In this document: positions 1-56,521 of the stretch, in pieces | How the letters are laid out: every line of letters starts with the position of its first letter | How positions within the stretch are numbered: position 1 is the stretch's first letter | Assembly (NCBI GenBank): GCA_013349495.1 | Contig: DUZK01000001.1 | Coordinates: 1-56,521 of the forward strand | Reading direction: 5' to 3' | DNA length: 56,521 bases | DNA from: Deltaproteobacteria bacterium | GTDB taxonomy: Bacteria; Desulfobacterota; Desulfobacteria; Desulfobacterales; SURF-15 | Notes under the pieces: generated by a model | The model's database searches: none | The model's input: only the letters and a program-made list of their open reading frames with translations | Told to the model about the DNA's origin: nothing | Translations under genes and position numbers: made by a program

Positions 1-2
1 GC

Positions 3-74
3 ATCCGGGCCCTCGGTGTCTATCTTTGCGAGACCCACGGACCGGAACTCAAACGGTATTACCATCAGCTCCGG
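3..74 (+). other. C-terminal helix of an ACP domain whose start lies off-window
   Basis: IRALGVYLCETHGPEL aligns by eye with the ends of ACP1 (LESLAAFLCEAYADSL) and ACP3 (INRLAAYLAETYGGL). A linker and KS1 follow it. Confidence 0.5.
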
Positions 75-3000
75 CCGGAATCGGAAGATAAGGCATCAGA
101 CGCCGGTCCGGTGATCCAGACGGCGGGTTTACACCCGGTGGCCGAACAGCCGGAAGCCGTTTCCCTGCCGGCCGTATCCGAGGAACCGGTGGCCGTCGTC
201 GGCGCCTACGGGATCTTTCCACAATCAGAAGATCTAAGGGCTTTTTGGGACCATCTGGGGGCAAACCGGGACTTGATCACCGAAGTGCCAAAGGATCGGT
301 GGGACTGGAGCGCCTATCACAAGGGGTCGGCAGATGAAAAAACCTATCTGAAATGGGGTGGATTCATTGCCGGTGTCGACCGGTTCGATCCGCTCTTTTT
401 CAATATTTCACCCCGCGACGCCGAGATGATGGACCCCCAGCATCGTCTGTTCATTCAGACCGTCTGGAAAACCGTGGAAGACGCCGGGTACAGCGCCGCA
501 ACCCTGTCCGGACAATCGGTGGGGCTTTTCGTGGGTGTTCAGCACAACGATTATGTGCACCTGCTGGCAAGCCGGGCCGCGGCGCAGACGGCAACCGGAA
601 CCGGACATGCCATGCTGGCCAACCGCGTCTCCTATTTCATGAACTGGCACGGCCCCAGCGAAGCAGTGGACACCGCCTGTTCCAGCAGCCTCGTGGCGCT
701 GCATCGGGCCGTGAGATCGATTCGAAGCGGAGAGAGTCGACTCGCTGTTGCCGGCGGCGTGAGTCTGATGCTTTATCCCGGAACCATGATCGGTGCGGGT
801 GAACTCGGCGTGCTGTCTCCGGACGGACGATGCAAGACCTTCGACCGGAGCGCCAACGGATACGTCAAAGGAGAGGGGGTGGGGGCGGTGCTCTTAAAGC
901 CCCTGAACAAGGCCGTTGCGGACAACGATCACATATATGCGGTCATCAAGGCGACGGCCGTCAATCACGGCGGCAAGGCGAATTCGCTGACGGCTCCCAA
1001 TTCCGACGCCCAGGCCGCCCTTCTGACGGCTGCATACGAGGCGGCAGGGATAGACCCGGACACCGTGACGTATTTGGAACTGCACGGCACCGGCACCGAG
1101 CTGGGTGATCCTGTGGAAGTGGAGGGGATCAAGAAGGCCTTTTCAGATCTGGCCAAACGGACAGGCCGGCCGATCGAGCGAACCCGTTTCTGCGGACTCG
1201 GCGCAGTCAAGACCAACATCGGGCACCTGGAGCCGGCGTCCGGAATCGCCGGGGTGATAAAGGTGCTGCTTTCCATGGCGCACGGCAAACTGCCCGGAAC
1301 CCCGCATTTAAAAGAGTTGAACCCCTATATCGAACTGGAAGATACCCCGTTTTACGTGGTTGAAAAAACGAAACCCTGGAACCGGTTGGAAGACGGCAAC
1401 CGACGGCCGATACCGCGTCGGGCAGGGGTGAGTTCCTTCGGATTCGGCGGCGCCAACGCGCATGTGGTTCTTGAGGAATATCAAGAACCAGTGTTCAGGG
1501 TTCAGAGTTCAGAGTTCAAGGTTAAACCTCAACTTATAGTATTATCGGCCAAGAACGAAGAACGGCTTCTGGATTATGCCAAAGCGTTATTGCGGTTTAT
1601 GGATGAGTCGGCAAGGATGCCGGAGCCGTCCGAAGAGAAGGCATCTCGGGAACAGACCCGGGAAGCGCTCTCAACGCTGGTGGGTGACATTTTTGAGGTG
1701 GCAGCCAAGGATCTGGATCCGGATGAAACCTTTGAGTCCCTAGGGCTGGATCAAGTCGGATCAATCACTTTGGCGGACAAGGTCAATGAGCGATATGCTT
1801 TGACCGTAAACGCGTCCCATTTCATGGAATATTCGTCTATCAACAGACTGACGCAATACATCATCACAAATCACGCATCGCACATCGAGTATCGAGAATC
1901 GAGTATCAAGAATCGAGTATCAAATATCGAGCATCGAGCATCCAGTATCGAGAACATCGCCTTCACCCTCCAGGTCGGACGCGATGCCATGGCCCATCGG
2001 ATGGCCATGGTGGTTTCAGGTTTCAAAGACCTTCAGGGGAAGTTGACGCAATATATCCGGACTCAAAAAGAAGCAGAAGATCTCTTTCTGGGGAACATTA
2101 AAACGGACGAGGCAAAATCCGAAGGCCTGATCGAGGGGAAAGAAGGGAAAGCCTTTGTCGACAGCATCATAAAGGAGCGGAAGCTGAGTAAACTCGCGCG
2201 GCTGTGGGTATCCGGAACAGCCATCGATTGGATGACACTCTATCCCGACGATAAACCGCGACGGGTTTCGTTGCCCACCTACCCCTTTGCCGAAGACCGA
2301 TTTTGGATACCTGAAAAAGCAGGGGGCATGGCGCATGGGGCAGAGGGGAAAAGCAGCGCCGATCGTCTCCATCCGCTACTGGGAAGCAATACCTCGACGC
2401 TGAAAGAACAACAGTATACGACCCTGTTTACGGGGGAAGAGTTTTATCTTACGGATCATGTGGTGGCCGGGCGGAAGACCCTGCCGGGGGTAGCCTATCT
2501 CGAAATGGCCCGGGCTGCCGCCGAGATGGCGGGTGAACCGGGTATGAACCGGTTGTCGAATGTGGTCTGGATCCGCCCCATCGGGGTGACCGATGCGCCG
2601 CAAACGGTCCATATCCGCTTGATGCCCCAGGGGGAGGCCATCGGCTTTTACGTCGTTACCAAAGACGATGCCGGAAAAGACCGGGTCCACGCACAGGGTA
2701 AGATCTCTTCGGTCGGTTCCGATTCAGGCCCAAGGGATCGCCTCGACATTAAAGCCGTCAAGGCAGATTCCAAGGCAACCCTAAATCGGGACGACTGCTA
2801 CCGGATGTTCCGATCGGCAGGCCTTGATTACGGCCCCGGATTCCGAGTGGTCGAAAAAATATTTCTCACCGGGAAAAAAGCGCTGTCCCGGTGGGTGCTT
2901 CCCGAGGCATATCGGGAAAGCCGCGGGATGTTTGTTCTGCACCCGGCCATAATGGACGGGGCGCTCCAGACGGTGTTGGGATTGATGGGGCAAGTCGCAT

Positions 3001-6000
3001 CCGAAACCCCTTATCTCCCCTATACCATCGGAGAAGTGAAATGGTTTAGACCCCTTGGCTATCAGGGGTATGCCCTCGCCGGTTACGCAGGTAATCCGGG
3101 TTCCGGAGAATTGACCTTTGATATCGATCTTTTGGACGAAACCGGGGCGGTGGCGGTCGGTATGAAAGATTTTACCACAAGAGCCGTTAAACAAAAGACG
3201 GCGGCTCCGGTTCGGATCTATTATAAAGCGGAATGGGAAGCGTCGCCCGTCCGGTCCCATCGCGTCGAACCGGCATCACCGATACTGCTGTTCGATACCG
3301 ACACCGAGCGCCGGGATACCCTCAGTGGGCGGTTGAATACCGGCGTCATACTGGTTCTACCGGGTGAGCGGTATGAGCAGCTGGATGAAAAGACCTACAC
3401 GATTTGTCCCGAAGACCGTAAAGGATACCATCAGGTACTGTCTTGCCTGGCTGAAGCGGGACGCCTTCCGGAATGCATCGTTCACCTCTGGTCCCAGGAC
3501 GAATTTTCACCTGATAAACAAGCACTCGATAGACAGCTCGAACGGGGTTTTTATTCGATCTTCCATATCACACAGGCGTTTCTGGATCGGGTGCCGGCCG
3601 AATCCATCCGGCTCCTGTATCTGTTTCGGGAACCGGCCCACGGGGCCCAGCCCCAATACGCGGCCATGGCCGGATTTGTGAAGACGCTCCGTCTGGAACA
3701 CCCGAAACTGGCGTGCCGGACGATCGGCGTCGCCGAATCCATGTCGATGACCGAGGCGGTGATAACAGAGATACGGGGCGACGGCGGTATGGATATCCGG
3801 TATCGGGACAACCTTCGCTGGGAGCGCCGCCTTGAGACATTCGACCTTTTAGCCGATTCTGACGGCGGCGTCGGGCTGAAAGAAAACGGGGTCTACCTGC
3901 TGACCGGCGGTGCCGGCGGGCTCGGGTTGATCTTTGCCGATTTTCTGGCCCGAAAAACAAAGGCCAGACTCGTTTTGACCGGACGATCGGAATTGGATCG
4001 AACGCAAACCCAACGGATCCAAGCGCTGAATGATGCCGGGGCCCGGGTCATCTACATTCCGACGGATATCGCCCATACCGAGGCGGTGGTTCGGTTAAAG
4101 GACCGGATAAAGGCCCGGTTCGGTGAAATCAACGGCATCCTGCACGCGGCGGGCCTGACCCGAGATGCGACCATCGTAAAAAAGAATCCGGATGAAATGG
4201 CACCCATACTGGCCCCCAAGGTTTTCGGTACGGTATGCCTGGATGAGGTCTTTCAATCGGAACCGATCGATTTCTTCATGATGTTTTCATCGGTCGCGGC
4301 CATGATCGGAAACCCGGGCCAGTGCGATTACGCCTTTGCCAACAGCTTTATGGATCATTTTGTTACCCGGCGGGAGGCGCTGCGTAAAGCCGGAAAGCGG
4401 TATGGAAAGACCCTTTCCATCAACTGGCCCCTGTGGCGGGACGGCGGCATGGGGGTGGACCGCCAGACGGAGACCTTCCTAAAAGAGACCCTGGGAATGG
4501 TTTTGCTCGATTCGTCGGAAGGCTGGGAGGCCTTTGAACAGGGGCTCGCCTCCGGTTCGACCCGGTTTATGCTGATCAAGGGACAGCGCCCGAAGCTTGA
4601 AAGATGGATGGCGTACAAACCGGATGCGTCGTCATCGGTTCAAGGGGAAAGCGATGCCCCGGGGTTACGTGAAGCGGCCGGCAGAGCGTTGCGATCGATT
4701 GTCTCTGAGATTTTGAAGATGGATTTCAATGCCATCGATGCGGATGAAGAGATCAGTACTTACGGATTCGACTCCATCAGTTTTACGGAGCTTGCCAACC
4801 GGATCAACGGCAGCTTGGGCCTTGAGGTCACACCGGCGCTCTTTTTCGAATATACGACCCTGGAGAGTCTGGCGGCGTTTCTGTGCGAAGCCTACGCCGA
4901 CTCCCTGGCAGCCCATTTTCAAGGGAGACGTTCGAAATCCCCATCGATTGAAATAAAGAAATCCCCGTCCCAAAGCCGTTTCCGAATACCGGAGCCGGTT
5001 CCGGATGCCCCCCGGACAGCGGGTGAAATGCCGATTGCCGTGATCGGAATGAGTGCCGTGATGCCCGGATCCGAAAATCCGGAGAAATTCTGGCAACACC
5101 TGACAGCCGGTGACGACCTCATCAACGAGGTCCCGGCCGATCGGTGGGACTGGAAATCGTTGTATGGTGACCCTGCTACAGAGCCGAATAAAACCCGTGC
5201 CAAATGGGGCGGGTTCATTGCGGATGTGGATCGTTTCGATCCCCTCTTTTTCGGGATATCGCCGAAAGAAGCGGAACTCATGGATCCCCAGCAGCGGCTC
5301 TTTCTTGAAACCGTATGGAAAACCATTGAAGATGCGGGATACCGGGCAGCCGATGTCGCAGGGACCGATACCGGTCTGTTTGTGGGTGTGGCGGCCAATG
5401 ACTACGCGGAATTGCTGGGTCGTTGCGCTTCCGAGATCGAAGCGCACACCTCCACCGGTATGTCCCATTCCATGCTGCCGAACCGGATCTCCTATCTGCT
5501 GGACCTTCACGGACCCAGCGAACCCATCGATACGGCCTGTTCCAGTTCCCTTGTGGCCATTCATCGGGCTGTCGAGGCGATCCGAAGCGGCACCTGCGAA
5601 ATGGCCATTGCTGGCGGGGTGAACGTGATACTGACCCCCACGGCCACCATATCCTTTGACAAGGCCGGCATGTTGAGCCCGGACGGCCGATGCAAGACCT
5701 TTGATAAACGGGCCGACGGGTACGTGCGGGGGGAAGGCGTGGGAGCCGTAATGCTGAAGCCGATGGACCGCGCAGTGGCGGACGGAGACTGGATATATGC
5801 GGTGATCCGGGGAACCGCTGTAAATCACGGTGGAAAGGCTAACTCACTTACAGCCCCGAACCCCAAGGCTCAGACGAGCCTGATCGTCAAGGCCTATGAA
5901 CGGGCGAAGATCCCGGCCCATACCGTCGGTTACATCGAAGCCCACGGCACTGGCACATCTCTGGGCGATCCCATTGAAATCAATGCCCTGAAAAATGCCT

Positions 6001-9000
6001 TTTCCGCACTCTATGAGAGGGAAAAAAAGCCGATTCCCGAAGCCCCCTGCTGCGGACTGGGATCGGTGAAGACCAATATCGGGCATCTGGAAACCGCAGC
6101 CGGCATTGCCGGTGTCATCAAGGTGCTCCTGGCCTTGAAACACCGGAAACTGCCGCCGAACATCCACTTTGAGGAACTCAATCCCTATATCGAACTGGTC
6201 GGAAGCCCCTTTTTCATTGTCACTGAAAATCGGGACTGGGAGCCGCCCGTGGATGAAAACGGGAACCGGCTGCCCCGTCGGGCGGGGATCAGCTCCTTTG
6301 GTTTCGGCGGCGCCAATGCGCATGTGGTTCTTGAAGAATATCAAGAACCAGAGGTCAGGGGTGAGGGGTCAGAGGGCAGAGGGCATAGTGCAGAGAGCAT
6401 AGGGCAAGGGGGAAACAAAAGGGAGACCTTAGAAGAATCACAGAGGGAGTCGAGTATCGCGTCCCAGCTCATCGTGCTGTCGGCAAAGAATGAGGAACGG
6501 CTAAGAGAATATGCCAAACGAATGGCGGATTTTCTCGAAATTCAACATTCAAAACTAAAAATTAAAAATTTGAGCATAGCGGATATCGCCTATACCCTGC
6601 AGACGGGCCGGGAACCCTTTGAACGGCGGTTGGCTATTGTGGCAACCGATCTTAAAGATGCCGAAAGCAAACTGAAACAATTTGCCCAGGGCTCAGACGC
6701 CGTTGAGGGGCTGTTCCTGGGGCACACCAAAAGCAGTGGGATCCATACCGACTTGTTGACCAAAGGAGCAGCCGGGGAAGCCTTCCTGCAATTATCCATC
6801 GAGAAAAAGGAATTCCATAATCTCGGACAGCTCTGGGTGTCGGGTATCGATATCGACTGGAACCGGCTCCATGAAAACCTCGCTCCCCGGCGTATACCGC
6901 TTCCCACCTACCCTTTTGCCCGGGAACGATACTGGCTGCCGGTAGCAAAAGGCGCGCCTGCTGCGCCGCCTCCGGTGGTTTCTGCACCCCGCAAAAATGA
7001 TCCCAACAGCGCGCCTGTGGGGATCTTCTTTCGGCGCTTCGGTCAGGGGGCAGCCGATATCCCCCTTGAAAAACGGGTGGAAGCGGGCATTCAAGAGATT
7101 GCCGCAGAGATCGTCAAACTCGATGCGGGACGGCTCGATCCAGAAGAAAGCCTGGGGCTCTTCGGGTTCGATTCCATCACCCTTAAACAACTGAGCAATA
7201 AAATCGGCAGGCTGGTTGAGGTGGAGTTGCCGCCGTCCATTTTTTTCGCCCACGGAACCATCCGGGGATTGAGCCGATACCTGGTCGATACCTTTGGGAA
7301 CAAGATTCGGTCGATATATGGTGACGGTGGCGATTTGACTCCTGTCATACCGGGCACCGAAGACGGCGTCGAGCCCGTTGACACCAAGGCGGCATCCATC
7401 AATGACGCGACTCCGCCGGTAATGCCGGATATCCGGATTCCGGAGGCCGGCCGGTATCATGAACAAGATTTTCCGGTGGCCATCATCGGCGCCCACGGCC
7501 TGTTTCCCGAATCGCAAAACCTGACGGAATTCTGGAATCATCTGGAGGCGGCCGACCACCTCATTGGTGAAGTTCCCAAAGACCGGTGGAACTGGCAGGA
7601 TTTCTCCATCGATCCCGAGACCGGCAAAGAGCGGCCCTATGTCAAGTGGGGCGGATTCATCAAGGATGTGGATAAATTCGATCCCGCGTTTTTCAAGATT
7701 TCTCCCCGGGAAGCTGAGATGATGGATCCCCAGCACCGGCTTTTTACCGAAGTCGTGTGGAAGACCATCGAAGATGCGGGATACGATGCAACCGCCCTTT
7801 CCGACCGATTTATCGGAATCTTTGCCGGGTTGCAGTTCAACGATTACCAGCAGATGCTGGTGCGGCAAAGCAGGGGGGACGCCCAGATATCCACTGGAAC
7901 GGCCAACTCCATGTTGACCAATCGTATTTCATTTTTGATGAACTGGCACGGTCCCAGCGAATCGATCGACACGGCCTGTTCCGGCAGCCTGGTCGCCGTT
8001 CATCGGGCCGTCAAATCGATTCAAACCGGTGAGTGCGAGATGGCCGTTGCCGGGGGGGTGAGCCTGATGCTGTCTCCGGCATCCATGATTGGTGCCGGCA
8101 GCCTCGGCGTGCTCTCCCCCAAAGGCCGCTGCAAGGCCTTGGATAAAGATGCGGACGGATATGTCAAAGGTGAAGGGGTGGGGGCGGTTTTTTTGAAACC
8201 GCTTGATCGGGCCATTGCCGATCATGATCATATCTATGCCATAATCAGAGGGTCTGCGGTCAACCATGGCGGCAAGGCCACCTCGTTGACGGCTCCCAGC
8301 AGCGAAGCGCAGGCCGCCCTCCTGTATGCCGCCTATCGGAATGCGGGGATAGAGGCCGATACCGTTACCTTTCTGGAGTTGCACGGAACCGGAACCGAGC
8401 TGGGAGATCCGGTGGAGATCGACGGTATCAAAAAGGCGTTTGCCCATCTCCTGAACGGAAAAACGCCTGTTTCGGAAACCGATCCGTTCTGCGGGATCGG
8501 TTCGGTCAAGACCAATATCGGGCACCTGGAACCGGCGGCCGGTATTGCCGGGTTGTTTAAACTGATGCTCGCCATGGCGCACGGAAAACTTCCGGCGACG
8601 CTTCATTTAAAAGAACTCAACCCATTGATAAAATTGGAACAAACACCTTTTTACGTTGTGGATCAAACAAGGGCCTGGAAACGGCTCACCGACACCCACG
8701 GCAACCCCATCCCCAGGAGGGCCGGGGTCAGCGCCTTCGGGTTCGGCGGGACCAATGCACACATCATTTTGGAAGAATATGAACAAAATGAGGTCAGAGG
8801 TCAGGGGGCAGAGGTCAGGGATGAGCCTCAGCTCATCGTGCTGTCGGCAAAGAATGAGGAGCGCCTCAGGAAGTATGCAGAGGATATGGTCGAATTCATC
8901 GACCGTCAAAAATCGAAAACCCGCCACACGGACGGCGGACAAGTCGAGAATCGAAAACCCGCCACACATACGGCGGGCAAGTCGAGCATCGAGGACATCG

Positions 9001-12000
9001 CTTATACGCTGCAGGCGGGCCGGCAGCCGATGGCGGAACGACTGGCTCTGGTCGCTTCGACCCTTGAAGAATTGGCGTTAAAACTGAAACGCTTTGCCCA
9101 GGGGCATGACACCGTGGATGAACTTCATCGGGGCACCGTCCGGGTCGGTCAGAGCAGAGCAAGCCTTATGGTGGACGACAAAGAAGGGGAGTCGTATATC
9201 CTAAGCCTCATGAAGGGGTGGAAACTGGGCAAGTTGGCGAAGATGTGGGTCAACGGGGTCGATTTCGATTGGGATCTGCTCCATCCGGACAGGCACCCGT
9301 TCCGTGTTTCGCTTCCCACCTATCCCTTTGCCCGGGAGCGGTATTGGCTGCCCCAGGTTTCTGATGACAAGCGATATCAGACCGTTGAAACGCCCATGCC
9401 AGAGACAGAATCGATACCGGGGGCCGCCCCCGGATCACTCTGTTTCGAGCCCGACTGGAAGCTCTCCGCCATCGATATCGAGTCTGAATCGAAATCGCCC
9501 GGCGGCCCGCTGCTGATCCTGGGCGCCGGCGAGGCCGACAGAGACCTGTTAACGGGGCGCCTGAGCGGGGACATGGTTCTGGTTGTTTCCGGCAGTCGAT
9601 TCAGAAAAATCGATCCCCAAACCTATGAAATCGATCCGGCGGATACGGCCGATTATGAACGGCTGTTTCAGGCCCTGCAACAGAAACACGGCGTTCCGAA
9701 AACCGTGGTGCATCTCTGGGCACTCGATTCGAAGGTCGGGAAAATAGATGCGGATATGGAAACCCAACTCCAAAGGGGGGTATATTCGGTTTTCCTTCTG
9801 CTTAAGGCGATCGCCAACAGTCAATCCGACCCGGATACCCGGATCTTTTTCTTTGGCCCCGATGAACCGGTAAACCCGTTTTTCGAGGCGGTATCCGGAT
9901 ATGGCCGGTCCATCCGGTTCGCCATGCCGAAGGTGAATTTCACGACGGTTCAGGTGAGTGAGGCCGGCAAAGACCTGGCCGACATTATCTGTGCGGAAAT
10001 GACCCGCGAATCCGGGGAGGAATTTCCGGAGGTCCGCTACCGAAAGGGGCAAAGATACATACGGTCTTTCCGCCCCATCGCGTTGGGGACCGAAGGAACC
10101 GGTGTTGGGATCAGGCACAAAGGGGTCTATCTGATTACCGGCGGGGCCGGCGGGTTGGGAATGATACTGGCTCGATATTTAAAGGAAACCTACCGGGCCG
10201 TACCGATCCTTACGGGACGCTCTCCCCTGGCAGGGGAGAAGCACGCACGGCTCGAGGAGATTTTCGGGCCGGAAACGGAAGGGATCTATTTTCAAGCCGA
10301 TATCTCAAACCGTGAACAGATGATAGGCGTCATTGAAACGGTTCGGAAACGGTTCGGTCCCCTAAACGGTGTGATTCATGCGGCCGGCGTATCATCCATC
10401 GCTCCGATCCACATGAAGGATGCGGCGGAGTTTGCAGCCACAGTTAAACCGAAAATCCACGGCACTCTGGTGCTCGACAGTGTCACCCGGGAAGAGCCCC
10501 TCGATTTTTTTATGCTTTTCTCCTCCACGTCGGCCCTTTTGGGAGACTTCGGACAGGGCGATTATGCGGTGGCCAATCGATTCCTGGACGGATTTGCCCG
10601 TTACCGGGAAACGCTCAAGGCTCAGGGAGCCCGCCGGGGTCGAACCCTTTCCATCAATTGGCCCCTCTGGCGGGACGGCGGTCTCCATATGAATCCTGAA
10701 ATGGAGACCTTCTACTTTCAGACGTCCGGGATGACCTTTCTGGAGACGGAAACCGGCCTGACCTTTTTCGAGAGGGTGCTCAAAAGCGAGGCGTGCCAGG
10801 CAGGGGTGATTTCAGGCGATCTCGACCGGATAAGTCGATTTTTAGGGATGGACCGAATGGAAAGGGCGCCGGATGAGGCAATGGATGTTGAAAACGTCGG
10901 AACCGGAAACCTCGTTTCGGACCTCCGGCAAATCGCCGCCCGGGTCTTGAAGACCGATGCCGAAAAACTGGATGCGGACGAAAGCCTGGCCGACTTTGGA
11001 TTCGATTCCATCATGCTGAAACTGTTGGCGGATGACCTGAATGCGGTCTATGGCATCGAGGTCTCTCCCTCCCTGTTTTTTGCCCACCCCACCATCAACC
11101 GATTGGCTGCATACCTGGCGGAAACATATGGCGGGCTGGTTAAGCACCCGGAGCCTAAGCCGATGAAAGCGGCCCGACCCGTTTGGAAGGTTGAGGACGA
11201 AGCCGACTTTTCCGCCACGGCCGGAGATACAACCGATTTATCCCATGAACCGATCGCCGTTGTGGGCATGCACGGCGTCTTTCCGGGCTCCCGGAATCTT
11301 AGCGAGTTTTGGAAGCATCTTGAGAACGGAATAAATCTTGTCAGCGAAATTCCAAAAGACCGGTGGGACTGGCGGGACTATTTCGGTGATCCCACCCTTG
11401 ATCCGGGCAAGACCGATTCCAAGTGGGGCGGGTTCATCACCGATATGGACAAATTCGATCCCCGGTTTTTCAAGATCTCCCCTCGGGAAGCCGAAATGAT
11501 GGATCCCCAGCACCGGCTCTTTATCGAAACCGTCTGGAAGGCGGTGGAAGACGCCGGCATTCGGGCGTCTTCATTATCCGGGGCCATTGTGGGGGTCTTT
11601 GCCGGGCTGCAATTCAAGGATTACGAGCAGTTGATGGCCAAAGGGAACCAAAGCAACGCCTATTCGGGAACCGGGATCGCCATGGCCATGCTGGCCAACC
11701 GGGTGTCCTATCTGATGAACTGGCATGGCCCCAGCGAGACCATCGACACGGCCTGTTCCAGCAGCTTGGTTGCAGTCAACCGGGCGGTCAAATCGCTGCG
11801 CAACCGGGAGTGCGATATGGCCGTTGCCGGAGGCGTGAGTCTGCTCCTGTCCCCATTGACTCTTATCGGGGCGAGTCAACTCGGTGTGTTGTCTCCGGAC
11901 GGGCGATGCAGAACCCTCGATAAGCGGGCCAACGGGTACGTTAAGGGAGAAGGGGTGGGGGCGGTGCTGTTGAAACCGCTGAGCCGGGCCATGGCCGACG

Positions 12001-14075
12001 AAGATCCCATCCATGCGGTGATCAGGGGGGCTGCGGTGAACCATGGCGGGTCTGCGGCCTCGTTGACCGCACCGAATCCGGCAGCCCAATCGGCGCTGCT
12101 TATAAAAGCATACGCGGAAGCGGCAGTCGATCCGGACACCGTTTCCTATCTGGAGCTCCACGGAACCGGCACCGAGCTGGGGGACCCGGTGGAAATAGAC
12201 GGCATCAAACAGGCCTTTGATCAGATGTCAAGCAAGCTGAACAGACCGATCCGGCCGTCTCACCGTTGCGGACTCGGATCGGTTAAGACCAACATCGGGC
12301 ACCTCGAACCGGCGGCCGGTATCGCCGCCCTGGTTAAAGTGATACTTTCTTTAAAACATGGCAAGTTGCCGGGAATATTAAACTTTAAGTCGCTTAATCC
12401 TTTTATCGATTTGAAGGGAACGCCATTCTACGTGGTTGAAAAAACAAAGGCATGGGAGCGGCTAAAGGATGAAGCCGGCCGTGACGTTCCCCGCCGGGCC
12501 GGGGTGAGCTCTTTCGGGTTCGGCGGGACCAATGCGCATGTGGTTCTTGAAGAGTATCAAAAAGAAGAGTTCAGGGTTCAGGGTTCAGGGTTCAGGGTTG
12601 ATCAGCAACTTATCGTTTTGTCAGCAAAGAATAAGGAACGCCTCAGGGAGTATGCGGCTTCCTTTGCAAAGTTCTTAGAACTCGAAACTCGAAACTCGAA
12701 ACTCGAAAATATTGCTTATACCCTTCAGGTGGGCAGAGAAGAGATGCCTGAACGGCTGGCCATTCCAACCGACGACCTGAATGAACTGGTGGCCAAGCTG
12801 AATTTATTTGTCGACGGCCGAACGTCCATGCCCGGGGTCTATCGGGGGCGCGTCCCATCCGGTTCGGCGGTCTCGCCGGATTCCACGTTGCAGGAAATCG
12901 ACCAGGGGAAACTCACTGAACTGATTCAACAACGACGATTGGATCGATTGGCCGAAGCCTGGATTCGGGGAGCCGACATCGATTGGGAGCTTCTTAACAA
13001 AGACGCAAACCCCCGCCGCACTTCCTTGCCGACCTATCCGTTTGCAAGGGAACGGTACTGGATTCCCAACAAAAAAGCGGGAACGGCGCATGGGGCAATG
13101 CGGTACGGGGGCGAAGCCGTGACCGTGCTTCATCCTTTGATCGATACCAACGAGTCGACCTTTGAGGAACAGCGGTTTAAAAAGGTTCTGCGGAAAACAG
13201 ATTTCTTTTTGAAAGATCATGTGATCGGCGGTCGGCCGATACTGCCGGGGGTTGTTTATCTGGAGATGGCCAGGGCCGCCGGGGACCTGGCCTTTCAACG
13301 ATCGGCGGTCACCCGGATATCCAACGCGGTATGGACGACTCCCATCATGGTTTCGGATGAACCGACAGCGGTGTACATACGCCTCAAACCGGGTGGAACG
13401 CGGGTCGCCTTCGAGGTCTATTCCGATGGTGAAAGCGGGGGAAATCCGATCCATGCCCAGGGCTGGCTCTTTTATGGGCGGCCGAAGCTTCCGGATGTGG
13501 CCCCGGTCGACATCGAAACGATGATCGAGCGGCTGCCGGAAGTTCGGCATCGCGGCGAATGCTACCGGTTGTTTCAAGCCGCAGGGCTTGATTACGGGCC
13601 CGCTTTTCAAGCCATCCACACCCTCTATTCGGACGGGAAAGAGGCCTTGTCCCGCCTCGTGCTGCCCGAATCCGTGAAAGACACGCTTCAGACATTCGTC
13701 CTCCACCCCTCCCTGATGGACGGTGCATTGCAGACCGTCAGCGGGTTAATGGGCGGAGAAACGGTCGATTCCCCATATCTCCCCTTTGTAGTAAAGGAGG
13801 TGCTGTGGCTGAGACCGCTGACCCCGGATTGCTATGCCCATGCCCTTCCGGTTGAAGGCGGAGGGGAATCGGAGATCAGACAATTCGATGTCAAGATATT
13901 CGATGGGTCCGGAAAACCGCTGGTGATCATCAACGGGTTTTCCTTAAAGGCGTTTGAAAAAGGTTCGAGTAAAATATTAAAAAAAGATCAAAACATATTG
14001 CAATTATTGGAAAAATTATCTAAAAATAAAATCAGCGCGCAAGATGTGAAACAACAAATCGGATTGATGAAATAG
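3..14075 (+). CDS. AT-less (trans-AT type) modular polyketide synthase, 5' end off-window. Visible domains: [ACP tail]-KS-(pseudo-ACP)-DH-KR-ACP-KS-ACP-KS-KR-ACP-KS-DH
   Basis: Frame 3 is open from nt 3. The first codons (IRALGVYLCETHGPELKRYYHQL) look like the last helix of an upstream ACP, matching later ACP ends ..LAAFLCEAY and ..LAAYLAETY. The GTG at 111 in the ORF track is therefore not the true start. The gene has four KS (DTACSSS/DTACSGS, HGTGT, KTNIGHLE), 2 DH, 2 KR and 3 ACP. No GHSxG acyltransferase motif occurs anywhere. Every KS is followed by QLIVLSAKNEERL...YTLQVGR...LPTYPFARERYW, the linker typical of trans-AT PKS. Confidence 0.95.
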   Translation: MRALGVYLCETHGPELKRYYHQLRPESEDKASDAGPVIQTAGLHPVAEQPEAVSLPAVSEEPVAVVGAYGIFPQSEDLRAFWDHLGANRDLITEVPKDRWDWSAYHKGSADEKTYLKWGGFIAGVDRFDPLFFNISPRDAEMMDPQHRLFIQTVWKTVEDAGYSAATLSGQSVGLFVGVQHNDYVHLLASRAAAQTATGTGHAMLANRVSYFMNWHGPSEAVDTACSSSLVALHRAVRSIRSGESRLAVAGGVSLMLYPGTMIGAGELGVLSPDGRCKTFDRSANGYVKGEGVGAVLLKPLNKAVADNDHIYAVIKATAVNHGGKANSLTAPNSDAQAALLTAAYEAAGIDPDTVTYLELHGTGTELGDPVEVEGIKKAFSDLAKRTGRPIERTRFCGLGAVKTNIGHLEPASGIAGVIKVLLSMAHGKLPGTPHLKELNPYIELEDTPFYVVEKTKPWNRLEDGNRRPIPRRAGVSSFGFGGANAHVVLEEYQEPVFRVQSSEFKVKPQLIVLSAKNEERLLDYAKALLRFMDESARMPEPSEEKASREQTREALSTLVGDIFEVAAKDLDPDETFESLGLDQVGSITLADKVNERYALTVNASHFMEYSSINRLTQYIITNHASHIEYRESSIKNRVSNIEHRASSIENIAFTLQVGRDAMAHRMAMVVSGFKDLQGKLTQYIRTQKEAEDLFLGNIKTDEAKSEGLIEGKEGKAFVDSIIKERKLSKLARLWVSGTAIDWMTLYPDDKPRRVSLPTYPFAEDRFWIPEKAGGMAHGAEGKSSADRLHPLLGSNTSTLKEQQYTTLFTGEEFYLTDHVVAGRKTLPGVAYLEMARAAAEMAGEPGMNRLSNVVWIRPIGVTDAPQTVHIRLMPQGEAIGFYVVTKDDAGKDRVHAQGKISSVGSDSGPRDRLDIKAVKADSKATLNRDDCYRMFRSAGLDYGPGFRVVEKIFLTGKKALSRWVLPEAYRESRGMFVLHPAIMDGALQTVLGLMGQVASETPYLPYTIGEVKWFRPLGYQGYALAGYAGNPGSGELTFDIDLLDETGAVAVGMKDFTTRAVKQKTAAPVRIYYKAEWEASPVRSHRVEPASPILLFDTDTERRDTLSGRLNTGVILVLPGERYEQLDEKTYTICPEDRKGYHQVLSCLAEAGRLPECIVHLWSQDEFSPDKQALDRQLERGFYSIFHITQAFLDRVPAESIRLLYLFREPAHGAQPQYAAMAGFVKTLRLEHPKLACRTIGVAESMSMTEAVITEIRGDGGMDIRYRDNLRWERRLETFDLLADSDGGVGLKENGVYLLTGGAGGLGLIFADFLARKTKARLVLTGRSELDRTQTQRIQALNDAGARVIYIPTDIAHTEAVVRLKDRIKARFGEINGILHAAGLTRDATIVKKNPDEMAPILAPKVFGTVCLDEVFQSEPIDFFMMFSSVAAMIGNPGQCDYAFANSFMDHFVTRREALRKAGKRYGKTLSINWPLWRDGGMGVDRQTETFLKETLGMVLLDSSEGWEAFEQGLASGSTRFMLIKGQRPKLERWMAYKPDASSSVQGESDAPGLREAAGRALRSIVSEILKMDFNAIDADEEISTYGFDSISFTELANRINGSLGLEVTPALFFEYTTLESLAAFLCEAYADSLAAHFQGRRSKSPSIEIKKSPSQSRFRIPEPVPDAPRTAGEMPIAVIGMSAVMPGSENPEKFWQHLTAGDDLINEVPADRWDWKSLYGDPATEPNKTRAKWGGFIADVDRFDPLFFGISPKEAELMDPQQRLFLETVWKTIEDAGYRAADVAGTDTGLFVGVAANDYAELLGRCASEIEAHTSTGMSHSMLPNRISYLLDLHGPSEPIDTACSSSLVAIHRAVEAIRSGTCEMAIAGGVNVILTPTATISFDKAGMLSPDGRCKTFDKRADGYVRGEGVGAVMLKPMDRAVADGDWIYAVIRGTAVNHGGKANSLTAPNPKAQTSLIVKAYERAKIPAHTVGYIEAHGTGTSLGDPIEINALKNAFSALYEREKKPIPEAPCCGLGSVKTNIGHLETAAGIAGVIKVLLALKHRKLPPNIHFEELNPYIELVGSPFFIVTENRDWEPPVDENGNRLPRRAGISSFGFGGANAHVVLEEYQEPEVRGEGSEGRGHSAESIGQGGNKRETLEESQRESSIASQLIVLSAKNEERLREYAKRMADFLEIQHSKLKIKNLSIADIAYTLQTGREPFERRLAIVATDLKDAESKLKQFAQGSDAVEGLFLGHTKSSGIHTDLLTKGAAGEAFLQLSIEKKEFHNLGQLWVSGIDIDWNRLHENLAPRRIPLPTYPFARERYWLPVAKGAPAAPPPVVSAPRKNDPNSAPVGIFFRRFGQGAADIPLEKRVEAGIQEIAAEIVKLDAGRLDPEESLGLFGFDSITLKQLSNKIGRLVEVELPPSIFFAHGTIRGLSRYLVDTFGNKIRSIYGDGGDLTPVIPGTEDGVEPVDTKAASINDATPPVMPDIRIPEAGRYHEQDFPVAIIGAHGLFPESQNLTEFWNHLEAADHLIGEVPKDRWNWQDFSIDPETGKERPYVKWGGFIKDVDKFDPAFFKISPREAEMMDPQHRLFTEVVWKTIEDAGYDATALSDRFIGIFAGLQFNDYQQMLVRQSRGDAQISTGTANSMLTNRISFLMNWHGPSESIDTACSGSLVAVHRAVKSIQTGECEMAVAGGVSLMLSPASMIGAGSLGVLSPKGRCKALDKDADGYVKGEGVGAVFLKPLDRAIADHDHIYAIIRGSAVNHGGKATSLTAPSSEAQAALLYAAYRNAGIEADTVTFLELHGTGTELGDPVEIDGIKKAFAHLLNGKTPVSETDPFCGIGSVKTNIGHLEPAAGIAGLFKLMLAMAHGKLPATLHLKELNPLIKLEQTPFYVVDQTRAWKRLTDTHGNPIPRRAGVSAFGFGGTNAHIILEEYEQNEVRGQGAEVRDEPQLIVLSAKNEERLRKYAEDMVEFIDRQKSKTRHTDGGQVENRKPATHTAGKSSIEDIAYTLQAGRQPMAERLALVASTLEELALKLKRFAQGHDTVDELHRGTVRVGQSRASLMVDDKEGESYILSLMKGWKLGKLAKMWVNGVDFDWDLLHPDRHPFRVSLPTYPFARERYWLPQVSDDKRYQTVETPMPETESIPGAAPGSLCFEPDWKLSAIDIESESKSPGGPLLILGAGEADRDLLTGRLSGDMVLVVSGSRFRKIDPQTYEIDPADTADYERLFQALQQKHGVPKTVVHLWALDSKVGKIDADMETQLQRGVYSVFLLLKAIANSQSDPDTRIFFFGPDEPVNPFFEAVSGYGRSIRFAMPKVNFTTVQVSEAGKDLADIICAEMTRESGEEFPEVRYRKGQRYIRSFRPIALGTEGTGVGIRHKGVYLITGGAGGLGMILARYLKETYRAVPILTGRSPLAGEKHARLEEIFGPETEGIYFQADISNREQMIGVIETVRKRFGPLNGVIHAAGVSSIAPIHMKDAAEFAATVKPKIHGTLVLDSVTREEPLDFFMLFSSTSALLGDFGQGDYAVANRFLDGFARYRETLKAQGARRGRTLSINWPLWRDGGLHMNPEMETFYFQTSGMTFLETETGLTFFERVLKSEACQAGVISGDLDRISRFLGMDRMERAPDEAMDVENVGTGNLVSDLRQIAARVLKTDAEKLDADESLADFGFDSIMLKLLADDLNAVYGIEVSPSLFFAHPTINRLAAYLAETYGGLVKHPEPKPMKAARPVWKVEDEADFSATAGDTTDLSHEPIAVVGMHGVFPGSRNLSEFWKHLENGINLVSEIPKDRWDWRDYFGDPTLDPGKTDSKWGGFITDMDKFDPRFFKISPREAEMMDPQHRLFIETVWKAVEDAGIRASSLSGAIVGVFAGLQFKDYEQLMAKGNQSNAYSGTGIAMAMLANRVSYLMNWHGPSETIDTACSSSLVAVNRAVKSLRNRECDMAVAGGVSLLLSPLTLIGASQLGVLSPDGRCRTLDKRANGYVKGEGVGAVLLKPLSRAMADEDPIHAVIRGAAVNHGGSAASLTAPNPAAQSALLIKAYAEAAVDPDTVSYLELHGTGTELGDPVEIDGIKQAFDQMSSKLNRPIRPSHRCGLGSVKTNIGHLEPAAGIAALVKVILSLKHGKLPGILNFKSLNPFIDLKGTPFYVVEKTKAWERLKDEAGRDVPRRAGVSSFGFGGTNAHVVLEEYQKEEFRVQGSGFRVDQQLIVLSAKNKERLREYAASFAKFLELETRNSKLENIAYTLQVGREEMPERLAIPTDDLNELVAKLNLFVDGRTSMPGVYRGRVPSGSAVSPDSTLQEIDQGKLTELIQQRRLDRLAEAWIRGADIDWELLNKDANPRRTSLPTYPFARERYWIPNKKAGTAHGAMRYGGEAVTVLHPLIDTNESTFEEQRFKKVLRKTDFFLKDHVIGGRPILPGVVYLEMARAAGDLAFQRSAVTRISNAVWTTPIMVSDEPTAVYIRLKPGGTRVAFEVYSDGESGGNPIHAQGWLFYGRPKLPDVAPVDIETMIERLPEVRHRGECYRLFQAAGLDYGPAFQAIHTLYSDGKEALSRLVLPESVKDTLQTFVLHPSLMDGALQTVSGLMGGETVDSPYLPFVVKEVLWLRPLTPDCYAHALPVEGGGESEIRQFDVKIFDGSGKPLVIINGFSLKAFEKGSSKILKKDQNILQLLEKLSKNKISAQDVKQQIGLMK
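189..1481 (+). other. KS1 ketosynthase domain
   Basis: VAVVGAYGIFP...DTACSSS (Cys codon 678-680)...ELHGTGTELGDP...KTNIGHLEPASG...NAHVVLEEY. Confidence 0.9.
1493..1527. repeat. Post-KS1 heptanucleotide tandem repeat
   Basis: GTTCAGG GTTCAGA GTTCAGA GTTCAAG GTTAAAC, between EEYQEP and QLIVLSAKNEERL. Confidence 0.9.
1659..1868 (+). other. Carrier-protein-like insert (pseudo-ACP) inside the KS1 flanking linker, lacking the phosphopantetheine Ser
   Basis: REALSTLVGDIFEVAAKDLDPDETFESLGLDQVGSITLADKVNERYALTVNASHFMEYSSINRLTQYI has the ACP helix pattern. It sits between SAKNEERL and FTLQVGR. The GxDS Ser position is Gln (caa 1752-1754). Confidence 0.7.
1876..1952. repeat. Second-linker heptanucleotide repeat, KS1 linker (11 units NATCGAG)
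   Basis: CATCGCA CATCGAG TATCGAG AATCGAG TATCAAG AATCGAG TATCAAA TATCGAG CATCGAG CATCCAG TATCGAG, just before IAFTLQVGR. Confidence 0.9.
2370..3190 (+). other. DH1 dehydratase domain
   Basis: HPLLGSNTS, LTDHVVAGRKTLPG (HxxxGxxxxP), GLDYGPGF, HPAIMDGALQ. Confidence 0.85.
3210..4455 (+). other. KR1 ketoreductase domain (B-type signature)
   Basis: Structural half, then GVYLLTGGAGGLG (nt 3888-3926), HAAGLTRDA (Asp at the LDD position), YAFANSF, INWPLWRDGG. Confidence 0.85.
4680..4895 (+). other. ACP1
   Basis: STYGFDSISFTELANRI; Ser codon 4773-4775. Confidence 0.9.
5031..6341 (+). other. KS2 ketosynthase domain
   Basis: IAVIGMSAVMPGSE...DTACSSS (Cys 5538-5540)...EAHGTGTSLGDP...KTNIGHLETAAG. 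Confidence 0.9.
6353..6415. repeat. Post-KS2 heptanucleotide tandem repeat (9 degenerate units)
   Basis: GGTCAGG GGTGAGG GGTCAGA GGGCAGA GGGCATA GTGCAGA GAGCATA GGGCAAG GGGGAAA. Confidence 0.85.
6551..6571. repeat. Second-linker heptanucleotide repeat, KS2 linker (pure A/T)
   Basis: AAAACTA AAAATTA AAAATTT inside a gene of about 60% GC, just before SIADIAYTLQ. Confidence 0.7.
7070..7295 (+). other. ACP2 (directly after the KS2 linker; minimal KS-ACP module)
   Basis: LGLFGFDSITLKQLSNKI; Ser codon 7173-7175. No DH/KR lies between LPTYPFARERYW (6901-6942) and this ACP. Confidence 0.9.
7475..8780 (+). other. KS3 ketosynthase domain
   Basis: VAIIGAHGLFP...DTACSGS (Cys 7977-7979)...ELHGTGTELGDP...KTNIGHLEPAAG. 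Confidence 0.9.
8792..8819. repeat. Post-KS3 heptanucleotide tandem repeat
   Basis: GGTCAGA GGTCAGG GGGCAGA GGTCAGG. Confidence 0.9.
8911..8986. repeat. Tandem 38-nt direct repeat, KS3 linker
   Basis: 8911-8948 and 8949-8986 are 35/38 identical (AATCGAAAACCCGCCACAC..ACGGCGG.CAAGTCGAG). Each copy contains a CCGCC/GGCGG inverted repeat. The two copies are read in different frames. Confidence 0.95.
9440..10690 (+). other. KR2 ketoreductase domain (A-type-like, no LDD Asp)
   Basis: GVYLITGGAGGLG (about 10126-10165), HAAGVSSIAP, YAVANRF, INWPLWRDGG. Confidence 0.85.
10910..11130 (+). other. ACP3
   Basis: LADFGFDSIMLKLLADDL; Ser codon 11007-11009. Confidence 0.9.
11250..12558 (+). other. KS4 ketosynthase domain
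   Basis: IAVVGMHGVFP...DTACSSS (Cys 11754-11756)...ELHGTGTELGDP...KTNIGHLEPAAG. Confidence 0.9.
12569..12596. repeat. Post-KS4 heptanucleotide tandem repeat (4 perfect units)
   Basis: GTTCAGG x4, followed by a degenerate GTTGATC. Confidence 0.95.
12679..12706. repeat. Second-linker heptanucleotide repeat, KS4 linker (4 perfect units)
   Basis: AACTCGA x4, encoding ELETRNSKLEN, just before IAYTLQVGR. Confidence 0.95.
13131..13960 (+). other. DH2 dehydratase domain (last catalytic domain of the first PKS protein)
   Basis: HPLIDTNES, LKDHVIGGRPILPG, GLDYGPAF, HPSLMDGALQ. Confidence 0.85.
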
Positions 14076-14079
14076 GGCC

Positions 14080-17000
14080 ATGAAAACGGAAGCATTAACT
14101 CAAAATCAGATTATCGACATGGTGGAGCGCCGTCAAATCGCTCCCAAAGAGGGCCTTAAACTGCTCAAGCGATTGCAGGTAAATGGGGGGCGGGCGCTGT
14201 CGGATTCATCAGACCTATTTTTTTGCCGGCCGGTATGGAAGGAGATGGCTGATGGCTTTTCATCGGCGATGCGGCGGGTTTCCGGAGACATCCTGGTCAT
14301 TTATGAAAACGAGGCCGTTGACAAAATCCTAGAGGATCGGTTGGGGTCGGATGATTTTGGGCAAGCGCGATTTATTTTTACAAAGACCGGAACCCGCTTC
14401 GAGGCAAAGGGCCCCGGCCGCTTCACGATTCGTCCCGATCACCCGGATGACTACAATCGATTGCTTCAAGCACTCAACAAGGATTCCGGACCGCCCCGGA
14501 CCATTCTCCACCTCCTGTCCAACGATCCGTATACCGGGGAAGAAAACAGCTTGAAGGCTCAGATCGGTGCGGGTCTCTATTCCCTGTTTTTTCTGACTCG
14601 CGCGCTGCTCGCGTTAAAACCGACCGATAGGGTCCAGATTATATATTTTTATCAGGAACCTTCGGGCCGATCCCAACCCCAATATGCGGGGTGCAGCGGT
14701 TTTGCAAGAACCCTTGGGCTGGAAAGCAGGACGGTTGCCATAAAAACCGTTTCGATTCCGGATATTCAAAAAATTGCTGCCCTCTCGATTCCCAGAATTC
14801 TCGCGGTGGAAGATGTGGAGATTCGATTTCGCGGGGACCGATATCTGGTTCGAGCGCTTGAGGAATCGATACCGGACGACGCATCGGATCCCATCGGTCC
14901 GTTAAAGGAAAACGGCGTATATCTGCTGACCGGCGGGGCCGGCGGATTGGGGTTTGTTTTTGCGGAGCACCTGGCCAAACAGGTGAAGGCGAAATTGATA
15001 CTCACCGGGCGATCCCCTCTCGGTGATGAAAAAGCTTTGAAAATAGAAGCCTTGAGGGGTTTGGGTTCGGAAGTGATCTACATTCAGGCGGATGTATCCA
15101 GACAAGAGGCGGCCCACGCCCTCATCGCCCAGGCACGCTCCCGGTTCAACCGCATAAACGGCGTCATTCATTGCGCGGGGATCGTGAGGGACAATCTCAT
15201 TATCAACAAGCCGGTTGACGACCTGTCCGCCGTGATAGCCGCAAAGGTGTTCGGAACCCTTCACATGGATGCGGCCACCAAAGACGAACCGCTCGATTTT
15301 TTCGTTCTCTTCTCCTCTGTTTCGGCCGTTACCGGAAACATGGGACAGGCCGACTACGCCTATGCCAACAGCTTCATGGATCATTTTGTTTCCGTTCGGG
15401 AGCAGTCGAGACGCGAATCGAGACGGACGGGAAAAACCATATCCATCAACTGGCCCTTGTGGCGGGAAGGCGGCATGCGGGTGGATGCCCAAACCGAGAT
15501 ATTCCTCGCCCAGACTGCCGGCATGAAGCCGCTCAATCGGATGTCGGGCCTAAACGCCTTTTCTTTGTGCCTCGCTTCAAGCCACAATCGGTGGATGGTG
15601 GCGGCGGGAAACCGCGGACAGATCAGGCGGGCACTGATAGGTAAACCGGATCATGCCGGGCTCAACCGCCCGGATGCCGGTGTCCGTAAAAGAGACTTTC
15701 TTTCTGCCCTCGGCAACGATGTCCTCTCCATCGCTTCCGATATTTTAAAAATCGACACCCAGGATATCGACTGGAATGAGGATATTGGCGAATACGGGTT
15801 CGATTCCATCAGTTTTACGGAATTTGCCAATCGAATCAATCGGCAATTCCGTCTGGATATCACCCCTGCCGTATTTTTCGAGCTGCCCTCAATCGGCGCG
15901 TTCACCGAATTCCTTGCCGGAAATTACACCGATCAGTTATCCGATTACTATCGAGCCGATTCGACGGTATTGACGGCGCCCGAGCCGAAACGACCGGCGG
16001 TGGAAGGGGGTGAAAATCTCGAACCGTTTATTGCCGACCGGTTTCAGCTTCCGGCCGTCGAACCGGTCCACGCGGGAGCAGAAGACCGGTCCATTGCCGT
16101 CATCGGCATGAGCGGTGCCATGCCCGGATCCGAAGATCCGGAAGCCTTCTGGAAACACCTGGTCGCCGGAGACGACCTGATCACCGAAGTTCCGAAAGAC
16201 CGATGGGACTGGCGGCGCTTTGAACTCGATTCGACCGTCGACACCGATCAAATCAAGTGGGGCGGGTTCATGCCGGATGTGGACAAGTTCGATTGCCTCT
16301 TTTTCGGCATTTCTCCAAGGGAGGCGGAGTTGATGGATCCCCAGCAACGGCTCTTTATGGAAACCGTGTGGAAAACCATCGAAGACGCCGGGTACGCTCC
16401 CTCGAGCCTGTCGGGCACCCGAACCGGCCTGTTTGTCGGGGTGGCCACCAGCGACTACGTGGAACTCGTCCGGGATCGTGCCGCCGAAATCGAAGCCCAT
16501 GCCGCCACCGGCATGTCCCACTGCATTCTGGCCAACCGGATTTCATACCTGCTCGACATTCACGGACCCAGCGAACCCATCGATACCGCTTGCTCCAGTT
16601 CACTGGTAGCGATCCACCGGGCCGTGGAGGCCATCCGCAGCGGCAGCTGCGACGCGGCCATCGCCGGGGGGGTGAATGTGATCCTCGCACCGTCCCTTAC
16701 CATCGCCTTCGGCAAGGCCGGCATGTTGAGCCCCGACGGACGCTGCAAAACCTTTGACGCCCGTGCCGACGGATACGTCCGGGGAGAGGGGGCCGGTGCG
16801 GTGTTGTTGAAACCGCTGAGCCGGGCCGTTGCTGACGGTGATCACATCTATGCCGTTATCCGGGGCACGGCCGAAAACCACGGAGGGCGGGCAAAATCCC
16901 TGACAGCCCCCAACCCCAACGCCCAGGCGGATCTCCTGGTGGATGCCTACGAGAACGCCGGCGTGGCGCCGGACAGCGTCACCTACATCGAAGCCCACGG

Positions 17001-20000
17001 CACCGGTACCCGGCTGGGGGATCCTATTGAAATCAACGGGCTGAAGAAGGCCTTTGAAGCGCTTTGCAAAAAACAGGGGAGGACCCTGTCGTCGGAATCC
17101 GTCTGCGGCATCGGATCGGTGAAGACCAATATCGGTCATCTGGAAACGGCCGCCGGTATCGCCAGTGTCATAAAAGTGCTGCTGGCCCTGAAACACCGGA
17201 AACTCCCTGCCAGCATCCATTTCAGAGAGCGGAACCCCTACATCGACCTGACAGGAAGCCCCTTTTATATCGTCTCCGAGACCCGTGATTGGGAGCCGCT
17301 CAAGGATGCGGCCGGCGGGTGGCTCCCCCGGCGGGCCGGTGTGAGCTCCTTCGGATACGGCGGTTCCAACGCGCACATCGTTTTAGAAGAATATCAGGAA
17401 GAAGCGTTCAGTGTTCAGCGTTCAGGGTTCAGCGTTGAGCCACAGCTCATCGTCTTATCGGCCAAGAATGAAGACCGTCTCAAAGAATATGCTGAAAGAA
17501 TGGTTAAATTTCTGGATTCAACTTTGAACTCAGAACATTTAACTCTGAACCTAACCGATTTTGCATATACCCTCCAGGTTGGCCGAGAAGCCATGGAAGA
17601 GAGACTGGCGCTTGTGGTATCCGATGTTGAAGAACTTCAAGCGGAACTCGAAAAATATGCCAGAGGGGATTCTGATACAAGCAAACTCATGCGTGGAAAC
17701 GCAAGGACATTGAGGGGAACATCCGAGCAATTGGTTGAAGGCAGAGCCGGTGCAGCATTTGTTCGTATATTAATGGAAGACAGGGAATTGGGCAAACTCG
17801 GTCAACTCTGGAATTCAGGATTCGATATCGACTGGACATTATTATATCCGCAAAAACCGCCCCAGCGCATATCTCTCCCTACATATCCTTTCGCAAAGGA
17901 GCGGCATTGGCTGCCGAAGATGGTAGAGAGCCCCAGTGAAATGGGGTCTGGATTTCACGGGGTAAACATAGAGCAGAGGGCAAAGGGGTTTGGATATGAG
18001 GGAAAATTTCATCCTTTGCTTGATGCAAACATATCAACGCTGAAAGAACAACGGTTTACCACACAATTCACCGGCAAAGAGTTTTTTCTTGCCGATCATG
18101 TTCTTGCTGGGCAGAAGACTCTACCCGGTGTCGCCTATCTTGAGATGGCACTGGCTTCCGGAATGGCGGCTGCTGAGGAAGAAACCCGCAAACTTATTAA
18201 TATTGTTTGGGCGAGTCCCATTACCGTGCCGGATAAGCCCCAGAACGTTTTTATCAGTCTATATCCGGAGACTGCGGATGATAAAGTAGGGTTTGAGGTT
18301 ACCACCTTAAAAGAAGAAGGGCAGCGGCAGGTACATGCTCAAGGAAAACTGATCTTTGAAAGCCGATCATCCATTGTTGATGAAGTGATAGATATTGATT
18401 CTATTCAAACGCGTTGTACGGAGAGAGTCAGTGGTCCGGTGTGCTATCAGGCATTCCAATCTTCCGGCCTCCATTACGGTCCCGCTTTCCAGACGATCCA
18501 GGAGTTATTCCGAAGCGATAACGAAGCCTTATCGCTTCTTGTATTACCGGAAGAACTCGGGGGGAGTTTTCGTAACTTCTGTCTTCATCCCTCATTAATG
18601 GATGGCGCCCTACAAACGGTGGGGGCATTGATGAGCAGTAGCACCATAGGAACCCCGCATGTTCCATTTGCTTTAGGTGAAGTGATATGGATAAGACCTT
18701 TAACCGAAAAGTGCTATGCCCACGTCACCTCGGCAGAATATTCCGTGGATCCGAACCTGAAAAAATTTGACATTGATATAACGAATGAAGATGGACAAGT
18801 GCTGGTCCGCATGAAAGATCTTTCCATTCGAGCACTTGGACCATCCGAGGATAAGTACGAAACAATGTATTTCTCCGGCCAATGGGAATCATCACCATCG
18901 AATACCCCGCCTGCAACACAGTTTCTCTACGGTAACCTATTGTTGTTGGATACCGATGAAACTCGACAGAATGCGCTTTGCGAACAGTTGAAAACGGATG
19001 TCCTCCTGGTGAAGCCGGGAAAAAGTTTTCGAATGATCAACCCGAACACTTTTTCAATTCATCCGGGCAATCCTGATGATTATCGAAGGTTAATGAAAGC
19101 CCTGAAAAAAAATGATCGACTGCCTGAACACATCGTTCACCTGTGGTCGCAAGAGAATTTTACAGATGATGCAGGGGTACTGAATACCCAGATTGAAAGG
19201 AGTTTCTACTCTATCCTCCACCTCAGTCAAGCCCTGTTAGAATTTAAGTCCCGTGACAAGATTCAACTTCTATACATATACCCGGAACCACCGGAAGACC
19301 CCCAACCTCATTATGCAGCAATAGCCGGATTTGCCAAAACAATTCGATTGGAGATTCCGCGGTTTCAATACAAAACCATAGCCTTACCTGATTTCTCCCA
19401 TGTGGCAGATGTCGTTTCAGCTGAATTTCAAACCGATGAAGGTGTGGAGATTCGCTATCAGGATGGTCGAAGACAAATGAGACATCTGATTGAATATAAA
19501 CCGATTCCGGATGATGTTTCTCCTGAATCACTGTTGAGAGAAAACGGGGTATATATACTGACAGGCGGTACCGGTGGATTGGGACTGATCTTTGCGGAAT
19601 ACATTGCCAGACAAGTTAAAACTAAGTTGGTGCTAACAGGCCGTAGCCCTTTAAACGAGGAAAAATCCGCTAAAATTCAGATCCTAAACGATCTCGGCGC
19701 AGAAGCCGTATATATACAAGCGGACATCTCCAATCTTGAAGATGTCAAGGGGCTCATCGCCCATGTGAAATCACGATTTAACGATATCAGGGGGATTATT
19801 CACTGTGCCGGGGTTATTCGTGATGCCAGTATCGCCAAGAAAACTCCAGAAGAGGCGGCATCCGTGTTGGCACCAAAAGTATACGGCACGCTGCATCTGG
19901 ACAAGGAAACAGGATCAGAACCTCTGGATTTTTTCGTGTTGTTTTCATCCACTACTGCTGTTCTGGGAAATGCAGGGCAATCTGATTATGCTTATGCAAA

Positions 20001-23000
20001 CAGCTTTATGGATAACTTTTCTGTGTGGCGGGAGAAATTGCGGTTAGAGAAAAGACGATTTGGGAAGACGCTTTCCATAAACTGGCCGTTGTGGCAAGAC
20101 GGCGGAATGAGTATTGACCATAGGGCGGAAAAACTTCTGATACATGCGGCTGGAATTCGGCTTCTTAAAACACCTGACGGATTGGAAGCATTTTTCAGGG
20201 CTTTGGCCATGAAATTCAGCCAACTGACGGTGATAGACGGTATTCGCCGAAAAGTACGAGGTTTAGTTGTCGGCGACGGCCTTCGACGTCACGAATCCGA
20301 AGATATCGCCTCCCACTCGGTCGCACGCAAGGTTGAAGGAAAGCTGCTTCAAAATCTTCGTGAAGGATTGTTAAAAATGGCATCGGAGATCCTGAAAATC
20401 GAGGAGTCGGCCATCGATTTGGATGAAGATCTTAGTGCTTACGGTTTTGAGTCCATCACCTTCACTGAATTGGCGAATTGTATCAACGAGAAGTACAAAC
20501 TTGAAATTACGCCCACACTATTTTTCGAATACCCTTCGCTCCGATCGATCTCGCAATTCCTGTGTGAAACATATCAAAACAATATCTCAGAGGACTTTAG
20601 GAATGACGCTTCATTCATTTCACGTTCTGAATCCGATGAAGATACAGTTTTCGTCGAACCGATACAGAGAAACCGATTTCAAGTCCCCCATGACTCTGTG
20701 TACAAGCATCCATTGCCGGTTAATGTCCCGATAGCGATCATAGGAATGAGCGGCGTGATGCCCCAATCCGAAAATCTTGAGATCTTCTGGCAGCATCTTT
20801 ATAGAGGAAACGATCTGATCACGGAAGTGCCCAGGCATCGCTGGGATTGGGAAGCTTGGCATGACCATACGGCGGAAGAAGATATCAAGGCCATGGCCAA
20901 ATGGGGTGGTTTTATACCGGATGTGGATAAGTTCGATCCTCTGTTTTTTGGAATTTTACCCAGAGAAGCAGAACTGATGGATCCTCAACAACGACTCTTT
21001 TTGCAAACGGTATGGAATACCATAGAGGATGCCGGATATAAAATATCGACGCTTTCAGGCACCAATACCGGCGTATTCGTCGGAGTGGCTTCAAGTGATT
21101 ATGCCGAGATAATCCGTCAAAACGTTTCTAAGGTAGACCCCTATACATCAACCGGAATGGCGCATTCTGTTTTGGCAAATCGTATTTCCTATCTGCTCAA
21201 TCTGCATGGACCGAGTGAACCGATCGATACGGCTTGTTCCAGCTCTCTGGTCGCAATTCACCGAGCAGTGGAAGCCATCCACAGTGGAAGTTGTGAAATG
21301 GCCATAGCCGGGGGGGTCAATGCCATTTTAACCCCAACGTTGAATATATCCTTTGGAAGTGCCGGCATGCTGAGTAAAGACGGCCGTTGTAAGACATTCG
21401 ATAAACATGCGGATGGTTATGTCCGAGGTGAAGGGGTGGGGGCAGTGCTGCTGAAACCCTTGAACCGCGCTCAGACTGACGGTGACCATATTTATGGAGT
21501 GATTATCGGGACAGCCGTAAATCACGGAGGCCACGCCGCTTCGCTGACCGCTCCCAATCCGAAGGCGTTAGCTCAATTACTTATTCATGCATATAAAAGA
21601 GCGAATATCAAGATGGATACCGTAAGTTACATCGAAGCCCATGGAACAGGCACTGCTCTTGGGGACCCCATAGAAATCGACGGACTCAAACGTGCTTATG
21701 CTGAGTTGTGTAATGGCGAAGGAAAATCCCCAACCGTTCCCGCGCATTGCGGTCTGGGGTCGGTAAAGACAAATATCGGTCATTTGGAAACAGCAGCAGG
21801 TATCGCGGGTGTAATTAAAGTCCTGCTGTCGATGAAGCACAGGAAGCTTCCTCCCAGCATCAATTTCAAAGAACTCAATCCGTATATCCAACTTGAAGAC
21901 AGCCCATTTTACATTGTTACGGCTGCCCGCAATTGGGAACAATTGAGAGAAGATATCGGTCGTCCGATTCCGCGCCGCGCAGGGGTGAGTTCCTTCGGGT
22001 TCGGAGGAGCCAATGCGCATATTGTTTTGGAAGAATATGAAGAACCAGAGGTCAGCGGTCAGGGGTCAAGGGTCAGGGGTGAGCCGCAACTCATTGTAAT
22101 GTCGGCTAAAAACGAAGATAGACTTTATGCCTATGTAGAAAAGATGTTGGAATACCTGGACCAGGGGATGGACGTATCAGCTCCATCGGGTAAGGATGCA
22201 CCCCGTGAAGCAGTTTTTAAAAAAGTGTTGATTCTCATCGCTGATATCTTAAGGGTGGGGGAAGAGGATATCAATCCGGAGGAGCCTTTCGAAGAATACG
22301 GATTTGATCAAATCGGATTGACGGGTTTGGCAGAAAAGATAAGCGAAAGGTATTCATTAAACATCACTTCTTCCTTATTCACGGAATATTCGTCAATCAG
22401 CAAGTTGGCACAATACCTTACCCAGCATCGAGCATCAAGTCTAGAGCATCAAGCATCCAACGCTACCGATCTTTCTCTTTCCGATCTCGCATATACCCTG
22501 CAGGTAGGTCGGGATGCCATGGAAGAGCGGCTGGCTGTTGTGGTTTCAGACCTGGAGGAGCTTAAAGAAAAGCTAAAACGATTTTCAAACGGTGAACACG
22601 ATTATGAGGATTTCATTCGCGGCAATGCGAAGGCAATCAAAAGTAAATCCGATACTCTCGATCAAGGCAGTGCCGGAAGAGAATCTGTTCCCATCTTAAT
22701 TAAAGACCGTGAGCTCGGCAAACTCGGTCAGTTATGGGTTAACGGTTTCGATATCGACTGGACATTACTGTATCCGAAACAACAGCCTCAGCGCATATCC
22801 ATTCCCACATATCCCTTTGCAAAAAAGCGGTATTGGGTTCCAGAAAGGCAAGCGACTAAGGTAAAGCCACAAGTGGTGGATGAAACGGGTGGAATGAAGC
22901 AGATTCAAAAGCCCGCTGTTCTGGTTTTTCAACCGATATGGGAAAAAACGAGAATAGAATCGGCTCAACCGATTGCCCGAAACATACTTCTATTTGACAC

Positions 23001-25683
23001 AGATGCCCGTCGTCGAAAAGCCTTTCAACTGCGGTTCAATGGGGATATCATCCTGGTTCGACCCGGACAGCAATTCACAAAGAAGGACAGTCTTACCTAT
23101 GAGGTGAATCCTACAAACCCGAAGGATTTTATCAGCTTACTTTCGACATTGGCAAACAGGAAAAGGCCCATAGTTTCTGCAATACACCTATGGGCTCTCA
23201 GTAAAACCAGAAAGGGGGGCCTCGATTCATTTTTCCAGGGGGCAACGGGGAACCATACCGCTGGGTTGACCGAGGCAGAGAGCGACCTCCGTGCCGGTGT
23301 GTATCCGATTTATTCTTTTATCAGAGCTGTTTCCGAAACCCATTTTGACTCAATCACACAACTTTTATTCCTATACTATGGTGAAGAAGAGAAGTCGAAT
23401 CCGCTTTTTGATGCGATTTCCGGATTCTCCAAATCGCTTGGCTTTGTTCTGCCGAAACTATCGATTCGGACGGTTCGAATAGCTTCAGATATCGGGAAAA
23501 GAACGGTAGCGGATATTGCTGTGCAAGAATCGAGCATTGGGGATCGGGATTTCAAGGCTGAGATCCGATATGAGCATGACGATAGATATGTAAAGGCCTT
23601 CCATCCGCTGGGTCTTATTGACAAGAAAAAGATATCGACGCTGCGGAAGGAAGGTGTGTATTTGATCACCGGCGGTGCCGGCGGATTGGGATTGATTTTC
23701 TCCCGGTATCTGGCTGAACAATACCGGGCCAGGCTGGCCCTAACCGGCCGATCGCCGTTAAAAGGGAAAAGAAAAGAGAGCATCGATGCGCTTCGGCGAT
23801 CAGGCGCCGAGGTGTTGTACCTTCAGGCCGATGTATCCAGTGAGAATGAGATGCAGCAGGTTGTCCGAGAGGTCAAGAATCATTACGGGTCGTTAAACGG
23901 TGTGATTCATGCGGCTGGAATCTCTTCTGCAAACCTCATTACACAAAAAGAAATGGCCGAATTTGAATCTACCCTGAGCCCCAAGATAAAGGGGACCCTT
24001 GTCTTGGACAAAGTTACCCGGGCTGAATCGTTGGATTTCTTTGTTTTATTTTCTTCCACTTCGGCGATTCTGGGTGATTTCGGACAGTGCGATTACGCCG
24101 TGGCCAATCGATTCATAGATGGCTATGCCCATATGAGAGAGGCGCTTAGGAGAATCCGAGACCGACAGGGACGGACCGTTGCCATCAACTGGCCATTGTG
24201 GCGGGATGGCGGACTTCATATGGATTCGGAAGCGGAAGCTTTTTATTTTCAGACATCTGGGATGTCTTATCTTGAAACAACAGAGGGACTTCAAGTTTTT
24301 GAAGACATTCTCAAATCTGATCCTACCCAGGCAATATTGATATCCGGAGACAAGACCCGCATCGAGCAATTCTTGGGGATCAAGGAAAGAGGAAAAATGC
24401 CTGATTCCAGAAACGGTGATCGGTTCATTCCGACCGTTGCGTTGAATGATGCAGATCATTCCCATTACCTGGAGACAAACACCCGCAATATTGCATCGTC
24501 CATCATAAAGGATGAAACAGGCGAAATAGAACAAAAGCTTCAAATGGAGTTATTGAGCATCGTTTCGGAAATTTCAAAAATCGACGAAAATGAAATAGAC
24601 CCGGGAACAAGTCTGACACAATACGGCTTCGCATCCATCAGCTTTACCGAGTTTGCCTTTCGGATCAATGATCAGTTCCAAGTGGAAGTTGGGTCGACCC
24701 TGTTTTTAGACTATCCTTCCATCCGCGCCCTTTCCAGTGTTCTGTTGGAGAAGCATGAAGATAAGATCAACTCATTTTTTCGGAGCCGATTAACCGATAA
24801 TTCTTATCCATCCAAATCGCTGGTACCCATCCAATCAGGCGGAACGCGTATGCCTCTCTTCTGTGTACCCGGCGCTGGCGGAAATGGTCATTATTACTAT
24901 CAGTTATCCCGGTGCTTGGGGGAAAACCAACCGTTCTTCACATTTCTATCTTTGGGATTAGACGGAAAAACCGAGCCCCATAAGAACATCCCAGAGATGG
25001 CTTCCTATTACATTGATAGTATCTTTACGATTCAGGAGAAGGGACCGTACCTTTTAGGGGGTCACTCCCTGGGAGCCAGAATCGCTTATGAAATGGCGCT
25101 TCAATTACTGAAACAAGGGCACAGAGTGGAATTGCTTGTGGTTTTTGACGAAGTCGCTCCGGTGGCCCGAGCTAAAGATGAAGAGTATATCGATGATGAT
25201 GCCTATCTGATATGCGAGGCTGCCGCAGCCCCGGAAGCATTCAACGGTATCGATCTCAAAATATCTTACGATGATATTGAAAATCTGACCTGGGAAAAAC
25301 AGATAAACTACATGAAGGAAAGGTATCAAAGTGCCGGCTTATTTCCTCTAAACGGTACATTGGGGCAATTCAGAGGAATGATGGATGTCTATAAAGCCCA
25401 AAGACGCTTGAATTATATCCAACCCCCCAAGGCCAATCCTTTTAGGATCGTTTTTTTCCGATCAGACGAATCCAATCGGGACATCTATGAGAAGCCGGAA
25501 ATTCAAGAGGATGCGTCATGGGGTTGGAGCCGGTTTTCAGCCCATCCCGTTGAAATTTTCGAGACGCCCGGAACCCATAACACCATGTTGGCCGATCCGA
25601 ATGTTCGATCCGTGGCAAAACGCTTGAAAGACGTGCTTGCAGAAGCGATAAACGAAAGCCAATCTGATGAGTACATACCGTAA
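14080..25683 (+). CDS. AT-less modular PKS, terminal subunit: N-terminal docking helix-KR-ACP-KS-DH-KR-ACP-KS-(pseudo-ACP)-KR-ACP-TE
   Basis: The ATG lies 4 nt after the stop of the upstream PKS gene. It has two KS with the full Cys-His-His set, 1 DH, 3 KR, 3 ACP and a C-terminal alpha/beta-hydrolase TE (GGHSLG). There is no AT motif. Confidence 0.95.
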   Translation: MKTEALTQNQIIDMVERRQIAPKEGLKLLKRLQVNGGRALSDSSDLFFCRPVWKEMADGFSSAMRRVSGDILVIYENEAVDKILEDRLGSDDFGQARFIFTKTGTRFEAKGPGRFTIRPDHPDDYNRLLQALNKDSGPPRTILHLLSNDPYTGEENSLKAQIGAGLYSLFFLTRALLALKPTDRVQIIYFYQEPSGRSQPQYAGCSGFARTLGLESRTVAIKTVSIPDIQKIAALSIPRILAVEDVEIRFRGDRYLVRALEESIPDDASDPIGPLKENGVYLLTGGAGGLGFVFAEHLAKQVKAKLILTGRSPLGDEKALKIEALRGLGSEVIYIQADVSRQEAAHALIAQARSRFNRINGVIHCAGIVRDNLIINKPVDDLSAVIAAKVFGTLHMDAATKDEPLDFFVLFSSVSAVTGNMGQADYAYANSFMDHFVSVREQSRRESRRTGKTISINWPLWREGGMRVDAQTEIFLAQTAGMKPLNRMSGLNAFSLCLASSHNRWMVAAGNRGQIRRALIGKPDHAGLNRPDAGVRKRDFLSALGNDVLSIASDILKIDTQDIDWNEDIGEYGFDSISFTEFANRINRQFRLDITPAVFFELPSIGAFTEFLAGNYTDQLSDYYRADSTVLTAPEPKRPAVEGGENLEPFIADRFQLPAVEPVHAGAEDRSIAVIGMSGAMPGSEDPEAFWKHLVAGDDLITEVPKDRWDWRRFELDSTVDTDQIKWGGFMPDVDKFDCLFFGISPREAELMDPQQRLFMETVWKTIEDAGYAPSSLSGTRTGLFVGVATSDYVELVRDRAAEIEAHAATGMSHCILANRISYLLDIHGPSEPIDTACSSSLVAIHRAVEAIRSGSCDAAIAGGVNVILAPSLTIAFGKAGMLSPDGRCKTFDARADGYVRGEGAGAVLLKPLSRAVADGDHIYAVIRGTAENHGGRAKSLTAPNPNAQADLLVDAYENAGVAPDSVTYIEAHGTGTRLGDPIEINGLKKAFEALCKKQGRTLSSESVCGIGSVKTNIGHLETAAGIASVIKVLLALKHRKLPASIHFRERNPYIDLTGSPFYIVSETRDWEPLKDAAGGWLPRRAGVSSFGYGGSNAHIVLEEYQEEAFSVQRSGFSVEPQLIVLSAKNEDRLKEYAERMVKFLDSTLNSEHLTLNLTDFAYTLQVGREAMEERLALVVSDVEELQAELEKYARGDSDTSKLMRGNARTLRGTSEQLVEGRAGAAFVRILMEDRELGKLGQLWNSGFDIDWTLLYPQKPPQRISLPTYPFAKERHWLPKMVESPSEMGSGFHGVNIEQRAKGFGYEGKFHPLLDANISTLKEQRFTTQFTGKEFFLADHVLAGQKTLPGVAYLEMALASGMAAAEEETRKLINIVWASPITVPDKPQNVFISLYPETADDKVGFEVTTLKEEGQRQVHAQGKLIFESRSSIVDEVIDIDSIQTRCTERVSGPVCYQAFQSSGLHYGPAFQTIQELFRSDNEALSLLVLPEELGGSFRNFCLHPSLMDGALQTVGALMSSSTIGTPHVPFALGEVIWIRPLTEKCYAHVTSAEYSVDPNLKKFDIDITNEDGQVLVRMKDLSIRALGPSEDKYETMYFSGQWESSPSNTPPATQFLYGNLLLLDTDETRQNALCEQLKTDVLLVKPGKSFRMINPNTFSIHPGNPDDYRRLMKALKKNDRLPEHIVHLWSQENFTDDAGVLNTQIERSFYSILHLSQALLEFKSRDKIQLLYIYPEPPEDPQPHYAAIAGFAKTIRLEIPRFQYKTIALPDFSHVADVVSAEFQTDEGVEIRYQDGRRQMRHLIEYKPIPDDVSPESLLRENGVYILTGGTGGLGLIFAEYIARQVKTKLVLTGRSPLNEEKSAKIQILNDLGAEAVYIQADISNLEDVKGLIAHVKSRFNDIRGIIHCAGVIRDASIAKKTPEEAASVLAPKVYGTLHLDKETGSEPLDFFVLFSSTTAVLGNAGQSDYAYANSFMDNFSVWREKLRLEKRRFGKTLSINWPLWQDGGMSIDHRAEKLLIHAAGIRLLKTPDGLEAFFRALAMKFSQLTVIDGIRRKVRGLVVGDGLRRHESEDIASHSVARKVEGKLLQNLREGLLKMASEILKIEESAIDLDEDLSAYGFESITFTELANCINEKYKLEITPTLFFEYPSLRSISQFLCETYQNNISEDFRNDASFISRSESDEDTVFVEPIQRNRFQVPHDSVYKHPLPVNVPIAIIGMSGVMPQSENLEIFWQHLYRGNDLITEVPRHRWDWEAWHDHTAEEDIKAMAKWGGFIPDVDKFDPLFFGILPREAELMDPQQRLFLQTVWNTIEDAGYKISTLSGTNTGVFVGVASSDYAEIIRQNVSKVDPYTSTGMAHSVLANRISYLLNLHGPSEPIDTACSSSLVAIHRAVEAIHSGSCEMAIAGGVNAILTPTLNISFGSAGMLSKDGRCKTFDKHADGYVRGEGVGAVLLKPLNRAQTDGDHIYGVIIGTAVNHGGHAASLTAPNPKALAQLLIHAYKRANIKMDTVSYIEAHGTGTALGDPIEIDGLKRAYAELCNGEGKSPTVPAHCGLGSVKTNIGHLETAAGIAGVIKVLLSMKHRKLPPSINFKELNPYIQLEDSPFYIVTAARNWEQLREDIGRPIPRRAGVSSFGFGGANAHIVLEEYEEPEVSGQGSRVRGEPQLIVMSAKNEDRLYAYVEKMLEYLDQGMDVSAPSGKDAPREAVFKKVLILIADILRVGEEDINPEEPFEEYGFDQIGLTGLAEKISERYSLNITSSLFTEYSSISKLAQYLTQHRASSLEHQASNATDLSLSDLAYTLQVGRDAMEERLAVVVSDLEELKEKLKRFSNGEHDYEDFIRGNAKAIKSKSDTLDQGSAGRESVPILIKDRELGKLGQLWVNGFDIDWTLLYPKQQPQRISIPTYPFAKKRYWVPERQATKVKPQVVDETGGMKQIQKPAVLVFQPIWEKTRIESAQPIARNILLFDTDARRRKAFQLRFNGDIILVRPGQQFTKKDSLTYEVNPTNPKDFISLLSTLANRKRPIVSAIHLWALSKTRKGGLDSFFQGATGNHTAGLTEAESDLRAGVYPIYSFIRAVSETHFDSITQLLFLYYGEEEKSNPLFDAISGFSKSLGFVLPKLSIRTVRIASDIGKRTVADIAVQESSIGDRDFKAEIRYEHDDRYVKAFHPLGLIDKKKISTLRKEGVYLITGGAGGLGLIFSRYLAEQYRARLALTGRSPLKGKRKESIDALRRSGAEVLYLQADVSSENEMQQVVREVKNHYGSLNGVIHAAGISSANLITQKEMAEFESTLSPKIKGTLVLDKVTRAESLDFFVLFSSTSAILGDFGQCDYAVANRFIDGYAHMREALRRIRDRQGRTVAINWPLWRDGGLHMDSEAEAFYFQTSGMSYLETTEGLQVFEDILKSDPTQAILISGDKTRIEQFLGIKERGKMPDSRNGDRFIPTVALNDADHSHYLETNTRNIASSIIKDETGEIEQKLQMELLSIVSEISKIDENEIDPGTSLTQYGFASISFTEFAFRINDQFQVEVGSTLFLDYPSIRALSSVLLEKHEDKINSFFRSRLTDNSYPSKSLVPIQSGGTRMPLFCVPGAGGNGHYYYQLSRCLGENQPFFTFLSLGLDGKTEPHKNIPEMASYYIDSIFTIQEKGPYLLGGHSLGARIAYEMALQLLKQGHRVELLVVFDEVAPVARAKDEEYIDDDAYLICEAAAAPEAFNGIDLKISYDDIENLTWEKQINYMKERYQSAGLFPLNGTLGQFRGMMDVYKAQRRLNYIQPPKANPFRIVFFRSDESNRDIYEKPEIQEDASWGWSRFSAHPVEIFETPGTHNTMLADPNVRSVAKRLKDVLAEAINESQSDEYIP
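14220..15490 (+). other. KR3 ketoreductase (B-type signature); completes the split module KS4-DH // KR-ACP
   Basis: GVYLLTGGAGGLG (about 14920-14955), HCAGIVRDN, YAYANSF, INWPLWREGG. Confidence 0.85.
15700..15930 (+). other. ACP4
   Basis: IGEYGFDSISFTEFANRI; Ser codon 15805-15807. Confidence 0.9.
16093..17397 (+). other. KS5 ketosynthase domain
   Basis: IAVIGMSGAMPGSE...DTACSSS (Cys 16591-16593)...EAHGTGTRLGDP...KTNIGHLETAAG. Confidence 0.9.
17406..17440. repeat. Post-KS5 heptanucleotide tandem repeat
   Basis: GTTCAGT GTTCAGC GTTCAGG GTTCAGC GTTGAGC; it coincides with the GC-content break. Confidence 0.9.
17521..17555. repeat. Second-linker degenerate heptanucleotide repeat, KS5 linker
   Basis: ACTTTGA ACTCAGA ACATTTA ACTCTGA ACCTAAC, just before DFAYTLQVGR. 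Confidence 0.55.
18010..18840 (+). other. DH3 dehydratase domain
   Basis: FHPLLDANIS, LADHVLAGQKTLPG, GLHYGPAF, HPSLMDGALQ. Confidence 0.85.
18860..20115 (+). other. KR4 ketoreductase domain (B-type signature)
   Basis: GVYILTGGTGGLG (about 19549-19587), HCAGVIRDA, YAYANSF, INWPLWQDGG. Confidence 0.85.
20355..20580 (+). other. ACP5
   Basis: LSAYGFESITFTELANCI; Ser codon 20452-20454 (GFES variant of GFDS). Confidence 0.85.
20730..22038 (+). other. KS6 ketosynthase domain
   Basis: IAIIGMSGVMPQSE...DTACSSS (Cys 21235-21237)...EAHGTGTALGDP...KTNIGHLETAAG. Confidence 0.9.
22050..22084. repeat. Post-KS6 heptanucleotide tandem repeat
   Basis: GGTCAGC GGTCAGG GGTCAAG GGTCAGG GGTGAGC. Confidence 0.9.
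22210..22424 (+). other. Second carrier-protein-like insert (pseudo-ACP) in the KS6 flanking linker, Ser replaced by Gln
   Basis: AVFKKVLILIADILRVGEEDINPEEPFEEYGFDQIGLTGLAEKISERYSLNITSSLFTEYSSISKLAQYL sits at the same insertion point as in the KS1 linker. The Ser position is Gln (caa 22309-22311). Confidence 0.7.
22425..22459. repeat. Second-linker heptanucleotide repeat, KS6 linker
   Basis: GCATCGA GCATCAA GTCTAGA GCATCAA GCATCCA, after the pseudo-ACP and before LSDLAYTLQVGR. Confidence 0.8.
22920..24225 (+). other. KR5 ketoreductase domain (A-type-like)
   Basis: GVYLITGGAGGLG (about 23651-23689), HAAGISSANL (no Asp), YAVANRF, INWPLWRDGG. Confidence 0.85.
24540..24765 (+). other. ACP6
   Basis: LTQYGFASISFTEFAFRI; Ser codon 24634-24636. 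Confidence 0.85.
24820..25680 (+). other. TE chain-release thioesterase domain
   Basis: MPLFCVPGAGGNGHYY, GGHSLGARIAYE (Ser codon 25066-25068), ETPGTHNTML (catalytic His). Confidence 0.9.
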
Positions 25684-25689
25684 CCCTTT

Positions 25690-27498
25690 ATGAGGAAGTT
25701 GATTATGAATGGCACAACAACGTCTCGTTCGGAAGATAAGACCCTTCGCCGGATTTATATTGGACACGCCAACACATTTCACGATCCGTCGATCGCCATT
25801 ATAGAAGGTGACCAGATTTTTGCAGAGGGGATCGAGCGGCACATCCAGTGCAAGCGTGCCTGGGAAAACCTCCGGCTATGGTATTCCTGGCGTGCCGTTC
25901 GTAAAGCCTTGAATGACCTGGGACTTTGGCCGGTAAAGGATGCGGATGTGGTCAGCGTCACCAGTTGGGATTACGACCTGCTAAAGGAAGTGGTAGAAAA
26001 CCGATTGGTGGAGTTTGACGGCCCTGGCGGTGTCTGCATGTTGTCGCATCATATGGAGATGGAACCGATATTCAATAACCAACTGGCATGGATTCTTCGG
26101 TCCTATCCGGCCAATTTCAGCGACCAGCCCCATGAACTGGCTCCCGAGATGTTTCAGGATTCGCACAATATTTCCATTCAGATAAAGATGACCAACCACC
26201 ACCTGGCCCATGCGGCCACTGCCGTCTACACCTCTCCCTTTGACGAGTGTATGGTGATGATTATCGACGGCTATGGGGAATGGACCACCAACAGCTTTTA
26301 TCATTTTCATGACAACCGGTTCGATCTGATCCATCAGCAGGGTATACACAGCCTGGGGTTAATGTATTCCTCTATCACCGAAATTTGTGGATTCAGCAGT
26401 CTGGAGGGGGAAGAATGGAAAATCATGGGGCTTGCCGCCTATGGGGCATTTAATAATGATATTTACCAATTCTTCAATGAGCGCATCGTCTTCGACGGCC
26501 TGAGCTTTGAGATCATATACGACCCGGAAATCTACTTTAAAACGCTCATGTCGCTGATCGGCGGAATGCGGCATCCGGATGATCCGGATGTCATGAAGAT
26601 CGCCGATCTGGCCCATTGCTTCCAGCGCTTTTTCGAAGAAACGGTGGTCAAGCTGGCTAAGGCAGCCGGAGATTTGTGCCTTTCAAAGAATCTGGCCTAT
26701 GCCGGCGGATGCGCACTCAACTCTTCCGCCAACGGGAAGATACTGGAGAACACGAATTTCGAACGGCTCCATATTCCCAGTGCTCCGGCCGATGACGGCT
26801 GCTCGCTCGGGGCCGCCTTTTACGAGAAATACGCCGCCCAAAAGGATGGGAATAGGTCTGTTGCGGTGATGTCGCCCTACCTGGGCAGCATGATCGATAT
26901 TGAGCGGCTGGAAAAGATTCTGTCATTTAAAGGCATCAAATACCGCCACCTGTCGGATGAGAATGAATTGTGTGAGGAGGTGGCGATTCTGCTTGACGCG
27001 GGCAATATTGTGGGCTGGATACAGGGAAGGGCGGAATTCGGCCCCCGGGCGTTGGGCAACCGATCCATTATCGCAGATCCCAGACCGGCGGATATGAAGG
27101 ATCGGATCAACAGCCGGGTGAAATTCCGGGAAGACTACCGGCCGCTGGCCCCCTCTATTCTCCATGAGTTCGGAGATGAATATTTCGAAGGCTATCAGGA
27201 AAGCCCCTATATGGAGCGCACCCTGAATTTCCGTGATGCGGTCAAAGACAAGGTGCCGGCCGTGGTCCATAAGAACGGGACCGGACGACTTCAGACCGTC
27301 AGAGAGGAGTGGAATCCCCGCTATTATCGATTGATTCACGCTTTTTACGAAAAAACCGGCATACCTCTGGTATTGAACACCTCCTATAATGTCATGGGCA
27401 AGCCGATTGCTCACAGTGTTGAGGATGCCATCACCGTGTTCTTCACCACCGGGTTGGATTATCTTGTGATCGGCAACTACATCTTGATGAAAGGATAG
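25690..27498 (+). CDS. Carbamoyltransferase (NodU/CmcH family)
   Basis: Signature blocks: HHLAHAATAVYTSPF, GRAEFGPRALGNRSIIADPR, KFREDYRPLAPS, VHKNGTGRLQTV, LVLNTSYNVMGKPI. The ATG at 25705 has GAGGAAG 6 nt upstream and may be the real start. The gene begins 6 nt after the PKS stop. Confidence 0.9.
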   Translation: MRKLIMNGTTTSRSEDKTLRRIYIGHANTFHDPSIAIIEGDQIFAEGIERHIQCKRAWENLRLWYSWRAVRKALNDLGLWPVKDADVVSVTSWDYDLLKEVVENRLVEFDGPGGVCMLSHHMEMEPIFNNQLAWILRSYPANFSDQPHELAPEMFQDSHNISIQIKMTNHHLAHAATAVYTSPFDECMVMIIDGYGEWTTNSFYHFHDNRFDLIHQQGIHSLGLMYSSITEICGFSSLEGEEWKIMGLAAYGAFNNDIYQFFNERIVFDGLSFEIIYDPEIYFKTLMSLIGGMRHPDDPDVMKIADLAHCFQRFFEETVVKLAKAAGDLCLSKNLAYAGGCALNSSANGKILENTNFERLHIPSAPADDGCSLGAAFYEKYAAQKDGNRSVAVMSPYLGSMIDIERLEKILSFKGIKYRHLSDENELCEEVAILLDAGNIVGWIQGRAEFGPRALGNRSIIADPRPADMKDRINSRVKFREDYRPLAPSILHEFGDEYFEGYQESPYMERTLNFRDAVKDKVPAVVHKNGTGRLQTVREEWNPRYYRLIHAFYEKTGIPLVLNTSYNVMGKPIAHSVEDAITVFFTTGLDYLVIGNYILMKG

Positions 27499-27503
27499 GT
27501 AGC

Positions 27504-28784
27504 GTGAAAATAGCACTCATCACAATGGGGACCTGGGGAGATGTGATGCCGTTTCTGGCATTGGCCCGGGGGTTGGAAAAGGCCGGTTATGACATCACTT
27601 TTGCCACGGTGATGGATTTTGAAGACCGGGTTCGGGAACTTGGCTTTGCCTATGTGCCCATTCATTTCAGTTTTCACGAATATGTGCATTCCGATGAGTG
27701 CAAGGCCTCCCTTGCCGGCAGTATCACGGCGACCCGACGGCATCAGAAGAATTTTTTCAGAAAACGGCGGCAGATGCTCGAAGACGCCTGGAAAGCAGCC
27801 CGGGGGGCCGAAGCGATCATTTTCAACCCGGTGGCGTTTCCGGCCTACCACATGGCCGAGAAACTGAAGATTCCCTGTATCATGACCTCGAGTACCCCCT
27901 GTTTGTCACCGACCCGAGCGTTTCCTTATATGTTTGTGACCTCGAATCATCTGGGCGGTTTCTTAAACCGGTTGACATACGAGTTTCATCGGCTGGGCAC
28001 CAACAGCGAGCGTAAAATCGTATCTCAGTGGTGTCGGGAAACGCTGGACACGAACCCCCCTCGACCGTTTATGAATTATCTCCGGATGAATGGACGTCGC
28101 GTTCCGATCTTATATTTATACAGTCCCAAAATGGTACCGAGTCCTTCAGACTGGCCGAAAACGACCCTGGCAAGCCATTATTGGTACCTGGATCAAGAGA
28201 GCCGATGGCAGCCGCCGGCCGGGTTGGAAGCGTTTCTTTTCCGGGGACCGGCACCCGTCTACGTGGGGTTCGGGAGTATGGTGGGAACAGATCCTGAAGC
28301 GATGACCCGGATTGTGGTCTCAGCCCTTGAAACATCCGGAGAACGGGGAGTCATCTGTACCGGATCGGGAGCCATGGCCAAACCGAATAAGCCGCCGGAA
28401 ACACTCTACTTCATAGATTCCATTCCCCATGACTGGATATTCCCGCGGGTCAAGGCGGTGGTTCATCATGCCGGCGCCGGTACGGTCTGGTCCGGTCTTC
28501 GATACGGCAAACCGACGCTGGCCTGCCCCATCGCCGTGGACCAATGGTTCTGGGCCAGACGCATCCATCAACTTGGGGTGGGGCCCCCTCATCTGTCCCA
28601 AAGACCCTTGAAGAAGTTTACCGCAGACAAACTGGCACAAGGCATTCAGACCATGGTGGACGACAAAGCGATGCAGCAACGGGCAGAGGCCTTGGGAAAG
28701 GAATTGGAAAAGGAAGACGGGGAAGGGAAGGCGGTTGAATTTATCAATCGTCAAATCGAAACCTGGCAGAATTATTTAACTTGA
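27504..28784 (+). CDS. Family-1 glycosyltransferase (MGT/UDP-glycosyltransferase type)
   Basis: N-terminal block MKIALITMGTWGDVMPFLALARGLEKAGYDITFAT. C-terminal nucleotide-sugar block HHAGAGTVWSGLRYGKPTLACPIAVDQWFWA. GTG start. Confidence 0.85.
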   Translation: MKIALITMGTWGDVMPFLALARGLEKAGYDITFATVMDFEDRVRELGFAYVPIHFSFHEYVHSDECKASLAGSITATRRHQKNFFRKRRQMLEDAWKAARGAEAIIFNPVAFPAYHMAEKLKIPCIMTSSTPCLSPTRAFPYMFVTSNHLGGFLNRLTYEFHRLGTNSERKIVSQWCRETLDTNPPRPFMNYLRMNGRRVPILYLYSPKMVPSPSDWPKTTLASHYWYLDQESRWQPPAGLEAFLFRGPAPVYVGFGSMVGTDPEAMTRIVVSALETSGERGVICTGSGAMAKPNKPPETLYFIDSIPHDWIFPRVKAVVHHAGAGTVWSGLRYGKPTLACPIAVDQWFWARRIHQLGVGPPHLSQRPLKKFTADKLAQGIQTMVDDKAMQQRAEALGKELEKEDGEGKAVEFINRQIETWQNYLT

Positions 28785-29608
28785 AACTCTTTGCGCTCAG
28801 CGATCTTCATCTCGATTACAAAATCAATCACGATGCCCTGGCGGCGATTCCGGAATATCCCGATGACTGGCTGGTTTTAGGGGGTGATATCTGCACCGGT
28901 TATGAAGATCTTCGGTATGCACTGACGATCCTCTCCAAACGGTTTTCCCGCCTGCTCTGGGTTCCCGGCAACCATGATCTCTGGTCCCGAATCGGCGGCA
29001 TCCGGGGAAAGGGGGAGGAGAAGTATTGGAAACTGATCGGAATCTGCCGGGAATTCGGCGTCTTAACACCAGAAGACCCGTATCCCTTATGGAACGGGGA
29101 AGGGGGTGCGCATTACCTGGTTCCCCTTTTTCTGCTCTATGACTACAGTTTCAGACCCGGTCACATCCCCACGGAACAGGCCGTGGAATGGGCCAATGAG
29201 AGCGGGATCATGTGCACGGACGAGTATCTGCTGGATCCTTCGCCCCATGAATCCCGTATCGCCTGGTGCCATGAGCGCTGTGAGTATTCTGAGGAACGGA
29301 TCAGGAAAATCTCGGGGGAGACACCCCTTGTCCTGATCAATCATTTTCCTTTGAGAGAGGATCTTGTCAGGCTGGTTCGTATACCGCGGTTTTCGATCTG
29401 GTGCGGAACCCGCAGGACCGAATCCTGGCACATGCAGTTCAATGCATCGGTGGTCATATCCGGGCATTTGCACATACGGAGCACGAATTACAGAGCCGAC
29501 GTCCGGTTTGAAGAAGTCTCTCTGGGATATCCGAAAAACTGGAACCAGCGACGCGGGATAGCTCATTATCTGCGTCAAATATTACCGTCACCCGATCCCA
29601 GGTATTGA
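28781..29608 (+). CDS. Calcineurin-like metallophosphoesterase
   Basis: Metal-ligand blocks SDLHLD, GGDI, VPGNHDLW, INHFP, SGHLH. The TTG start overlaps the GT stop (TTGA, 28781-28784). Confidence 0.8.
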   Translation: MKLFALSDLHLDYKINHDALAAIPEYPDDWLVLGGDICTGYEDLRYALTILSKRFSRLLWVPGNHDLWSRIGGIRGKGEEKYWKLIGICREFGVLTPEDPYPLWNGEGGAHYLVPLFLLYDYSFRPGHIPTEQAVEWANESGIMCTDEYLLDPSPHESRIAWCHERCEYSEERIRKISGETPLVLINHFPLREDLVRLVRIPRFSIWCGTRRTESWHMQFNASVVISGHLHIRSTNYRADVRFEEVSLGYPKNWNQRRGIAHYLRQILPSPDPRY

Positions 29609-29609
29609 T

Positions 29610-30362
29610 ATGGTCAATAAGACTCAGGAGTTTAGAATTGGATTTGATACCGGAAACAGATCACAAGAGCCCCTCGCGCTTGTGTTCCCGAGCGGATTGA
29701 AGACGGTTGCCGATCTCATGCCCGCCTTTCACCAACTCTTCGATCGGATCATTGCTTTGGAAGTAAATGGTAAGCCGATTACCTGCGGTCCGGAGTGCGG
29801 AACCTGCTGTCGGCAATTGGTTCCAATTTCCCTGCCTGAAGCGTTTTATCTCAAATCCATACTGAACGAGCTGAAACCGAAGAGATGTAAACGGGTCAAA
29901 CACCGGATTGCGGCAATCCTGGAAAAGGTAAAAGATGCAGGGCTTCTTTCAGCTGTCTTGAATCCCAGGGAGAACATGGAGGTGGATACCGCGTATTTTA
30001 AACTCGGGTTGCCCTGCCCCTTTTTGGAGGAGAATTCATGCAGCATTCACCCGTTTCGGCCCCTGGCTTGCAGGGAATACCTGGTCACATCGGATAAGCA
30101 GTACTGTCGTAACCCCCATGGCGATGAAGTGAACCGGATCCGGATCAAGCGAAACATGGCCGCAATGCTGGCGGTCTTTGCCTCCGGGCTATATCAGGTA
30201 CCCAAGGCGCCGATTCCGCTGTTTTATTTTATGGTGTATTCCGAAAAGATTGAAAGACCGGGCCAGCTGAAATGGCCGGCCCGATCGATTCTCGATAGAT
30301 TTCTAAGTGGTCTGGTGAAGTTAAATGACGAGAACCTGCAGATTTCCATTCAGGATACTTGA
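29610..30362 (+). CDS. YkgJ/UPF0153-family cysteine-cluster protein (putative Zn/Fe-chelating domain; family includes flagellin N-methylase FliB)
   Basis: TCGPECGTCCRQLVPI and CPFLEENSCSIHPFRPLACREY match the CxxCxxCC ... CxFL..C.I...RP..CR pattern of this family. Confidence 0.75.
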   Translation: MVNKTQEFRIGFDTGNRSQEPLALVFPSGLKTVADLMPAFHQLFDRIIALEVNGKPITCGPECGTCCRQLVPISLPEAFYLKSILNELKPKRCKRVKHRIAAILEKVKDAGLLSAVLNPRENMEVDTAYFKLGLPCPFLEENSCSIHPFRPLACREYLVTSDKQYCRNPHGDEVNRIRIKRNMAAMLAVFASGLYQVPKAPIPLFYFMVYSEKIERPGQLKWPARSILDRFLSGLVKLNDENLQISIQDT

Positions 30363-30374
30363 GATACTCAGACC

Positions 30375-32447
30375 ATGAGACAAACATATTCGAATTCAAG
30401 CTTTGATCCCCTAACCGAAGACCTCCTCAGGTATCTGGAACGTGTCCATGATGTGTACCTGCCCCGACGACTCCTCGATTTTGCCATAGATAAAGAAATG
30501 CAGCTGGCTTTTCAGAAGACCTGCGAGCGTGCCGTTAAGGGCCGAAACCGGGTGCACAGCCTTCATATGGGTATCGGTGCCCCTTTCACCGCCATGCTGG
30601 CCGTAAGGGCCGGGGCATCTCGGGCGACCATCTGTGAGAAATGGCCTCATCTGGCCGCCGTTTATCAGACGCTCATAGACACAAACGGAATGGTTGATAC
30701 GATTCGCGTCATTAACAAGACCTTGAGCGAAATGAGACTAAAGGAGGATTTTGCGTTTCCACCCAATTTGCTGATTCTGGATTCTATGGGCGCCGGATTT
30801 TCCGGAAACAGCTTCGGTGCCGCCATCCGGTTTGCCAGAAAGGAACTGCTTTCACCGGATGCCGAAATCATTCCCAAAGGCGCATCCCTGTTTGCAGTCC
30901 CCATGGAATTGCGGACCGGTTTAGTCTGTGGTTTCGATTTGAACGCTTTTAACAGGTACCGGTGGACTCCGATCTATGAGGAGATCCGGTTGGATCAGCA
31001 AGAATACAAACCCCTGGCTGACCCGTTTGTTTGCGTTGAGTTTGATTTTTTGGACCCTTTAATCCCTGAAGACAAGACCTTTGCGGTTACCCCTGAACAT
31101 TCCGGTATATGGAATGCCACGGCCTGGTGGTATGATCTGGTGCTCGATGAGGAGACAGTCCTCGCCACCGATCCTCAAAGCGGGACTTCTTCTCGCCGGG
31201 TCCAGGCATTACAGTATCTGGAAAAGGAGGTTCATGTCACCAATGGGGAAGTTTTTGAAATCCGTGTCAGGCATGACGGCAGACATATCCGCTTTGAACC
31301 GGAGAGTACCCATTCGGATGATTCGGTAATATCCACGGTCCGACTGGGACCCGCTGTTCCGCACTGGCACTTTCCCATGATTGCTGATGAAACCCGTAAT
31401 GACAAATATGAAGAAGCCATTGTTCGTGCCGTCCGTGGCGTGGAAAACCCCAGGGCCCTTGATATCGGCACCGGCACCGGTCTGCTTGCCATGATGGCCT
31501 CCCGGGCCGGGGCGGCCGGGGTGACCGCCTGTGAGATGATTCCGCACATGGCAAAAACCGCCGGAGAGATATTGGAGACGAACCGGTTTGGGAATAAGGT
31601 TCATCTTGTAGCCAAATCTTCTTTCGATATAGAGATACCCCTGGATATGAAGGAGAAGGCGAACATCCTGATCTCTGAAACAGTGGACCACAGCCTTCTG
31701 GGAGAAGGGTTTTTGGCAGCGCTTCAGCATGCCAGGGAGTTTCTCCTGGTAGACGACCCTGCCATCATCCCGGCAGGAGCCCTGGTTTATGCCTCAGGTG
31801 TCGAGATCAGAACGGAAGACGTCCGGGGATTCGACTTTACCCCGATAAACCTGCTCCGGTTGAATCACTACACCTGTATGGATTTGAACCGGGTGGAACA
31901 CCGCAGGTTGACAAATGAAAGCGAGGTTTTCCGGTTCGATTTCTATCAGCGAGATTTTAAACCCACCCAGAAGGTGTTTGAACTTCCGGTAATCAATGAC
32001 GGTAAATGCAATGCCATTGCTTTTTGGTATCGCCTGATGCTGGACAAAGAGACGTTTATCGATACCGGGCCGGATTCGGGAACCATTGCATGGCAACAGG
32101 CAGTAGTTTTCCTGGACCGTGAGGTTAACATCCAAAACGGAGATGTATTGCCCATTATTGGTTATTATGATCAACACATGCTTGGTTTCAGCATCGATAC
32201 CATGGGATGCATGCTTAACGGAATTTCCATGGATTCAGGAGATCGCCCCTTCTGGTTTAAACGCCTGATGGAGGAGGAAACAGATTTTCAGTCCTATACA
32301 AAGGAGATAAGCGAGCGTGTTCGTAACGCTGGAGAAGGGGCTGCAAATCAAGCCTTGAAAAATATAGCGGACAATATGGATAAATTGGGTTTTGATCCGT
32401 TGATAGTCTCGGATTTTATTATTCAGATTGGATATCACTTGCAATGA
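30375..32447 (+). CDS. Tandem two-module PRMT-fold (protein-arginine-methyltransferase-like) SAM-dependent methyltransferase; N-terminal module degenerate
   Basis: The C-terminal module has HFPMIADETRNDKYEEAI, LDIGTGTGLLAMMASRAGA (GAT at 31461) and ILISETVDHSLLGEGF (Glu codons 31677 and 31704, double-E spacing). It also has TIAWQQAVVFL at the THW-loop position. The N-terminal module is a clear paralogue with degraded motifs (HMGIGAPFT, LILDSMGAGFSGNSF). Confidence 0.75.
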   Translation: MRQTYSNSSFDPLTEDLLRYLERVHDVYLPRRLLDFAIDKEMQLAFQKTCERAVKGRNRVHSLHMGIGAPFTAMLAVRAGASRATICEKWPHLAAVYQTLIDTNGMVDTIRVINKTLSEMRLKEDFAFPPNLLILDSMGAGFSGNSFGAAIRFARKELLSPDAEIIPKGASLFAVPMELRTGLVCGFDLNAFNRYRWTPIYEEIRLDQQEYKPLADPFVCVEFDFLDPLIPEDKTFAVTPEHSGIWNATAWWYDLVLDEETVLATDPQSGTSSRRVQALQYLEKEVHVTNGEVFEIRVRHDGRHIRFEPESTHSDDSVISTVRLGPAVPHWHFPMIADETRNDKYEEAIVRAVRGVENPRALDIGTGTGLLAMMASRAGAAGVTACEMIPHMAKTAGEILETNRFGNKVHLVAKSSFDIEIPLDMKEKANILISETVDHSLLGEGFLAALQHAREFLLVDDPAIIPAGALVYASGVEIRTEDVRGFDFTPINLLRLNHYTCMDLNRVEHRRLTNESEVFRFDFYQRDFKPTQKVFELPVINDGKCNAIAFWYRLMLDKETFIDTGPDSGTIAWQQAVVFLDREVNIQNGDVLPIIGYYDQHMLGFSIDTMGCMLNGISMDSGDRPFWFKRLMEEETDFQSYTKEISERVRNAGEGAANQALKNIADNMDKLGFDPLIVSDFIIQIGYHLQ

Positions 32448-32516
32448 TATGGGTTCGGACAGGATAACAGAAGATTTAGAATTAATGAATATTCATTACA
32501 TATTTCGGTAAAAGCC

Positions 32517-33311
32517 ATGCAACATATGGGGAGCAAACTAAATTTAAAAACGAATGAAATCCATCTGTGGTTTGCGTTTCCGGATGAAATTCGGGACCCG
32601 AATCTGCTTTCTGAATATAAGAAACTGCTTACTCCGGAAGAGGGGAAAAAACAGCAGCGATTCTACTTTGAAAAACATCGCCATCAATATCTGGTGACCC
32701 GTGCCCTGGTTCGAACAACGCTTTCCCGGTACACGGGCATTCCGGTTTCCGATCTCAGATTTGATCGAAACAAATACGGCAGACCGGAGCTCGTGGTCGT
32801 TCCCAAAGACTTTCCCATTCGGTTCAATCTGTCTCATACAGACGGACTCATTGCCTGTGCAGTTGTGCTGAATCAGGACATAGGGGTGGATGTTGAAGAC
32901 ATGACGCGCAGGGAGATATCCCTTGAAACTGCGGATCGTTTTTTTTCCAAAACCGAGGTTCGTGATCTCCATCAAGTGCTTGAGAGCAAAAAACGAGATC
33001 GATTCTTTGAATATTGGACGCTTAAGGAGTCGTATATTAAAGCGCGGGGCATGGGATTGTCCTTACCGTTGGAACAATTCAGCTTTCACCTATCGGAAAA
33101 TGAATCGCTGAGAATTTCTTTTGATCCAAGGTTGTCCGATGATCCGGATCGCTGGCGGTTTTGGCTGCTGAAACCCACCGGGCGTCACAAAGCAGCAGTT
33201 GCAATTTGTGGAGAAAACCGGGGCGCCTATGAATTAACGATTCGGAAAGCGGTTCCGTTGTCGGCAGCGGAAGATTTCCCATGCGCCATTGTAAAACACT
33301 CGGATATATGA
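32517..33311 (+). CDS. Sfp-type 4'-phosphopantetheinyl transferase
   Basis: RFNLSHTDGLIACAV, IGVDVEDM, FFEYWTLKESYIKARG. Confidence 0.9.
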   Translation: MQHMGSKLNLKTNEIHLWFAFPDEIRDPNLLSEYKKLLTPEEGKKQQRFYFEKHRHQYLVTRALVRTTLSRYTGIPVSDLRFDRNKYGRPELVVVPKDFPIRFNLSHTDGLIACAVVLNQDIGVDVEDMTRREISLETADRFFSKTEVRDLHQVLESKKRDRFFEYWTLKESYIKARGMGLSLPLEQFSFHLSENESLRISFDPRLSDDPDRWRFWLLKPTGRHKAAVAICGENRGAYELTIRKAVPLSAAEDFPCAIVKHSDI

Positions 33312-33370
33312 ACGGTGTAGCCTACCGGGCGGGTATGGTTTAAACCTTGTAATTCAGAGTTAGTTTCTCC

Positions 33371-33399
33371 TTGACACATATTATCAATTTGCCTACATT
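33371..33399 (+). promoter_or_regulatory. Candidate sigma70-type promoter for the 33497 gene
   Basis: TTGACA (33371-33376), a 17-nt spacer, then TACATT (33394-33399), in an AT-rich gap about 100 nt upstream of the ATG. This is a pattern match only. Confidence 0.25.
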
Positions 33400-33496
33400 G
33401 ACTTCACAGATTCGCTTAATATTTTGAATATCAACGGTTGACCGTAACATCTCCAGAGAATTAACCAAACAGTAAGCAGCGTAATAGGGCAAAGCC

Positions 33497-34663
33497 ATGA
33501 AAGTAATTTCCAGGTTTTTGATTTCCGTTATATTCATTTTCTTTGCGGCCGGCCACAGTCCGTTGGCGGCTGAGAATCAACTTTTTAAGTCCGCTCCGGA
33601 AGATTATAAGGGAAAAAAATGGCGCATCGGGTATTACCAGGGGGGTGATTATAGCGATTATCAACTGGTTCTGATTTCAACCATAAAGGGATTGATGGAA
33701 CTGGGCTGGATTGAAAAGGATGAAATCCCATCTCCGCCGGATGATAAAAATCGATCGATTTGGGATTGGCTTTCAACAAGGGCAAAAAGTAAATACTTAG
33801 AGTTTGTAGATGATGCATTTTATACCACAAACTGGACCGATGATCTCAGAAAAGAGATAACCGATAAGATCATCCAGAGACTCAATGAGAAAAAAGATAT
33901 CGACCTCATGTTTGCGTACGGTACCTGGGCCGGACAGGATCTTGCTAACAACAGGCATCAAACCCCTACACTTGTTTTCTCAGTCAGCGAACCGATTTCA
34001 GCCGGTATTATAAAGAGTGTTGAAGATTCAGGATTTGACCATGTTCATTCAAGAATCGATCCTGAGCGATATGAAAGACAGATTCGGATTTTTCACGATA
34101 TTATTAGGTTTAAGCGATTGGGCCTTGCATATGATAACACCGAGGCGGGACGAACCTATGGTGCCATCGACAAAGTCGAAAGAGTTGCCGAGGAGCTTAA
34201 TTTTAAACTGGTCCGGTGTTTTGCTGAAGCCGCAGTGCCCCAAAAGCGGATTGCTGAAAATAATATGATCAATTGCTGGAAAGAACTGAAGGGCAGAGTC
34301 GATGCGATTTACGTGACCAAGCATTTGGGTGTGCAGCTCAGAAGTATCCCCAAACTTGTCAATATCGCCAATTCCGCAAGGATTCCCACGTTTTCCCAAA
34401 CCGGTTCTGAAGAGGTTAAATACGGTTTTCTCTTAAGTATTGCCACCTCCAGCTTGGATCCCCTGGGCCGATTTCACGCGGAAGTTCTCGGAAAAGTATT
34501 CAATGGCGCAAAACCCCGTCAGCTCGCCCAATATTTCGAAAGCCCGCAGCGAATCGCAATTAATTTGGCAACGGCTGAAAGCATCGGGTATGAGCCGCCG
34601 GTGGATGTTTTAAGTGCGGCTGATGAGGTTTATCTTGAGACACAGACGCCGGAATCCAAGTAG
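33497..34663 (+). CDS. Periplasmic solute-binding protein (ABC-type substrate-binding family), orphan
   Basis: Signal peptide MKVISRFLISVIFIFFAAGHSPLAAE. The body resembles BMP/Trp-type ABC substrate binders (RIPTFSQTGSEEVKYGFLLSIA, IAINLATAESIGYEPP). No permease or ATPase gene is adjacent. Confidence 0.6.
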   Translation: MKVISRFLISVIFIFFAAGHSPLAAENQLFKSAPEDYKGKKWRIGYYQGGDYSDYQLVLISTIKGLMELGWIEKDEIPSPPDDKNRSIWDWLSTRAKSKYLEFVDDAFYTTNWTDDLRKEITDKIIQRLNEKKDIDLMFAYGTWAGQDLANNRHQTPTLVFSVSEPISAGIIKSVEDSGFDHVHSRIDPERYERQIRIFHDIIRFKRLGLAYDNTEAGRTYGAIDKVERVAEELNFKLVRCFAEAAVPQKRIAENNMINCWKELKGRVDAIYVTKHLGVQLRSIPKLVNIANSARIPTFSQTGSEEVKYGFLLSIATSSLDPLGRFHAEVLGKVFNGAKPRQLAQYFESPQRIAINLATAESIGYEPPVDVLSAADEVYLETQTPESK

Positions 34664-34691
34664 GGTCATTTCAATTCAAAACTCCTTATGG

Positions 34692-36251
34692 TTATTTAAT
34701 CACCACCTTCTGATTTAAATATCGATAGGCATCCTCCGCCAATGTTTTTTTCCAACCCGGTTGGTATGTGCCGAATCGGGCGGGGTCTGCCGCCGACAAG
34801 TTTTCAAATATTGCACCGCAGTGCGCATCGCCCACCGTGAGTTTGGCCAATCGATCAACATCGCTTGAAGTGATTCCCCCGCCAGAAAGGATTTCGAAGA
34901 TACCGGCCGGCAGCAGGTAGGGTTTTAATTCCGGCTGGGTCATGATTCCTGCCATACCGGGAAGGTAGACATCTGTCTTTACATGTAAAACCGCCTGTGC
35001 GACGTCTTTCAAACCCCCATCGATCAAGGCATGGCAGACCGCACGCTGTATGACGGGCAGATAATCGGACTGGAAACATCCGCCGATACAGACAACACCC
35101 CGGGCCAAAGCAAACGATAGAAAACATGAAAAAACCGACGGCAGGAGATTGTTCTGTCGTAATTGCTCTATGATGATATCCGGAGAATGGGCGATTTCGA
35201 CCGTCTTCCCGCGACCACCGATTCCTTTAAGCGTGCATTGCCCTCGGCCGCCGGGTGTTAATGTCAACGGTACTTTTTTCCCCCACTCATCGATCCACCA
35301 GAAGAAAATCGTGCCTGTGGGATCGATTGTGTTAGGGCGTTTCTTTGTGTGGTTTTCCTTTACATGTGTTTTCAGGTTCTTAAGGTGCCAGCACCCTGAG
35401 ATTCCATCCAACTGAGTAATGACTTGATCCCGGACGGTCGGATTAAACAGAACATGGCTCACCAAGCTGTCCTGATTGGATAAATCCATTACCATTAAGT
35501 TTCGTACGATGCTCTCGATTTCAATATAAATCAGCTCCGGTATCGCTTGAAGATCTGCATACAGGCGTTTCCAGATGCGATTGTTTAATACGACCACCTG
35601 CTGTGAATATGACGAGAGATTCAGTATATCCTCTGATAGAAATTCTTCCCTTAAGACTTTTTTCACCGATCGATGAAACTTTTTCGATATGAGCCCGGTC
35701 TTTTCTATCTGTCCCAGAGAGGAAATGGATTGATCGATCATGGAAGAACTAAACGGAGGCGCACAACTTGAAGCCGTCCGTTTCAATCTATCGGGAAAAA
35801 TAGGCAGCCTCACCGGCATCAGGTCCAGATTTTCGGGCTTAACCTTGTAGAGCAGCAATCCTCGGGGATAGGTACGATTATTCAGGGGCACGTTTCCAAA
35901 AGAAAACGCGACCACTGCTCGATTGTGTTTTCTTCCCAACAGTGCATGGAGTGCAAAGAGAATATTCCCCTGGATGAAAATGGAGTAGGACTCGATTCCG
36001 GTATGGCTGCTTGTGAGCACAATCGGCAATCGGGTCAATTCTTCCCTGGCCTGATTCGCTATGAACTCACCGAGCAGGGGCTTCAGGAAACGATATACCG
36101 TTGACAACAAATCTTCTCTTGGCTGATACGATGAATCCGGATGCTTCAGTATTGAATTCAGGTATTCCGGAAGGGGCCTGTTTTCATGTTGCAGTAAAAC
36201 CCGGTGAACCGCGGGCAAATGTCGACAGATTAAATGAAGGTATTGCTGCAT
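34692..36251 (-). CDS. Hypothetical 519-aa soluble protein, no family recognised
   Basis: Long ORF with SD GGAGAC 5 nt upstream of the ATG. It overlaps the upstream GNAT gene by 22 nt (operon). No motif I can name. Confidence 0.6.
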   Translation of the reverse strand: MQQYLHLICRHLPAVHRVLLQHENRPLPEYLNSILKHPDSSYQPREDLLSTVYRFLKPLLGEFIANQAREELTRLPIVLTSSHTGIESYSIFIQGNILFALHALLGRKHNRAVVAFSFGNVPLNNRTYPRGLLLYKVKPENLDLMPVRLPIFPDRLKRTASSCAPPFSSSMIDQSISSLGQIEKTGLISKKFHRSVKKVLREEFLSEDILNLSSYSQQVVVLNNRIWKRLYADLQAIPELIYIEIESIVRNLMVMDLSNQDSLVSHVLFNPTVRDQVITQLDGISGCWHLKNLKTHVKENHTKKRPNTIDPTGTIFFWWIDEWGKKVPLTLTPGGRGQCTLKGIGGRGKTVEIAHSPDIIIEQLRQNNLLPSVFSCFLSFALARGVVCIGGCFQSDYLPVIQRAVCHALIDGGLKDVAQAVLHVKTDVYLPGMAGIMTQPELKPYLLPAGIFEILSGGGITSSDVDRLAKLTVGDAHCGAIFENLSAADPARFGTYQPGWKKTLAEDAYRYLNQKVVIK

Positions 36252-37051
36252 GAAACGTCTCCAGACCGTTTTGTTAAAATGACCAGTATACCGTCACCGT
36301 TTTTAAGGCCCAATGCCTGTGCCAGAAAATCTCTCCTTCCATCCTTTGCCCATGGGTCGAATGCGAATCGCGAAACAAACATATTTTTCCTAACCAATGT
36401 ATCCGTTAAATTCGCCAAAGCGCTTTCAACCTCTGCCATGTCGCCGCCCGTGAGGTTTAAATAGATTTGCCGGAATGCTTCTTTTGCAAAGGGGACTTTT
36501 TGCCGGGATGCGGTTACCAGGGCACAGTCACTACCGATCACGTTTAAATAGGGAAACACGTCATAACCGGTTACCAGTCTTTTTCGTACGATGGAAATGC
36601 AGCAATGAAGCATATCGGATTGGGTGCATGATGAAAGGAATATATTCGGGGAGGATTCGTCAAGGATTGTTTTAACGATGGCCTTTCCGATACCATGACC
36701 TTGGTATGGGGGCAAGATGGTTATGGAGATCAAGTAGACGTTGACCCATCGATTGCTCTCAATACACACCGTACCGATATCATAAAGGGCAGCTCCGATC
36801 AGTGCACTCGTCGAATTTCTAATTGTTAACACGCGTCTTTCAGCATCTCCATCGTGCTGTTTGAAGAATCCGCAACTCCATATCTTTAGTTCATCATCGG
36901 GCATTTTTGGGTAAACAACCTCCAGCAGGACCTTGATCTCTCTTTTCAAATTGTTTTGCTCACGGTTTGACCAGTTATGGATTTGATCCGTGTTATACTC
37001 CGAAACGATGAGGGGTTCGTTTAATTTGATTAAGTCTGCGTCAAGTTTCAT
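36230..37051 (-). CDS. GNAT-family N-acyltransferase with an uncharacterised C-terminal extension of about 120 aa
   Basis: GNAT motif A is ISITILPPYQGHGIGKAIVKTIL. The likely start is the ATG at 37051 (MKLDADL), 1 nt after the MFS gene's TAA (37053-37055). The longer ORF to 37114 would overlap the MFS gene. Confidence 0.7.
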   Translation of the reverse strand: MKLDADLIKLNEPLIVSEYNTDQIHNWSNREQNNLKREIKVLLEVVYPKMPDDELKIWSCGFFKQHDGDAERRVLTIRNSTSALIGAALYDIGTVCIESNRWVNVYLISITILPPYQGHGIGKAIVKTILDESSPNIFLSSCTQSDMLHCCISIVRKRLVTGYDVFPYLNVIGSDCALVTASRQKVPFAKEAFRQIYLNLTGGDMAEVESALANLTDTLVRKNMFVSRFAFDPWAKDGRRDFLAQALGLKNGDGILVILTKRSGDVSCSNTFI

Positions 37052-37052
37052 A

Positions 37053-39620
37053 TTACTTCGAAGCTTTATTTTTACGTTCACGCTCAGTCGAAAGAAAAAA
37101 CAGGAATATGGCAATTAAATAGATAACCCCCACTAAAGACATTTTTTTATAGGTCCCGAAGGCGACCAGAATCCAACTGAACAGAATCGGGCCGAGAACC
37201 TGGCCGAGTCGATACGTTGCGTTGACCACAGCGATGGATTTACCGCCGCCTAATTCCCGGGATGCTCTAAGCTTTAACACATACGATATTCGAGAGGAGA
37301 TAAAGCTACCCGAAATGCCCAGCATCAAAGTGGTTATGGCTATTGCCCATAAACCGCCGAAGAATAGAAAAGTAAGCAGCCCTGCTGCACCGATGACTTC
37401 ACCGATCACGATAAAGGCTTTTTTGTTTTCAACCGAATCAATCCGTTTGCTGATGAAGGGACCGATAAAAATCAGGCAAATACCATACAGCATAAAGACC
37501 CTACCGATATTGGATTGCGAGACCCCCATTCGGTGCAGGTAAATCGGGCTGAAATAGTTGATGAAACCAACCATGATGGTGGCTGCCGGAATAACGATAA
37601 GAAAAATCAGACTGATGATGTTCTTATTAAACAAAAAATTGATAAAATGTTTCATGCTCGGTGCCGGCGATACCGGTTTGTCACTGACTATGGCGGGCTT
37701 CTTAATGGCCTCGCGCATTGAGAGAAATGAATAGGGTATTACAAGAAAAACGATTACGGAACCGACTAAAAATACCGGATTATAACCGATTCGTTCAGCC
37801 AACATTGCACCGGCGGCACCACCGCAGATACTTCCTGTGTATACTCCGGCAAAGAAGTTGGCAATACCGCGGGCTTTTGTGTTTTCATCGGTTTGGGTGA
37901 GCACGAAACCTTGAGCGGCCATGAGGGCGAGTCCATATCCGGCTCCCACGATTCCCCTGGAAAGAATAAAATGCACTGCACTTTGTGCTAGCCATGAATC
38001 CAAAACGCCGATACCAGTGGTTAAAAGTCCCATCAAAAAAGGTTCATGCCAGCCCCGTTTATCTATCCATGCGCCGGATAAGAGGATCGATATGCCGGCG
38101 AAGAACATTTCTACGGAAATAGGTAAGCCCAAGACTAGATCTTTCGGTAAACCGAATAATGGTTCGAACAAGCTCTCCATGTGAAGGGGTACGAAAGAAA
38201 TGGATATGTAGGTACCGAATAGAAACAGAAAGGCCGCAGGGCGTATGATTCCGTAATTGTTATTTGCGGATTGCCTCGGAACAGAAGCCTTTTTTTCCAG
38301 ATATAGGTATATCATCAACAAAAGCTCCAGAGCAAAAAGGGCGGATATGACCAATACCGTTCCGGCGTCCAGTAAAAGCCCCTTTAGCTTCTGTTTGATC
38401 ACATCCCTGTATATATTTGAAGATATGGACCCGACCACATTCCCTTCTTTTCTGACCGGCGAGGTGAAATTGTATTTGCTTTCACTGCTTGAATAGGAGT
38501 CGACGATCTCTTTGGGAAGCGTCATCGGTGTTTTAATCAGATTATAAGCGTTTTGTTGATTTGCATGATACAGGGGTTTTCCTTCATTATTAAAAAGGGT
38601 AATATTTTCGACCTCGGGAAACTGAGACAGCATTTCCCCCATCACCTTCTCAATCCCAAAGAATTTATTCAGGGGCAATCGCTTTTCCAATAAGTACTCG
38701 ACGTTCTCCCGCATGAGGGTGTTCAGCGTTACGGTCATGTCTCCGTTGATCTTCAGGTAGAAGGTATTAAACGCCCTGATGCTCACAACGGAAAAACCGA
38801 TCTGGCAGGCAATGATAATCAGAAATAGTCCTACGGAGATCCCGCGTTTGGGTATTTCATTGGTCTTTTTCCATTCAACCCGATCAAACAGCCATGGAAG
38901 CGCTTTTCTAATCCTGGCACGTTCCCGAGGAAGAATAACATTTAGCATGATTATCGTTAAGAAAGATCCGCACAAAAGAACAACCCACGCAACCCTCAAA
39001 TTATGAAGCCAAGCAGCATTCACCAGTGCTTTTACATGCCTTTCATGAAATGCCAGAATAGCGGTTGCAACCCCGACCCCCTTATTATCCTGGACAACAA
39101 GAGGAACGAAATACGTGTTTTTAAATTTTATGAACCGTTCATTTTCAGGATCAGCGTCTTGGGAATCAATGGAAATAAAATCTTTGTATAATACTCCGGG
39201 CAGCATCGACCCGATTAATCCGTTGTCGGTACTGTACTTTATTTCACCATCCGGCATGGCAACGGCCACAAATATGTCCGAGTCTTCCTGTTTTTTCTCT
39301 CTGTTATCATTAGTTGAATGCTCTCCCTTGGTTTGTCGAACCATATGACCCAGCGGCTCTTCCATGAGTAAATCCATGCCGACGAATTTGTTGATTTTTT
39401 TCCCGTAGCGGACTGCTTTCTGCAGTTTTCGCCTAAACTCGGAACCGATCACCTGATAACTTGAGACCAGGGATCGAACATAAAGCTTTTCAAGCGACGA
39501 CGAAATCAACATGGTGCTGAAACCCAGCGCCAAGACAAGTACGATGGTTCCGGCGGATAAAAGCTTTATTTTCAGGAAATTTAGTTCTTTTCGTTTTTCT
39601 GCTGGAGGAGATGTCATCAT
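37053..39620 (-). CDS. Fusion protein: N-terminal membrane-anchored double extracytoplasmic (sensor-like) region plus a C-terminal MFS transporter
   Basis: aa 1-430 contain 4 hydrophobic helices bracketing two soluble segments of about 140-150 aa. aa 430-855 form a multi-helix MFS body (GIVGAGYGLALMAAQGFV, ARGIANFFAGVYTGSICGGAAG, RLGQVLGPILFSW). SD GGAG lies 8 nt upstream of the ATG. Confidence 0.75.
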   Translation of the reverse strand: MMTSPPAEKRKELNFLKIKLLSAGTIVLVLALGFSTMLISSSLEKLYVRSLVSSYQVIGSEFRRKLQKAVRYGKKINKFVGMDLLMEEPLGHMVRQTKGEHSTNDNREKKQEDSDIFVAVAMPDGEIKYSTDNGLIGSMLPGVLYKDFISIDSQDADPENERFIKFKNTYFVPLVVQDNKGVGVATAILAFHERHVKALVNAAWLHNLRVAWVVLLCGSFLTIIMLNVILPRERARIRKALPWLFDRVEWKKTNEIPKRGISVGLFLIIIACQIGFSVVSIRAFNTFYLKINGDMTVTLNTLMRENVEYLLEKRLPLNKFFGIEKVMGEMLSQFPEVENITLFNNEGKPLYHANQQNAYNLIKTPMTLPKEIVDSYSSSESKYNFTSPVRKEGNVVGSISSNIYRDVIKQKLKGLLLDAGTVLVISALFALELLLMIYLYLEKKASVPRQSANNNYGIIRPAAFLFLFGTYISISFVPLHMESLFEPLFGLPKDLVLGLPISVEMFFAGISILLSGAWIDKRGWHEPFLMGLLTTGIGVLDSWLAQSAVHFILSRGIVGAGYGLALMAAQGFVLTQTDENTKARGIANFFAGVYTGSICGGAAGAMLAERIGYNPVFLVGSVIVFLVIPYSFLSMREAIKKPAIVSDKPVSPAPSMKHFINFLFNKNIISLIFLIVIPAATIMVGFINYFSPIYLHRMGVSQSNIGRVFMLYGICLIFIGPFISKRIDSVENKKAFIVIGEVIGAAGLLTFLFFGGLWAIAITTLMLGISGSFISSRISYVLKLRASRELGGGKSIAVVNATYRLGQVLGPILFSWILVAFGTYKKMSLVGVIYLIAIFLFFLSTERERKNKASK

Positions 39621-39932
39621 ACCGGCGCTCCGTGCATTATCGATTCGATTTCCGGGTGCTCGATTCCTGTCCTTTCATATCCTGTCTTCATTTGCCCGGA
39701 CTCCCTTTCATTGCAAGGCTGATGTTTCGAAGCTTGTAGGGTGAAAATGATATGAAACCATACGGTTATGATGGATTTCTTATCTGAAAAACCTTCCATT
39801 GGCAAGTTAGATCAGAGTGCTTTTTGTCCCCATCATTCACTTTCAACTTGAATATTCAATAATCAAAGGATATTAAGGAATCTATCCTGCAAAAAACCGA
39901 GCATAATCCTTTAGATTGCAATAAGGGTATTT

Positions 39933-40910
39933 ATGAGAAGCTTGAAAATCGGTACCGTCTTGATTCTGGTTCTTATCTCACTGGGGCTCACGGATGCTCG
40001 GGGCAAATCACTCAAGAAAGCCTCTTTCATGACCCACTGGCTGCCCCATGCCCAGTTTGCCGGGTTTTATGTGGCTTATGAAAAAGGACTTTATAAAAAG
40101 CACGGTATCGATCTAACAATCATCCCCGGGAGCCCCAATCGGTCGTCATATGAATATCTAAGGGACGGCAAAGCCGATTTTGTTACGCTTTGGCTTTCCA
40201 GCGGCATCAAGATGCGGGCTGAAGGATTGAAGGTCGTCAACATTTCACAGATCGTGCAGCGATCCGGTTTCATGCTTATTGCGAAAAAGACATCCGGCAT
40301 CAACACGATACTCGATATCCGTAATAAGAAGGTGGGATTGTGGGCAGCGCCTTTCGATCTCCGGCCGATGGCACTGTTCTTGAAATACGACATCAAAGTC
40401 AAGGTGGTACCTCAATCGGCCAGTTTGAACCTTTTTCTAAGGGGAGGGGTTCATATGGCCTCGGCTATGTACTACAACGAATACCACACCCTGCTCAACA
40501 GCGGTTTGGACAGCCATGAATTGACCCCATTTTTTTTTCGGGATTACGGTCTGGATTTTCCCGAAGACGGGATTTATACATTGGAAGACAGGCTGACATC
40601 CGACCCCGACCTATGCCGTGCATTCGTCAATGCGTCTCAGGAGGGCTGGCTGTATGCCTTTGCCAATCCCGATGATGCCGTTGATATTGTTATGAAGCTG
40701 TTGAGAGATGCCCACATCCCTGCCAACCGGGTTCACCAGAAATGGATGCTGGAGCAAATGCGGGACTTGACATTAAGAGATACCGGATCGGGTCCCCTGT
40801 GGAAGCTCTCAAAGGAAGGCTTTATTCGAACATGCGGTGAAATGAAGCGAATCGGTTTTGTTGAGAGGGTTCCCGATTATAATGAACTATATAAAGATTT
40901 GAGCCGATGA
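39933..40910 (+). CDS. NMT1/THI5-like (NitT/TauT-type) periplasmic solute-binding protein
   Basis: Signal peptide, then FMTHWLPHAQFAGFYVAYEKGLYKKHGIDLTIIPGSP...GKADFVTLWLSSGI. The stop overlaps the start of the next gene (ATGA at 40907-40910). Confidence 0.75.
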   Translation: MRSLKIGTVLILVLISLGLTDARGKSLKKASFMTHWLPHAQFAGFYVAYEKGLYKKHGIDLTIIPGSPNRSSYEYLRDGKADFVTLWLSSGIKMRAEGLKVVNISQIVQRSGFMLIAKKTSGINTILDIRNKKVGLWAAPFDLRPMALFLKYDIKVKVVPQSASLNLFLRGGVHMASAMYYNEYHTLLNSGLDSHELTPFFFRDYGLDFPEDGIYTLEDRLTSDPDLCRAFVNASQEGWLYAFANPDDAVDIVMKLLRDAHIPANRVHQKWMLEQMRDLTLRDTGSGPLWKLSKEGFIRTCGEMKRIGFVERVPDYNELYKDLSR

Positions 40911-42847
40911 AAACCAGAGGCATTGCATTCAGGCTTTCTTTCTTCATTCTCTCCGTCGTAGCGTTGATATTCGTTTCGGTCTTTTCATACAATTATTACT
41001 TCTCCCGGCGCATTCTAATTAAAAACGCAGAGCAAATCGCCCGCCATTTCACTCTTGAAACGGTAAACCGGCTGGAGACCGTTCTGAGTTCCGTTGTCAA
41101 AGTTCCCCTGGGTCTTTCCAGCTTTTTGGAATACGCACAATACTACAGCGAAACTCTCAATTCCATATGCCGTTCCACCATGGCCAACAATCCGGAAATA
41201 TCCGGAATTACCATCGCATTCAAACCGTTCGGATATGCTCAGGAAAAGCTCTACCATACATTCTATTATTCTAAAAAAGATGGCGAAATTGAATTACTCG
41301 AAGAGGGATCCCGAGTCTCCCACTATTTCACTTTAGACTGGTATCAGATCTCGAAAGAACTGAATCGGGCGGTCTGGAGCGAACCCTATTATGATGCGGG
41401 CGGCGGCAATATGCTGATGGCCACCTATTCGGTTCCATTTTACGGAACCCAGTCGGGCGCAAGTGAATTCATGGGCGTCGTCGCTGCAGATGTTTCCCTT
41501 ACCTGGCTTCAGGATATCGTATCCGCCGTTAAAATCCTTGAGACCGGTTATGCGTTTTTGATCACGAACACCGGAACCATCGTTACCCATTTTGACCGGG
41601 ATGTGATCATGAACGAGACCATTTTCAGTGTGGCCGAGGCTTTCGGCGACACCCACCTCAGAGAAGTCGGAAAAATGATGATTCGGGGCGAGTCGGGCTT
41701 TGAATACTTCAAAGGGCCGTACGCGGGAAAGGATTGGTGGATTTCTTTTGCGCCGTTGAAATCAAGCGGCTGGTCGCTGTGCACGGTATTCCCGGACGAC
41801 GAACTCATGGCCGATGTCATCCGCCTGAACCGAACGGTATTGTTTATCGGTATATCCGGATTGTTCGGCCTTTTTGTCATCATCGTTCTGATCGCCCGAT
41901 CCATCACACGACCATTGAGTGCCCTCTCGAAGGTCACTGAAACGATTGCAACAGGCGAATTGGATGCGCAACTCCCGGCAATAAAGACCAGAGATGAAGT
42001 GGGAAGACTTTCCGAGTCCATTGAACACATGAAGACTTCACTTAAACAGTACATAGTAGATTTGACGCGTGAATGCGCAATGAGGGAACGAATCGAAAGC
42101 GAGCTTCAGATTGCTCGGCAAATTCAAATGGGAATATTGAAAAAGACCTTCCCTGCTTTTCCGGACCGTTCGGCATTTGATATTTTTGCAATGATTGAGC
42201 CGGCCAGGGAAGTCGGTGGCGATCTCTATGATTTCTTTTTCGTGGATGATCATAATCTCTGTATGGTTATCGGCGATGTAGCCGGCAAAGGAATACCGGC
42301 CGCCCTTATGATGGCGGTCACCCGGACCTTGATAAAAGCAAGAGCGTCTACGGTTTTGTCACCCGATGAAGTATTGAGTATCGTCAACAATGAACTCGCA
42401 GAAGATAACGATTCTGCAATGTTTGTGACCTTGTTCATGGGAGTCCTGGACACCCATACCGGGGAGATGACCTATTGCAATGCCGGCCACAATTATCCGT
42501 TTCTTGTCAGCCCCAATGGCGAGGTTACAGAAATCGAAACCAGAAACGGCATGCCGCTGGGATTGGTGGAAGATTTTCCCTATGAAACAGGTAAGATAAT
42601 GCTGCCCCCTGGAAATATTTTCTATCTATATACAGACGGTGTCAATGAAGCCATGAACGCCCATGATGAGCAATTTTCGGAAGATCGGATCCAGAGCGAT
42701 CTTGCAAGATTAAAAAACAACTCAATCCGGCAGATTACCGACGGTGTAATGGACAGCGTGAAAGCGTTTTCCCAAGGCATGCCTCAGTCCGATGATATCA
42801 CCATGTTGATCTTAAAATATTATGGAAATATGGAGAAGACTCATTGA
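40907..42847 (+). CDS. Membrane-bound Cache-HAMP-PP2C (SpoIIE/RsbU-type) serine phosphatase
   Basis: TM helix, an extracytoplasmic Cache-like region (..WYQISKELNRAVWSEPYYDAGGGNMLMATYSVPFY..GYAFLITNTGTIVTH) and a second TM. HAMP: RSITRPLSALSKVTETIATGELDAQLP..DEVGRLSESIEHM. PP2C blocks: EVGGDLYDFF, GDVAGKGIPAALMM, YTDGVNEA, SDDITMLIL. Confidence 0.85.
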   Translation: MKTRGIAFRLSFFILSVVALIFVSVFSYNYYFSRRILIKNAEQIARHFTLETVNRLETVLSSVVKVPLGLSSFLEYAQYYSETLNSICRSTMANNPEISGITIAFKPFGYAQEKLYHTFYYSKKDGEIELLEEGSRVSHYFTLDWYQISKELNRAVWSEPYYDAGGGNMLMATYSVPFYGTQSGASEFMGVVAADVSLTWLQDIVSAVKILETGYAFLITNTGTIVTHFDRDVIMNETIFSVAEAFGDTHLREVGKMMIRGESGFEYFKGPYAGKDWWISFAPLKSSGWSLCTVFPDDELMADVIRLNRTVLFIGISGLFGLFVIIVLIARSITRPLSALSKVTETIATGELDAQLPAIKTRDEVGRLSESIEHMKTSLKQYIVDLTRECAMRERIESELQIARQIQMGILKKTFPAFPDRSAFDIFAMIEPAREVGGDLYDFFFVDDHNLCMVIGDVAGKGIPAALMMAVTRTLIKARASTVLSPDEVLSIVNNELAEDNDSAMFVTLFMGVLDTHTGEMTYCNAGHNYPFLVSPNGEVTEIETRNGMPLGLVEDFPYETGKIMLPPGNIFYLYTDGVNEAMNAHDEQFSEDRIQSDLARLKNNSIRQITDGVMDSVKAFSQGMPQSDDITMLILKYYGNMEKTH

Positions 42848-45800
42848 GCACGTAGACGCTTTACGAGAACCCTGATAATCCCCCTGGCGACATCAACATA
42901 ATCGGACATCAATTCATAGAATACATCCTGATCCAATCTAAGCAGCTTGGATGGCTCCAGGGCGGTTACCGAGGCCATGCGGGGTTCAGCATCAAGCAGT
43001 GCCATCTCCCCCACGATTTCCTTTTCCCCGAGTTCAGCAATGAACCTGTCTCCATCATGGACCTTCACTCTGCCCGAGGCAACGATATACATGCAATTGC
43101 CGATTTGTCCCTTTTGAATGATCCTTTGTTCGGATACAAACTCAACCTCTTCCAGGTTGGCTGCGATATCGATCAAGATTTCCTCAGACAGCGGTGTAAA
43201 TATTTCAACGGTTTTCAAAAGCATGACCTTTTCTATGGTCAAAAGCATTTCCGTATCTCCTATGGTTTTAGCGAATGTATTTTTTATTGCCCCGTCAATC
43301 GCTGACTCCCTTTCTTTTAGCGGTCTTTGAATGATTTGAGCTATTCTTTGAGGATGCAATCTTGATAGCGCCCAGGCGGCGGTTTCCCGTACCACCAAGT
43401 GTTCGTTTTCCAGGTTCGACTCCAACTCTTGAAGCCATTCTGTTTCAGACCATTCAGTTACCGCATAAATAGCGCAGGCCTTGGTCCATGGGGAGATATC
43501 GGCTTCAGTCAGCTTCAAAAGCTCCTTCAACCGCTGTGTGCGATCCAGTTTTACTTGGGGAAATTTATCCAATAAATTGTTTGATAGGCGACCTGAATCC
43601 ATACTCTGAAACAGAGGAAAAAGAATGGATTTTGTTTCCGGAGCAATTGTTACATCTATGAGTTCATAAGCGTAACTTTGTTTATCTTTTGATCCTTTGT
43701 TTATGGCATCATAAGCTTTTAGCATCGTTTCCGGGGTGTGTATAAATGAGAGCAACAGGAAGATGTTATATCGATTCCGCTTAATTTCACTATCCAGCGC
43801 GTTTTTTAACGCAGCCACTGCCTCATGTTCTCCCAAATCTCCTCTGACGGCGACCTTCCAAACAGCATGAGCCGCTTCTCTATATATTTGATCCTGGACT
43901 GTACGGATATCTGTATTTGGGGCCTGATATCGACGATTTCTTAATTCGTCCAGGATATGAGCTCGGATCGTTTGATTCGGGCAATTCACTTCATCCCACA
44001 AGATATTTGATCCCTGTTTGCCGGCGATCTTTCCATAAATCCGAAGGATCTGTATACGGGTCTGAATTGGCGTATTTGGAAACTTAAAGGTTTGTTTTAG
44101 ATAAGGGAGTGCCGGCTTCCCGATAGCAGCAAGGGCGGATCGAGCATTGCAACGCAAAGGTCGGCTGGTTAGAATTTCCATTAAAGATGTGCAAAAATGA
44201 GAATCGCCGATTTTTCCGGCCGCATCTATAGCGACACGTCTCACCGATAGGTCCTCATCCCTCAAAAGTCGCAGCAGGAGTTCATCGAAGTCATTCATCT
44301 TGACTTCACCCAACACCAATGCGGCGATTTTACGGTCTTCAACCGATTCGGAATTTGTCATCTCGATAAGGGTTTTCTCAGCCATTGAAGCCCTACCGGT
44401 CTCCGGATTTTGAAGGAGACCGAGCAGGGCGTCTCTGCGAAGAAGAGGGCTCGGGTCCAGAAGATATTCAGAGACCATCTCAACCGCTTGGGTATCGTCT
44501 AAAGTGCAAAGTGTGCGGAGGGCTCTTCCCCGTACATCAATCGACACGTCTGATTTTGCGATGTTCGCCACAGGTTTGTAAATTTTAGAGCTGGGGAACC
44601 GTTCAATCCTTGCCAATACATCTTTCCGGACCAAAGGCGACGGATGTTGCAATAATTTATGATACGCCTTTTTCATCTGTTCAACACTATTTTTTTCCAA
44701 AAGATCGAGTGAAAAAATCACTTCTCCCGGATTTGACGAATCCAGCGATCGTCTCAAAACGGCTATACTGGATGCATCGTTCAGTGACAGGTCCGTACTT
44801 TCGCCGATCAAGACTCGTTTGGCGATGGCTTGACTCAATGCGACGGGATATTCGCGAGATACCCAAATGGATCCGATGATCCATGCGAGCATTAATATGG
44901 ATAGCAAATAAGAAAAATGAACCAGTGTGAACGTTGGGAATAGTCCTGTAAAAAGTAATATTCCACCGGCCACTCCGCTGACCAGCGGCTGATATATACC
45001 CTCCAATCGGGTTTGAAATGAGATCCGTTCGTCCTTCTGCAATGGTTGATAAAGAACTCTAAAAGTGGGGTCAAATATGGATAATCGTCCCGTACGATCC
45101 ATTAGCTTGGTGGCCACGATAAGATAAAAGAGCAGATTTCCGATACCGACTAATGTTCCGACTATGGCAGTTGACAGAATCCCGATGGTCAGGAATGCGG
45201 GAAGAATGACCAATCCGGCTTTTAATCCGTATCGGGTCAGAAGACGTCCCGAGACAATGGATTTTAATAGGAGTTCAACTAGCTTAACAGATCCATAGAA
45301 GAAACCGAAAAATGCCGCCAGTCGGTCTGCTTCCTGATAATGGGTGTATGCTTGGTCCAGAAAAAAATAGTGAAGAAAATAGAGACCCGAAGTCGACAGG
45401 ATCATGACATTGAATATCAGTCGTAGATACCTGCTTTTGAGCGGCCGGGTCACTTGAACGTCAATCGGCCTGTCTGCCACGGTTTTTTCCTGTGGCGAGG
45501 CAATTTGAGATAAAAATTGACGATTGATATGAATGAGCAGCAATAGACTGGATAGAAGTCCACCAGCCGAGATAAGCAGTAGATTAATGGTTCCGATATG
45601 GTTCACGATGAGGGGAATGGTAAAAAAGGCCAACAGGCTAGTGACCACTTCACCTGCCCCGATCAATCCGAAAAGACGTTTAGCCTGGCGCAGATGTAAA
45701 ATTCGTCCCGCCAACCCCCAAAATTCAATATTAATTAATGAAACAAACGGAGTGATTAGTATGTAAAGTCCAAGGGATAGCCAGCTTGCATGACTCCAAA

Positions 45801-46131
45801 ACAGACCGATCCAAAACGCAAGGACTGCTACCAAGAGAAAAGAAAGATTTGCGATCAATGTGCCCGAAAAGGAAAGTATTCGGTCCGTTTTGGAATAAAT
45901 CATTCCGATAACGGTACCGGCAACGGCTGCCATCATATATCCGTGGGGTATGAGATCGGTTCCGAATTCTGCAAGAAAAAGGGCGTTTGCCGGTGTGAAG
46001 AAAAACGCCATGCTGATACCCACAAAGCAGGAATGGATTAACAGCAGCCGTGTGGCATGTCTCTCTTCCGGGTGAATGTCAAGGAGTGATAACAAAAGAT
46101 TGAAAGGCTGGTGTAGTAAATCTCTCAGCAA
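42841..46131 (-). CDS. 1096-aa multidomain membrane protein: polytopic permease-like domain plus HEAT repeats plus a C-terminal cyclic-nucleotide-binding domain
   Basis: aa 1-430 hold about 11-12 hydrophobic helices. aa 450-930 hold HEAT/PBS-lyase-type repeats (LQHPSPLVRKDVLARIE, LLDPSPLLRRDALLGLL, LRDEDLSVRRVAIDAAGKIGD, NEHLVVRETAAWALSRL). The last 125 aa form a CAP-type cNMP domain (RIIQKGQIGNCMYIVASGRVKVH...GEKEIVGEMALLDAEPRMASVTA). TTG start with GAGGG upstream. Confidence 0.8.
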   Translation of the reverse strand: MLRDLLHQPFNLLLSLLDIHPEERHATRLLLIHSCFVGISMAFFFTPANALFLAEFGTDLIPHGYMMAAVAGTVIGMIYSKTDRILSFSGTLIANLSFLLVAVLAFWIGLFWSHASWLSLGLYILITPFVSLINIEFWGLAGRILHLRQAKRLFGLIGAGEVVTSLLAFFTIPLIVNHIGTINLLLISAGGLLSSLLLLIHINRQFLSQIASPQEKTVADRPIDVQVTRPLKSRYLRLIFNVMILSTSGLYFLHYFFLDQAYTHYQEADRLAAFFGFFYGSVKLVELLLKSIVSGRLLTRYGLKAGLVILPAFLTIGILSTAIVGTLVGIGNLLFYLIVATKLMDRTGRLSIFDPTFRVLYQPLQKDERISFQTRLEGIYQPLVSGVAGGILLFTGLFPTFTLVHFSYLLSILMLAWIIGSIWVSREYPVALSQAIAKRVLIGESTDLSLNDASSIAVLRRSLDSSNPGEVIFSLDLLEKNSVEQMKKAYHKLLQHPSPLVRKDVLARIERFPSSKIYKPVANIAKSDVSIDVRGRALRTLCTLDDTQAVEMVSEYLLDPSPLLRRDALLGLLQNPETGRASMAEKTLIEMTNSESVEDRKIAALVLGEVKMNDFDELLLRLLRDEDLSVRRVAIDAAGKIGDSHFCTSLMEILTSRPLRCNARSALAAIGKPALPYLKQTFKFPNTPIQTRIQILRIYGKIAGKQGSNILWDEVNCPNQTIRAHILDELRNRRYQAPNTDIRTVQDQIYREAAHAVWKVAVRGDLGEHEAVAALKNALDSEIKRNRYNIFLLLSFIHTPETMLKAYDAINKGSKDKQSYAYELIDVTIAPETKSILFPLFQSMDSGRLSNNLLDKFPQVKLDRTQRLKELLKLTEADISPWTKACAIYAVTEWSETEWLQELESNLENEHLVVRETAAWALSRLHPQRIAQIIQRPLKERESAIDGAIKNTFAKTIGDTEMLLTIEKVMLLKTVEIFTPLSEEILIDIAANLEEVEFVSEQRIIQKGQIGNCMYIVASGRVKVHDGDRFIAELGEKEIVGEMALLDAEPRMASVTALEPSKLLRLDQDVFYELMSDYVDVARGIIRVLVKRLRAQ

Positions 46132-46185
46132 ACTTGATACCCTCTAAAATGAAACACTCCCGGGTAACAGTGGCGCATTGATCGC

Positions 46186-46602
46186 TTATGGCCTTTTAAC
46201 CACAAGTTGCAGAATGTTTCTGCCGGATTCTCTTCGGTAATCGACGCTATCCATCAGTTCTTTGATCAGAAGAATTCCTAATCCCCCAATTTGGCGATCA
46301 CTGATATCCGCTTCCACATCCGGTGTTTCAATGGATTCGAAATCGAATGGTTCGCCTTCATCTATGATCTCGATGACGAATTGACGGTCATGTTCTATGC
46401 GGCATGCCACGATTGCTTCGCCGGTTTCTTCCGGGTATGCATAGTTGAAAATATTAACCAGCGCTTCTTCAACCGCAATTTTTATTTCATTAAGTCTTTC
46501 CTCACTGAAACCAACGGTTTCGGCCGCTTCGGCAATAAATTGGATGAATTCGGATAGATTCTTTTGTGAGGCTTGCCGTATGATATGTGCCGGGAGTTCC
46601 AT
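46186..46602 (-). CDS. RsbW/SpoIIAB-type anti-sigma-factor-like serine kinase (HATPase_c)
   Basis: N-box EEALVNIFNYAY, IEIIDEGEPFD, GGLGILLIKELMDSVDY. The gene starts 4 nt after the STAS gene stop. Confidence 0.85.
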   Translation of the reverse strand: MELPAHIIRQASQKNLSEFIQFIAEAAETVGFSEERLNEIKIAVEEALVNIFNYAYPEETGEAIVACRIEHDRQFVIEIIDEGEPFDFESIETPDVEADISDRQIGGLGILLIKELMDSVDYRRESGRNILQLVVKRP

Positions 46603-46606
46603 GAGT

Positions 46607-46939
46607 CTAAAGTTGCGCTAAAGCGGTCTCTTCCGTGTCGAATATTTTAAATGCAGAATAGAATCCGGAAATTTTGAAAACTTTCTCTACTGAACCCTTA
46701 AGCCCAACAAACAGCAGCTCTCCGTGCAAAGCCTTAAGATTTTTTGCTGCCGCCAGCACGACCCGAAGACCCGCGCTGCTGATGTAATCGAGCCCTTCAA
46801 GGTTAACGACAATTTTTTTTTCATTTTGAGCGATTTGATTCGTAAAGCATTCCTGAAGACTGGGAGCCGTGTCGGCATCCACTTTGCCTTTAATCCGAAT
46901 CACAACCGCATTTCCCTTTTTCTCAGTATCAATATCCAT
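46607..46939 (-). CDS. STAS-domain anti-anti-sigma factor (RsbV/SpoIIAA type)
   Basis: VVIRIKGKVDADTAPSLQE...VVNLEGLDYISSAGLRVVLAAAK...LFVGLKGSVEKVFKISGF. The conserved phosphorylatable Ser context is DYISSAGL. SD GGAGGG lies upstream. Confidence 0.85.
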   Translation of the reverse strand: MDIDTEKKGNAVVIRIKGKVDADTAPSLQECFTNQIAQNEKKIVVNLEGLDYISSAGLRVVLAAAKNLKALHGELLFVGLKGSVEKVFKISGFYSAFKIFDTEETALAQL

Positions 46940-47171
46940 AATCCCTCCAGCGGTTATATCTAAACGGCATCAATGTGATGCAAACTTGCCTTTCTTTCCG
47001 CTTTATTATAAAGAACTTCAAGGGTTAGTGAACTCGATCTATCTCCATTAATCTTAAGCACTTTGGACCGGTTCAGTATTGTTCTCCACCATTTTACTTT
47101 ATATTTTGATTAAATTGCAATAGAGCAAGAAGGTTTTGTATTTTTTGATCCACAACACGCGGGGAGTAAGA

Positions 47172-49475
47172 ATGCAATCATCCACCATCCATCCTGCCGA
47201 GGACAAGAAACCATCTGTTGATTTTTCAGCCATAAAAGATAAGCTCAACACGATTCAAAGGACTTTTAAAGCGTCTGCTTCATTCGAAGAAGCCATGATC
47301 GAATCGGAAAAGGCCGTGCTTTCGCTCTTTGATGCTGAATCTCTGAGAGTTTACCGGGCTCAAAAACAGAAGCTGGTCACATGGGTCAAACGGCGTAATG
47401 ATGCCAAAGAGATCCAATTTCCCCTTTCCAGCTCTTCCTTGGCCGGGTTTTCGGCATTGAGCCATAAAGTGCTTCGAGTGAATGACGTCAAAAATTATAG
47501 GGTGTTGGCCGCTTATCATCCCGAGTTAAAGTTTAACATAAAATACGATGTTTTTTCCGGTGTGCGAACCCGCTCTGTCATTTCCGCTCCCCTAGATCAT
47601 GAAGACACACTGGTGGGAGTACTTCAAATTATTAACTGCAGAGACAAGGACGGGTTTGGGGAACAGTGCGAACTCATTGCAAAATCAGTTGCTCAAATCG
47701 TCGCCAAAAAACTGTCGGAAGAATTGAAAACGACAACCGGTCCCTTTGAAGATCTGATTCTCCGAGGCCTCCTGACCAGAGATCAGCTGGCGGAATTACA
47801 GGATAGAGCAAAAGCCGAAAGAACTTTTGTGAGCTATCTCATGAGAACCGAACTGGGTATCCTTTCAATCGATATCGGGGCTTCACTCGAAAAGCATTAT
47901 CAGGTTCCTTTTCACAAGTATGATTCGGTCATCCGTATACCGGAGGATCTGGTTAAGGGGATTAGCAAGTACTACCTGAAGGAAAATCTCTGGGTGCCCA
48001 TTGATGGCAGTAAGGACCGAACGGTCGTTGTCATGGACAATCCGAAAGATCTCAGGAAGATTCAGGATATTCAGAATGTCATTCGAGCCCATAGCTATGA
48101 GTTCATGGTGGGGTTGCCTGAAGATATTCTTAACTATTTAGGTATGGGACCTCCGCTTCCCGATACGGACACGTTAGCAGATGCAATGGCTCAGCGGTTG
48201 AGCGAGTTGGAAATCCGAACCAAAGATGAGGATGCAGCACCTGCAGATCAGTTAAAGGAAACATACTCTATCGATGTGGATAGCGATTCCACAGCTGTTT
48301 TGTATATGAATAATCTCATTCTTCAGGCCCAGCGGATGAATGCCTCGGATATTCATATCGAACCCTATAAACCCGGACGTCCGGCCGTGGTTCGGGTGCG
48401 GGTAGACGGTATTTGCCGAAGGATTGCTGAAATTCCGTCCAAAAGTGTTCAAGCGGTCATTTCCAGAATAAAAATCATGTCGGATCTCGATATTGCAGAT
48501 CGGCGACTGCCCCAGGACGGCAAGGCAAGGGTAAACCTGAAAGGGAGACCGCTGGAATTGCGCATTGCAACTGTACCCACGGTTTATGGCGAAAGTGTGG
48601 TGATCAGATTATTGGCCATGGGCGGCGGTTTGCCTTTGGGCAAGCTTAACCTCTCTGCCAGAAACGAGAGCGAAATTAAACGCCTTTGTGCCCGACCTCA
48701 TGGAATCTTTCTGGTGGTCGGCCCTACCGGTTCCGGCAAAACCACCACATTGCACGGTATACTGGGCCATATCAACAAACCCGAGCGTAAAATATGGACC
48801 GCGGAAGATCCTGTGGAAATTACCCAAGCCGGATTACAGCAGGTACAGGTGAGCCGCAAGATCGGATTGGATTTTGCTAGAGTCATGAGAGCATTTCTTC
48901 GTGCGGACCCGGATGTGATACTCATTGGAGAGATGCGGGATTACGAAACGGCGAATATCGGAATCGAATCGTCTCTGACCGGACATCTTGTGTTTTCAAC
49001 ATTGCATACCAATTCGGCGCCTGAAACCATTACCCGACTCATCGAATTGGGGATCGATCCTTTGGATTTCTCTGATGCCCTTTTGGGTATTCTGGCCCAG
49101 CGATTGGTGCGGACCTTATGCCCGGATTGCAAGGAACCGTATCACGCATCAAAAAAGGAGTCTCAAAGAATCTTAGAAGCCTACGGTGCCGAACACGCGG
49201 ATGAGTTGACCGTGGATCCTAATCAGATCATGCTTCATACCGCCAAAGGGTGCGAAAAGTGTGGAAATACCGGTTACCGGGGACGGACCGGGATTCATGA
49301 ACTATTGGTGAACTCCGATGCCATCAAACAGATAATCGCCAGGAAAGGGCTTGTAGAAGAGATTCGAAAAGAGGCCGTTCGTGAGGGAATGCGAACGCTG
49401 ATGCAAGACGGGCTCAGCAAAATTGTTAAGGGTGATACGGATATGGTCCAGCTGCATCACGTGGCAGCGGAATGA
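47172..49475 (+). CDS. GspE/PilB-family secretion ATPase with an N-terminal GAF domain
   Basis: GAF-like: LAGFSALSHKVLRVNDV...RSVISAPLDHEDTLVGVLQIINCRD. T2SSE N-domain. ASDIHIEPY, Walker A GPTGSGKTT (about 48719-48745), Walker B DPDVILIGEMRD, His box TGHLVFSTLHTN, and the tetra-Cys CPDC...CEKC. The ATG at 47172 has GGGGAG upstream; the ORF track starts at the TTG at 47136. Confidence 0.9.
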   Translation: MQSSTIHPAEDKKPSVDFSAIKDKLNTIQRTFKASASFEEAMIESEKAVLSLFDAESLRVYRAQKQKLVTWVKRRNDAKEIQFPLSSSSLAGFSALSHKVLRVNDVKNYRVLAAYHPELKFNIKYDVFSGVRTRSVISAPLDHEDTLVGVLQIINCRDKDGFGEQCELIAKSVAQIVAKKLSEELKTTTGPFEDLILRGLLTRDQLAELQDRAKAERTFVSYLMRTELGILSIDIGASLEKHYQVPFHKYDSVIRIPEDLVKGISKYYLKENLWVPIDGSKDRTVVVMDNPKDLRKIQDIQNVIRAHSYEFMVGLPEDILNYLGMGPPLPDTDTLADAMAQRLSELEIRTKDEDAAPADQLKETYSIDVDSDSTAVLYMNNLILQAQRMNASDIHIEPYKPGRPAVVRVRVDGICRRIAEIPSKSVQAVISRIKIMSDLDIADRRLPQDGKARVNLKGRPLELRIATVPTVYGESVVIRLLAMGGGLPLGKLNLSARNESEIKRLCARPHGIFLVVGPTGSGKTTTLHGILGHINKPERKIWTAEDPVEITQAGLQQVQVSRKIGLDFARVMRAFLRADPDVILIGEMRDYETANIGIESSLTGHLVFSTLHTNSAPETITRLIELGIDPLDFSDALLGILAQRLVRTLCPDCKEPYHASKKESQRILEAYGAEHADELTVDPNQIMLHTAKGCEKCGNTGYRGRTGIHELLVNSDAIKQIIARKGLVEEIRKEAVREGMRTLMQDGLSKIVKGDTDMVQLHHVAAE

Positions 49476-49543
49476 TTTGAAAGTATAAGCGTTCCTGTTT
49501 AAAGCTGATTTCTATTGACCATTTTAAAGAATGAGGAAATAAA

Positions 49544-50599
49544 ATGTCTGACAAGCAACTTTATTTAGACACCCTGATTCATTTGCAAGCCTTTGAAACC
49601 TACTGGGCGTACTACTCAGTGAGCGATGGAAAACTTTATTTGGAAGCCAGTCGCAAATCCTCTAAAACGCTTTCAGACTCCCTCAAAGCGCTCGCAGAAA
49701 GGGATAGCGGTATTTTGGATTCGGAGGTCTTATCCGGAGAAGAAGATTTCGATGCTCAAGATCTCATCAACAGGCTTGAGTCGTGGGGGAACGGCGGCGC
49801 AACTTCTGCTCCTTTCGACAACATCACTCTCAGCATTCGAAACCTTTCGTCCTATTTTATGGCCCTGAAAAAGTACATTATTAAAGAGACGGGCTCAACC
49901 GCCAAACCGTTTTTACAGATCAACCGTGAAGAACTCCTTTTCAGAGAGGGTGTTATTCGATGGCAGGCCCATATGCCCACCATGCTGCTTGGGGGAGAGC
50001 AGAGTCCGGAAGAGTTGCTGGAAAAGGCCTCGGCAGGGCCTTCCATCGTGGTGGTCGGTAATATCAAAAGGCTTCACGATCTCATGACCTATGCAATCGA
50101 TGGCAATTCCTTTTCTTCTTTTATGGTCCGTTTTATTGAAAGAACCCGAATGTTCATTGACGAGTATTTGGGGGTTTTCGATAAATTCACCGAAGACGGG
50201 TTTATCGCTTATTTCTGCAAAGCCATTTGTGAAACTTCCAATCTGGATTTCGTGGACTGTTTTCTAAATTTTGTAAAAAACGAATTGGAGTTTGCAGAAA
50301 CATTGTTTCAGGAGTGGGGCAGCACCATTCGAAAGCTGCCGTCTCACCCCATCGGGTTGTCACTCGGGGCGGACATGGGATCGGTCCTGCTTCAGGATCT
50401 GGCCAGTCAATTGCTGGCGGTGGGAGAGCCCTTGGTATGGTCCAGGCGGCTTTCAGAAATCGGGGATGCCGGAGAGTTGCTGATAAACAATTTAATTAAC
50501 AGCCAAATCGGAGACCGATCCGGAATACGAATTGAAAAACGGGTGTGCAGCACTTTCGCAGGAGAAGAATTTATTGCCCGTAAAGTCATATTCAGTTGA
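49544..50599 (+). CDS. Hypothetical protein; the C-terminal half resembles a degenerate class III nucleotide-cyclase homology domain
   Basis: Good SD (GAGGA 8 nt upstream). By-eye threading: IVVVGNIKRL ~ vlFaDivgFT; DKFTEDGFIAYF ~ dKfiGDavmavF; IGLSLGADMGSVL ~ iGihtGpvvaGvi; GEPLVWSRRLSE ~ GdtVNlAsRlEs. The first metal Asp and the transition-state Asn are substituted. Confidence 0.45.
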   Translation: MSDKQLYLDTLIHLQAFETYWAYYSVSDGKLYLEASRKSSKTLSDSLKALAERDSGILDSEVLSGEEDFDAQDLINRLESWGNGGATSAPFDNITLSIRNLSSYFMALKKYIIKETGSTAKPFLQINREELLFREGVIRWQAHMPTMLLGGEQSPEELLEKASAGPSIVVVGNIKRLHDLMTYAIDGNSFSSFMVRFIERTRMFIDEYLGVFDKFTEDGFIAYFCKAICETSNLDFVDCFLNFVKNELEFAETLFQEWGSTIRKLPSHPIGLSLGADMGSVLLQDLASQLLAVGEPLVWSRRLSEIGDAGELLINNLINSQIGDRSGIRIEKRVCSTFAGEEFIARKVIFS

Positions 50600-50744
50600 G
50601 AAGACCCGACTATGGTCTTGCAATCATAAACAGTAAAAACTCAACGCCATATCGATAACCATGGATATCTATATTATTTGGATTCCGGGGGAAGGGGAGA
50701 AGTGGGCTTACGAAGGCTCTTTAGGCGAAAAATCGCATATGATT

Positions 50745-50789
50745 GGATACAAAAGAAAAGCGATTCCAGTAACTATCTGAAATCGCTTT
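50745..50789 (-). terminator. Rho-independent terminator downstream of the tRNA fragment (minus strand)
   Basis: Perfect 9-bp stem AAAGCGATT (50757-50765) / AATCGCTTT (50781-50789) with a 15-nt loop. Read on the minus strand it is followed by TTTCTTTTGT. Confidence 0.6.
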
Positions 50790-50801
50790 AAAAAAATGCG
50801 C

Positions 50802-50861
50802 TGGTGCCGAAGGCCGGACTTGAACCGGCACGGGTCTCCCCACTACCCCCTCAAGGCAACA
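50802..50861 (-). pseudogene. 3' fragment (anticodon arm to CCA) of a tRNA-Leu(GAG)-like gene; not an intact tRNA
   Basis: The minus strand reads TTGCC-TTGAGGG-GGTAG (anticodon arm, GAG), TGGGGAGACCCGT (long variable arm), GCCGG-TTCAAGT-CCGGC (T arm), then CTTCGGC-A-CCA. The required 5' acceptor strand GCCGAAG and a D arm are absent from the next 60 nt. Confidence 0.75.
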
Positions 50862-51315
50862 TCTTGTTAAATTCCAGTAACTTGCGGTAAATTCCATGAA
50901 GTATCAACTTGAAATATTTTCAAATACTTATAGTATATGCTGCAATAAAAGTAAAATGAATGAAATGGGATGAGAAAGGGAGGTATTTTTTGGCAAGTGT
51001 TACCTAAATGTTACCCAATCTTGACAAATGGAAAAATTCTGACCTATTATTGATAACTCAAGTTGTCATAAAAATATTGACACTGCCTCCTCTCGTTGTG
51101 TATGTATATTAGTTCCTAACAATTATTGTTTAAATTATATCAACATCATTAAGAGGTTACGCGATGTAAGATATTTGGTCTCATCCACTTTGCGAAAAGT
51201 GTTTTGAGCTCTTATTTTTTGGCATGGTACTTGAATCTGAGAATTGTATAGGGATAGATATATTGATTTTTCCAAAAGAATGCCGATATATTAGAGTAAC
51301 AAAGGAGCGTAAATA

Positions 51316-51528
51316 ATGTTTGATTACACAGACTTTTTATATGCCAGACCCACTTTTATTAGCGGTGTGTCCAGGGTTATGGATCTTGGAAACACATTAA
51401 ATGAATATAATTCAACGTTTCTTCCATCTGTGGCTGACTATTATGCGATTAAATCTGATTGGATTATGGTTGGCTCGGACATCCAGGCTGGTATAAGTGC
51501 CTATGACGAAAAGGAAAAACAAGCCTAA
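51316..51528 (+). CDS. Small hypothetical protein (70 aa)
   Basis: AGGAG lies 8 nt upstream of the ATG, in an AT-rich region. No family recognised. Confidence 0.45.
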   Translation: MFDYTDFLYARPTFISGVSRVMDLGNTLNEYNSTFLPSVADYYAIKSDWIMVGSDIQAGISAYDEKEKQA

Positions 51529-51763
51529 GATAAACCTTCCTTCTCAAAAACCGACTGCTTCTGTTGAGCCGACTCCGCAGGAACGCAAATTAATTGCCAA
51601 GCTAAATGCGCAACACTTTTCGGGACCACTGCCTCCTCCTCAGATTCTTATTCAGTACAATGAAGCTGTTCCAGATGCCGCAGACAGGATCATAACAATG
51701 GCTGAAAGCCAATCGAACCACAGACAAGATCTTGAAACCAAAGTAATTGATGCTGCTGTATAA
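51497..51763 (+). pseudogene. N-terminal fragment of a DUF2335-type protein (C-terminal membrane half missing)
   Basis: FSGPLPPPQILIQYNEAVPDAADRIITMAESQSNHRQDLETKVI matches my recollection of the conserved DUF2335 core. The ORF stops right after it, without the two hydrophobic helices these proteins normally carry. Confidence 0.5.
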
Positions 51764-51834
51764 AGGCGGAATATTTAGCTCAGGACTTGATATAGATTTT
51801 TAGATTCTGTTGACAAGCGGAAAAACTATAGCGC

Positions 51835-51876
51835 TGGGATAAATTGCGACACTTTTGCTATGATAAAGTGATACGT
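51835..51876. repeat. IS21-family terminal inverted repeat with two transposase-site repeats (istB-proximal end)
   Basis: TGGGATAAATTGCGACAC (51835-51852), a 9-nt spacer, then GATAAAGTGATACGT (51862-51876). Confidence 0.75.
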
Positions 51877-52016
51877 TTGTTCACACTACCTGCCGTAGCC
51901 CGCAACAAGCCTACCCCGCCCGAAAGGAAAATAATATAATCCCGCCTGCCGGCGAGCCCGCCGAGTTGCAAAAAAATGAATGGATTTTGGGAAGGAGCGT
52001 TAAAAGAGTGGATAAG

Positions 52017-52523
52017 CTATGATGAGGATTTGGCTACTTCTTCGATACGTTGCGCTAGGCGATCAAGCTTCTGTTCCAGCGAAAGAACCCGATTGCATAA
52101 ATTTTCGTCTGATCCGGATGAAGGGCCGACAGAAGCAGACTGAGTCACCAACGATTTGAGTACATTTCCGATATGCGCGGGGCTGTCGCCGCGAACCTTT
52201 AAATCGGGCTTGATCGGCAGGATTTCATTTGGATTATCTTTCTGATAATTTTTCAAAAAACCAATACTATTCACAAAATCAAATTGCTTGATCAGCATCA
52301 CCAGATCAATCGCATTGAAATTTCTCTCACAATAAAAGCATCGGGCCAGATTGGTTGCCCGATTAATCGCCGTGTTAAATTCATTGCAAATCGGACAAAG
52401 AAAACGAAAGCATCCTTCCGTGTCTCGCCAAGGGATATCGAGGGCATTTTTGATCACACTGTCAATAGGGATATCGTTGCGCAGCCCGTAAAGCTCTTCG
52501 CTGGAAAAACGTTTTGCGACCAT
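52017..52523 (-). CDS. Primase-type (CHC2-like) zinc-finger protein, cargo gene of the IS21-family element
   Basis: IPIDSVIKNALDIPWRDTEGCFRFLCPICNEFNTAINRATNLARCFYCERNFNAIDLVM follows the DnaG zf-CHC2 layout (CPxx...CFxC..G..IDLVM) with four Cys. It starts 1 nt after the istB stop. Confidence 0.55.
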   Translation of the reverse strand: MVAKRFSSEELYGLRNDIPIDSVIKNALDIPWRDTEGCFRFLCPICNEFNTAINRATNLARCFYCERNFNAIDLVMLIKQFDFVNSIGFLKNYQKDNPNEILPIKPDLKVRGDSPAHIGNVLKSLVTQSASVGPSSGSDENLCNRVLSLEQKLDRLAQRIEEVAKSSS

Positions 52524-52524
52524 G

Positions 52525-53265
52525 TCAAGCAGCCGGATCGAGTTTGGGTCTTAAACTGACGCAGTTTTTCATGTTCAGCACATGGCTGTTTTCCGTCAAA
52601 CGGTCAATCAGGGCGGCAGTCAGATGATCGTTTTTCAAAAACGACGTCCACTGAGAAAATCCGAGATTGGACGTAATCAGCGTCGGTTTTCGCTTGTGTC
52701 GTTTATGCATCAGGGTAAAAAACAGACCGACCTGCACCGGCTCCACCTCGACATATCCAAGTTCGTCGATCAACAAACAATCATATGCGATAAATTTCTT
52801 GATCACCTTTGCCTCCGTATGATCGGCAACGGATTGATAAAGACGTTCCACCAAGTCAGGGAAAGCGATAAAACGGCCGTTGTATCCGTTGTTGATGGCA
52901 TGAATCAAAAACGACGTGGCCAAGCCGGTTTTGCCCACGCCTGTCGGGCCGATGAAGATTATATTGCGACATTTCGTCATGTAATCGAAGGCGTCATACA
53001 TATCCATGGTTTTCTTTTTGTTCAATTTCGGCTGTTGGTTGAACGGGAATGTCTCAATGACCCATTTTTCGGGGATCTTGGCTCTGGTGAGTCTCATTTT
53101 TCGGGAGTTTTCCTTCTTGATTTGATACTCCTCGTCGATAATATATTGCAACATCCGCGCATGTGAGTAGTTTCCTTTTTGGGCGATTGAAAGATGCCGC
53201 TCCCAGTTGGCGAGCAATCCGCCAAGCCGAAGGTAGTTGAGCTTTTGGATCAGTTCGTCATTCAT
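52525..53265 (-). CDS. istB: IS21-family helper ATPase IstB
   Basis: Walker A is FIGPTGVGKTGLATSF; Walker B is CLLIDELGYV; also TSNLGFSQW. The likely start MNDELIQKLNYLRL is at 53265, overlapping the istA stop (ATGAATGA). Confidence 0.9.
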   Translation of the reverse strand: MNDELIQKLNYLRLGGLLANWERHLSIAQKGNYSHARMLQYIIDEEYQIKKENSRKMRLTRAKIPEKWVIETFPFNQQPKLNKKKTMDMYDAFDYMTKCRNIIFIGPTGVGKTGLATSFLIHAINNGYNGRFIAFPDLVERLYQSVADHTEAKVIKKFIAYDCLLIDELGYVEVEPVQVGLFFTLMHKRHKRKPTLITSNLGFSQWTSFLKNDHLTAALIDRLTENSHVLNMKNCVSLRPKLDPAA

Positions 53266-54754
53266 TTTCGTCCTCCATTTCATCATAGATGGAAAGATCC
53301 GCTTCATCGGCGAAACGCCCCTCGATATAGGTGTCCCTGTTTTGCAAATCCGGATCTAATTCCGGCAATGCCGTATGGAAGCCGCCGCTTCTGAGTTTTA
53401 AAATGATGATGTTTTCGATGGTTCCGATATCGGCAATGCGATATTTAAGAGCCCGCTCCACCGCTTGGATAAAGACCACCGGGGCAACCTTCCGGTGCAG
53501 GCCAAACAGCTCGCGGACAAATCGATGTTTGGACCTGCCGCTTTTGGGGACGGCAAAATTCAAATAATCATCGATGGGTTGGCCCAAAGATCGCAGGATT
53601 TTTTCTTCCCGAGCCGTAGGTTTCTTACGTTGCGTCGGTCTATGCGACGGCCGGGAGCTGCCTTCAGGAGAAATCACTTCGTTTTTAACGCCGTCGGCAG
53701 GCAAACAATAACGCCCCAGCAGTTTCCGATGATGATAAATCTTTAGATGATCGCCATATTCCAGTATTTTGACCTCATGGCGTTTGGTCCCGGGGATCCA
53801 ATAAAAGTTGCCGTTTAATGATGCGTATCCATACTGGTCGGTTCCTCTTTTATGAATGCAATAGGGAGGCTCGATATACGGCGGCAATTTTTTCAAATAC
53901 GGTTTTTCGTATTCAAAAGCGACAGAGGGAATCAGACGGGTTTTTCCCGTAGGCCGGTTGGCCGATCGGACCGTTGCCCATTCAATGGCCTGACGATTCA
54001 TGTCCTCCAGACTTTCAAAGGAGCGGCCGGGGAAAAAATTTGTCTCAACCGTGTAAAACCCTCTTTCATTGCCGGCTTTCCGGTTTGCATGCCCTTTTTC
54101 ATGGCAAATAAACGTAAAACCGTATTGTCGGGCAAATTGCTCCATCTCGGGGACGATGACCGCATTTTTGCCGGTTCCCCGCAGACAGGCCAGGTTGGTG
54201 TTGTCGATTATGCAAATTTCGGCCGCATACTCCCAATGAATCAGCGCTTCGTGCAAAAAACACTTCATTCGGAACCGATTGAAAGAACGATAAAACTTCA
54301 AATAGCGGATTTTTGAATACCGAAAATATAAAAGGCTTCCCTGCACCCGAACAGGTGCAACACCGAATCGAACCCGATAAGCAGATGTGTCATGCTGCAT
54401 CTCCGCGCCGGGCATATCCGGCTCCCGACCACAGCGGTTTGAAGGTGTTTTGCTCAAGCCTTGTTCGCGTATTATTTGGGTCAGGGTGGAATAGGCGACG
54501 CTGACGCCTTGTTCCTCGGTCAGTTTTTCATACACCCGCTGCGCGTGGCCTTGGCATTCATTGTAAAGCCGAACCAAAAGATCCGGGTCGATTCGGAGCT
54601 TATCTTTACGCACAGCTTCCGGCATTTCTCCCTTTTGGCCGATAATGCCTATCACCGTATTGGGGGCGATTTTCAAACCGCGGGCGATCTCACGCACCCC
54701 CATTCCTTGCTGATGAAGAAAGTAGACGGCCTTACGCTTGTCTGGTTCGATCAT
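53258..54754 (-). CDS. istA: IS21-family DDE transposase IstA
   Basis: N-terminal HTH (GMGVREIARGLKIAPNTV). DDE core blocks are AEMQHDTS, ICIIDNTNLA and HANRKAGNERGF. Both the size and the downstream istB fit IS21. Confidence 0.9.
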   Translation of the reverse strand: MIEPDKRKAVYFLHQQGMGVREIARGLKIAPNTVIGIIGQKGEMPEAVRKDKLRIDPDLLVRLYNECQGHAQRVYEKLTEEQGVSVAYSTLTQIIREQGLSKTPSNRCGREPDMPGAEMQHDTSAYRVRFGVAPVRVQGSLLYFRYSKIRYLKFYRSFNRFRMKCFLHEALIHWEYAAEICIIDNTNLACLRGTGKNAVIVPEMEQFARQYGFTFICHEKGHANRKAGNERGFYTVETNFFPGRSFESLEDMNRQAIEWATVRSANRPTGKTRLIPSVAFEYEKPYLKKLPPYIEPPYCIHKRGTDQYGYASLNGNFYWIPGTKRHEVKILEYGDHLKIYHHRKLLGRYCLPADGVKNEVISPEGSSRPSHRPTQRKKPTAREEKILRSLGQPIDDYLNFAVPKSGRSKHRFVRELFGLHRKVAPVVFIQAVERALKYRIADIGTIENIIILKLRSGGFHTALPELDPDLQNRDTYIEGRFADEADLSIYDEMEDENE

Positions 54755-55628
54755 GAAACGCCCTTATCGCTTTTATAAACGAATCGGTTTGTCTTAAAAT
54801 GCCACCGGTCAAAAGATTGGCCTGAGCAAGAAAAGCGCTGGTTTTATATTTTGCACCGATTTTCGCGGCGACACGTTGCATATATTTGGATACGATCTCA
54901 AGATCGCGAAGCATGGCGCCTTCCGTTTGGCTGCAACCTGCGGCAGGCGTCTGCGTTTCTTTCAAACGACCCAATGCCCATGTGATGTGACCCTTTCTGA
55001 TTTGCTCCCGCAAGGCATCGGGTCCCTTGAAATATCCATGGGCTAAAGCCTCTATGCTGCGAATGCTTAAACTTTTGCCGGCAATCGATCCGACAAAGTC
55101 GTCCACCTCATCGGGGCAAACAGCGTTTATACGCATAAACTGCCGCAGGGTGTACATATAGCAATAGACCGGAAAACGACCTTTAAATATCTCATCGCGC
55201 ACATAATCGCTCATTTGGCCGATAATCCCGGATCTGACACTGACCCAGGCCTTGCTGCGTTCAACAAGTCCTGCGATATCTGCGGTGGACATCTTGTGAA
55301 CGTTTTTAAGTTCGTCAACAAATCGGGCCTGTTCCAAAATGGAGAGACTCTTGGCGTTTGATATGCGGATCAGTTCGATAATGCCGAAGATTTCATCGGC
55401 GCCCATAGAAACATAAGGCGCCATGCCGATGCCCAGTTTTTGGGCACATCTTAATCGCTTGAATCCATCGAGCAGTATTCGGGCATCCTTTGTGTCAACG
55501 CCTTGCAACGGGTCCCGTATCCCTTTTTCCATAATCGACATCAAAAGCGCCTTCTCGGCGCCGGCAGACTTCATCCGAAAGCCTTCATATCTTAAATCCA
55601 AACTGGAAATTTCCACTTCTTCGGCCAT
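54732..55628 (-). CDS. ParB/Srx-fold DNA-binding protein (ParB N-domain plus HTH), cargo gene upstream of istA
   Basis: GIRDPLQGV..ILLDGFKRLRCAQKLG (ParB box) and SILEQARFVDELKNVHKMSTADIAGLVERSKAWVSVR (HTH). The gene overlaps the istA start by 23 nt. Confidence 0.7.
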   Translation of the reverse strand: MAEEVEISSLDLRYEGFRMKSAGAEKALLMSIMEKGIRDPLQGVDTKDARILLDGFKRLRCAQKLGIGMAPYVSMGADEIFGIIELIRISNAKSLSILEQARFVDELKNVHKMSTADIAGLVERSKAWVSVRSGIIGQMSDYVRDEIFKGRFPVYCYMYTLRQFMRINAVCPDEVDDFVGSIAGKSLSIRSIEALAHGYFKGPDALREQIRKGHITWALGRLKETQTPAAGCSQTEGAMLRDLEIVSKYMQRVAAKIGAKYKTSAFLAQANLLTGGILRQTDSFIKAIRAFHDRTRQA

Positions 55629-55637
55629 GACGGCTCC

Positions 55638-56027
55638 TTATGGCGGCTTGGTATGATCAACGGCACTACGGTATGGCATAATTTTTTGCTTGTCGATGCT
55701 GTGTTGTCTCAAAACGCGATCGATCATCCGGATAACCGCCTGTAAGTCTACCGGTCCTCCGTCGATCAGGCTTGTTGTCAACTGAATGTGCAGGATAAGG
55801 TTTGGGTCAACCTCGCATTGGCAGCTGGGGGGTTCATCCGGACTTGACACCAGCACGGCAGAGCCATTGCGGCGGCAATTGAGATACTTCTTTTTGATTT
55901 TTCCCTCGGGACTACGATAATATTCATTGCTCCGATGGATTGCATTTTGTCTTCGATGGGTTTGTCGGCAGCCGAAGGGACACCGAAGATCATGGCGCCC
56001 GGCATTCCGGGGGTGGGTGAAAAACAA
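55638..56027 (-). CDS. Hypothetical Cys/His/Arg-rich protein, first gene inside the IS21-family element (start uncertain)
   Basis: TTG start. 250 nt of it are also open in another frame (ORF 55778..56158). The C-terminal part, ILHIQLTTSLIDGGPVDLQAVIRMIDRVLRQHSID, looks protein-like. Confidence 0.4.
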   Translation of the reverse strand: MFFTHPRNAGRHDLRCPFGCRQTHRRQNAIHRSNEYYRSPEGKIKKKYLNCRRNGSAVLVSSPDEPPSCQCEVDPNLILHIQLTTSLIDGGPVDLQAVIRMIDRVLRQHSIDKQKIMPYRSAVDHTKPP

Positions 56028-56347
56028 TATCCGGCAGTGCCTGCACTGGGTGAGACACCTTCGTAAATGAGGCTTGTCTTTGAGTACCGCGCGGATAGTC
56101 CAATAATATCGAGCAACAATATCGCGAACATTGCCACGCCGATACCATGCCGGTTCAAATTGGAAAAAAGATTGAATTTGAATTATAAAAAAGCTAAATT
56201 CTCGCTTATGTCAAAGATGTATTTTGGCATGCCCTCGTTATTCCTTTTTATAAGATTTTGCCGATCTTTAGGTATAACGAGGGTTCCTCATTTGTAAAAC
56301 CGTAATCGTATTTTTATAGGCGGGCGTTCTTGAAGTCTTGAACTGGA

Positions 56348-56389
56348 GTGTATCAATTTATCTCAGCAGGGGTGTATCAATTTTGTCCA
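56348..56389. repeat. IS21-family terminal inverted repeat with two transposase-site repeats (istA-proximal end)
   Basis: GTGTATCAATTTATC (56348-56362), a 9-nt spacer, then GTGTATCAATTTTGTCCA (56372-56389); this is the reverse complement of the left-end pattern. Confidence 0.75.
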
Positions 56390-56393
56390 GCGC

Positions 56394-56521
56394 TATAGAA
56401 GTAGTAATAAATTTTCAAATGGTAAGAGAAAAGGTGAGAACAACAAGAAAAATGGTAATAAATACTTAGCCTGGGCATATGTGGAAGCAGCCAATTTTGC
56501 TAGAAGACATTGTTTGAAGGC
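56394..56521 (+). pseudogene. C-terminal fragment of an IS110-family transposase, running off the right edge
   Basis: The translation YRSSNKFSNGKRKGENNKKNGNKYLAWAYVEAANFARRHCLK matches the ..SGGK..G....K.GNKYLKWA..EAA.. block that I recall from IS110 transposase C-termini. An in-frame TAG lies immediately upstream and no N-terminal part is present. Confidence 0.45.

Follow-up and report, generated by a model that had tools for sequence, protein, structure and literature searches.

The locus at the left end of contig DUZK01000001.1 raises the question of which pathway it encodes, and whether the genes packed behind its polyketide synthases (PKSs) all modify the PKS product. The window, i.e., the whole stretch of DNA analysed (56,521 nucleotides), corresponds to an entire contig of a metagenome-assembled genome (MAG) labelled "Deltaproteobacteria bacterium", and the 5' end of the cluster is cut inside pksA. 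The ORF scan and the translations disclosed eight co-directional genes between nt 3 and 33311 of the forward strand, two for trans-AT PKSs and six accessory ones. An earlier, sequence-only reading had counted ten; the NCBI entries from PksB to the PPTase (HIJ54487-HIJ54493) are seven, to which PksA has to be added. This region is probably the 3' portion of an orphan trans-AT modular PKS cluster with a composite downstream operon, belonging to an uncultured deltaproteobacterium. The features recognized are the following:

3..14075, + strand: pksA, 5'-truncated trans-AT PKS, 4,690 aa (ORF, Pfam, phmmer domain map, motifs)
1686..1862, + strand: psiACP-1, in pksA (phmmer, alignment)
14080..25683, + strand: pksB, 3,867 aa, HIJ54487 (ORF, Pfam, phmmer domain map, motifs)
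17360..17440, + strand: mosaic junction in pksB (GC3 scans, TRF)
22237..22419, + strand: psiACP-2, in pksB (phmmer, alignment)
25690..27498, + strand: g3, O-carbamoyltransferase (CT) of the NodU/TobZ/NovN/GdmN family, HIJ54488 (Pfam, PDB)
27504..28784, + strand: g4, GT1 (GT-B) glycosyltransferase (GT) (Pfam, NCBIfam, PDB)
28781..29608, + strand: g5, PptH-family metallophosphoesterase, putative phosphopantetheinyl hydrolase (PDB 6UNC, alignment)
29610..30362, + strand: g6, YkgJ/CxxCxxCC-family cysteine-cluster protein (Pfam PF03692)
30375..32447, + strand: g7, tandem PRMT7/PRMT9-like methyltransferase (Pfam PRMT_C, PDB, AF2, Foldseek)
32517..33311, + strand: g8, Sfp/HetI-type 4'-phosphopantetheinyl transferase (PPTase), right border of the cluster (Pfam, NCBIfam)

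The tight packing described previously between 25683 and 33311 was found again in the ORF coordinates, with spacings of 6, 5, -4, 1 and 12 nt, followed by 69 nt before the PPTase gene; the spacings of -4 to 12 nt suggest that the cluster genes might be co-transcribed. Promoter- and terminator-like sites were not commoner in the scanned region than in shuffled controls, and the top promoter-like site (33371-33399) falls just 3' of g8. With this site immediately downstream, and with synteny lost to the right of the PPTase in the related loci L006/L089, g8 is the right border of the cluster. An IS21-like element is present on the same contig. On the left side, assembly and sequence searches retrieved no longer version of the locus reaching past the contig end. 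Since the window is the whole MAG contig, it lacks the loading end and the trans-AT gene, so that the pathway cannot be reconstructed in full.

In trans-AT PKSs, the ACPs are known to be loaded in trans by a separate AT protein, often accompanied by AH/ER, whose gene lies either in the cluster or at another site of the genome. The domain order is [ACP tail]-KS1-psiACP-DH-KR(B)-ACP-KS2-ACP-KS3-KR(A)-ACP-KS4-DH in PksA and KR(B)-ACP-KS5-DH-KR(B)-ACP-KS6-psiACP-KR(A)-ACP-TE in PksB. Pfam and a phmmer self-search returned the same domain census as the sequence-only reading, that is, six KS, three DH, five KR, six Ser-bearing ACP and one TE; as also described there, all six KS carry Cys-His-His (DTACS / HGTGT / NIGH), and the only GHSxG in 8,557 PKS residues is the GHSLG of the TE (nt 24853-25629). 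The tail of one further ACP, located at the far left edge of PksA, had been missed. The claimed lack of AT, ER and MT domains was borne out by Pfam, with no Acyl_transf_1, ER or MT family match in PksA/PksB, and no match to AT, ER or MT families was obtained in any other ORF of the window. The intervals between the KS and LPTYPF (214-321 aa) are too short to hold an AT, RhiE-like_linker and CurL-like_PKS_C matches follow each of the six KS, six [LI]PTYPFA motifs are present, and the KS regions are homologous to solved trans-AT KS structures. Domain content, together with the contig end lying in pksA, upholds the description of a modular PKS cluster of the AT-less (trans-AT) type whose 5' end is missing.

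The order of the genes, their domains and motifs, the homologies and the conservation of the cassette are observed; all the chemistry of the pathway is predicted. The DH motifs (HxxxGxxxxP / YGP / DxxxQ) are intact; KR1, KR4 and KR5 possess the B-type Asp, which KR3 and KR6 do not, so that the B-type KRs are those of the three DH modules and the A-type KRs those of the two KR-only modules. Sequence clades of trans-AT KS domains track the chemistry of the incoming intermediate. Within this cluster, taken by itself, the picture is consistent: KS2, KS5 and KS6, all three downstream of DH-KR modules, share 71-74% identity with each other vs 58-63% with KS1, KS3 and KS4. DH motifs, KR types and this grouping concur with the colinear order proposed earlier, i.e., enoyl, beta-keto, beta-OH, enoyl (from the split DH/KR module), enoyl, beta-OH and TE. 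The two megasynthases would correspond to the last six elongating modules and, if colinear, would yield ...CH=CH-CO-CH2-CH(OH)-CH2-CH=CH-CH=CH-CH(OH)-CH2-CO-S-ACP, with probable E double bonds (on the basis of the B-type KRs), malonyl units presumably supplied by a free-standing AT encoded off the contig, and release by the C-terminal thioesterase. KS3 groups with KS4, which is downstream of a beta-OH module; given this grouping, the KS-ACP module 2 may rely on a KR acting in trans.

Two extra ACP-like domains that had escaped the sequence-only reading are embedded in the synthases (PksA aa 562-620 and PksB aa 2720-2780), both with a Ser to Gln replacement. The Ser of GxDS is the phosphopantetheine acceptor of acyl carrier proteins, and neither insert retains it: psiACP-1, an ACP-like four-helix domain (phmmer E 7.5e-8 to ACP3), has GLDQV in place of GxDS, and psiACP-2, located after KS6, has GFDQI. 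The former interrupts the KS1 flanking subdomain and separates its two halves, since PksA 438-537 and 649-770 are covered in the alignment with solved trans-AT KS structures and 538-648 is skipped; in DEBS, the AT lies between the same two halves, a position that psiACP-1 takes in PksA. The presence of psiACP-2 brings the distance from KS6 to LPTYPF to 312 aa vs 214-243 aa in modules devoid of an insert. Similar Ser-less inserts were found in nine cases among 140 KS of related proteins. In some trans-AT modules, the pseudo-ACP that takes the AT site could be a docking element; it is a concrete candidate that lends itself to testing and would be of use in PKS engineering.

Concerning the accessory genes, whose labels in the sequence-only reading agree with the Pfam, NCBIfam and PDB identities, the substrates of g3-g7 are likewise predicted. 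The g3 product combines a Kae1-like Carbam_trans_N (E 2e-37) and a YrdC-like Carbam_trans_C domain (E 1e-67), both shared with TobZ, NovN, GdmN and NodU/NolO; the PDB matches are NovN (1e-65), TobZ (1e-63) and GdmN (3e-58), while its scores against the O-carbamoyltransferase families stay below the NCBIfam equivalog cut-offs. The closest solved relative of g4 is the sterol 3-beta-glucosyltransferase UGT51 (PDB 5GL5/5XVM, E 4e-55, full length); the GT-B homology that g4 shares with UGT51, OleD and GtfB (GT1) extends over the full length, its matches to NCBIfam macrolide-GT families fall below cut-off and, differently from UGT51, no sterol pathway accompanies it at this locus. These two enzymes would probably act in tailoring by carbamoylating and glycosylating a hydroxyl, the carbamate possibly sitting on the sugar; a carbamoylated, glycosylated product is plausible on the basis of these homologies.

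The case of g5 is different. Its product (Pfam Metallophos) matches PDB 6UNC over residues 3-272 with a phmmer E of 1.1e-77 and 117/269 identical positions (43%), and in the alignment it keeps the equivalents of PptH C225, H246 and H248; the identification of 6UNC with M. tuberculosis PptH relies on the residue numbers published in PMC8557913, which a chain numbering offset of 3 reproduces. By homology, g5 is a PptH homologue and a putative carrier-protein phosphopantetheinyl hydrolase. As in M. tuberculosis, where PptH (Rv2795c) and PptT (Rv2794c) are encoded in the same operon, a PPTase gene belongs to the same set; in contrast with that system, the host is a Gram-negative deltaproteobacterium, and the gene is part of a secondary-metabolite cassette in which it is coupled to a glycosyltransferase gene by a 4-nt overlap, two genes separating it from g8. 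The latter encodes a PPTase with the two-lobed ACPS fold of Sfp-type enzymes, which are about 230-270 aa long (AASDHPPT_N E 9e-12, ACPS E 3e-19; NCBIfam HetI 1.7e-41, below the equivalog cut-off), 81% and 65% identical to those of L172 and L006, respectively. In most of the other genomes checked, g5 homologues are located beside Sfp-type PPTases: the two genes overlap by 4 nt in L169, are adjacent in L167/L168 and are linked in the L006 and L172 cassettes, and some of these loci have no PKS nearby; in L170/L171, no PPTase was found within 8 kb of the PptH homologue. This suggests that the hydrolase and the Sfp/HetI-type PPTase may form an "unprime/prime" pair servicing carrier proteins, even though the GT/PptH overlap conserved in the window and L172-L174 leaves room for the phosphoesterase, which could act with the GT and not with the PPTase. 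PptH has been described as limited to mycobacteria (PMC8557913). The thousands of matches across phyla, 58-78% identical to g5 and including members of biosynthetic cassettes, contradict this view and suggest that cells commonly have both activities, priming and un-priming, for their carrier proteins.

The g7 product matches PRMT9 (7e-40) and PRMT7 (1e-28) in the PDB and PRMT_C in Pfam. Its AF2 model (pLDDT 87.9, pTM 0.87) was aligned by Foldseek to PRMT7 4C4A (E 2e-40, 678 columns, TM 0.63/0.67), with PRMT9 next, and comprises two PRMT modules (Rossmann plus beta-barrel) in one chain, the same pseudo-dimeric tandem of the eukaryotic PRMT7/PRMT9 (4C4A, 6PDM). The C-terminal module holds the SAM motif I LDIGTGTGLLAMMA, a double-E loop of the guanidino-recognizing kind (SETVDHSLLGE, whose E435 and E444 do not vary among 15 sequences) and a THW-like loop (AWQQA, with W573 and Q575 invariant in the same family alignment), whereas the SAM motif of the N-terminal one is degenerate (LHMGIGAPF). 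With respect to the eukaryotic enzymes, g7 is 15-21% identical, is bacterial, adjoins PKS genes and has its intact motifs in the C-terminal module, i.e., the half that aligns to the PRMT9 N-terminal module. Linkage of the gene family with PKS genes, or with what is left of them, was observed in the window, L002 (directly after a PKS-TE gene), L006/L089 and L064; in L003 the linked genes are of the ECH/KR type. Members also occur in several non-PKS contexts, twice behind an AAA_21 ATPase and a small protein. These PRMT7/9-like tandem methyltransferases appear as a small family in bacteria, PKS-linked in at least three lineages. Most likely, g7 would N-methylate a guanidino or amino group, either on the product or on a protein; a methylated polyketide is therefore a guess. 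The neighbouring g6 matches PF03692 (E 2.6e-6) and no NCBIfam or PDB entry; its orthologue in L172 is 64% identical, and a decayed 84-aa remnant is left in L006.

The comparison with relatives revealed a recurrent, portable cassette, GT-PptH-YkgJ-[X]-PPTase. Position X is filled by the PRMT7/9-like methyltransferase both in the window and in its closest cassette relative, a Desulfobacteraceae MAG, but by a C-A-T-TE NRPS module in L172. The L006 arrangement is CT-GT-GT-PptH-[YkgJ remnant]-PRMT-PPTase (59-88% identity) and that of L172 is GT-PptH-YkgJ-NRPS-PPTase (60-81%), the NRPS module standing in place of the PKS in L172-L174; the YkgJ protein and the methyltransferase may thus represent the variable slot of the cassette. 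The "uniform tailoring set" of five genes does not survive this comparison, given the PptH homology of g5, the recurrence of the cassette beside an NRPS and the non-PKS contexts of the PRMT-like genes. Because g5 is PptH-like and the cassette is portable with a swapped X, the CT and the UGT51-like GT are left as the sole plain tailoring candidates among the accessory genes.

GC3 values vary between blocks of the window. Immediately past the KS5 core (..AHIVLEEYQ) they drop to about 0.4, compared with about 0.7 before it, and coinciding with this break TRF detected a tandem repeat with a heptanucleotide unit (AGCGTTC/GTTCAGx, 5.4 copies, 17403-17440). Heptanucleotide repeats sit in KS linker loops. 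A decaying or chimeric, non-functional cluster, due either to an assembly chimera or to a pseudogenized island, would be in line with the sharp step inside pksB, with frameshift-prone repeats in coding sequence and with the IS21-like element; nevertheless, it is very improbable, as both PKS frames are open across 8,557 codons and no catalytic motif is damaged, an independent ENA assembly carries an identical 3,867-aa PksB across the junction, and the GC3 step falls at a KS/linker boundary, the expected place for inter-module exchange.

The five genes between TE and PPTase might, as proposed in the sequence-only reading, all perform post-PKS tailoring of a released polyene-polyol (carbamoylation, glycosylation, phosphoester, YkgJ and methylation steps). 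They do form one packed co-directional block, with the PKS on one side and its PPTase on the other, a CT and a GT next to trans-AT PKSs have a precedent in the palmerolide cluster, and the L002 PRMT-like gene lies directly 3' of a PKS-TE gene; yet g5 is a PptH homologue with relatives adjoining PPTases without any PKS, g6 is decayed in L006 where the rest is kept, g7 is replaced by an NRPS module in L172 and bears PRMT substrate-arginine motifs, all of which makes this scheme rather improbable. The cassette might instead be an independent portable pathway (leading, e.g., to a glycosylated carrier-protein-derived metabolite) that landed beside a PKS whose product would be modified by the carbamoyltransferase at most. 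The NRPS module of its own in L172-L174, the absence of a PKS or CT directly upstream in L173, where the gene preceding the GT is oppositely oriented, the conserved GT/PptH overlap and the GC3 differences between blocks are consistent with such an origin; however, in the window and L006 the cassette comes directly after the CT, no carrier protein is encoded besides those of the PKS, and distances of just 5-6 nt to pksB and g3 speak in favour of a single transcript, so that this idea appears unlikely. Finally, the PRMT7/9-like enzyme, possibly with the YkgJ protein, might be a protein-modifying or self-protection factor, with an arginine in a host target, or in the synthase, as its methylation site. 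The intact double-E and THW-like loops, the fold and the family members found away from PKS genes agree with this, against the repeated linkage to PKS genes or remnants (or ECH/KR genes) in the window and L002, L003, L006/L089 and L064 and the lack of a candidate target encoded nearby; it is an unlikely, though not negligible, alternative.

The preferred reading, i.e., a trans-AT PKS cluster with a composite operon, might be extended to an undescribed "carrier-protein service and decoration" cassette, which we regard, taken jointly, as a doubtful proposal. In it, a PptH-type hydrolase, so far known only from mycobacterial primary lipid metabolism, would be an integral PKS/NRPS enzyme for editing, reset or release; g7 would be the first bacterial PRMT with a role in secondary metabolism, its N-methylation target being either a guanidino group on the product or a synthase arginine; and the Ser-less ACP-like domains, at the ancestral AT position, would serve as docking platforms recruiting these two trans-acting enzymes to modules 1 and 6.

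As far as tested, the orphan status assigned earlier holds: the best PKS relative is 57% identical, with none above this value found, and the literature search retrieved no paper with a matching pathway. The palmerolide (pal) cluster of Candidatus Synoicihabitans palmerolidicus is a trans-AT PKS-NRPS with the carbamoyltransferase PalQ, the glycosyltransferase PalP and a PPTase (PMC8739492, where kalimantacin is also cited for a carbamoyltransferase). A trans-AT line with CT, GT and PPTase is thus common to both; unlike the window, pal has an HCS cassette, C-methyltransferases and NRPS modules, and no PptH, YkgJ or PRMT-like gene is reported for it in PMC8739492. The palmerolide pathway was ruled out as a match by comparing the terminal modules with the published oxidation pattern, since palmerolide A (C-10 OH, C-11 carbamate) does not fit the C3-OH, 4,6-diene, C9-OH and C11 keto predicted here.

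The cluster itself, of the polyketide-antibiotic type, is of an ordinary kind. As in bacillaene PksJ/PksL and the Brevibacillus bimodule (PDB 7ZMA), a flanking subdomain and LPTYPF follow the KS instead of an AT; a split module (KS-DH / KR-ACP), a KS-ACP module and a terminal TE are shared with PKSs of this type, and, as expected for trans-AT PKSs, the KS groups within this cluster appear to follow the upstream module type. It differs from the bacillaene-type systems in that the trans-AT gene is not on this contig, and from all the solved trans-AT KS structures in the Ser-less ACP-like insert at the AT position, absent from them and present in two modules of this orphan trans-AT PKS, whose six-module tail is readable and which comes from an under-explored lineage (Desulfobacterales-type MAGs).

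Nucleotides 3-33311 represent a genuine, truncated trans-AT PKS cluster, for which no described pathway has been found. The window corresponds to the entire NCBI contig; therefore, its left edge is the contig end. The proteins of the record (HIJ54487-HIJ54504) carry a third-party annotation under the label 'Deltaproteobacteria bacterium', and an independent ENA assembly contains the same locus, beginning about 1.9 kb further in than the window. Ten co-directional genes had been proposed on the basis of the sequence-only reading; the ORF count reveals that the region is filled by eight, all located on the + strand:

3-14075, +, pksA, 4,690 aa, without start codon (truncated)
14080-25683, +, pksB, 3,867 aa
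25690-27498, +, g3, carbamoyltransferase
27504-28784, +, g4, GT1 glycosyltransferase
28781-29608, +, g5, metallophosphoesterase
29610-30362, +, g6, YkgJ-family protein
30375-32447, +, g7, tandem PRMT-like methyltransferase
32517-33311, +, g8, PPTase

The spacings from pksB onwards (6, 5, -4, 1 and 12 nt, followed by 69 nt before g8) are exactly those that had been reported. The tRNA, Rfam and promoter/terminator scans gave no signal above chance. Beyond g8 no gene is syntenic with relatives, and the best of the promoter-like sites is located directly 3' of g8, which is thus the right border of the cluster.

The remaining part of the contig harbors other gene groups. Three genes on the - strand (34692-39620) converge on the cluster and encode a 519-aa protein without a family match, a GNAT-like acetyltransferase and an MFS transporter that is unusually long (855 aa); they show no synteny in relatives and could be export or resistance genes. 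A partner-switching set lies within 40907-46939, its genes flanking that of a 1,096-aa TLC-transporter/HEAT/cNMP-binding fusion protein, and a mobile-element-like block (52017-55628, - strand) is found near the right contig end, where an IstB_IS21 gene is accompanied by genes for a 498-aa HTH protein at the IstA position, a CHC2 zinc-finger protein and a KorB-like protein:

40907-42847, dCache-HAMP-SpoIIE phosphatase
46186-46602, HATPase_c_2 anti-sigma-type kinase
46607-46939, STAS protein
52525-53307, -, IstB_IS21 ATPase

The domain order of the two PKS proteins was read from Pfam matches and a phmmer self-search, and includes two Ser-less ACP-like inserts (psiACP):

PksA: (tail of upstream ACP)-KS1-psiACP-DH-KR-ACP-KS2-ACP-KS3-KR-ACP-KS4-DH
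PksB: KR-ACP-KS5-DH-KR-ACP-KS6-psiACP-KR-ACP-TE

Apart from the gene count, nearly all of the anatomy previously described is recovered: six KS, three DH, five KR, six Ser-bearing ACP and one TE, with no AT, ER or MT match in either protein, Cys-His-His in 6/6 KS, and a sole GHSxG motif corresponding to the TE nucleophile. No AT gene is present in any ORF of the window. The HxxxGxxxxP, YGP and DxxxQ motifs are kept in all the DH domains; the three KRs paired with a DH possess the B-type Asp, and those of the two KR-only modules are A-type. The KSs that receive their substrate from a DH-KR module (KS2, KS5 and KS6) share 71-74% identity with one another and only 58-63% with KS1, KS3 and KS4, a grouping that matches the pattern expected if the sequence of trans-AT KSs tracks the incoming substrate. 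On this basis, the colinear reading already proposed can be considered reasonable, and the predicted chain would carry C12=C13, a C11 keto group, C9-OH, C6=C7, C4=C5 and C3-OH before TE release. However, KS3 clusters with KS4, the KS downstream of a beta-OH module, so that a trans-acting reduction in module 2 is conceivable.

The two psiACPs (GLDQV after KS1, 1686-1862; GFDQI after KS6, 22237-22419) both lack the Ser. Solved trans-AT KS structures align to both halves of the flanking subdomain, skipping a 111-residue insert, and in DEBS the same two halves bracket the AT. The psiACPs of KS1 and KS6 are inserted between these halves and occupy the topological place that the AT has in cis-AT PKSs. 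When 140 KSs from related trans-AT PKS proteins of metagenomic origin were compared, a biased sample, nine carried such an insert, and the Ser was absent in 9/9. No such insert was seen in solved structures, and the literature search on ACP-like inserts of this kind retrieved no description of them.

Concerning the accessory genes, g3 encodes an O-carbamoyltransferase of the TobZ/NovN/GdmN/NodU type, g4 a GT1 for which the closest solved structure, matching from end to end, is that of UGT51, a sterol 3-beta-glucosyltransferase, and g8 an Sfp/HetI-type PPTase. The accessory operon is of mixed composition, and its reading as one uniform tailoring set holds only in part. The product of g5 matches PDB 6UNC (E 1e-77, 43% identity), and, once a 3-residue offset is taken into account, the Cys and the two His residues conserved between them correspond to positions 225, 246 and 248. 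Cys225, His246 and His248 are the active-site residues named for PptH of M. tuberculosis (Rv2795c), which strips phosphopantetheine off holo-carrier proteins and whose gene adjoins that of PptT (PMC8557913). Since the literature search retrieved no paper naming the code 6UNC, the structure was taken as PptH because its residue numbering matches that of PMC8557913. Thus, g5 probably encodes a PptH-type protein, i.e., a putative phosphopantetheinyl hydrolase, and this is the key correction to the earlier assignment.

PptH has been described as limited to mycobacteria (PMC8557913). The g5 family is extensive and well conserved, comprising 7,989 matches at E<=1e-20, many of them 58-78% identical and spread across phyla. 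Among the loci from other genomes and metagenomes compared with the window (designated L), a Desulfobacterales MAG (L169, 8001-9517) contains a g5 homologue that shares a 4-nt overlap with an Sfp-type PPTase gene, the surrounding 8 kb being free of PKS genes, and in L167/L168, from another metagenomic lineage, the PPTase gene lies 750 nt downstream of the g5 homologue (L167, 8001-10359). The PptH homologues beside PPTases in L169 and L167 are 64-70% identical to g5 and have no PKS genes nearby; the Parabeggiatoa homologue has no PPTase nearby. The mycobacteria-only view is thus too narrow.

The gene orders of two sets of loci reveal that g4-g5-g6-X-g8 is a portable cassette travelling as a unit, with the PRMT-like gene or else an NRPS module at position X. 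In a Desulfobacteraceae MAG (L006), the order is carbamoyltransferase (3' end)-GT-GT2-PptH-(84-aa YkgJ remnant)-PRMT-like-PPTase, with 59-88% identity, and L089 repeats its PRMT-PPTase end. In a third lineage (L172-L174; L172, 3-7671), the order is GT (60%)-PptH (78%)-YkgJ (64%)-C-A-T-TE NRPS module-PPTase (81%), with the same 4-nt GT/PptH overlap as in the window; in L173, the gene preceding that of the GT is encoded on the opposite strand. The NRPS of L172 is a stand-alone protein of 1,344 aa whose gene stands where the window has the PRMT-like gene; the C domain of this NRPS has HQIILDE in place of HHxxxDG. The unit also occurs without PKS neighbours. The 84-aa ORF of L006 (3722-3976), located between the PptH and PRMT-like genes, keeps CGDCARCC, and its C-terminus resembles that of g6 (LNDETLQMTF vs LNDENLQISI); it is a YkgJ gene in decay, so that this relative can dispense with g6.

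The product of g7 matches PRMT9 (7e-40) and PRMT7 (1e-28), and its AF2 model (pLDDT 87.9, pTM 0.87) aligns with mouse PRMT7 over 678 columns (TM 0.63/0.67, E 2e-40). In the bacterial family (15 members), the SAM motif has been lost from the N-terminal module, and it is in the C-terminal one that motif I, a double-E loop with E435 and E444, and an AWxQ resembling the THW loop are conserved. The best guess is a putative N-methylation of a guanidino or amine group, the substrate being either a metabolite or a protein. The PRMT-like gene is PKS-linked in the window itself, in L006/L089, in L064 and in L002, where it immediately follows the gene of a PKS-TE protein; in L003, ECH and KR genes lie near the PRMT-like gene. 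The 249-276 aa proteins encoded after this gene in L002 (12119-12949) and L003 (12068-12817), 83% identical to each other, have no Pfam match and were rejected as YkgJ or metallophosphoesterase homologues, being unrelated to g5 or g6. No PKS link exists in L004/5, L161/2, L163, L164 and L165; in two of these loci, unrelated to each other (L004, 7933-12040; L163, 8291-11938), an AAA_21/AAA_15 ATPase gene and a gene for a 178-196 aa protein directly precede the PRMT7/9-like gene, and the three form a conserved trio.

Inside pksB, directly after the KS5 core motif AHIVLEEYQ, GC3 drops within about 60 nt (17,360-17,420) from 0.68-0.77 to 0.37-0.45; the low values persist up to the end of the gene, and g3-g7 are higher again (0.55-0.64). 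The L006 cassette is GC-rich, resembling the high-GC block of the window. All the tandem repeats of the window lie within PKS coding sequence (1877-1954, 6373-6410, 8911-8992, 12569-12599, 12679-12708 and 17403-17440), 5/6 arrays being located at two fixed loops of the KS flanking subdomain, after ..VLEEYQxE and before NIA[YF]TLQVGR. Most have a 7-nt unit (GTTCAGG x4.4 and AACTCGA x4.3, both perfect; ATCGAGT about x10) and one a 38-nt unit. As 7 nt is no whole number of codons, any change in copy number by slippage of a single unit would put the coding sequence out of frame. The array at 17403-17440 coincides with the GC3 break, which looks like a recombination-type mosaic junction, possibly the outcome of module exchange.

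The putative pseudo-ACP in the AT site, the PptH-PPTase pairing and the PRMT7/9-like enzyme are all worth experimental follow-up.

As for the product, the first 1,100 aa of PksA, compared with 5.8 billion proteins, gave best matches of <=57% identity, mostly of KS length, and the genome and metagenome scans disclosed no longer homologous locus extending the cluster leftwards. No published pathway matching it was found in the literature on pateamine/Mycale or on Desulfobacter plus trans-AT PKS, nor in that combining trans-AT with arginine methyltransferases or with carbamoyl and glycosyl groups. The orphan status is thus supported but not proven. The pateamine/Mycale pathway was discarded as a match: in a Kiritimatiellae MAG from a Mycale hentscheli sponge metagenome (L064/L088, 7984-12052), the PRMT7/9-like gene (42% identity) adjoins, on the opposite strand, a KS pseudogene split over several frames, and the Mycale papers attribute the N-methylation of pateamine to an NRPS module that contains an N-methyltransferase domain. 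The palmerolide cluster (PMC8739492) resembles that of the window in being a trans-AT PKS with a carbamoyltransferase, a glycosyltransferase and a PPTase; however, it differs in its HCS, cMT and NRPS parts and in its terminal oxidation pattern, and does not match.

Follow-up and report, generated by a model that had tools for sequence, protein, structure and literature searches.

Heptanucleotide repeat arrays at two sites in the modules of a trans-AT PKS

Each KS domain encoded in the window, a stretch of 56,521 nucleotides analysed here at its full length, is followed by a head-to-tail array of 7-nt units lying within coding sequence. Why does such a unit recur inside long reading frames, module after module, and is it the DNA or the encoded peptide that is maintained?

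Results

Arrays occur at two sites

The arrays lie in the two parts of a trans-AT PKS (Table 1). Pfam searches identify in part 1 four KS domains, KR, DH and ACP domains and a RhiE-like KS-MAT linker, and no AT domain. The protein encoded by part 2 is identical to one on ENA contig ERZ27247117 k141_187572. The reading frame given as 14 kb in the original prediction has that length because its 5' end runs off the window, the frame being open from base 3 onwards.

Table 1. Positions of PKS genes, repeat arrays, inserted domains and breakpoints in the window
Feature	Position	Strand	Description
trans-AT PKS gene, part 1	3..14075	+	4 KS; open at the window's 5' end
trans-AT PKS gene, part 2	14080..25683	+	2 KS, terminal thioesterase (Pfam)
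Site 1, module 1	1493..1527	+	GTTCAGG GTTCAGA GTTCAGA GTTCAAG GTTAAAC; within 16-codon KS-to-LD linker
Site 1, module 2	6353..6415	+	9 GGTCAGG-type units; linker 41 codons
Site 1, module 3	8792..8826	+	GGTCAGA GGTCAGG GGGCAGA GGTCAGG GATGAGC
Site 1, module 4	12569..12603	+	four perfect GTTCAGG, then GTTGATC
Site 1, module 5	17406..17440	+	GTTCAGT GTTCAGC GTTCAGG GTTCAGC GTTGAGC; left arm of inverted repeat
Site 1, module 6	22050..22084	+	GGTCAGC GGTCAGG GGTCAAG GGTCAGG GGTGAGC
Site 2, module 1	1877..1954	+	ATCGAGT/ATCGAGA x9.9; between ACP-like insert and IAFTLQ
Site 2, module 2	6538..6570	+	AAATTAA-type x4.7, weak
Site 2, module 3	8905..8992	+	38-nt unit x2.2, with AATCGAA units inside
Site 2, module 4	12679..12708	+	AACTCGA x4.3, perfect; orthologue TCGAAAA x4.1
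Site 2, module 5	17518..17550	+	degenerate NNNGAAC; inverted complement of module 5 site-1 array
Site 2, module 6	22424..22457	+	AGCATCA/AGCATCG x4.9, weak
ACP-like (PP-binding) domain without Ser (GLDQ)	1665..1862	+	LD loop insert, module 1; PF00550 E = 3e-14
ACP-like domain without Ser (GFDQ)	22222..22419	+	LD loop insert, module 6; PF00550 E = 3e-15
Compositional and similarity breakpoint	17365..17400		NAH codons of KS5, about 30 nt before array; GC3 profile
Junction with ENA contig L256	12512..12642		switch point 12641/12642

Tandem Repeats Finder calls period-7 arrays after all six KS domains, where the original prediction had placed them (modules 1 to 3 at 1489-1518, 6349-6410 and 8790-8818; modules 4 to 6 at 12569-12599, with 4.4 perfect copies of GTTCAGG, 17403-17440 and 22046-22080). 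The arrays are read in all three phases, as had been described, and yield peptides such as FRVQGSGFRV and EVRGQGAEVR. Copy number, thought at first to vary between modules, is nearly constant: five of the six linkers are exactly 16 codons long, equal to five units when a degenerate last unit, GKTGAKC, is counted, and module 2, with 41 codons, is the sole exception. A second set of period-7 arrays, overlooked in the first reading, is found just upstream of IAYTLQxGR, 100-400 nt 3' of site 1, in a loop on the surface of the linker domain (LD) that flanks the KS. The heptamer arrays are real, and they were understated.

An AF2 model places site 1 in a coil (residues 186-202), with pLDDT below 50 at residues 192-197, and site 2 in the alpha1-alpha2 loop; the residues of the module 4 site-1 array are modelled as coil with pLDDT below 50. 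Solved KS-LD structures align with the region; their linker is unrelated in sequence and similar in length.

The repeat is conserved at the nucleotide level

Six copies of the two-unit pattern GKTCAGRGKTCAGR are present, and 100 dinucleotide shuffles produced none. For a lag-7 test, stretches of 28 nt with at least 20, 22 or 24 self-matches were counted in the two PKS ORFs, with a synonymous-codon shuffle as the null. Counts of 11, 9 and 5 were obtained, compared with null means of 0.13, 0.01 and 0; synonymous shuffles never reproduced the arrays. At the threshold of at least 24 of 28, there are 5 stretches at lag 7 and 1 at lag 14, a multiple of 7, with zero at any other lag from 3 to 15. Tandem Repeats Finder and the lag-7 test find no heptamer array in the window's 30.8 kb of non-PKS DNA, and there is therefore no sign of a generally heptamer-rich host genome.

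Between modules, identity in the 16-codon linker is 0.42 for amino acids, 0.73 for nucleotides and 0.77 for third positions. Flanking coding sequence shows the opposite pattern, with corresponding values of 0.83, 0.78 and 0.55 at the KS end and 0.64, 0.64 and 0.34 at the LD start. Because bases and third positions in the linker are more alike than residues, conservation lies at the nucleotide level, and no other stretch is as well conserved in nucleotides between modules as the array region. Units are moreover homogenised within arrays, the mean distance being 0.73 for units of one array and 1.76 for units of different arrays (0 of 5000 permutations). The central claim of the original prediction, that the repeat is clearer in the DNA than in the peptide, is upheld on both counts.

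Related PKSs show sequence turnover at constant length

Arrays at both sites also occur in related PKSs of four other assemblies, while more than 200 other trans-AT linkers carry none, being non-periodic and unrelated. The linker is exactly 16 aa, or five units, in 10 of 14 family linkers (five of six window modules, L131, and two of three modules each in L152 and L256). Non-periodic linkers in the wider PKS family measure 13-30 aa (n=87).

Sequence turns over within the arrays. The orthologue L004, 93-95% identical to the window in nucleotides, has TCGAAAA x4 at site 2 of module 4 in place of the window's TCGAAAC x3 plus one, an identical A/C change across three successive units with length unchanged. 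Contig L152 carries 100% perfect five-unit arrays, although its KS regions are only about 72% identical, and in L256 a third unit, ATCCAGT x5.4, occupies the same 16-codon slot. Arrays are base-for-base equal in three independent assemblies (the window, Logan SRR26275509 and ENA ERZ27247117). Logan contig L001 matches the window without gaps at 99.98% identity, ENA contig L256/L254 is gap-free against it over 23 kb, both have the same copy numbers, and L004 has the same copy number at site 2. The linkers had been pictured as slippage-prone and variable, perhaps with a conserved unit in varying copy number. They do turn over in sequence, as the A/C change and the perfect arrays at about 72% identity attest; their length is conserved in the three assemblies and the orthologue.

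Two breakpoints lie beside site-1 arrays

At the GC break seen in the original prediction, GC3 measured over 300 nt at a time is 0.61-0.75 before it falls to 0.39, the change coming between start positions 17230 and 17380, and the alignment with L004, near-identical up to about 17375, is divergent beyond. At the other breakpoint, the window and L256 are unrelated upstream of 12510, show 38 mismatches in 12512-12641, and show only 2 over the next 23 kb. Both breakpoints are within 45 nt of site-1 arrays and neither is inside one. The C-terminus of KS is a known recombination zone of trans-AT PKSs, in which similarity drops off behind NAHVILEE over roughly 100 aa (Mabesoone et al. 2024, PMC11260071). 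The breakpoints at about 17375 and 12641/12642 fall in the same zone, at or no more than about 40 codons past NAH(V/I)(V/I)LEE. That study differs in that nucleotide repeats are not described there and the breakpoint is not localised; the functional LPTYPFx5W fusion site (PMC11260071) lies about 100 residues past the arrays, at the linker domain's opposite end. The idea that the arrays are homology patches promoting module exchange is only circumstantial. At the 12.6-kb junction the partners' units differ (GTTCAGG in one, ATCCAGT in the other), so that the array cannot have supplied the homology there. Array causation of the breakpoints is unproven.

Discussion

Alternative explanations

Could the arrays be recombination promoters, two repeat tracts flanking the first strand-helix element of the linker domain that raise strand breaks, misalignment or gene conversion and drive the exchange of module blocks? 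We consider this rather unlikely. It would account for the finding that, in a PKS of 25.6 kb, two independent breakpoints each lie within 45 nt of a site-1 array, and for an array region that tops nucleotide conservation between modules, and natural trans-AT hybrids lose similarity just behind NAHVILEE, a point not localised within about 100 aa (PMC11260071). Both contigs, the window and L256, are unbroken at the junction, which argues against two co-existing versions in one sample and so, we infer, against a chimeric join; either may nonetheless be a metagenome assembly chimera. Yet the breakpoints fall outside the arrays, about 30 nt upstream in conserved NAH codons and at least 42 nt downstream, and the unlike units at the 12.6-kb junction speak against such a role. 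The arrays are 28-35 nt long and imperfect, modules share no exact repeat long enough to be useful, most trans-AT PKSs recombine although they lack such arrays, and selection for functional hybrids alone would cluster surviving breakpoints at the KS/LD boundary.

Other readings fare worse against the same data. An action in mRNA or single-stranded DNA, through a hairpin between sites 1 and 2, G-quadruplexes of GGGTTCA or less-used codons, with a ribosome pause after KS emergence that could aid co-translational folding, seems improbable. Duplex complementarity between the sites is significant in two modules, 4 (z = -3.8) and 5 (z = -6.1), the latter having a 33-nt inverted repeat that is 76% complementary, but seven other modules tested have none (z 0 to +1.7), and fold z-scores are modest and not conserved. 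Four G3 tracts with canonical quadruplex spacing are present in modules 2 and 4, against a single tract each in modules 1 and 5. In five of six modules the linker codons rank at the 5th-10th percentile for codon adaptiveness, a mild effect and an automatic consequence of the three-phase reading of a single unit. There is equally little to recommend selection on the periodic peptide itself, for instance as a motif that the trans-acting acyltransferase recognises or docks to, with nucleotide periodicity as a by-product of origin. The flanking subdomain is discussed as a docking surface in trans-AT PKSs, and similar peptides (GSGFRVQGS) recur in several 50%-identity protein clusters. However, linker identity is far lower in amino acids than in third positions, the mutually unrelated peptides FRVQGSGFRV, EVRGQGSEVRG and PVSSIQYPVSS fill one slot, neither periodicity nor relationship is seen in over 200 other trans-AT linkers, and the segment is modelled as low-confidence coil. 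Contingency tracts, in which 7-nt gain or loss reversibly and heritably switches an assembly line for a costly metabolite, are very unlikely as well. Heptanucleotide and other simple-sequence repeats do act as phase-variation tracts in host-adapted pathogens (PMC4679880), and here too the unit is not a multiple of three, recurs in at least 12 tracts across two essential ORFs, and on a one-unit slip would bring a stop within 4-88 codons and truncate the product. The original prediction of frameshift-prone tracts holds only in this trivial sense; copy numbers are equal in the window, L001, L256/L254 and, at site 2, L004, giving no trace of the slips themselves. Length is the same in 10 of 14 family linkers, every copy seen is in-frame, and arrays of 4-5 units are short for a high slippage rate; known phase-variable loci, moreover, have one tract near the 5' end where this PKS has many per gene. 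A frameshift switch is not supported. An assembly or sequencing artefact is effectively refuted by the independent assemblies: contigs L004 and L001 terminate in or beside arrays, which therefore disturb assembly, but the arrays agree base for base in the window, Logan SRR26275509 and ENA ERZ27247117, homologous arrays occur in four further assemblies, and none of the arrays interrupts the 25-kb reading frame.

A probable explanation: tolerated microsatellites under length selection

The explanation we favour as probable is that the arrays represent heptanucleotide microsatellites, tolerated nowhere but in two unstructured segments, homogenised at the DNA level and held to length by selection. 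In kind they would likely be the heptamer simple-sequence repeats common in many prokaryotic genomes. Near the junction of KS and linker domain, two segments alone would tolerate arbitrary sequence: site 1, a coil of about 16 residues connecting the final strand of KS with the strand that opens the flanking linker domain, and site 2, the surface loop between that domain's first two helices. Identities between modules show that the repeat is maintained in the DNA and not via peptide selection. Units may be homogenised by slipped-strand misalignment with templated repair or by gene conversion, and in modules 4 and 5 correction against the inverted copy may contribute. Selection on reading frame and spacer length would explain the recurrent 16 codons, or five units, so that sequence turns over while length stays. 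Coding is possible in the TCAG orientation only, because the CTGA orientation, once all three phases are translated, produces TGA stops. Recombination and the duplication of modules may have carried the arrays from module to module and from cluster to cluster within one PKS subfamily. What they encode is no more than a flexible, polar spacer peptide, and the arrays, at the edge of the trans-AT recombination zone, are probably passengers rather than drivers.

Several observations sit uneasily with tolerated microsatellites. The G-N-T-C-A-G core is kept despite near-saturated KS third positions (about 0.4 identity between modules), and even between clusters about 72% identical, whereas under neutral concerted evolution alone the consensus sequences of the arrays would be expected to diverge. 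Stop-free heptamers number 11260 of 16384, and 6534 among these are mostly polar; so weak a peptide filter leaves the shared core unexplained. Simple slippage predicts length variation, and none is seen. Arrays are missing from the 30.8 kb of non-PKS DNA. Under a pure passenger model, the array-adjacent position of both breakpoints is mere coincidence with the module boundary.

Relation to known heptamer repeats

Many-copy tandem heptamer families include the STRR (short tandemly repeated repetitive) sequences described from heterocystous cyanobacteria, where they are mostly intergenic. The window differs from such hosts in that its closest relative is a Desulfobacteraceae MAG and its non-PKS DNA is free of these arrays. 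According to the Mrazek survey, as relayed in PMC4679880, heptamers are the commonest class of 5-11-nt long simple-sequence repeats in prokaryotes, and polymerase slippage is proposed as their origin. The head-to-tail 7-nt units are the same, but the in-gene units favoured in that account are multiples of three, and the PKS arrays have 7-nt units inside an essential ORF, at 12 paralogous positions and with conserved length.

TAACTGA repeats of marine Beggiatoaceae, cyanobacteria and Bacteroidetes share the heptamer form and the CTGA core and differ in unit sequence (MacGregor 2015, PMC4679880). They are mainly intergenic, just upstream of start codons, with a proposed role in translational regulation, whereas every array here lies inside a PKS, at a fixed position in the structure. 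Forward TAACTGA stops all frames, so only the reverse orientation can code; reverse arrays within ORFs sit at protein peripheries, and their author suggests that coding copies are perhaps tolerated between parts of modular proteins (MacGregor 2015, PMC4679880). Non-coding metagenomic DNA contains GKTCAGN arrays in great abundance, and TAACTGA and GKTCAGN-type arrays co-occur in the IMG/VR contigs examined.

Heptanucleotide arrays in the KS modules

Two genes in the first 25.7 kb of the window encode a trans-AT PKS with six KS modules, four in the first gene and two in the second, which ends in a thioesterase by Pfam. Every KS is followed by a KS-flanking linker domain (LD) of the RhiE/CurL type, recognized by PF22336 and PF22621, and Pfam finds no Acyl_transf_1 or other AT domain in the PKS; the LPTYPF motif, part of the LPTYPFx5W end expected of such linker domains in trans-AT PKSs, is present in six of six modules. 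The first reading frame is open to base 3 with no stop upstream, and the window begins inside the gene; the GTG at position 111, where the ORF list starts it, is not the true start, and further modules lie upstream of window 1-110. Genes for a carbamoyltransferase, a glycosyltransferase, a metallophosphoesterase and a phosphopantetheinyl transferase follow 3' of the PKS. The closest genome match is the orthologous L004, a 4.7-kb contig from an uncultured Desulfobacteraceae MAG, 93-95% identical in nucleotide sequence to 12682-17425 and bounded by arrays at both ends. Relatives of a neighbouring gene also bear deltaproteobacterial names. Farther along, an ORF falls into a 90%-identity cluster with members called transposase or helix-turn-helix protein, which come from Deltaproteobacteria and Pseudomonadota MAGs and also from many short contigs; a mobile element close to the PKS cluster is the probable identity.

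The original prediction placed a tandem array of 7-nt units after each KS, and TRF reports period 7 at all six positions (site 1). As a null model, synonymous codons were shuffled within both PKS ORFs, which preserves protein and codon usage, and against this null the arrays are significant. The two ORFs contain 11, 9 and 5 stretches of 28 nt in which lag-7 self-matches reach at least 20, 22 and 24, compared to null means of 0.13, 0.01 and 0, and a two-unit pattern matches six times in the window and never in the shuffles. At the threshold of at least 24 of 28, lag 7 gives five stretches, lag 14 (a multiple of 7) gives one, and all other lags between 3 and 15 give none in the two PKS ORFs. By TRF, pattern search and shuffle null, runs of three or more head-to-tail copies, the mark of a period-7 microsatellite, occur beyond chance; TRF and the lag-7 count find no period-7 array in the 30.8 kb of the window outside the PKS. 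The copy number, predicted to range from 4 to 9 per linker, is instead nearly constant: five of six linkers are exactly 16 codons, equal to five units with the degenerate last unit GKTGAKC included.

A second set of period-7 arrays (site 2) lies 100-400 nt downstream of site 1, directly before the IAYTLQxGR helix. Its units are ATCGAGT (9.9 copies), AACTCGA (4.3 copies, perfect), AGCATCR, AAATTAA and, in a 38-nt duplication, AATCGAA. The site-2 array of module 5 repeats the site-1 array in inverted and degenerate form. Both copies of the 38-nt duplication hold a short GC-rich, palindrome-like core (CCGCC...GGCGG).

Coordinates of arrays and associated features, in the window unless a contig is named
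Feature	Position	Details
Site-1 array, module 1	1493-1527	
Site-1 array, module 2	6353-6415	
Site-1 array, module 3	8792-8826	
Site-1 array, module 4	12569-12603	
Site-1 array, module 5	17406-17440	
Site-1 array, module 6	22050-22084	
Ser-less ACP-like insert, module 1	1665-1862	GLDQ; Ser to Gln; between helix 1 and IAYTLQ
Ser-less ACP-like insert, module 6	22222-22419	GFDQ; Ser to Gln; between helix 1 and IAYTLQ
Tandem duplication, module-3 loop	8905-8980	38 nt; copies 87% identical
GGGTTCA tandem	12569-12599	at least four G3 tracts, sense strand
GGGTTCA tandem	6353-6390	at least four G3 tracts, sense strand
GGGTTCA tandem, JGI contig L152	5644-5678	at least four G3 tracts, sense strand
Compositional junction, second PKS gene	17365-17400	GC3 ~0.7 upstream, ~0.4 downstream
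Split site-1 array, ENA contig L256	5221-5330	18-codon non-repetitive insertion
ORF, probable mobile element	53258-54754 (-)	transposase / helix-turn-helix cluster

Position in the protein and conservation in nucleotides

In an AlphaFold model of the C-terminal half of the module-4 KS with its LD (mean pLDDT 79), site 1 is predicted to be the coil joining the last KS strand (NAHVVLEE) to the first LD strand (QLIVLSA), with pLDDT below 50 at residues 192-197, and site 2 is placed where LD helices 1 and 2 meet. The solved KS-LD structures 7ZMA and 4NA1, aligned at the array positions, have unrelated sequence of similar length. The site-2 loop tolerates insertions, since modules 1 and 6 carry there an ACP-like domain (PF00550) that lacks the phosphopantetheine Ser. 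Comparable Ser-less inserts occur in the proteins P0109 (GMDT) and P0405 (GLDP) and in contig L173. The arrays mark, at the nucleotide level, residues near the KS/LD junction that carry no sequence information.

Identity in and around the site-1 linker (five 16-codon linkers of the window and the linker of ENA contig L131)
Segment	Amino-acid	Nucleotide	Third-position
21 codons before (KS end)	0.83	0.78	0.55
16-codon linker	0.42	0.73	0.77
25 codons after (LD start)	0.64	0.64	0.34

Third positions across the KS are ~0.4 identical, near saturation. Because its third positions are much more alike than its amino acids, the linker is conserved regardless of codon structure, and the repeat is clearer in nucleotides than in peptide, as had been proposed from the sequence. 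Homologues that spell the same peptide in unrelated codons, which would have told against a DNA-level repeat, were not found; homologues have either the repeat or another peptide. Three unrelated peptides fill the one slot, and this contradicts selection of a peptide motif.

Related clusters

L131, whose carbamoyltransferase is 72% identical, has GGTCAGG in 5 copies at site 1 and AATCGAA in 4.6 copies at site 2. The JGI contig L152/L173, with KS regions at ~72% nucleotide identity, carries at site 1 two arrays with 5.0 units each, of which one is 100% perfect, and CGAAAAT (5.0 copies, perfect) and AAATCGA (4.6 copies) at site 2; it also has an ACP insert like that of module 1, followed by ATCGAGT units. 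Arrays are present at both sites in ENA contig L256 (ERZ27247117 k141_187572) and in a different PKS, L235. One module of L256 has its site-1 array interrupted, EFRV-HPPASPEREQWRAG-GSGFRVEP, so the linker is able to lengthen by other means too.

With the KS-LD segment or a 62-aa profile as query, word-indexed protein searches brought up nothing but fragments close to the query in length, with no array-bearing relatives, so that 1.84 billion representative proteins had to be searched exhaustively by HMM. At the protein level, further PKSs have linkers that agree with translated arrays of heptamers (GSGFRVQGS in P0357, P0380 and P0465, for instance), and some HMM-matched PKSs carry long 7-aa-periodic inserts at site 2. 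In P0380 and P0465 these inserts (TDHSTQT/TDNSTQT/PDTSLLS) reach ~90 aa alongside GSGFRVQGS at site 1, and their periodicity suggests much larger heptamer arrays in the site-2 loop. Arrays are absent from most of the ~350 linkers among the best HMM matches, from 87 linkers of fragmentary homologues (13-30 aa, non-periodic), from six more distant genomic loci, from a Desulfobacterales MAG with a similar cluster end (L135), and from L129/L130, where the carbamoyltransferase is 77% identical.

Sequence turnover at constant length

Units are more alike within an array than between arrays (mean Hamming distance 0.73 vs. 1.76; 0 of 5000 permutations), and the GTT and GGT flavours of unit agree with neither the KS tree nor the LD tree. 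At site 2 of module 4, the window has TCGAAAC three times and then TCGAAAA, where L004 has TCGAAAA four times: the same substitution thrice, in register, at equal length and with ~7% background divergence. By the permutation test and this A/C change, units evolve in concert within arrays, as in microsatellites. Perfect arrays occur both in the window (module 4) and in L152, lineages ~28% diverged, and in L256 the equivalent 16-codon slot is occupied by 5.4 copies of ATCCAGT.

Copy numbers are equal in three independent assemblies of essentially one genome, namely the window, Logan contig L001 (SRR26275509) and ENA contigs L254/L256, with no indels over 11-23 kb in comparisons of the window with L001, L254 and L256. 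Copy-number polymorphism between close relatives, another habit of microsatellites, was not seen, L004 having the same unit count at site 2, and 10 of 14 family linkers are exactly 16 aa. Since units turn over without indels, the arrays are homogenised in sequence but constant in length. The proposal of slippage-prone variable linkers thus keeps its first half, in that sequence does turn over, and loses its second, as length does not change among close relatives. It had been asked whether orthologous clusters keep the unit and vary the copy number; at site 2 of module 4 in L004, it is the copy number that stays and the unit that differs.

We consider it more likely than not that these arrays are heptanucleotide microsatellites confined to a pair of permissive stretches at every KS-LD junction, with their sequence homogenised at the DNA level and their length locked by selection. 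Reading frame and spacer length would be under selection, and units would be homogenised by repair or conversion from a misaligned template, not by a net gain or loss of copies. In modules 4 and 5 the arrays at the two sites are complementary to each other (z = -3.8 and -6.1), and the window-specific A-to-C change raises that complementarity; quasi-palindrome correction is a plausible route to the change. Essential genes are expected to lose tandem repeats with a unit that is not a multiple of three. In this assembly line at least 12 arrays have survived, as have homologous ones in related clusters, at two positions defined by the structure. Fixed length with changing sequence makes a clean natural case of mutation and selection acting on different properties of one sequence.

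A phase-variation switch would likewise have a unit that is not a multiple of three inside an ORF, and a one-unit slip does lead to a stop within 4-88 codons, which bears out that much of the earlier notion of frameshift-prone tracts. At the assembly level, however, seven of seven assemblies are in frame, close relatives are equal in length and no ON/OFF length variants were seen, leaving the switch unsupported. An RNA hairpin, a quadruplex and a codon pause were set aside as general features because each suits some modules only: site-1/site-2 pairing is significant in modules 4 and 5 only, modules 1 and 5 are without the G-quadruplex potential, which is therefore not a conserved trait, and the rare-codon effect is mild. 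Where GGGTTCA stands in tandem, the G3 tracts have canonical G-quadruplex spacing.

Breakpoints near the arrays

GC is ~57% up to 17.4 kb and ~46% beyond, the latter resembling the flanking genes. The sharp GC3 junction in the second PKS gene therefore marks the assembly line as a hybrid of two differently composed parts, the low-GC part being like the flanking genome. GC3 falls at ~17380, and near-identity to L004 stops at the NAH codons of KS5 (breakpoint a). The GC break at 17.4 kb that was first read from the sequence is real, but it comes ~30 nt before the array and not exactly at it.

The second breakpoint (b) comes from L256. Starting at 12642 and continuing to at least 35683, this contig agrees with the window at all but 2 bases and without gaps (23 kb, 99.99%). 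The two differ by 38 mismatches in 12512-12641, and farther upstream they are unrelated, L256 1-8430 and window 1-12510 containing other PKS modules. As 12642 is the first shared base, the crossover is placed downstream of the site-1 array and no farther than 12642, 37 nt before site 2. Either near-identical populations are polymorphic for this module block, or an assembly is chimeric. Both contigs run unbroken through the junction, so each sample would hold one junction version, which argues against a chimera. In natural trans-AT hybrids similarity is lost behind NAHVILEE, at a site not localised within ~100 aa (Mabesoone et al., PMC11260071). Breakpoints (a) and (b) both fall inside this zone, which the arrays bracket, and the window and L256 together narrow one such breakpoint to a few tens of bases.

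Both mapped breakpoints (n=2, from array-bearing junctions only) are no more than 45 nt from arrays, and neither is within one. The first of these facts fits the suggestion that the arrays are homology patches that promote module exchange, a role we nevertheless think unlikely: no breakpoint is inside an array, the partners at (b) bear different units, and no exact repeat shared between modules of the window is long enough for homologous recombination or mis-assembly. Moreover, selection for functional hybrids would put surviving breakpoints there regardless, and the junction in L256 or the window could belong to a chimeric contig. Rather improbable, too, is that the paired arrays are a DNA-level device that marks and destabilises the KS/LD junction, with module blocks exchanged preferentially between both arrays. 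If so, a G-N-TCAG core kept across saturated paralogues would owe its conservation to selection for evolvability, or to having hitch-hiked with successful recombinants, and not to mutational inertia, and the window/L256 pair would be the first natural breakpoint at nucleotide resolution behind NAHVILEE.

The unit outside PKSs

The complement of every site-1 unit contains CTGA, which yields TGA stops when read in three phases, so TCAG is the sole possible coding orientation. MacGregor (PMC4679880) noted the same limit on coding for TAACTGA. Repeats of that Beggiatoaceae type require TAACTGA, or TCAGTTA when coding, and the PKS units (GKTCAGN, ATCCAGT, AATCGAA, ATCGAGT) differ from both. Nor, as far as the window shows, do they fit STRR, tandem heptamers that lie dispersed in many, mostly intergenic copies in a cyanobacterial genome: the non-PKS part of the window is free of arrays, and a Desulfobacteraceae MAG is the nearest genome. 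A common unit is not accounted for by stop avoidance and polarity, as 6534 heptamers satisfy this filter. Since the filter singles out no unit, common descent, mutational bias or nucleic-acid-level selection is needed for the shared G-N-TCAG core.

The exact three-unit pattern occurs in at least 120 stretches of IMG/VR, with fewer than one expected. Three units plus the downstream Ser-Ala-Lys codon context give at least 118 matches in JGI metagenomes, and 3 of the 118 listed are PKS; the unit is very common in non-coding DNA, and the combination fails as a marker of PKS loci. Among the matches listed, period 7 predominates over all tandem repeats on the IMG/VR contigs (467 arrays), and arrays are scarcer in long ORFs (25% inside, vs. 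67% for random positions). Environmental units with a CTGA core, again among the matches listed, include CTGACCA, CCTGAAC, ACTGATT and TAACTGA, and several of the IMG/VR and JGI contigs there have neighbouring arrays of near-complementary units. Heptamer arrays of the GKTCAGN type are thus a widespread, mostly non-coding repeat class, and the PKS arrays look like members of it that landed in coding DNA or were born there.

The components of this picture are known already: simple-sequence repeats of heptamers, heptamer arrays in coding orientation at the periphery of proteins, and recombination at the C-terminus of the KS. In the searchable literature nothing relevant came up on heptanucleotide repeats in PKS genes or on STRR, and such arrays in PKS linkers are new in that no description was found there. 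Should they be only passengers, they would be a curiosity of repeat biology and a caution for assemblers and gene callers. GGGTTCA is also the Plasmodium-type telomere unit, and eukaryotic telomeres may be among the metagenomic pattern matches. Array density reaches ~20 per 10 kb in some environmental contigs among the matches listed, where GC is mostly 0.5-0.7.

What the first reader, a model, noticed from the sequence alone, without database searches (positions are those of the whole stretch)
1659..1868. Pseudo-carrier-protein domain (Ser->Gln) inserted in the KS1 flanking subdomain
An insert of about 70 aa with the full ACP helix pattern lies between SAKNEERL..YAKALLRFMDE and IAFTLQVGR. The other four KS linkers have only 15-30 residues at this point. 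The motif that should read GxDS reads LGLDQVGS (caa at 1752-1754), so it cannot be phosphopantetheinylated at the canonical site. An almost identical arrangement recurs after KS6 (YGFDQIG). Conservation of the same Ser->Gln change in two copies, across the GC break, argues for selection rather than decay. It could be a docking or recruitment surface, for example for the free-standing AT or another trans-acting enzyme. I do not recall such an insert being described.
Basis: partly seen in the sequence, partly recalled or inferred. Interest (0 to 1): 0.6.

Follow-up and report, generated by a model that had tools for sequence, protein, structure and literature searches.

The report
Serine-less carrier-protein domain nested in ketosynthase
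Two ketosynthases of this trans-AT polyketide synthase carry, in a surface loop of their flanking subdomain, a well-folded acyl-carrier-protein look-alike that lacks the cofactor-bearing serine. The same nested domain recurs under purifying selection in well over a hundred other trans-AT synthases, and I found no published description of it.

Summary
Window 1608-1955 is a 116-residue insert in the alpha1-alpha2 loop of the KS1 flanking subdomain. The other four KSs have 10-33 residues there.

- **Fold:** the core (1659-1874) matches Pfam PP-binding end to end (E 6e-14). AlphaFold2 gives pLDDT 93-97. It superposes on solved carrier proteins at 0.8-0.9 Å.
- **Missing serine:** Gln (caa 1752-1754) replaces the phosphopantetheine Ser. 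A second copy sits after KS6 (22090-22512, Gln at 22309-22311).
- **Not a recent break:** I collected 128 full inserts at the same site in 114 proteins, plus 40 in named genomes of many phyla. Ser occurs in 5/128 and 0/40.
- **Gln is not conserved:** that position reads Pro 38%, Ala, Thr, Gln, Leu and others. What is conserved is the fold, the Gly-(Phe/Leu)-Asp turn and an extra-acidic loop I.
- **Selection:** five orthologous pairs give dN/dS 0.17-0.53 for the core.
- **Distribution:** insert presence tracks neither KS phylogeny nor module composition closely. It is enriched on condensation-competent KSs.
- **Function:** unproven. Most likely it is a tethered, non-carrier ACP mimic used for protein-protein contacts.

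No solved KS structure contains it and I found no paper describing it. This scan had already noted the same feature on other DNA (e1-2381512, e1-4234776).

The parts
183..1451 (+). KS1 catalytic core (aa 61-483); Cys, HGTGT and NIGH motifs present
   Evidence: Pfam ketoacyl-synt and Ketoacyl-synt_C; own KS HMM; motifs read
1530..1607 (+). Flanking subdomain (FSD) strand beta1 and helix alpha1 (QLIVLSAKNEERLLDYAKALLRFMDE)
   Evidence: AF2 of KS1-FSD gives E456-462 and H465-484; aligned to solved trans-AT KS-FSD structures up to this point
1608..1658 (+). N-terminal tether of the insert (17 aa, low complexity)
   Evidence: pLDDT below 50 at model residues 484-491; family median N-tether is 18 aa
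1659..1874 (+). Pseudo-ACP core: four helices of a carrier-protein fold, net charge -7
   Evidence: Pfam PP-binding 2-67/67, E 6e-14; AF2 pLDDT 93-97; Foldseek against 4hkg, 8ahq_C and 2liu gives TM 0.76-0.93 and rmsd 0.8-1.0; charge
1752..1754 (+). caa = Gln at the position of the phosphopantetheine-accepting Ser (LGLDQ)
   Evidence: column 31 of the ACP/pseudo-ACP alignment is Ser in 98% of 1303 true ACPs
1875..1955 (+). C-terminal tether (27 aa), encoded by a 7-nt tandem array (1884-1954, ATCGAGT x ~10)
   Evidence: TRF; pLDDT below 50 at model residues 571-592
1956..2312 (+). Rest of the FSD: alpha2 (IAFTLQVGR), beta2, alpha3, beta3, helices at the LINKS/AT-equivalent site, and LPTYPF (2271-2288)
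   Evidence: Aligns to PksJ 4na1/4na2 and 7zma FSDs; AF2 secondary structure; Pfam RhiE-like_linker
22090..22512 (+). Second copy in the KS6 FSD, flank to flank. Core is about 22204-22431, Gln caa at 22309-22311, 7-nt array at 22424-22457
   Evidence: Pfam PP-binding E 9.5e-15; best match of copy 1 in the window, 45% identity and 76 bits

Best explanation
The insert is a member of a widespread, apparently undescribed family. It is an acyl-carrier-protein-fold domain that has lost the phosphopantetheine serine. It is nested in the alpha1-alpha2 loop of the ketosynthase flanking subdomain of trans-AT PKSs and is held by two flexible tethers of about 18 and 22 residues.

It is not a carrier. It is kept by purifying selection as a strongly acidic ACP mimic that makes protein-protein contacts.

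Shown:
- fold;
- absence of Ser across the family;
- nesting site;
- tethers;
- selection;
- decoupling from KS phylogeny and from module type;
- enrichment on condensation-competent KSs.

Inferred: what it binds. My leading guess (about 0.3) is that it occupies or organises an ACP-docking surface of the KS-FSD itself, on its own or a laterally neighbouring module. In that role it would act as a tethered placeholder or gate during the elongation cycle. Second (about 0.25) is module-specific recruitment of a trans-acting, ACP-recognising enzyme such as the AT. Third (about 0.2) is a purely architectural spacer or packing element.
For: - **Fold.** Pfam PP-binding matches full length in both copies. 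AF2 pLDDT is 93-97 with four helices. The top 50 Foldseek PDB hits are nearly all carrier proteins or complexes containing one. The best are 4hkg, 8ahq_C and 2liu, with rmsd 0.8-1.0 Å over 75-79 columns.
- **Family.** There are 128 full inserts at the same loop in 114 proteins. Another 40 occur in named genomes: Paenibacillus, Brevibacillus, Sorangium, Chondromyces, Desulfatirhabdium, Parabeggiatoa, Aminicenantes, Chloroflexota, Acidobacteriota, Bacteroidota and others. None has a stop codon.
- **Ser position.** Ser in 5/128 and 0/40. Gly(-3) is kept in 120/128 and Asp/Glu(-1) in 113/128.
- **Selection.** dN/dS of the core is 0.17-0.53 in five orthologous pairs. With tethers it is 0.23-0.66, against 0.16-0.37 for the KS.
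- **Changed constraints.** The helix III region (canonical TLFFEY) is relaxed. Loop I acidic positions are more conserved. Mean net charge is -7.2 against -5.1 for 1303 true ACPs, p 2e-13.
- **Tethers.** Low pLDDT on both sides in the KS-FSD model. Median tether lengths are 18 and 22 aa.
- **Context.** HGTGT is present in 92% of insert-bearing KSs against 76% of others (p 3e-5). The upstream module is DH-KR-ACP in 48% against 28% (p 2e-4).
- **Origin within the window.** The two copies are each other's best match, not copies of a neighbouring ACP.
Against: - No binding partner was tested, and no coordinates or PAE were available. The position of the domain relative to the KS is unknown.
- The contextual enrichments are modest and come from non-independent, insert-selected proteins.
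- A decoy that competes for an ACP site could equally be inhibitory noise.
- 5/128 copies keep Ser, so some members might still be modified.
- The conserved Gly-x-Asp turn can be explained by fold stability alone.
- dN/dS of 0.44-0.66 in the two least diverged pairs is only weakly below 1.
Confidence: 0.6

Rival explanations
1. Docking site that recruits the free-standing trans-AT (or another trans-acting enzyme such as a trans-ER) to this particular module.
For: - The domain is an ACP look-alike, and ATs recognise ACPs.
- It is depleted on KS0-type (non-elongating) KSs, whose modules need no malonyl loading: HGTGT 92% against 76%.
- It sits in the subdomain historically called the 'AT docking domain' (own knowledge).
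Against: - Only 2 of at least 14 KSs of this assembly line have it, and usually 1-3 per protein elsewhere. Many trans-AT PKSs, including all solved KS-FSDs, have none.
- There is no strong link to any module composition.
- A mimic that binds the AT's ACP site would compete with real ACPs.
- No AT gene is in the window or on contig C10, so co-occurrence could not be examined.
Confidence: 0.2
2. Functionless relic: an ACP captured in a permissive loop by recombination, tolerated and slowly decaying.
For: - The loop is an expansion hot spot. KS3 has a 38-nt tandem duplication there, and 7-nt arrays flank the insert.
- Insert presence is scattered on the KS and FSD trees: 78 against about 108 changes, and 62 against about 87.
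- The helix III motif is relaxed.
- One truncated copy exists (P0058).
Against: - 168 copies without stops in many phyla.
- dN/dS is 0.17-0.33 in well-diverged pairs.
- AF2 confidence is very high.
- Some positions are more conserved than in true ACPs, and the extra acidity is systematic.
- Two diverged copies (45% identity) are retained in one assembly line.
Confidence: 0.1
3. Still a working carrier that is modified at a non-canonical residue, for example Ser587 three residues after the Gln in copy 1.
For: Copy 1 reads LGLDQVGS with a Ser at +3. 5/128 family members have Ser at the canonical place.
Against: - Copy 2 has Leu at +3 (YGFDQIGL). The family column at +3 is Leu in 51%, so there is no conserved alternative Ser or Thr.
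- Every insert-bearing module examined that is followed by another KS has its own canonical ACP.
- PPTases act on the Ser at the N-terminus of helix II (own knowledge).
Confidence: 0.03

Closest known systems
Canonical ACP domains of trans-AT PKSs (Pfam PP-binding, PF00550; e.g. VirA ACP5b 8ahq/4ca3, CurA ACP 2liu)
   Same: - Four-helix fold with rmsd 0.8-1.0 Å.
- The Glu-Tyr-Gly-Phe-Asp turn before helix II.
- The hydrophobic core pattern and overall acidity.
   Different: - No Ser (Pro, Ala, Thr, Gln, Leu and others instead).
- Nested inside the KS flanking subdomain, not placed after the processing domains.
- More acidic (-7.2 against -5.1), and the helix III motif TLFFEY is relaxed.
- The module has its own true ACP as well.
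LINKS motif of trans-AT KS flanking subdomains (Gay et al. 2016; described in bioRxiv 10.1101/2023.02.11.528132)
   Same: An insertion in the FSD of trans-AT KSs that is thought to serve protein-protein contacts and not catalysis.
   Different: - LINKS is a short helical motif at the site where cis-AT PKSs carry the AT, after beta3.
- The pseudo-ACP is a 70-aa four-helix domain in the earlier alpha1-alpha2 loop.
- KS1 still has helices at the LINKS site.
Catalytically dead or pseudo-domains kept as scaffolds in megasynthases: psi-KR and psi-ME of animal FAS, KS0, dead ATs (own knowledge; scan notes e1-2747327, e1-2694359)
   Same: A recognisable fold retained under selection after loss of the defining catalytic or attachment residue.
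   Different: Those sit at their ancestral position in the domain order. This one is nested in a loop of another subdomain and moves independently of its host KS.
KS C-terminal DH-docking (DHD) regions of trans-AT PKSs (Jenner et al. 2018, reviewed in PMC9113145)
   Same: A KS-appended element dedicated to recruiting another PKS component.
   Different: DHD is an intrinsically disordered tail on KSs that lack an FSD. The pseudo-ACP is a folded domain within an intact FSD.

Membership tests
Carrier proteins (PP-binding, PF00550) as functional ACPs | Four-helix carrier-protein fold | tested here: met
   Pfam 2-67/67, E 6e-14 and 9.5e-15; AF2 pLDDT 93-97; Foldseek TM 0.89-0.93 to 4hkg and 8ahq_C
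Carrier proteins (PP-binding, PF00550) as functional ACPs | Conserved Ser at the N-terminus of helix II (GxDS) that accepts phosphopantetheine | tested here: not met
   Gln in both window copies. Family: Ser in 5/128 and 0/40, against 98% in 1303 true ACPs
Carrier proteins (PP-binding, PF00550) as functional ACPs | Actual phosphopantetheinylation and acyl loading | not testable with these tools
   Needs intact-protein MS with the cluster's PPTase (window 32517-33311)
Carrier proteins (PP-binding, PF00550) as functional ACPs | Position in the module after the processing domains and before the next KS | tested here: not met
   Lies between FSD alpha1 and alpha2. Module contexts DH-KR-ACP, KR-ACP and others still follow it
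LINKS motif | Short helical insert at the AT-equivalent site of the FSD (after beta3) | tested here: not met
   The insert is in the alpha1-alpha2 loop. The AT/LINKS site lies downstream (model residues about 645-670)
LINKS motif | Mediates lateral KS-KS filament contacts | not testable with these tools
   Needs a structure or EM
trans-AT PKS KS-FSD unit | KS followed by an AT-less flanking subdomain ending in LPTYPFx5W | tested here: met
   LPTYPF at aa 757 (nt 2271); aligns to PksJ, PksL and 7zma KS-FSD structures on both sides of the insert; no Acyl_transf_1 hit in P0001 or P0002
Serine-less ACP nested in the FSD (the family defined here and in scan note e1-2381512) | PP-binding-like domain between ...LSAKN-helix and AYTLQVGR, no Ser, flexible tethers | tested here: met
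   Both window copies score 141 and 156 bits, full length, on the 43-sequence family HMM; alignment

The most novel reading that the evidence does not exclude
The nested serine-less ACP is a built-in ACP mimic that competes with real ACPs for a docking site on the KS-FSD or on the trans-AT. It would thereby gate chain transfer or elongation (directionality, anti-stuttering) or hold trans enzymes at selected modules. That would be a new regulatory or organisational layer in trans-AT assembly lines, and a portable cassette that recombines independently of its host KS.
Probability: 0.3. Interest if true: 0.75.

Novelty: new variant of a known kind. Interest (0 to 1): 0.55.

Why it matters
Trans-AT PKSs are major targets for engineering, and the KS-FSD unit is the favoured recombination boundary.

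- An unrecognised, selected domain inside the FSD would mislead automated annotation. It scores as PP-binding, so modules look as if they have an extra ACP.
- It could affect chimera design.
- It may reveal how ACP traffic or trans-acting enzymes are organised at particular modules.
- It is directly testable in culturable hosts that carry it (Bacillus atrophaeus, Brevibacillus formosus, Paenibacillus, Sorangium).

Tried and rejected
- **Regex-based domain architecture** was too noisy. I replaced it with HMMs built in the sandbox.
A 6-sequence alignment extended into AYTLQVGREAMEERLA worked.
- **Homologue search with the insert alone, without flanks,** found only 2 relatives because of the word-index limit.
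- **The macrolactin MlnG lead from scan note e1-2381512** could not be verified. MlnG did not appear among the listed hits and I had no way to fetch it by name.
- **Literature:** nine full-text searches found no description. Terms included pseudo-ACP, ACP-like, inactive ACP, flanking subdomain, LINKS, 'lacks the serine' and KS-ACP-DH. The LINKS paper PMC4738151 is not held. The 'inactive ACP' in PMC10921412 is an engineered mutant.
- **Strict link to a module type:** rejected, since enrichments are only mild.
- **Co-inheritance with the KS or FSD:** rejected, since clustering on both trees is weak.
- **Recent duplication of a neighbouring ACP:** rejected.
- **Relative placement of the domain on the KS** could not be read, because no coordinates or PAE are returned.

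Full report
**1. What is in the window**

The + strand carries two trans-AT PKS genes:
- ORF1, 3..14075, which is 5'-open. Its order is KS1-[insert]-DH-KR-ACP-KS2-ACP-KS3-KR-ACP-KS4-DH.
- ORF2, 14080..25683. Its order is KR-ACP-KS5-DH-KR-ACP-KS6-[insert]-KR-ACP-TE.

Downstream lie a carbamoyltransferase, a glycosyltransferase, a metallophosphoesterase, a CxxCxxCC protein, a PRMT-like methyltransferase and an Sfp-type PPTase.

The window is a whole contig of a 3.87-Mb MAG. Contig C10 of the same MAG carries what looks like the upstream part of the line, with eight more KSs and no insert.

**2.

- After KS1, the flanking subdomain (FSD) starts normally with strand QLIVLSAK and helix NEERLLDYAKALLRFMDE.
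- 116 residues then intervene before IAFTLQVGR (nt 1608-1955). KS2-KS5 have about 10-33 residues at this point.
- All solved trans-AT KS-FSD structures align to the query in two blocks that skip exactly this segment. These include PksJ 4na1, PksL 5e5n and 7zma.
- The core (1659-1874) matches Pfam PP-binding over profile positions 2-67 of 67, with E 6e-14. Copy 2 (22090-22512) scores E 9.5e-15.
- The Ser of GxDS is Gln in both copies: caa at 1752-1754 and at 22309-22311.

**3. Fold**

AF2 was run on the 150-residue segment with a 39-sequence alignment.
- It gives pLDDT 93-97 across the insert and the four helices of a carrier protein.
- Foldseek against the PDB returns mostly carrier proteins or complexes that contain one. 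The best are 4hkg, VirA ACP5b 8ahq_C and CurA ACP 2liu, with TM 0.76-0.93 and rmsd 0.8-1.0 Å.

In a model of the whole KS1-FSD (pTM 0.80) the domain keeps its helices at pLDDT 70-87. Segments below pLDDT 50 flank it on both sides, so it hangs on two flexible tethers. No coordinates were available, so its placement on the KS is unknown.

**4. It is a family, not a local accident**

- A region-restricted homologue search and a profile search of 1.84 billion representative proteins gave 128 full-length inserts. All sit at the same loop, in 114 trans-AT PKS proteins.
- A scan of species-representative genomes added 40 more in named organisms, none with a stop codon. They include:
  - Firmicutes: Paenibacillus, Brevibacillus, Tumebacillus;
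  - myxobacteria: Sorangium, Chondromyces;
  - Desulfatirhabdium, Candidatus Parabeggiatoa, Breoghania, Aureimonas;
  - Aminicenantes, Chloroflexota, Acidobacteriota, Bacteroidota and Ignavibacteria.
- Loop length is bimodal. The median is 8 residues beyond the helix without the insert, against 110 with it.
- In 400 sampled genomes of the window's own phylum, only one other genome has the insert.

**5. The serine position**

| Set | Residue at the Ser position |
|---|---|
| 128 inserts | Pro 48, Ala 13, Thr 13, Gln 11, Leu 11, Arg 7, Val 5, Ser 5, others 15 |
| 40 genome copies | Pro 15, Ala 9, Leu 5, Thr 4, Gln 2, no Ser |
| 1303 true ACPs from the same proteins | Ser 98% |

The family-wide signal is 'anything but Ser', with the preceding Gly (120/128) and Asp/Glu (113/128) retained.

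**6. Selection and altered constraints**

- In five orthologous pairs, dN/dS of the 70-residue core is 0.44, 0.17, 0.53, 0.33 and 0.18.
- Including tethers it is 0.23-0.66, against 0.16-0.37 for the adjacent KS.
- Column by column, the pseudo-ACPs lose the conserved helix III motif of true ACPs (P-T-L-F-F-E-Y).
- They gain conservation in helix I and at three acidic loop I positions.
- They are more acidic: mean net charge -7.2 against -5.1, p 2e-13. Both window copies are -7.

**7. Where it occurs**

- Module context is only mildly biased. The upstream module is DH-KR-ACP in 48% against 28% (p 2e-4). The downstream module is DH-ACP in 18% against 9%.
- Insert-bearing KSs are mostly condensation-competent: HGTGT in 92% against 76%, p 3e-5.
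- These samples are insert-selected and not independent, so the tests overstate significance.
- On a KS tree, insert presence needs 78 changes against about 108 for shuffled labels. On an FSD tree with the insert removed it needs 62 against about 87.
- The pseudo-ACP cores cluster with each other. 89 of 128 fall in one clade with only 4 true ACPs intruding, and there are 16 label changes among 302 leaves. All these trees are FastTree trees of short or paralogous sequences and are noisy.
- In the window, KS1 groups with KS3 and KS4, and KS6 groups with KS2 and KS5. Yet the two pseudo-ACPs are each other's best match, at 45% identity and 76 bits, against 33-53 bits to the six true ACPs.
- The domain therefore behaves as a cassette whose history is partly decoupled from its host KS.

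**8. Mechanism**

Shown: a folded, acidic, non-acylatable ACP look-alike on two flexible tethers, under purifying selection, on elongating KSs.

Inferred: it mimics an ACP in protein-protein recognition. My probabilities are:
- engaging or gating an ACP-docking surface of the KS-FSD: 0.3;
- module-specific recruitment of a trans enzyme such as the AT: 0.25;
- architectural packing: 0.2;
- functionless relic: 0.1;
- cryptic carrier: 0.03.

The AT-docking idea is weakened because only 2 of at least 14 KSs here carry the insert, and many trans-AT PKSs have none.

**9. Known relatives and novelty**

The insertion site differs from that of the LINKS motif and of the cis-AT's AT domain, which both lie after beta3. 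No solved structure contains the insert. Nine literature searches found no description.

This scan had already flagged the same feature in other genomes (e1-2381512 and e1-4234776). I reproduced its recurrence independently. I could not verify the MlnG example.

I rate it a new variant of a known kind: a pseudo-domain of the carrier-protein fold. It is moderately interesting and directly testable.

Noticed in passing
window 1489-1518, 1884-1954, 6349-6410, 8790-8818, 12569-12599, 12679-12708, 17403-17440, 22046-22080, 22424-22457: Tandem arrays of 7-nt units (not a multiple of 3) encode the low-complexity linkers after almost every KS, and both C-terminal tethers of the pseudo-ACPs. They may promote recombination or length variation at domain boundaries.
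   Followed up: partly
window 8911-8992: A 38-nt tandem duplication (2.2 copies, 90% identical) lies in the same FSD alpha1-alpha2 loop of KS3 that holds the pseudo-ACP in KS1 and KS6. The loop is evidently tolerant of expansion.
   Followed up: no
G000 contig C10 (35,663 bp, - strand): Probable upstream part of the same assembly line. It has ORFs of 4019, 5904, 357 (MT-ACP, possibly a frame break), 1366 (ER-KS-DH) and 305 aa, the last running off the contig end. It carries eight KSs and none has the insert. No AT gene is on this contig.
   Followed up: partly
window 1-25683: GC is 0.56-0.57 up to about 17.4 kb and 0.47 from there to the end of ORF2. Both pseudo-ACP cores are about 10 GC points below their own KS (0.495 against 0.60, and 0.405 against 0.493).
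   Followed up: partly
proteins P0226 (aa 2518-2663), P0147 (1365-1507, 4497-4629), P0168 (4198-4338), P0041 (4122-4254): Five of 128 nested domains keep a Ser at the canonical position (GFDS, GLDS, GLES, GINS, GFTS), although their modules also have ordinary ACPs. They could be modifiable intermediates or reversions.
   Followed up: partly
protein P0058, aa 2723-2856: A truncated version of the insert lacks loop I and the Gly-x-Asp turn. This is a possible decaying copy.
   Followed up: no
window 32517-33311: An Sfp-type PPTase gene is encoded in the cluster. It is the natural partner for testing whether the pseudo-ACP is modified.
   Followed up: no

Follow-up and report, generated by a model that had tools for sequence, protein, structure and literature searches.

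Recombination behind the KS domains of trans-AT PKSs is established, and the natural hybrids that it produces share a series of modules that ends at a KS and is followed by different modules, and in them the KS moves as one with the modifying domains that precede it (Helfrich et al. 2021, PMC7930024). In such hybrids the similarity falls off after the motif NAHVILEE, and the natural site could not be placed to within about 100 residues because the hybrids on record have diverged too far (Mabesoone et al. 2024, Science, PMC11260071). In the same work, engineered fusions made at NAHVILEE stalled, whereas those made at the LPTYPFx5W motif were productive. Two repeat systems are also related to the present case. 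GRINS are gene-conversion-driving repeats in the cis-AT PKSs of Streptomyces, where an in-coding DNA repeat is found at positions of segment exchange (Nivina et al. 2021, PMC8256042). They are marked by strong nucleotide skew, by high identity from module to module and by an association with gene-conversion tracts. Lineage-specific 7-nt tandem repeats scattered in intergenic DNA are represented by the TAACTGA repeat of marine Beggiatoaceae (PMC4679880) and by the cyanobacterial STRR.

Here we describe a PKS gene that lies in a stretch of 56,521 nucleotides from a deltaproteobacterial genome (GCA_013349495.1, DUZK01000001.1), referred to below as the window. The locus belongs to a known kind, the mosaic trans-AT PKS that recombines behind a KS; what is new is an exact natural breakpoint together with a paired gene of the parental type. 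It resembles the published natural hybrids in that a shared module series ends at a KS and in that KS2, KS5 and KS6, all of which follow DH-KR-ACP, fall into one clade. It differs from them in having a comparator that is 96% identical at the nucleotide level, which allows the joint to be resolved to one codon boundary, and an un-ameliorated GC3 step at that joint. As at the sites used in engineering, the natural joint in the window lies at a NAH(I/V)(V/I)LEE motif; unlike in the productive fusions, the flanking subdomain (FSD) up to LPTYPF arrived with the new modules, and therefore nature used the NAH site here. The likeness to GRINS is an in-coding repeat at the position of segment exchange, but the window has 7-nt tandem arrays that are also intergenic, its PKS is of the trans-AT class in an uncultured Desulfobacterales-type host, and its crossover adjoins the array and is not inside it. 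With the Beggiatoaceae and cyanobacterial repeats it shares the scattered intergenic heptamers, although the unit in this genome is GTTCAGG/GGTCAGG and is additionally read in frame after KS domains.

The source genome (G000) comprises 3.87 Mb in 334 contigs, with a GC content of 0.484 and a completeness of 92.7%; the assembly is fragmented and MAG-like, with 3.8% contamination, and the window is its contig C1. The host is considered to be a Desulfobacterales-type bacterium because its S12 protein groups, at 90% identity or more, with proteins from Desulfosarcina and Desulfobacteraceae MAGs. Two PKS genes occupy positions 3-25683, both on the plus strand. ORF1 (3-14075), the 5' end of which lies beyond the contig edge, encodes KS1-DH-KR-ACP-KS2-ACP-KS3-KR-ACP-KS4-DH, and ORF2 (14080-25683) encodes KR-ACP-KS5-DH-KR-ACP-KS6-KR-ACP-TE, as assigned with Pfam. 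They are followed by genes for a carbamoyltransferase (CT), a glycosyltransferase (GT), a metallophosphoesterase, a CxxCxxCC protein, a PRMT-like methyltransferase and a PPTase. Eight further KS domains of the same type are found on contig C10.

The PKS encoded by ORF1 and ORF2 is of the trans-AT class. No match to Acyl_transf_1 is present in its 8557 residues, which contain six KS domains, and a free-standing AT gene is located on a separate contig, C232, and its protein has two Acyl_transf_1 stretches in tandem, one of them with GHSLGE...AFHS, and no PKS domains. Matches to RhiE-like and CurL-like linkers follow every KS, LPTYPF motifs are present, and an FSD ending in LPTYPFx5W takes the place of the AT.

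A preliminary description of the window, made by eye, had reported an abrupt drop in GC and codon usage inside the second PKS gene, and its counts of GC in lines of 60 nt prove correct to within 2 bases per line; the three differently coded HGTGT motifs to which it pointed are also confirmed, at 1083, 16996 and 21640. Calculated in the codon frame of ORF2, the drop is a genuine one. The maximum-likelihood change point of GC3 is nt 17380, with a 2-log-likelihood interval of 17350-17482, and GC3 is 0.662 to its left and 0.465 to its right. The likelihood ratio of 61.7 compares with a mean of 2.8 and a maximum of 7.5 among 200 permutations. GC3 shifts once within the reading frame, and bins of 60 nt run at 0.70-0.85 until 17379 and at 0.25-0.60 thereafter, so that the profile is a step and has no gradient. 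ORF1, with a GC3 of 0.645, belongs with the first part of ORF2.

At the other end GC3 rises again from 0.48 to 0.60, and the recovery of GC in the tailoring genes that had been noted by eye is thus also borne out, at the border between the TE and the CT gene. The best change point here is 25825, with an interval of 25360-25858 that includes both the stop codon of the TE (25683) and the start of the next gene (25690), and the likelihood ratio of 29.8 exceeds the highest permuted value, 10.6. Across the tailoring genes, as far as 32447, GC3 holds at about 0.56-0.64, and the two genes that follow are at 0.46-0.48. Codon choice changes in the same way: the GCC share of alanine codons is 0.32 in the low-GC block, 0.51 in the upstream PKS and 0.52 in the tailoring genes, and the CGG share of arginine codons is 0.16, 0.47 and 0.38, respectively. 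In codon usage the tailoring genes resemble the upstream PKS and the genome mean, and it is the block alone that differs.

Among the genes of this genome the median GC3 is 0.55, with a 5-95% range of 0.45-0.65, which places the block near the 7th percentile and the upstream PKS near the 95th. Taken alone, neither the block nor the upstream PKS is extreme; the anomaly is the step of 0.2 within one reading frame. The idea that the block is host-like and the remainder foreign was rejected, since the two lie in opposite tails of GC3 and their codon-usage distances to the genome mean are similar (0.64 for the block and 0.57 for the upstream PKS, compared with 0.36 for the tailoring genes).

The meaning of the step becomes apparent from close relatives of the cluster. 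Used as a protein query, the initial 1100 residues of ORF2 retrieved P0123, a protein of 3042 residues that is 94% identical over the query part, lacks a DH and is encoded on the ENA metagenome contig L011. The ending of this gene is also found in a genome of the same genus, G001, and is termed R-type here, that of the window being W-type. L011 is collinear with the window over 4230-17376 at 91-95% nucleotide identity, with a median of 96% in bins of 150 nt. G001 matches the window at 92-94% over 7427-17375, and again at 92-95% over flank genes at 44445-50856. For ORF1 the nucleotide identities are 91-95% to L011 (from 4230 on) and 82-94% to contigs of G001. In the 5' part of ORF2 (14080-17376, plus strand; KR-ACP-KS5 to the His codon of NAH), the KR, ACP and KS5 domains are each 95-99% identical to P0123 in amino acids, and the nucleotide sequence is 94% identical to contig C505 of G001. 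The genome-wide baseline between G000 and G001, taken from 1-kb fragments of twenty large G001 contigs, has a median of 90.5%. Because the 92-96% found in the upstream PKS is at or above this level, the upstream PKS shows ordinary orthologous identity.

That orthology ends abruptly. By maximum likelihood, identity to L011 collapses at nt 17376 (interval 17373-17376), being 95.9% before this point and 56.8% beyond it, which leaves a shared module series that ends in a KS on one side and different modules on the other. Identity breakpoint, GC3 change point and three-way nucleotide alignment together place the joint at 17373-17377 on the plus strand, between CAC (His1099, the last residue of NAH) and ATC (Ile1100, the first of IVLEEY). 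The GC3 change point is 4 nt away, and the step in composition and the loss of identity are independent signals that agree to within those 4 nt. The FSD immediately 3' of the joint is 53% identical to P0123, and the ORF2 domains beyond it either match P0123 at the level of paralogues or have no counterpart there; everything 3' of the joint is non-orthologous to the relatives' ending. After KS5, P0123 continues as FSD-ACP-KS-FSD-KR-ACP-TE, and contig C388 of G001 carries the same ending at 90% identity. The R-type gene crosses the site with no step, its GC3 being 0.654 up to the NAH codons and 0.598 beyond them. Comparison with homologous clusters had been proposed as a check on the compositional drop, and the 3' block does differ in both G001 and L011 as predicted, with homology to them ending at the C-terminal end of KS5, a post-KS boundary of the kind that had been expected to serve as the exchange point.

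These observations bear on two explanations that involve no transfer between genes. The first is that the block drifted to a lower GC in place, for example because selection was relaxed or mutation was locally biased. Its GC3 of 0.47 does fall within the 5-95% range of the genome, but drift could not produce a step within a few codons or a one-sided loss of 96% identity at a codon boundary, and the block has a domain order unlike that of the relatives with frame and catalytic motifs intact, so that this explanation can practically be set aside.

The second is that the assembly mis-joined similar PKS genes of two co-occurring organisms at the repeated KS-end and heptamer sequence. The assembly is of a kind in which this can be feared, the joint lies within sequence that recurs behind every KS, the ENA analyses that yielded W-type and R-type sequences are neighbours in accession number, and two contigs, C505 of G001 (which terminates within its own heptamer array) and the Logan contig L049, end at the joint site. 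However, the assembler would have had to make two false joins, both in frame, one at 17376 and the other near 25685, in a contig whose far flank genes are again 92-95% identical to G001. The R-type ending was searched for in the remainder of G000 and not found, the best match over at least 200 nt being 73.6%. The case against a chimeric joint rests on other assemblies: L047 (ENA ERZ27247117, 55,153 bp), the ends of which differ from those of the window, runs across the left joint and matches 15705-37498 with 2 mismatches, and the border between TE and CT is spanned by L047, by L048 (ENA ERZ24794672; 25193-29452) and by L049 (Logan, SRR26275509; 17388-28784). Each of the three has two SNPs, at positions that differ between the assemblies. 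An artefact is therefore regarded as very improbable.

The preliminary description had set the breakpoint at a heptamer array. The switch is indeed close to one, but the crossover is 30 nt 5' of it, and the array is on the incoming side. This post-KS5 array (17406-17440, plus strand) consists of GTTCAGT, GTTCAGC, GTTCAGG, GTTCAGC and GTTGAGC, that is (GTTCAGN)x4 plus GTTGAGC, and translates as FSVQRSGFSVE; the relatives have a GGTCAGG-type array at the same site. A crossover inside the array was rejected, since identity has already gone before the array is reached, within the 29 nt that separate it from NAH. The same arrangement, a stretch encoding GGxNAH(V/I)(V/I)LEEY and then a (G[G/T]TCAGN)n array, recurs behind each KS, and in frame the GTTCAGG/GGTCAGG unit reads as FRVQGSG or VRGQGSE. 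Outside the two PKS contigs, C1 and C10, the genome has 15 arrays of the heptamer, all 15 of them intergenic, and the heptad peptide is present in 6 of the 148 large trans-AT PKS proteins that were retrieved.

The incoming block covers 17377-25683 and comprises 8.3 kb of open frame on the plus strand, in which the motifs of KS, KR, DH, ACP and TE are intact. It begins with the low-GC KS5-flanking subdomain (17377-17916), which extends from IVLEEY to LPTYPFAKERHWLP and is 53-55% identical in amino acids to FSD5 of the relatives, the level of paralogues. The two FSDs of the block are each other's best matches, at 60%, and both open with ATY GTT TTR (Ile-Val-Leu), whereas most of the upstream KSs are followed by GTG GTT CTT (Val-Val-Leu). 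Since the KS-flanking subdomain arrived with the block, the exchange took place at the NAHVILEE-type site rather than at LPTYPFx5W. The DH-KR-ACP of the block (18010-20589, Pfam) has best database identities of 50-55%, with HxxxGxxxxP and GGTGGLG intact. KS6 (20722-22020, Pfam) retains its Cys, HGTGT and NIGH motifs and is 70-72% identical to many KSs of its clade. Its flanking subdomain (22021-22884), with a heptamer array at 22050-22084, has a best identity of 43-44% and contains a carrier-protein-like insert that lacks the Ser at about 22210-22424. The terminal KR-ACP-TE with the stop codon (22885-25683, Pfam) combines a KR that is at best 44-45% identical to anything found, an ACP at 50-52% and a TE that is 62-64% identical to the TEs of both related cluster types and belongs to this cluster family alone.

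A KS phylogeny had also been suggested as a check. KS6 does fall outside the subclade, supported at 95/87, that contains KS2, KS5 and two KSs of contig C10, but it shares a functional clade with them and is weakly separated. Such a tree is of limited use as a test here, because membership of KS6 in the functional clade of KS2 and KS5 is what the trans-AT rule predicts. The separate origin of the last two exchange units and the TE (17377-25683) is, as read from the sequence, argued by the fact that homology to L011 and G001 stops at 17376 and that these continue with a different ending that has no GC step.

Where the block came from can be described in terms of contrast alone, as neither a donor nor a close relative was found in any collection. 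A word-indexed protein search, a pattern scan of genome contigs and two scans of metagenome contigs gave best identities of 45-55% (70-72% for KS6) and no donor, and an exhaustive phmmer search of 1.84 billion representatives ended likewise, with nothing above 45% for the terminal KR-ACP-TE. Recent gene conversion within the genome was rejected as the origin of either the block or the post-KS linkers, the best in-genome match being 81%. The array after KS6, the carrier-like linker insert without Ser and the TE found only in this family suggest an origin of the block in a diverged member of this PKS family, as opposed to an unrelated phylum.

The preliminary description had opposed the 3' block to all the rest. 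The block does stand apart, but the rest is not uniform, as the tailoring genes are 68% identical to the R-type at the nucleotide level. These genes (CT, GT, metallophosphoesterase, CxxCxxCC protein and PRMT-like methyltransferase; 25690-32447, plus strand, Pfam, GC3 0.56-0.64) have a nucleotide identity of 68.5% to the R-type clusters of L011, L046 and G001, which falls under the 1st percentile when G000 and G001 are compared genome-wide. They are 75.5% identical to a third type of cluster, that of L043/L044, the KS of which is identical to the KS of G035, a genome of the same order with a GC of 0.63. In this G035 type, KR-ACP-TE comes immediately after the KS5 homologue. For CT the tree ((window, L043 type), R type) was obtained, supported at 100/99, and it conflicts with the KS5 tree, ((window, R type), G035); the pairwise identities of TE, CT and GT agree with this incongruence. 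Gene content differs too: a sulfotransferase and an NRPS are found in the R-type cluster but not in the window, and the PRMT-like gene is absent from the R-type. The tailoring genes, at least over 25690-30362, thus have a history different from that of the upstream PKS. The recovery of GC is no evidence of common origin, as they look native and yet have a history of their own. The right-hand crossover is bracketed between 30353 and 44445. At least two histories thus lie 3' of the joint, for which the alternatives are a single mixed donor, two events, or a change of the tailoring genes in the R lineage. A single donor of both block and tailoring genes would itself have been compositionally mixed, with a GC3 of 0.47 in the one and 0.60 in the other.

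The same joint can also be read in the opposite direction, with the 3' end of the window (block, tailoring genes or both) as the older state in this genus and the lineage of G001 and L011 as the one that replaced its ending, gaining ACP-KS, sulfotransferase and NRPS. In codon usage the tailoring genes of the window are the most host-like of the three parts, their CT and GT are as similar to those of the G035 type (77% and 74%) as KS5 is (74%), as vertical descent predicts, and the sulfotransferase and NRPS genes are extra in the R-type. Against this, the compositional step is exclusive to the window and the R-type gene is uniform over the site, and FSD5, DH, KR and KS6 of the block have no counterpart anywhere closer than 72%, the G035 type included. 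The opposite direction could fit the tailoring genes with the block still imported, in which case the mosaic remains. As a whole the opposite direction is unlikely, and for the block the window lineage is probably the derived one, being favoured because the step is found in the window only. The G035/L043 type has yet another ending after KS5, so that no outgroup fixes the ancestral state.

Taken as a whole, the evidence makes it very likely that ORF2 is a natural recombinant trans-AT PKS, in which an R-type line was joined after the NAH codons to a diverged, lower-GC 3' part from the same family. The R-type assembly line, still present in relatives of the same genus, would have supplied the part through KS5. 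The incoming 17377-25683 would have brought two complete exchange units, FSD-DH-KR-ACP-KS6 and FSD-KR-ACP, along with the TE, in place of the FSD-ACP-KS-FSD-KR-ACP-TE of the relatives. The exchange itself was probably a crossover, homologous or homeologous, within the stretch that encodes GGxNAH(V/I)(V/I)LEEY, which is short and highly conserved and lies next to the unstable heptamer array. From the domain content, the penultimate extension is predicted to give an alpha,beta-unsaturated unit, as opposed to a beta-keto unit in the relatives. The hybrid enzyme, with frame and catalytic motifs intact, may be active, although engineered fusions at this motif stalled in other trans-AT systems (PMC11260071).

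The joint after KS5 is the most drastic case among several linker exchanges. Within the genome the post-KS linkers are at most 81% identical to one another. Between the window and L011, large indels or local replacements in the shared region are found only in the post-KS linkers of KS2, KS3 and KS4; after KS4 the divergence starts directly behind NAH-VV, and L011 bears a carrier-like insert that the window lacks. Their recurrence behind three KSs indicates that the linkers are recurrent sites of exchange and slippage. It is tempting, if speculative, to suggest that the NAH(V/I)(V/I)LEEY codons and the unstable arrays form a built-in recombination hot spot in this PKS family. Two observations are in keeping with such a hot spot: three related clusters have three different endings behind the same KS5, and genes that share 96% identity elsewhere differ behind KS2, KS3 and KS4 by smaller cassettes that were exchanged or changed in size.

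The window is a rare exact example of natural part swapping in assembly lines of the antibiotic type. The W-type and R-type pair represents a natural test case for a hybrid made at the NAH site that keeps its own flanking subdomain, and as such bears on the design rules for engineered polyketides. If the hybrid is active, module swaps work in nature at the very site where fusions made in the laboratory stall, and one reason may be that the FSD travels with the downstream units.

Contig C10 of the window's genome (35.7 kb), which has the highest GC content of all the contigs (0.539), is filled by three polyketide synthase genes that together hold eight KS domains; the post-KS heptad peptides they encode are the same as those of the window genes. 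C10 and the window genes probably belong to a single assembly line, with C10 as its upstream portion. A free-standing protein that combines two acyltransferase domains (GASLGE; GHSLGE...AFHS) is probably the trans-acting acyltransferase of the pathway. It is encoded at positions 4493-6676 of contig C232 by a gene (GC3 0.54) that runs off the contig end. The protein's Pfam matches are to the acyltransferase family only; by eye, the tail behind the second domain resembles the start of a putative enoyl-reductase domain.

On both polyketide synthase contigs, the window's own and C10, the GTTCAGG/GGTCAGG heptamer is translated in frame directly 3' of KS domains, with arrays in the window at 1493-1513, 6353-6373, 12569-12596, 17406-17440 and 22050-22084. 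Elsewhere in the genome, tandem arrays of the unit are found at 15 sites (contigs C9, C27, C29, C45, C70, C72, C75, C77, C124, C173, C256 and C265), all 15 of them intergenic and some adjoined by an inverted copy.

Compared with the related metagenome contig L011, the post-KS2, post-KS3 and post-KS4 linkers (window 6330-6480, 8880-9000 and 12540-12720; L011 2146-2161, 4571-4609 and 8150-8650) differ by indels or local replacement within genes that are otherwise 96% identical. After KS4, an insert resembling a carrier protein (about 300 nt; LGLEQVG, no Ser) is present in L011 and absent from the window, and once more divergence sets in directly 3' of the NAH codons. Around KS2, window 3349-6374 is 82% identical to contig C706 of the same-genus genome G001 as against 91% to L011, and the neighboring stretches are 92-95% identical to both; another, older exchange may have taken place here.

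In the relatives' cluster, a sulfotransferase (L011 19136-20404) separates the TE from the carbamoyltransferase, and an NRPS (C-A-PCP-TE) lies 3' of the CxxCxxCC gene (L011 25207-29129). Neither the sulfotransferase nor the NRPS is present in the window's genome, and a PRMT-like methyltransferase occupies the place of the NRPS. No counterpart of orthologous identity was found in G001 for window 17377-44444 (about 27 kb, searched on both sides of 33401-36599), which contains the lower-GC 3' block, the tailoring genes, a PPTase, an ABC binding protein, an MFS/GNAT operon and the start of a partner-switch locus. The right edge of this stretch is provisional, given that the completeness of G001 is 88% and that the contig of it that matches begins at 44445.

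Homologous KS5 domains lead into three different endings in three related clusters: KR-ACP-TE in L010 (contig C168 of the same-order genome G035), L043 and L044; ACP-KS-KR-ACP-TE in L011, L046 and L009; and DH-KR-ACP-KS-KR-ACP-TE in window 17377-25683. The position behind the KS5 homologue is a repeated point of change across these clusters.
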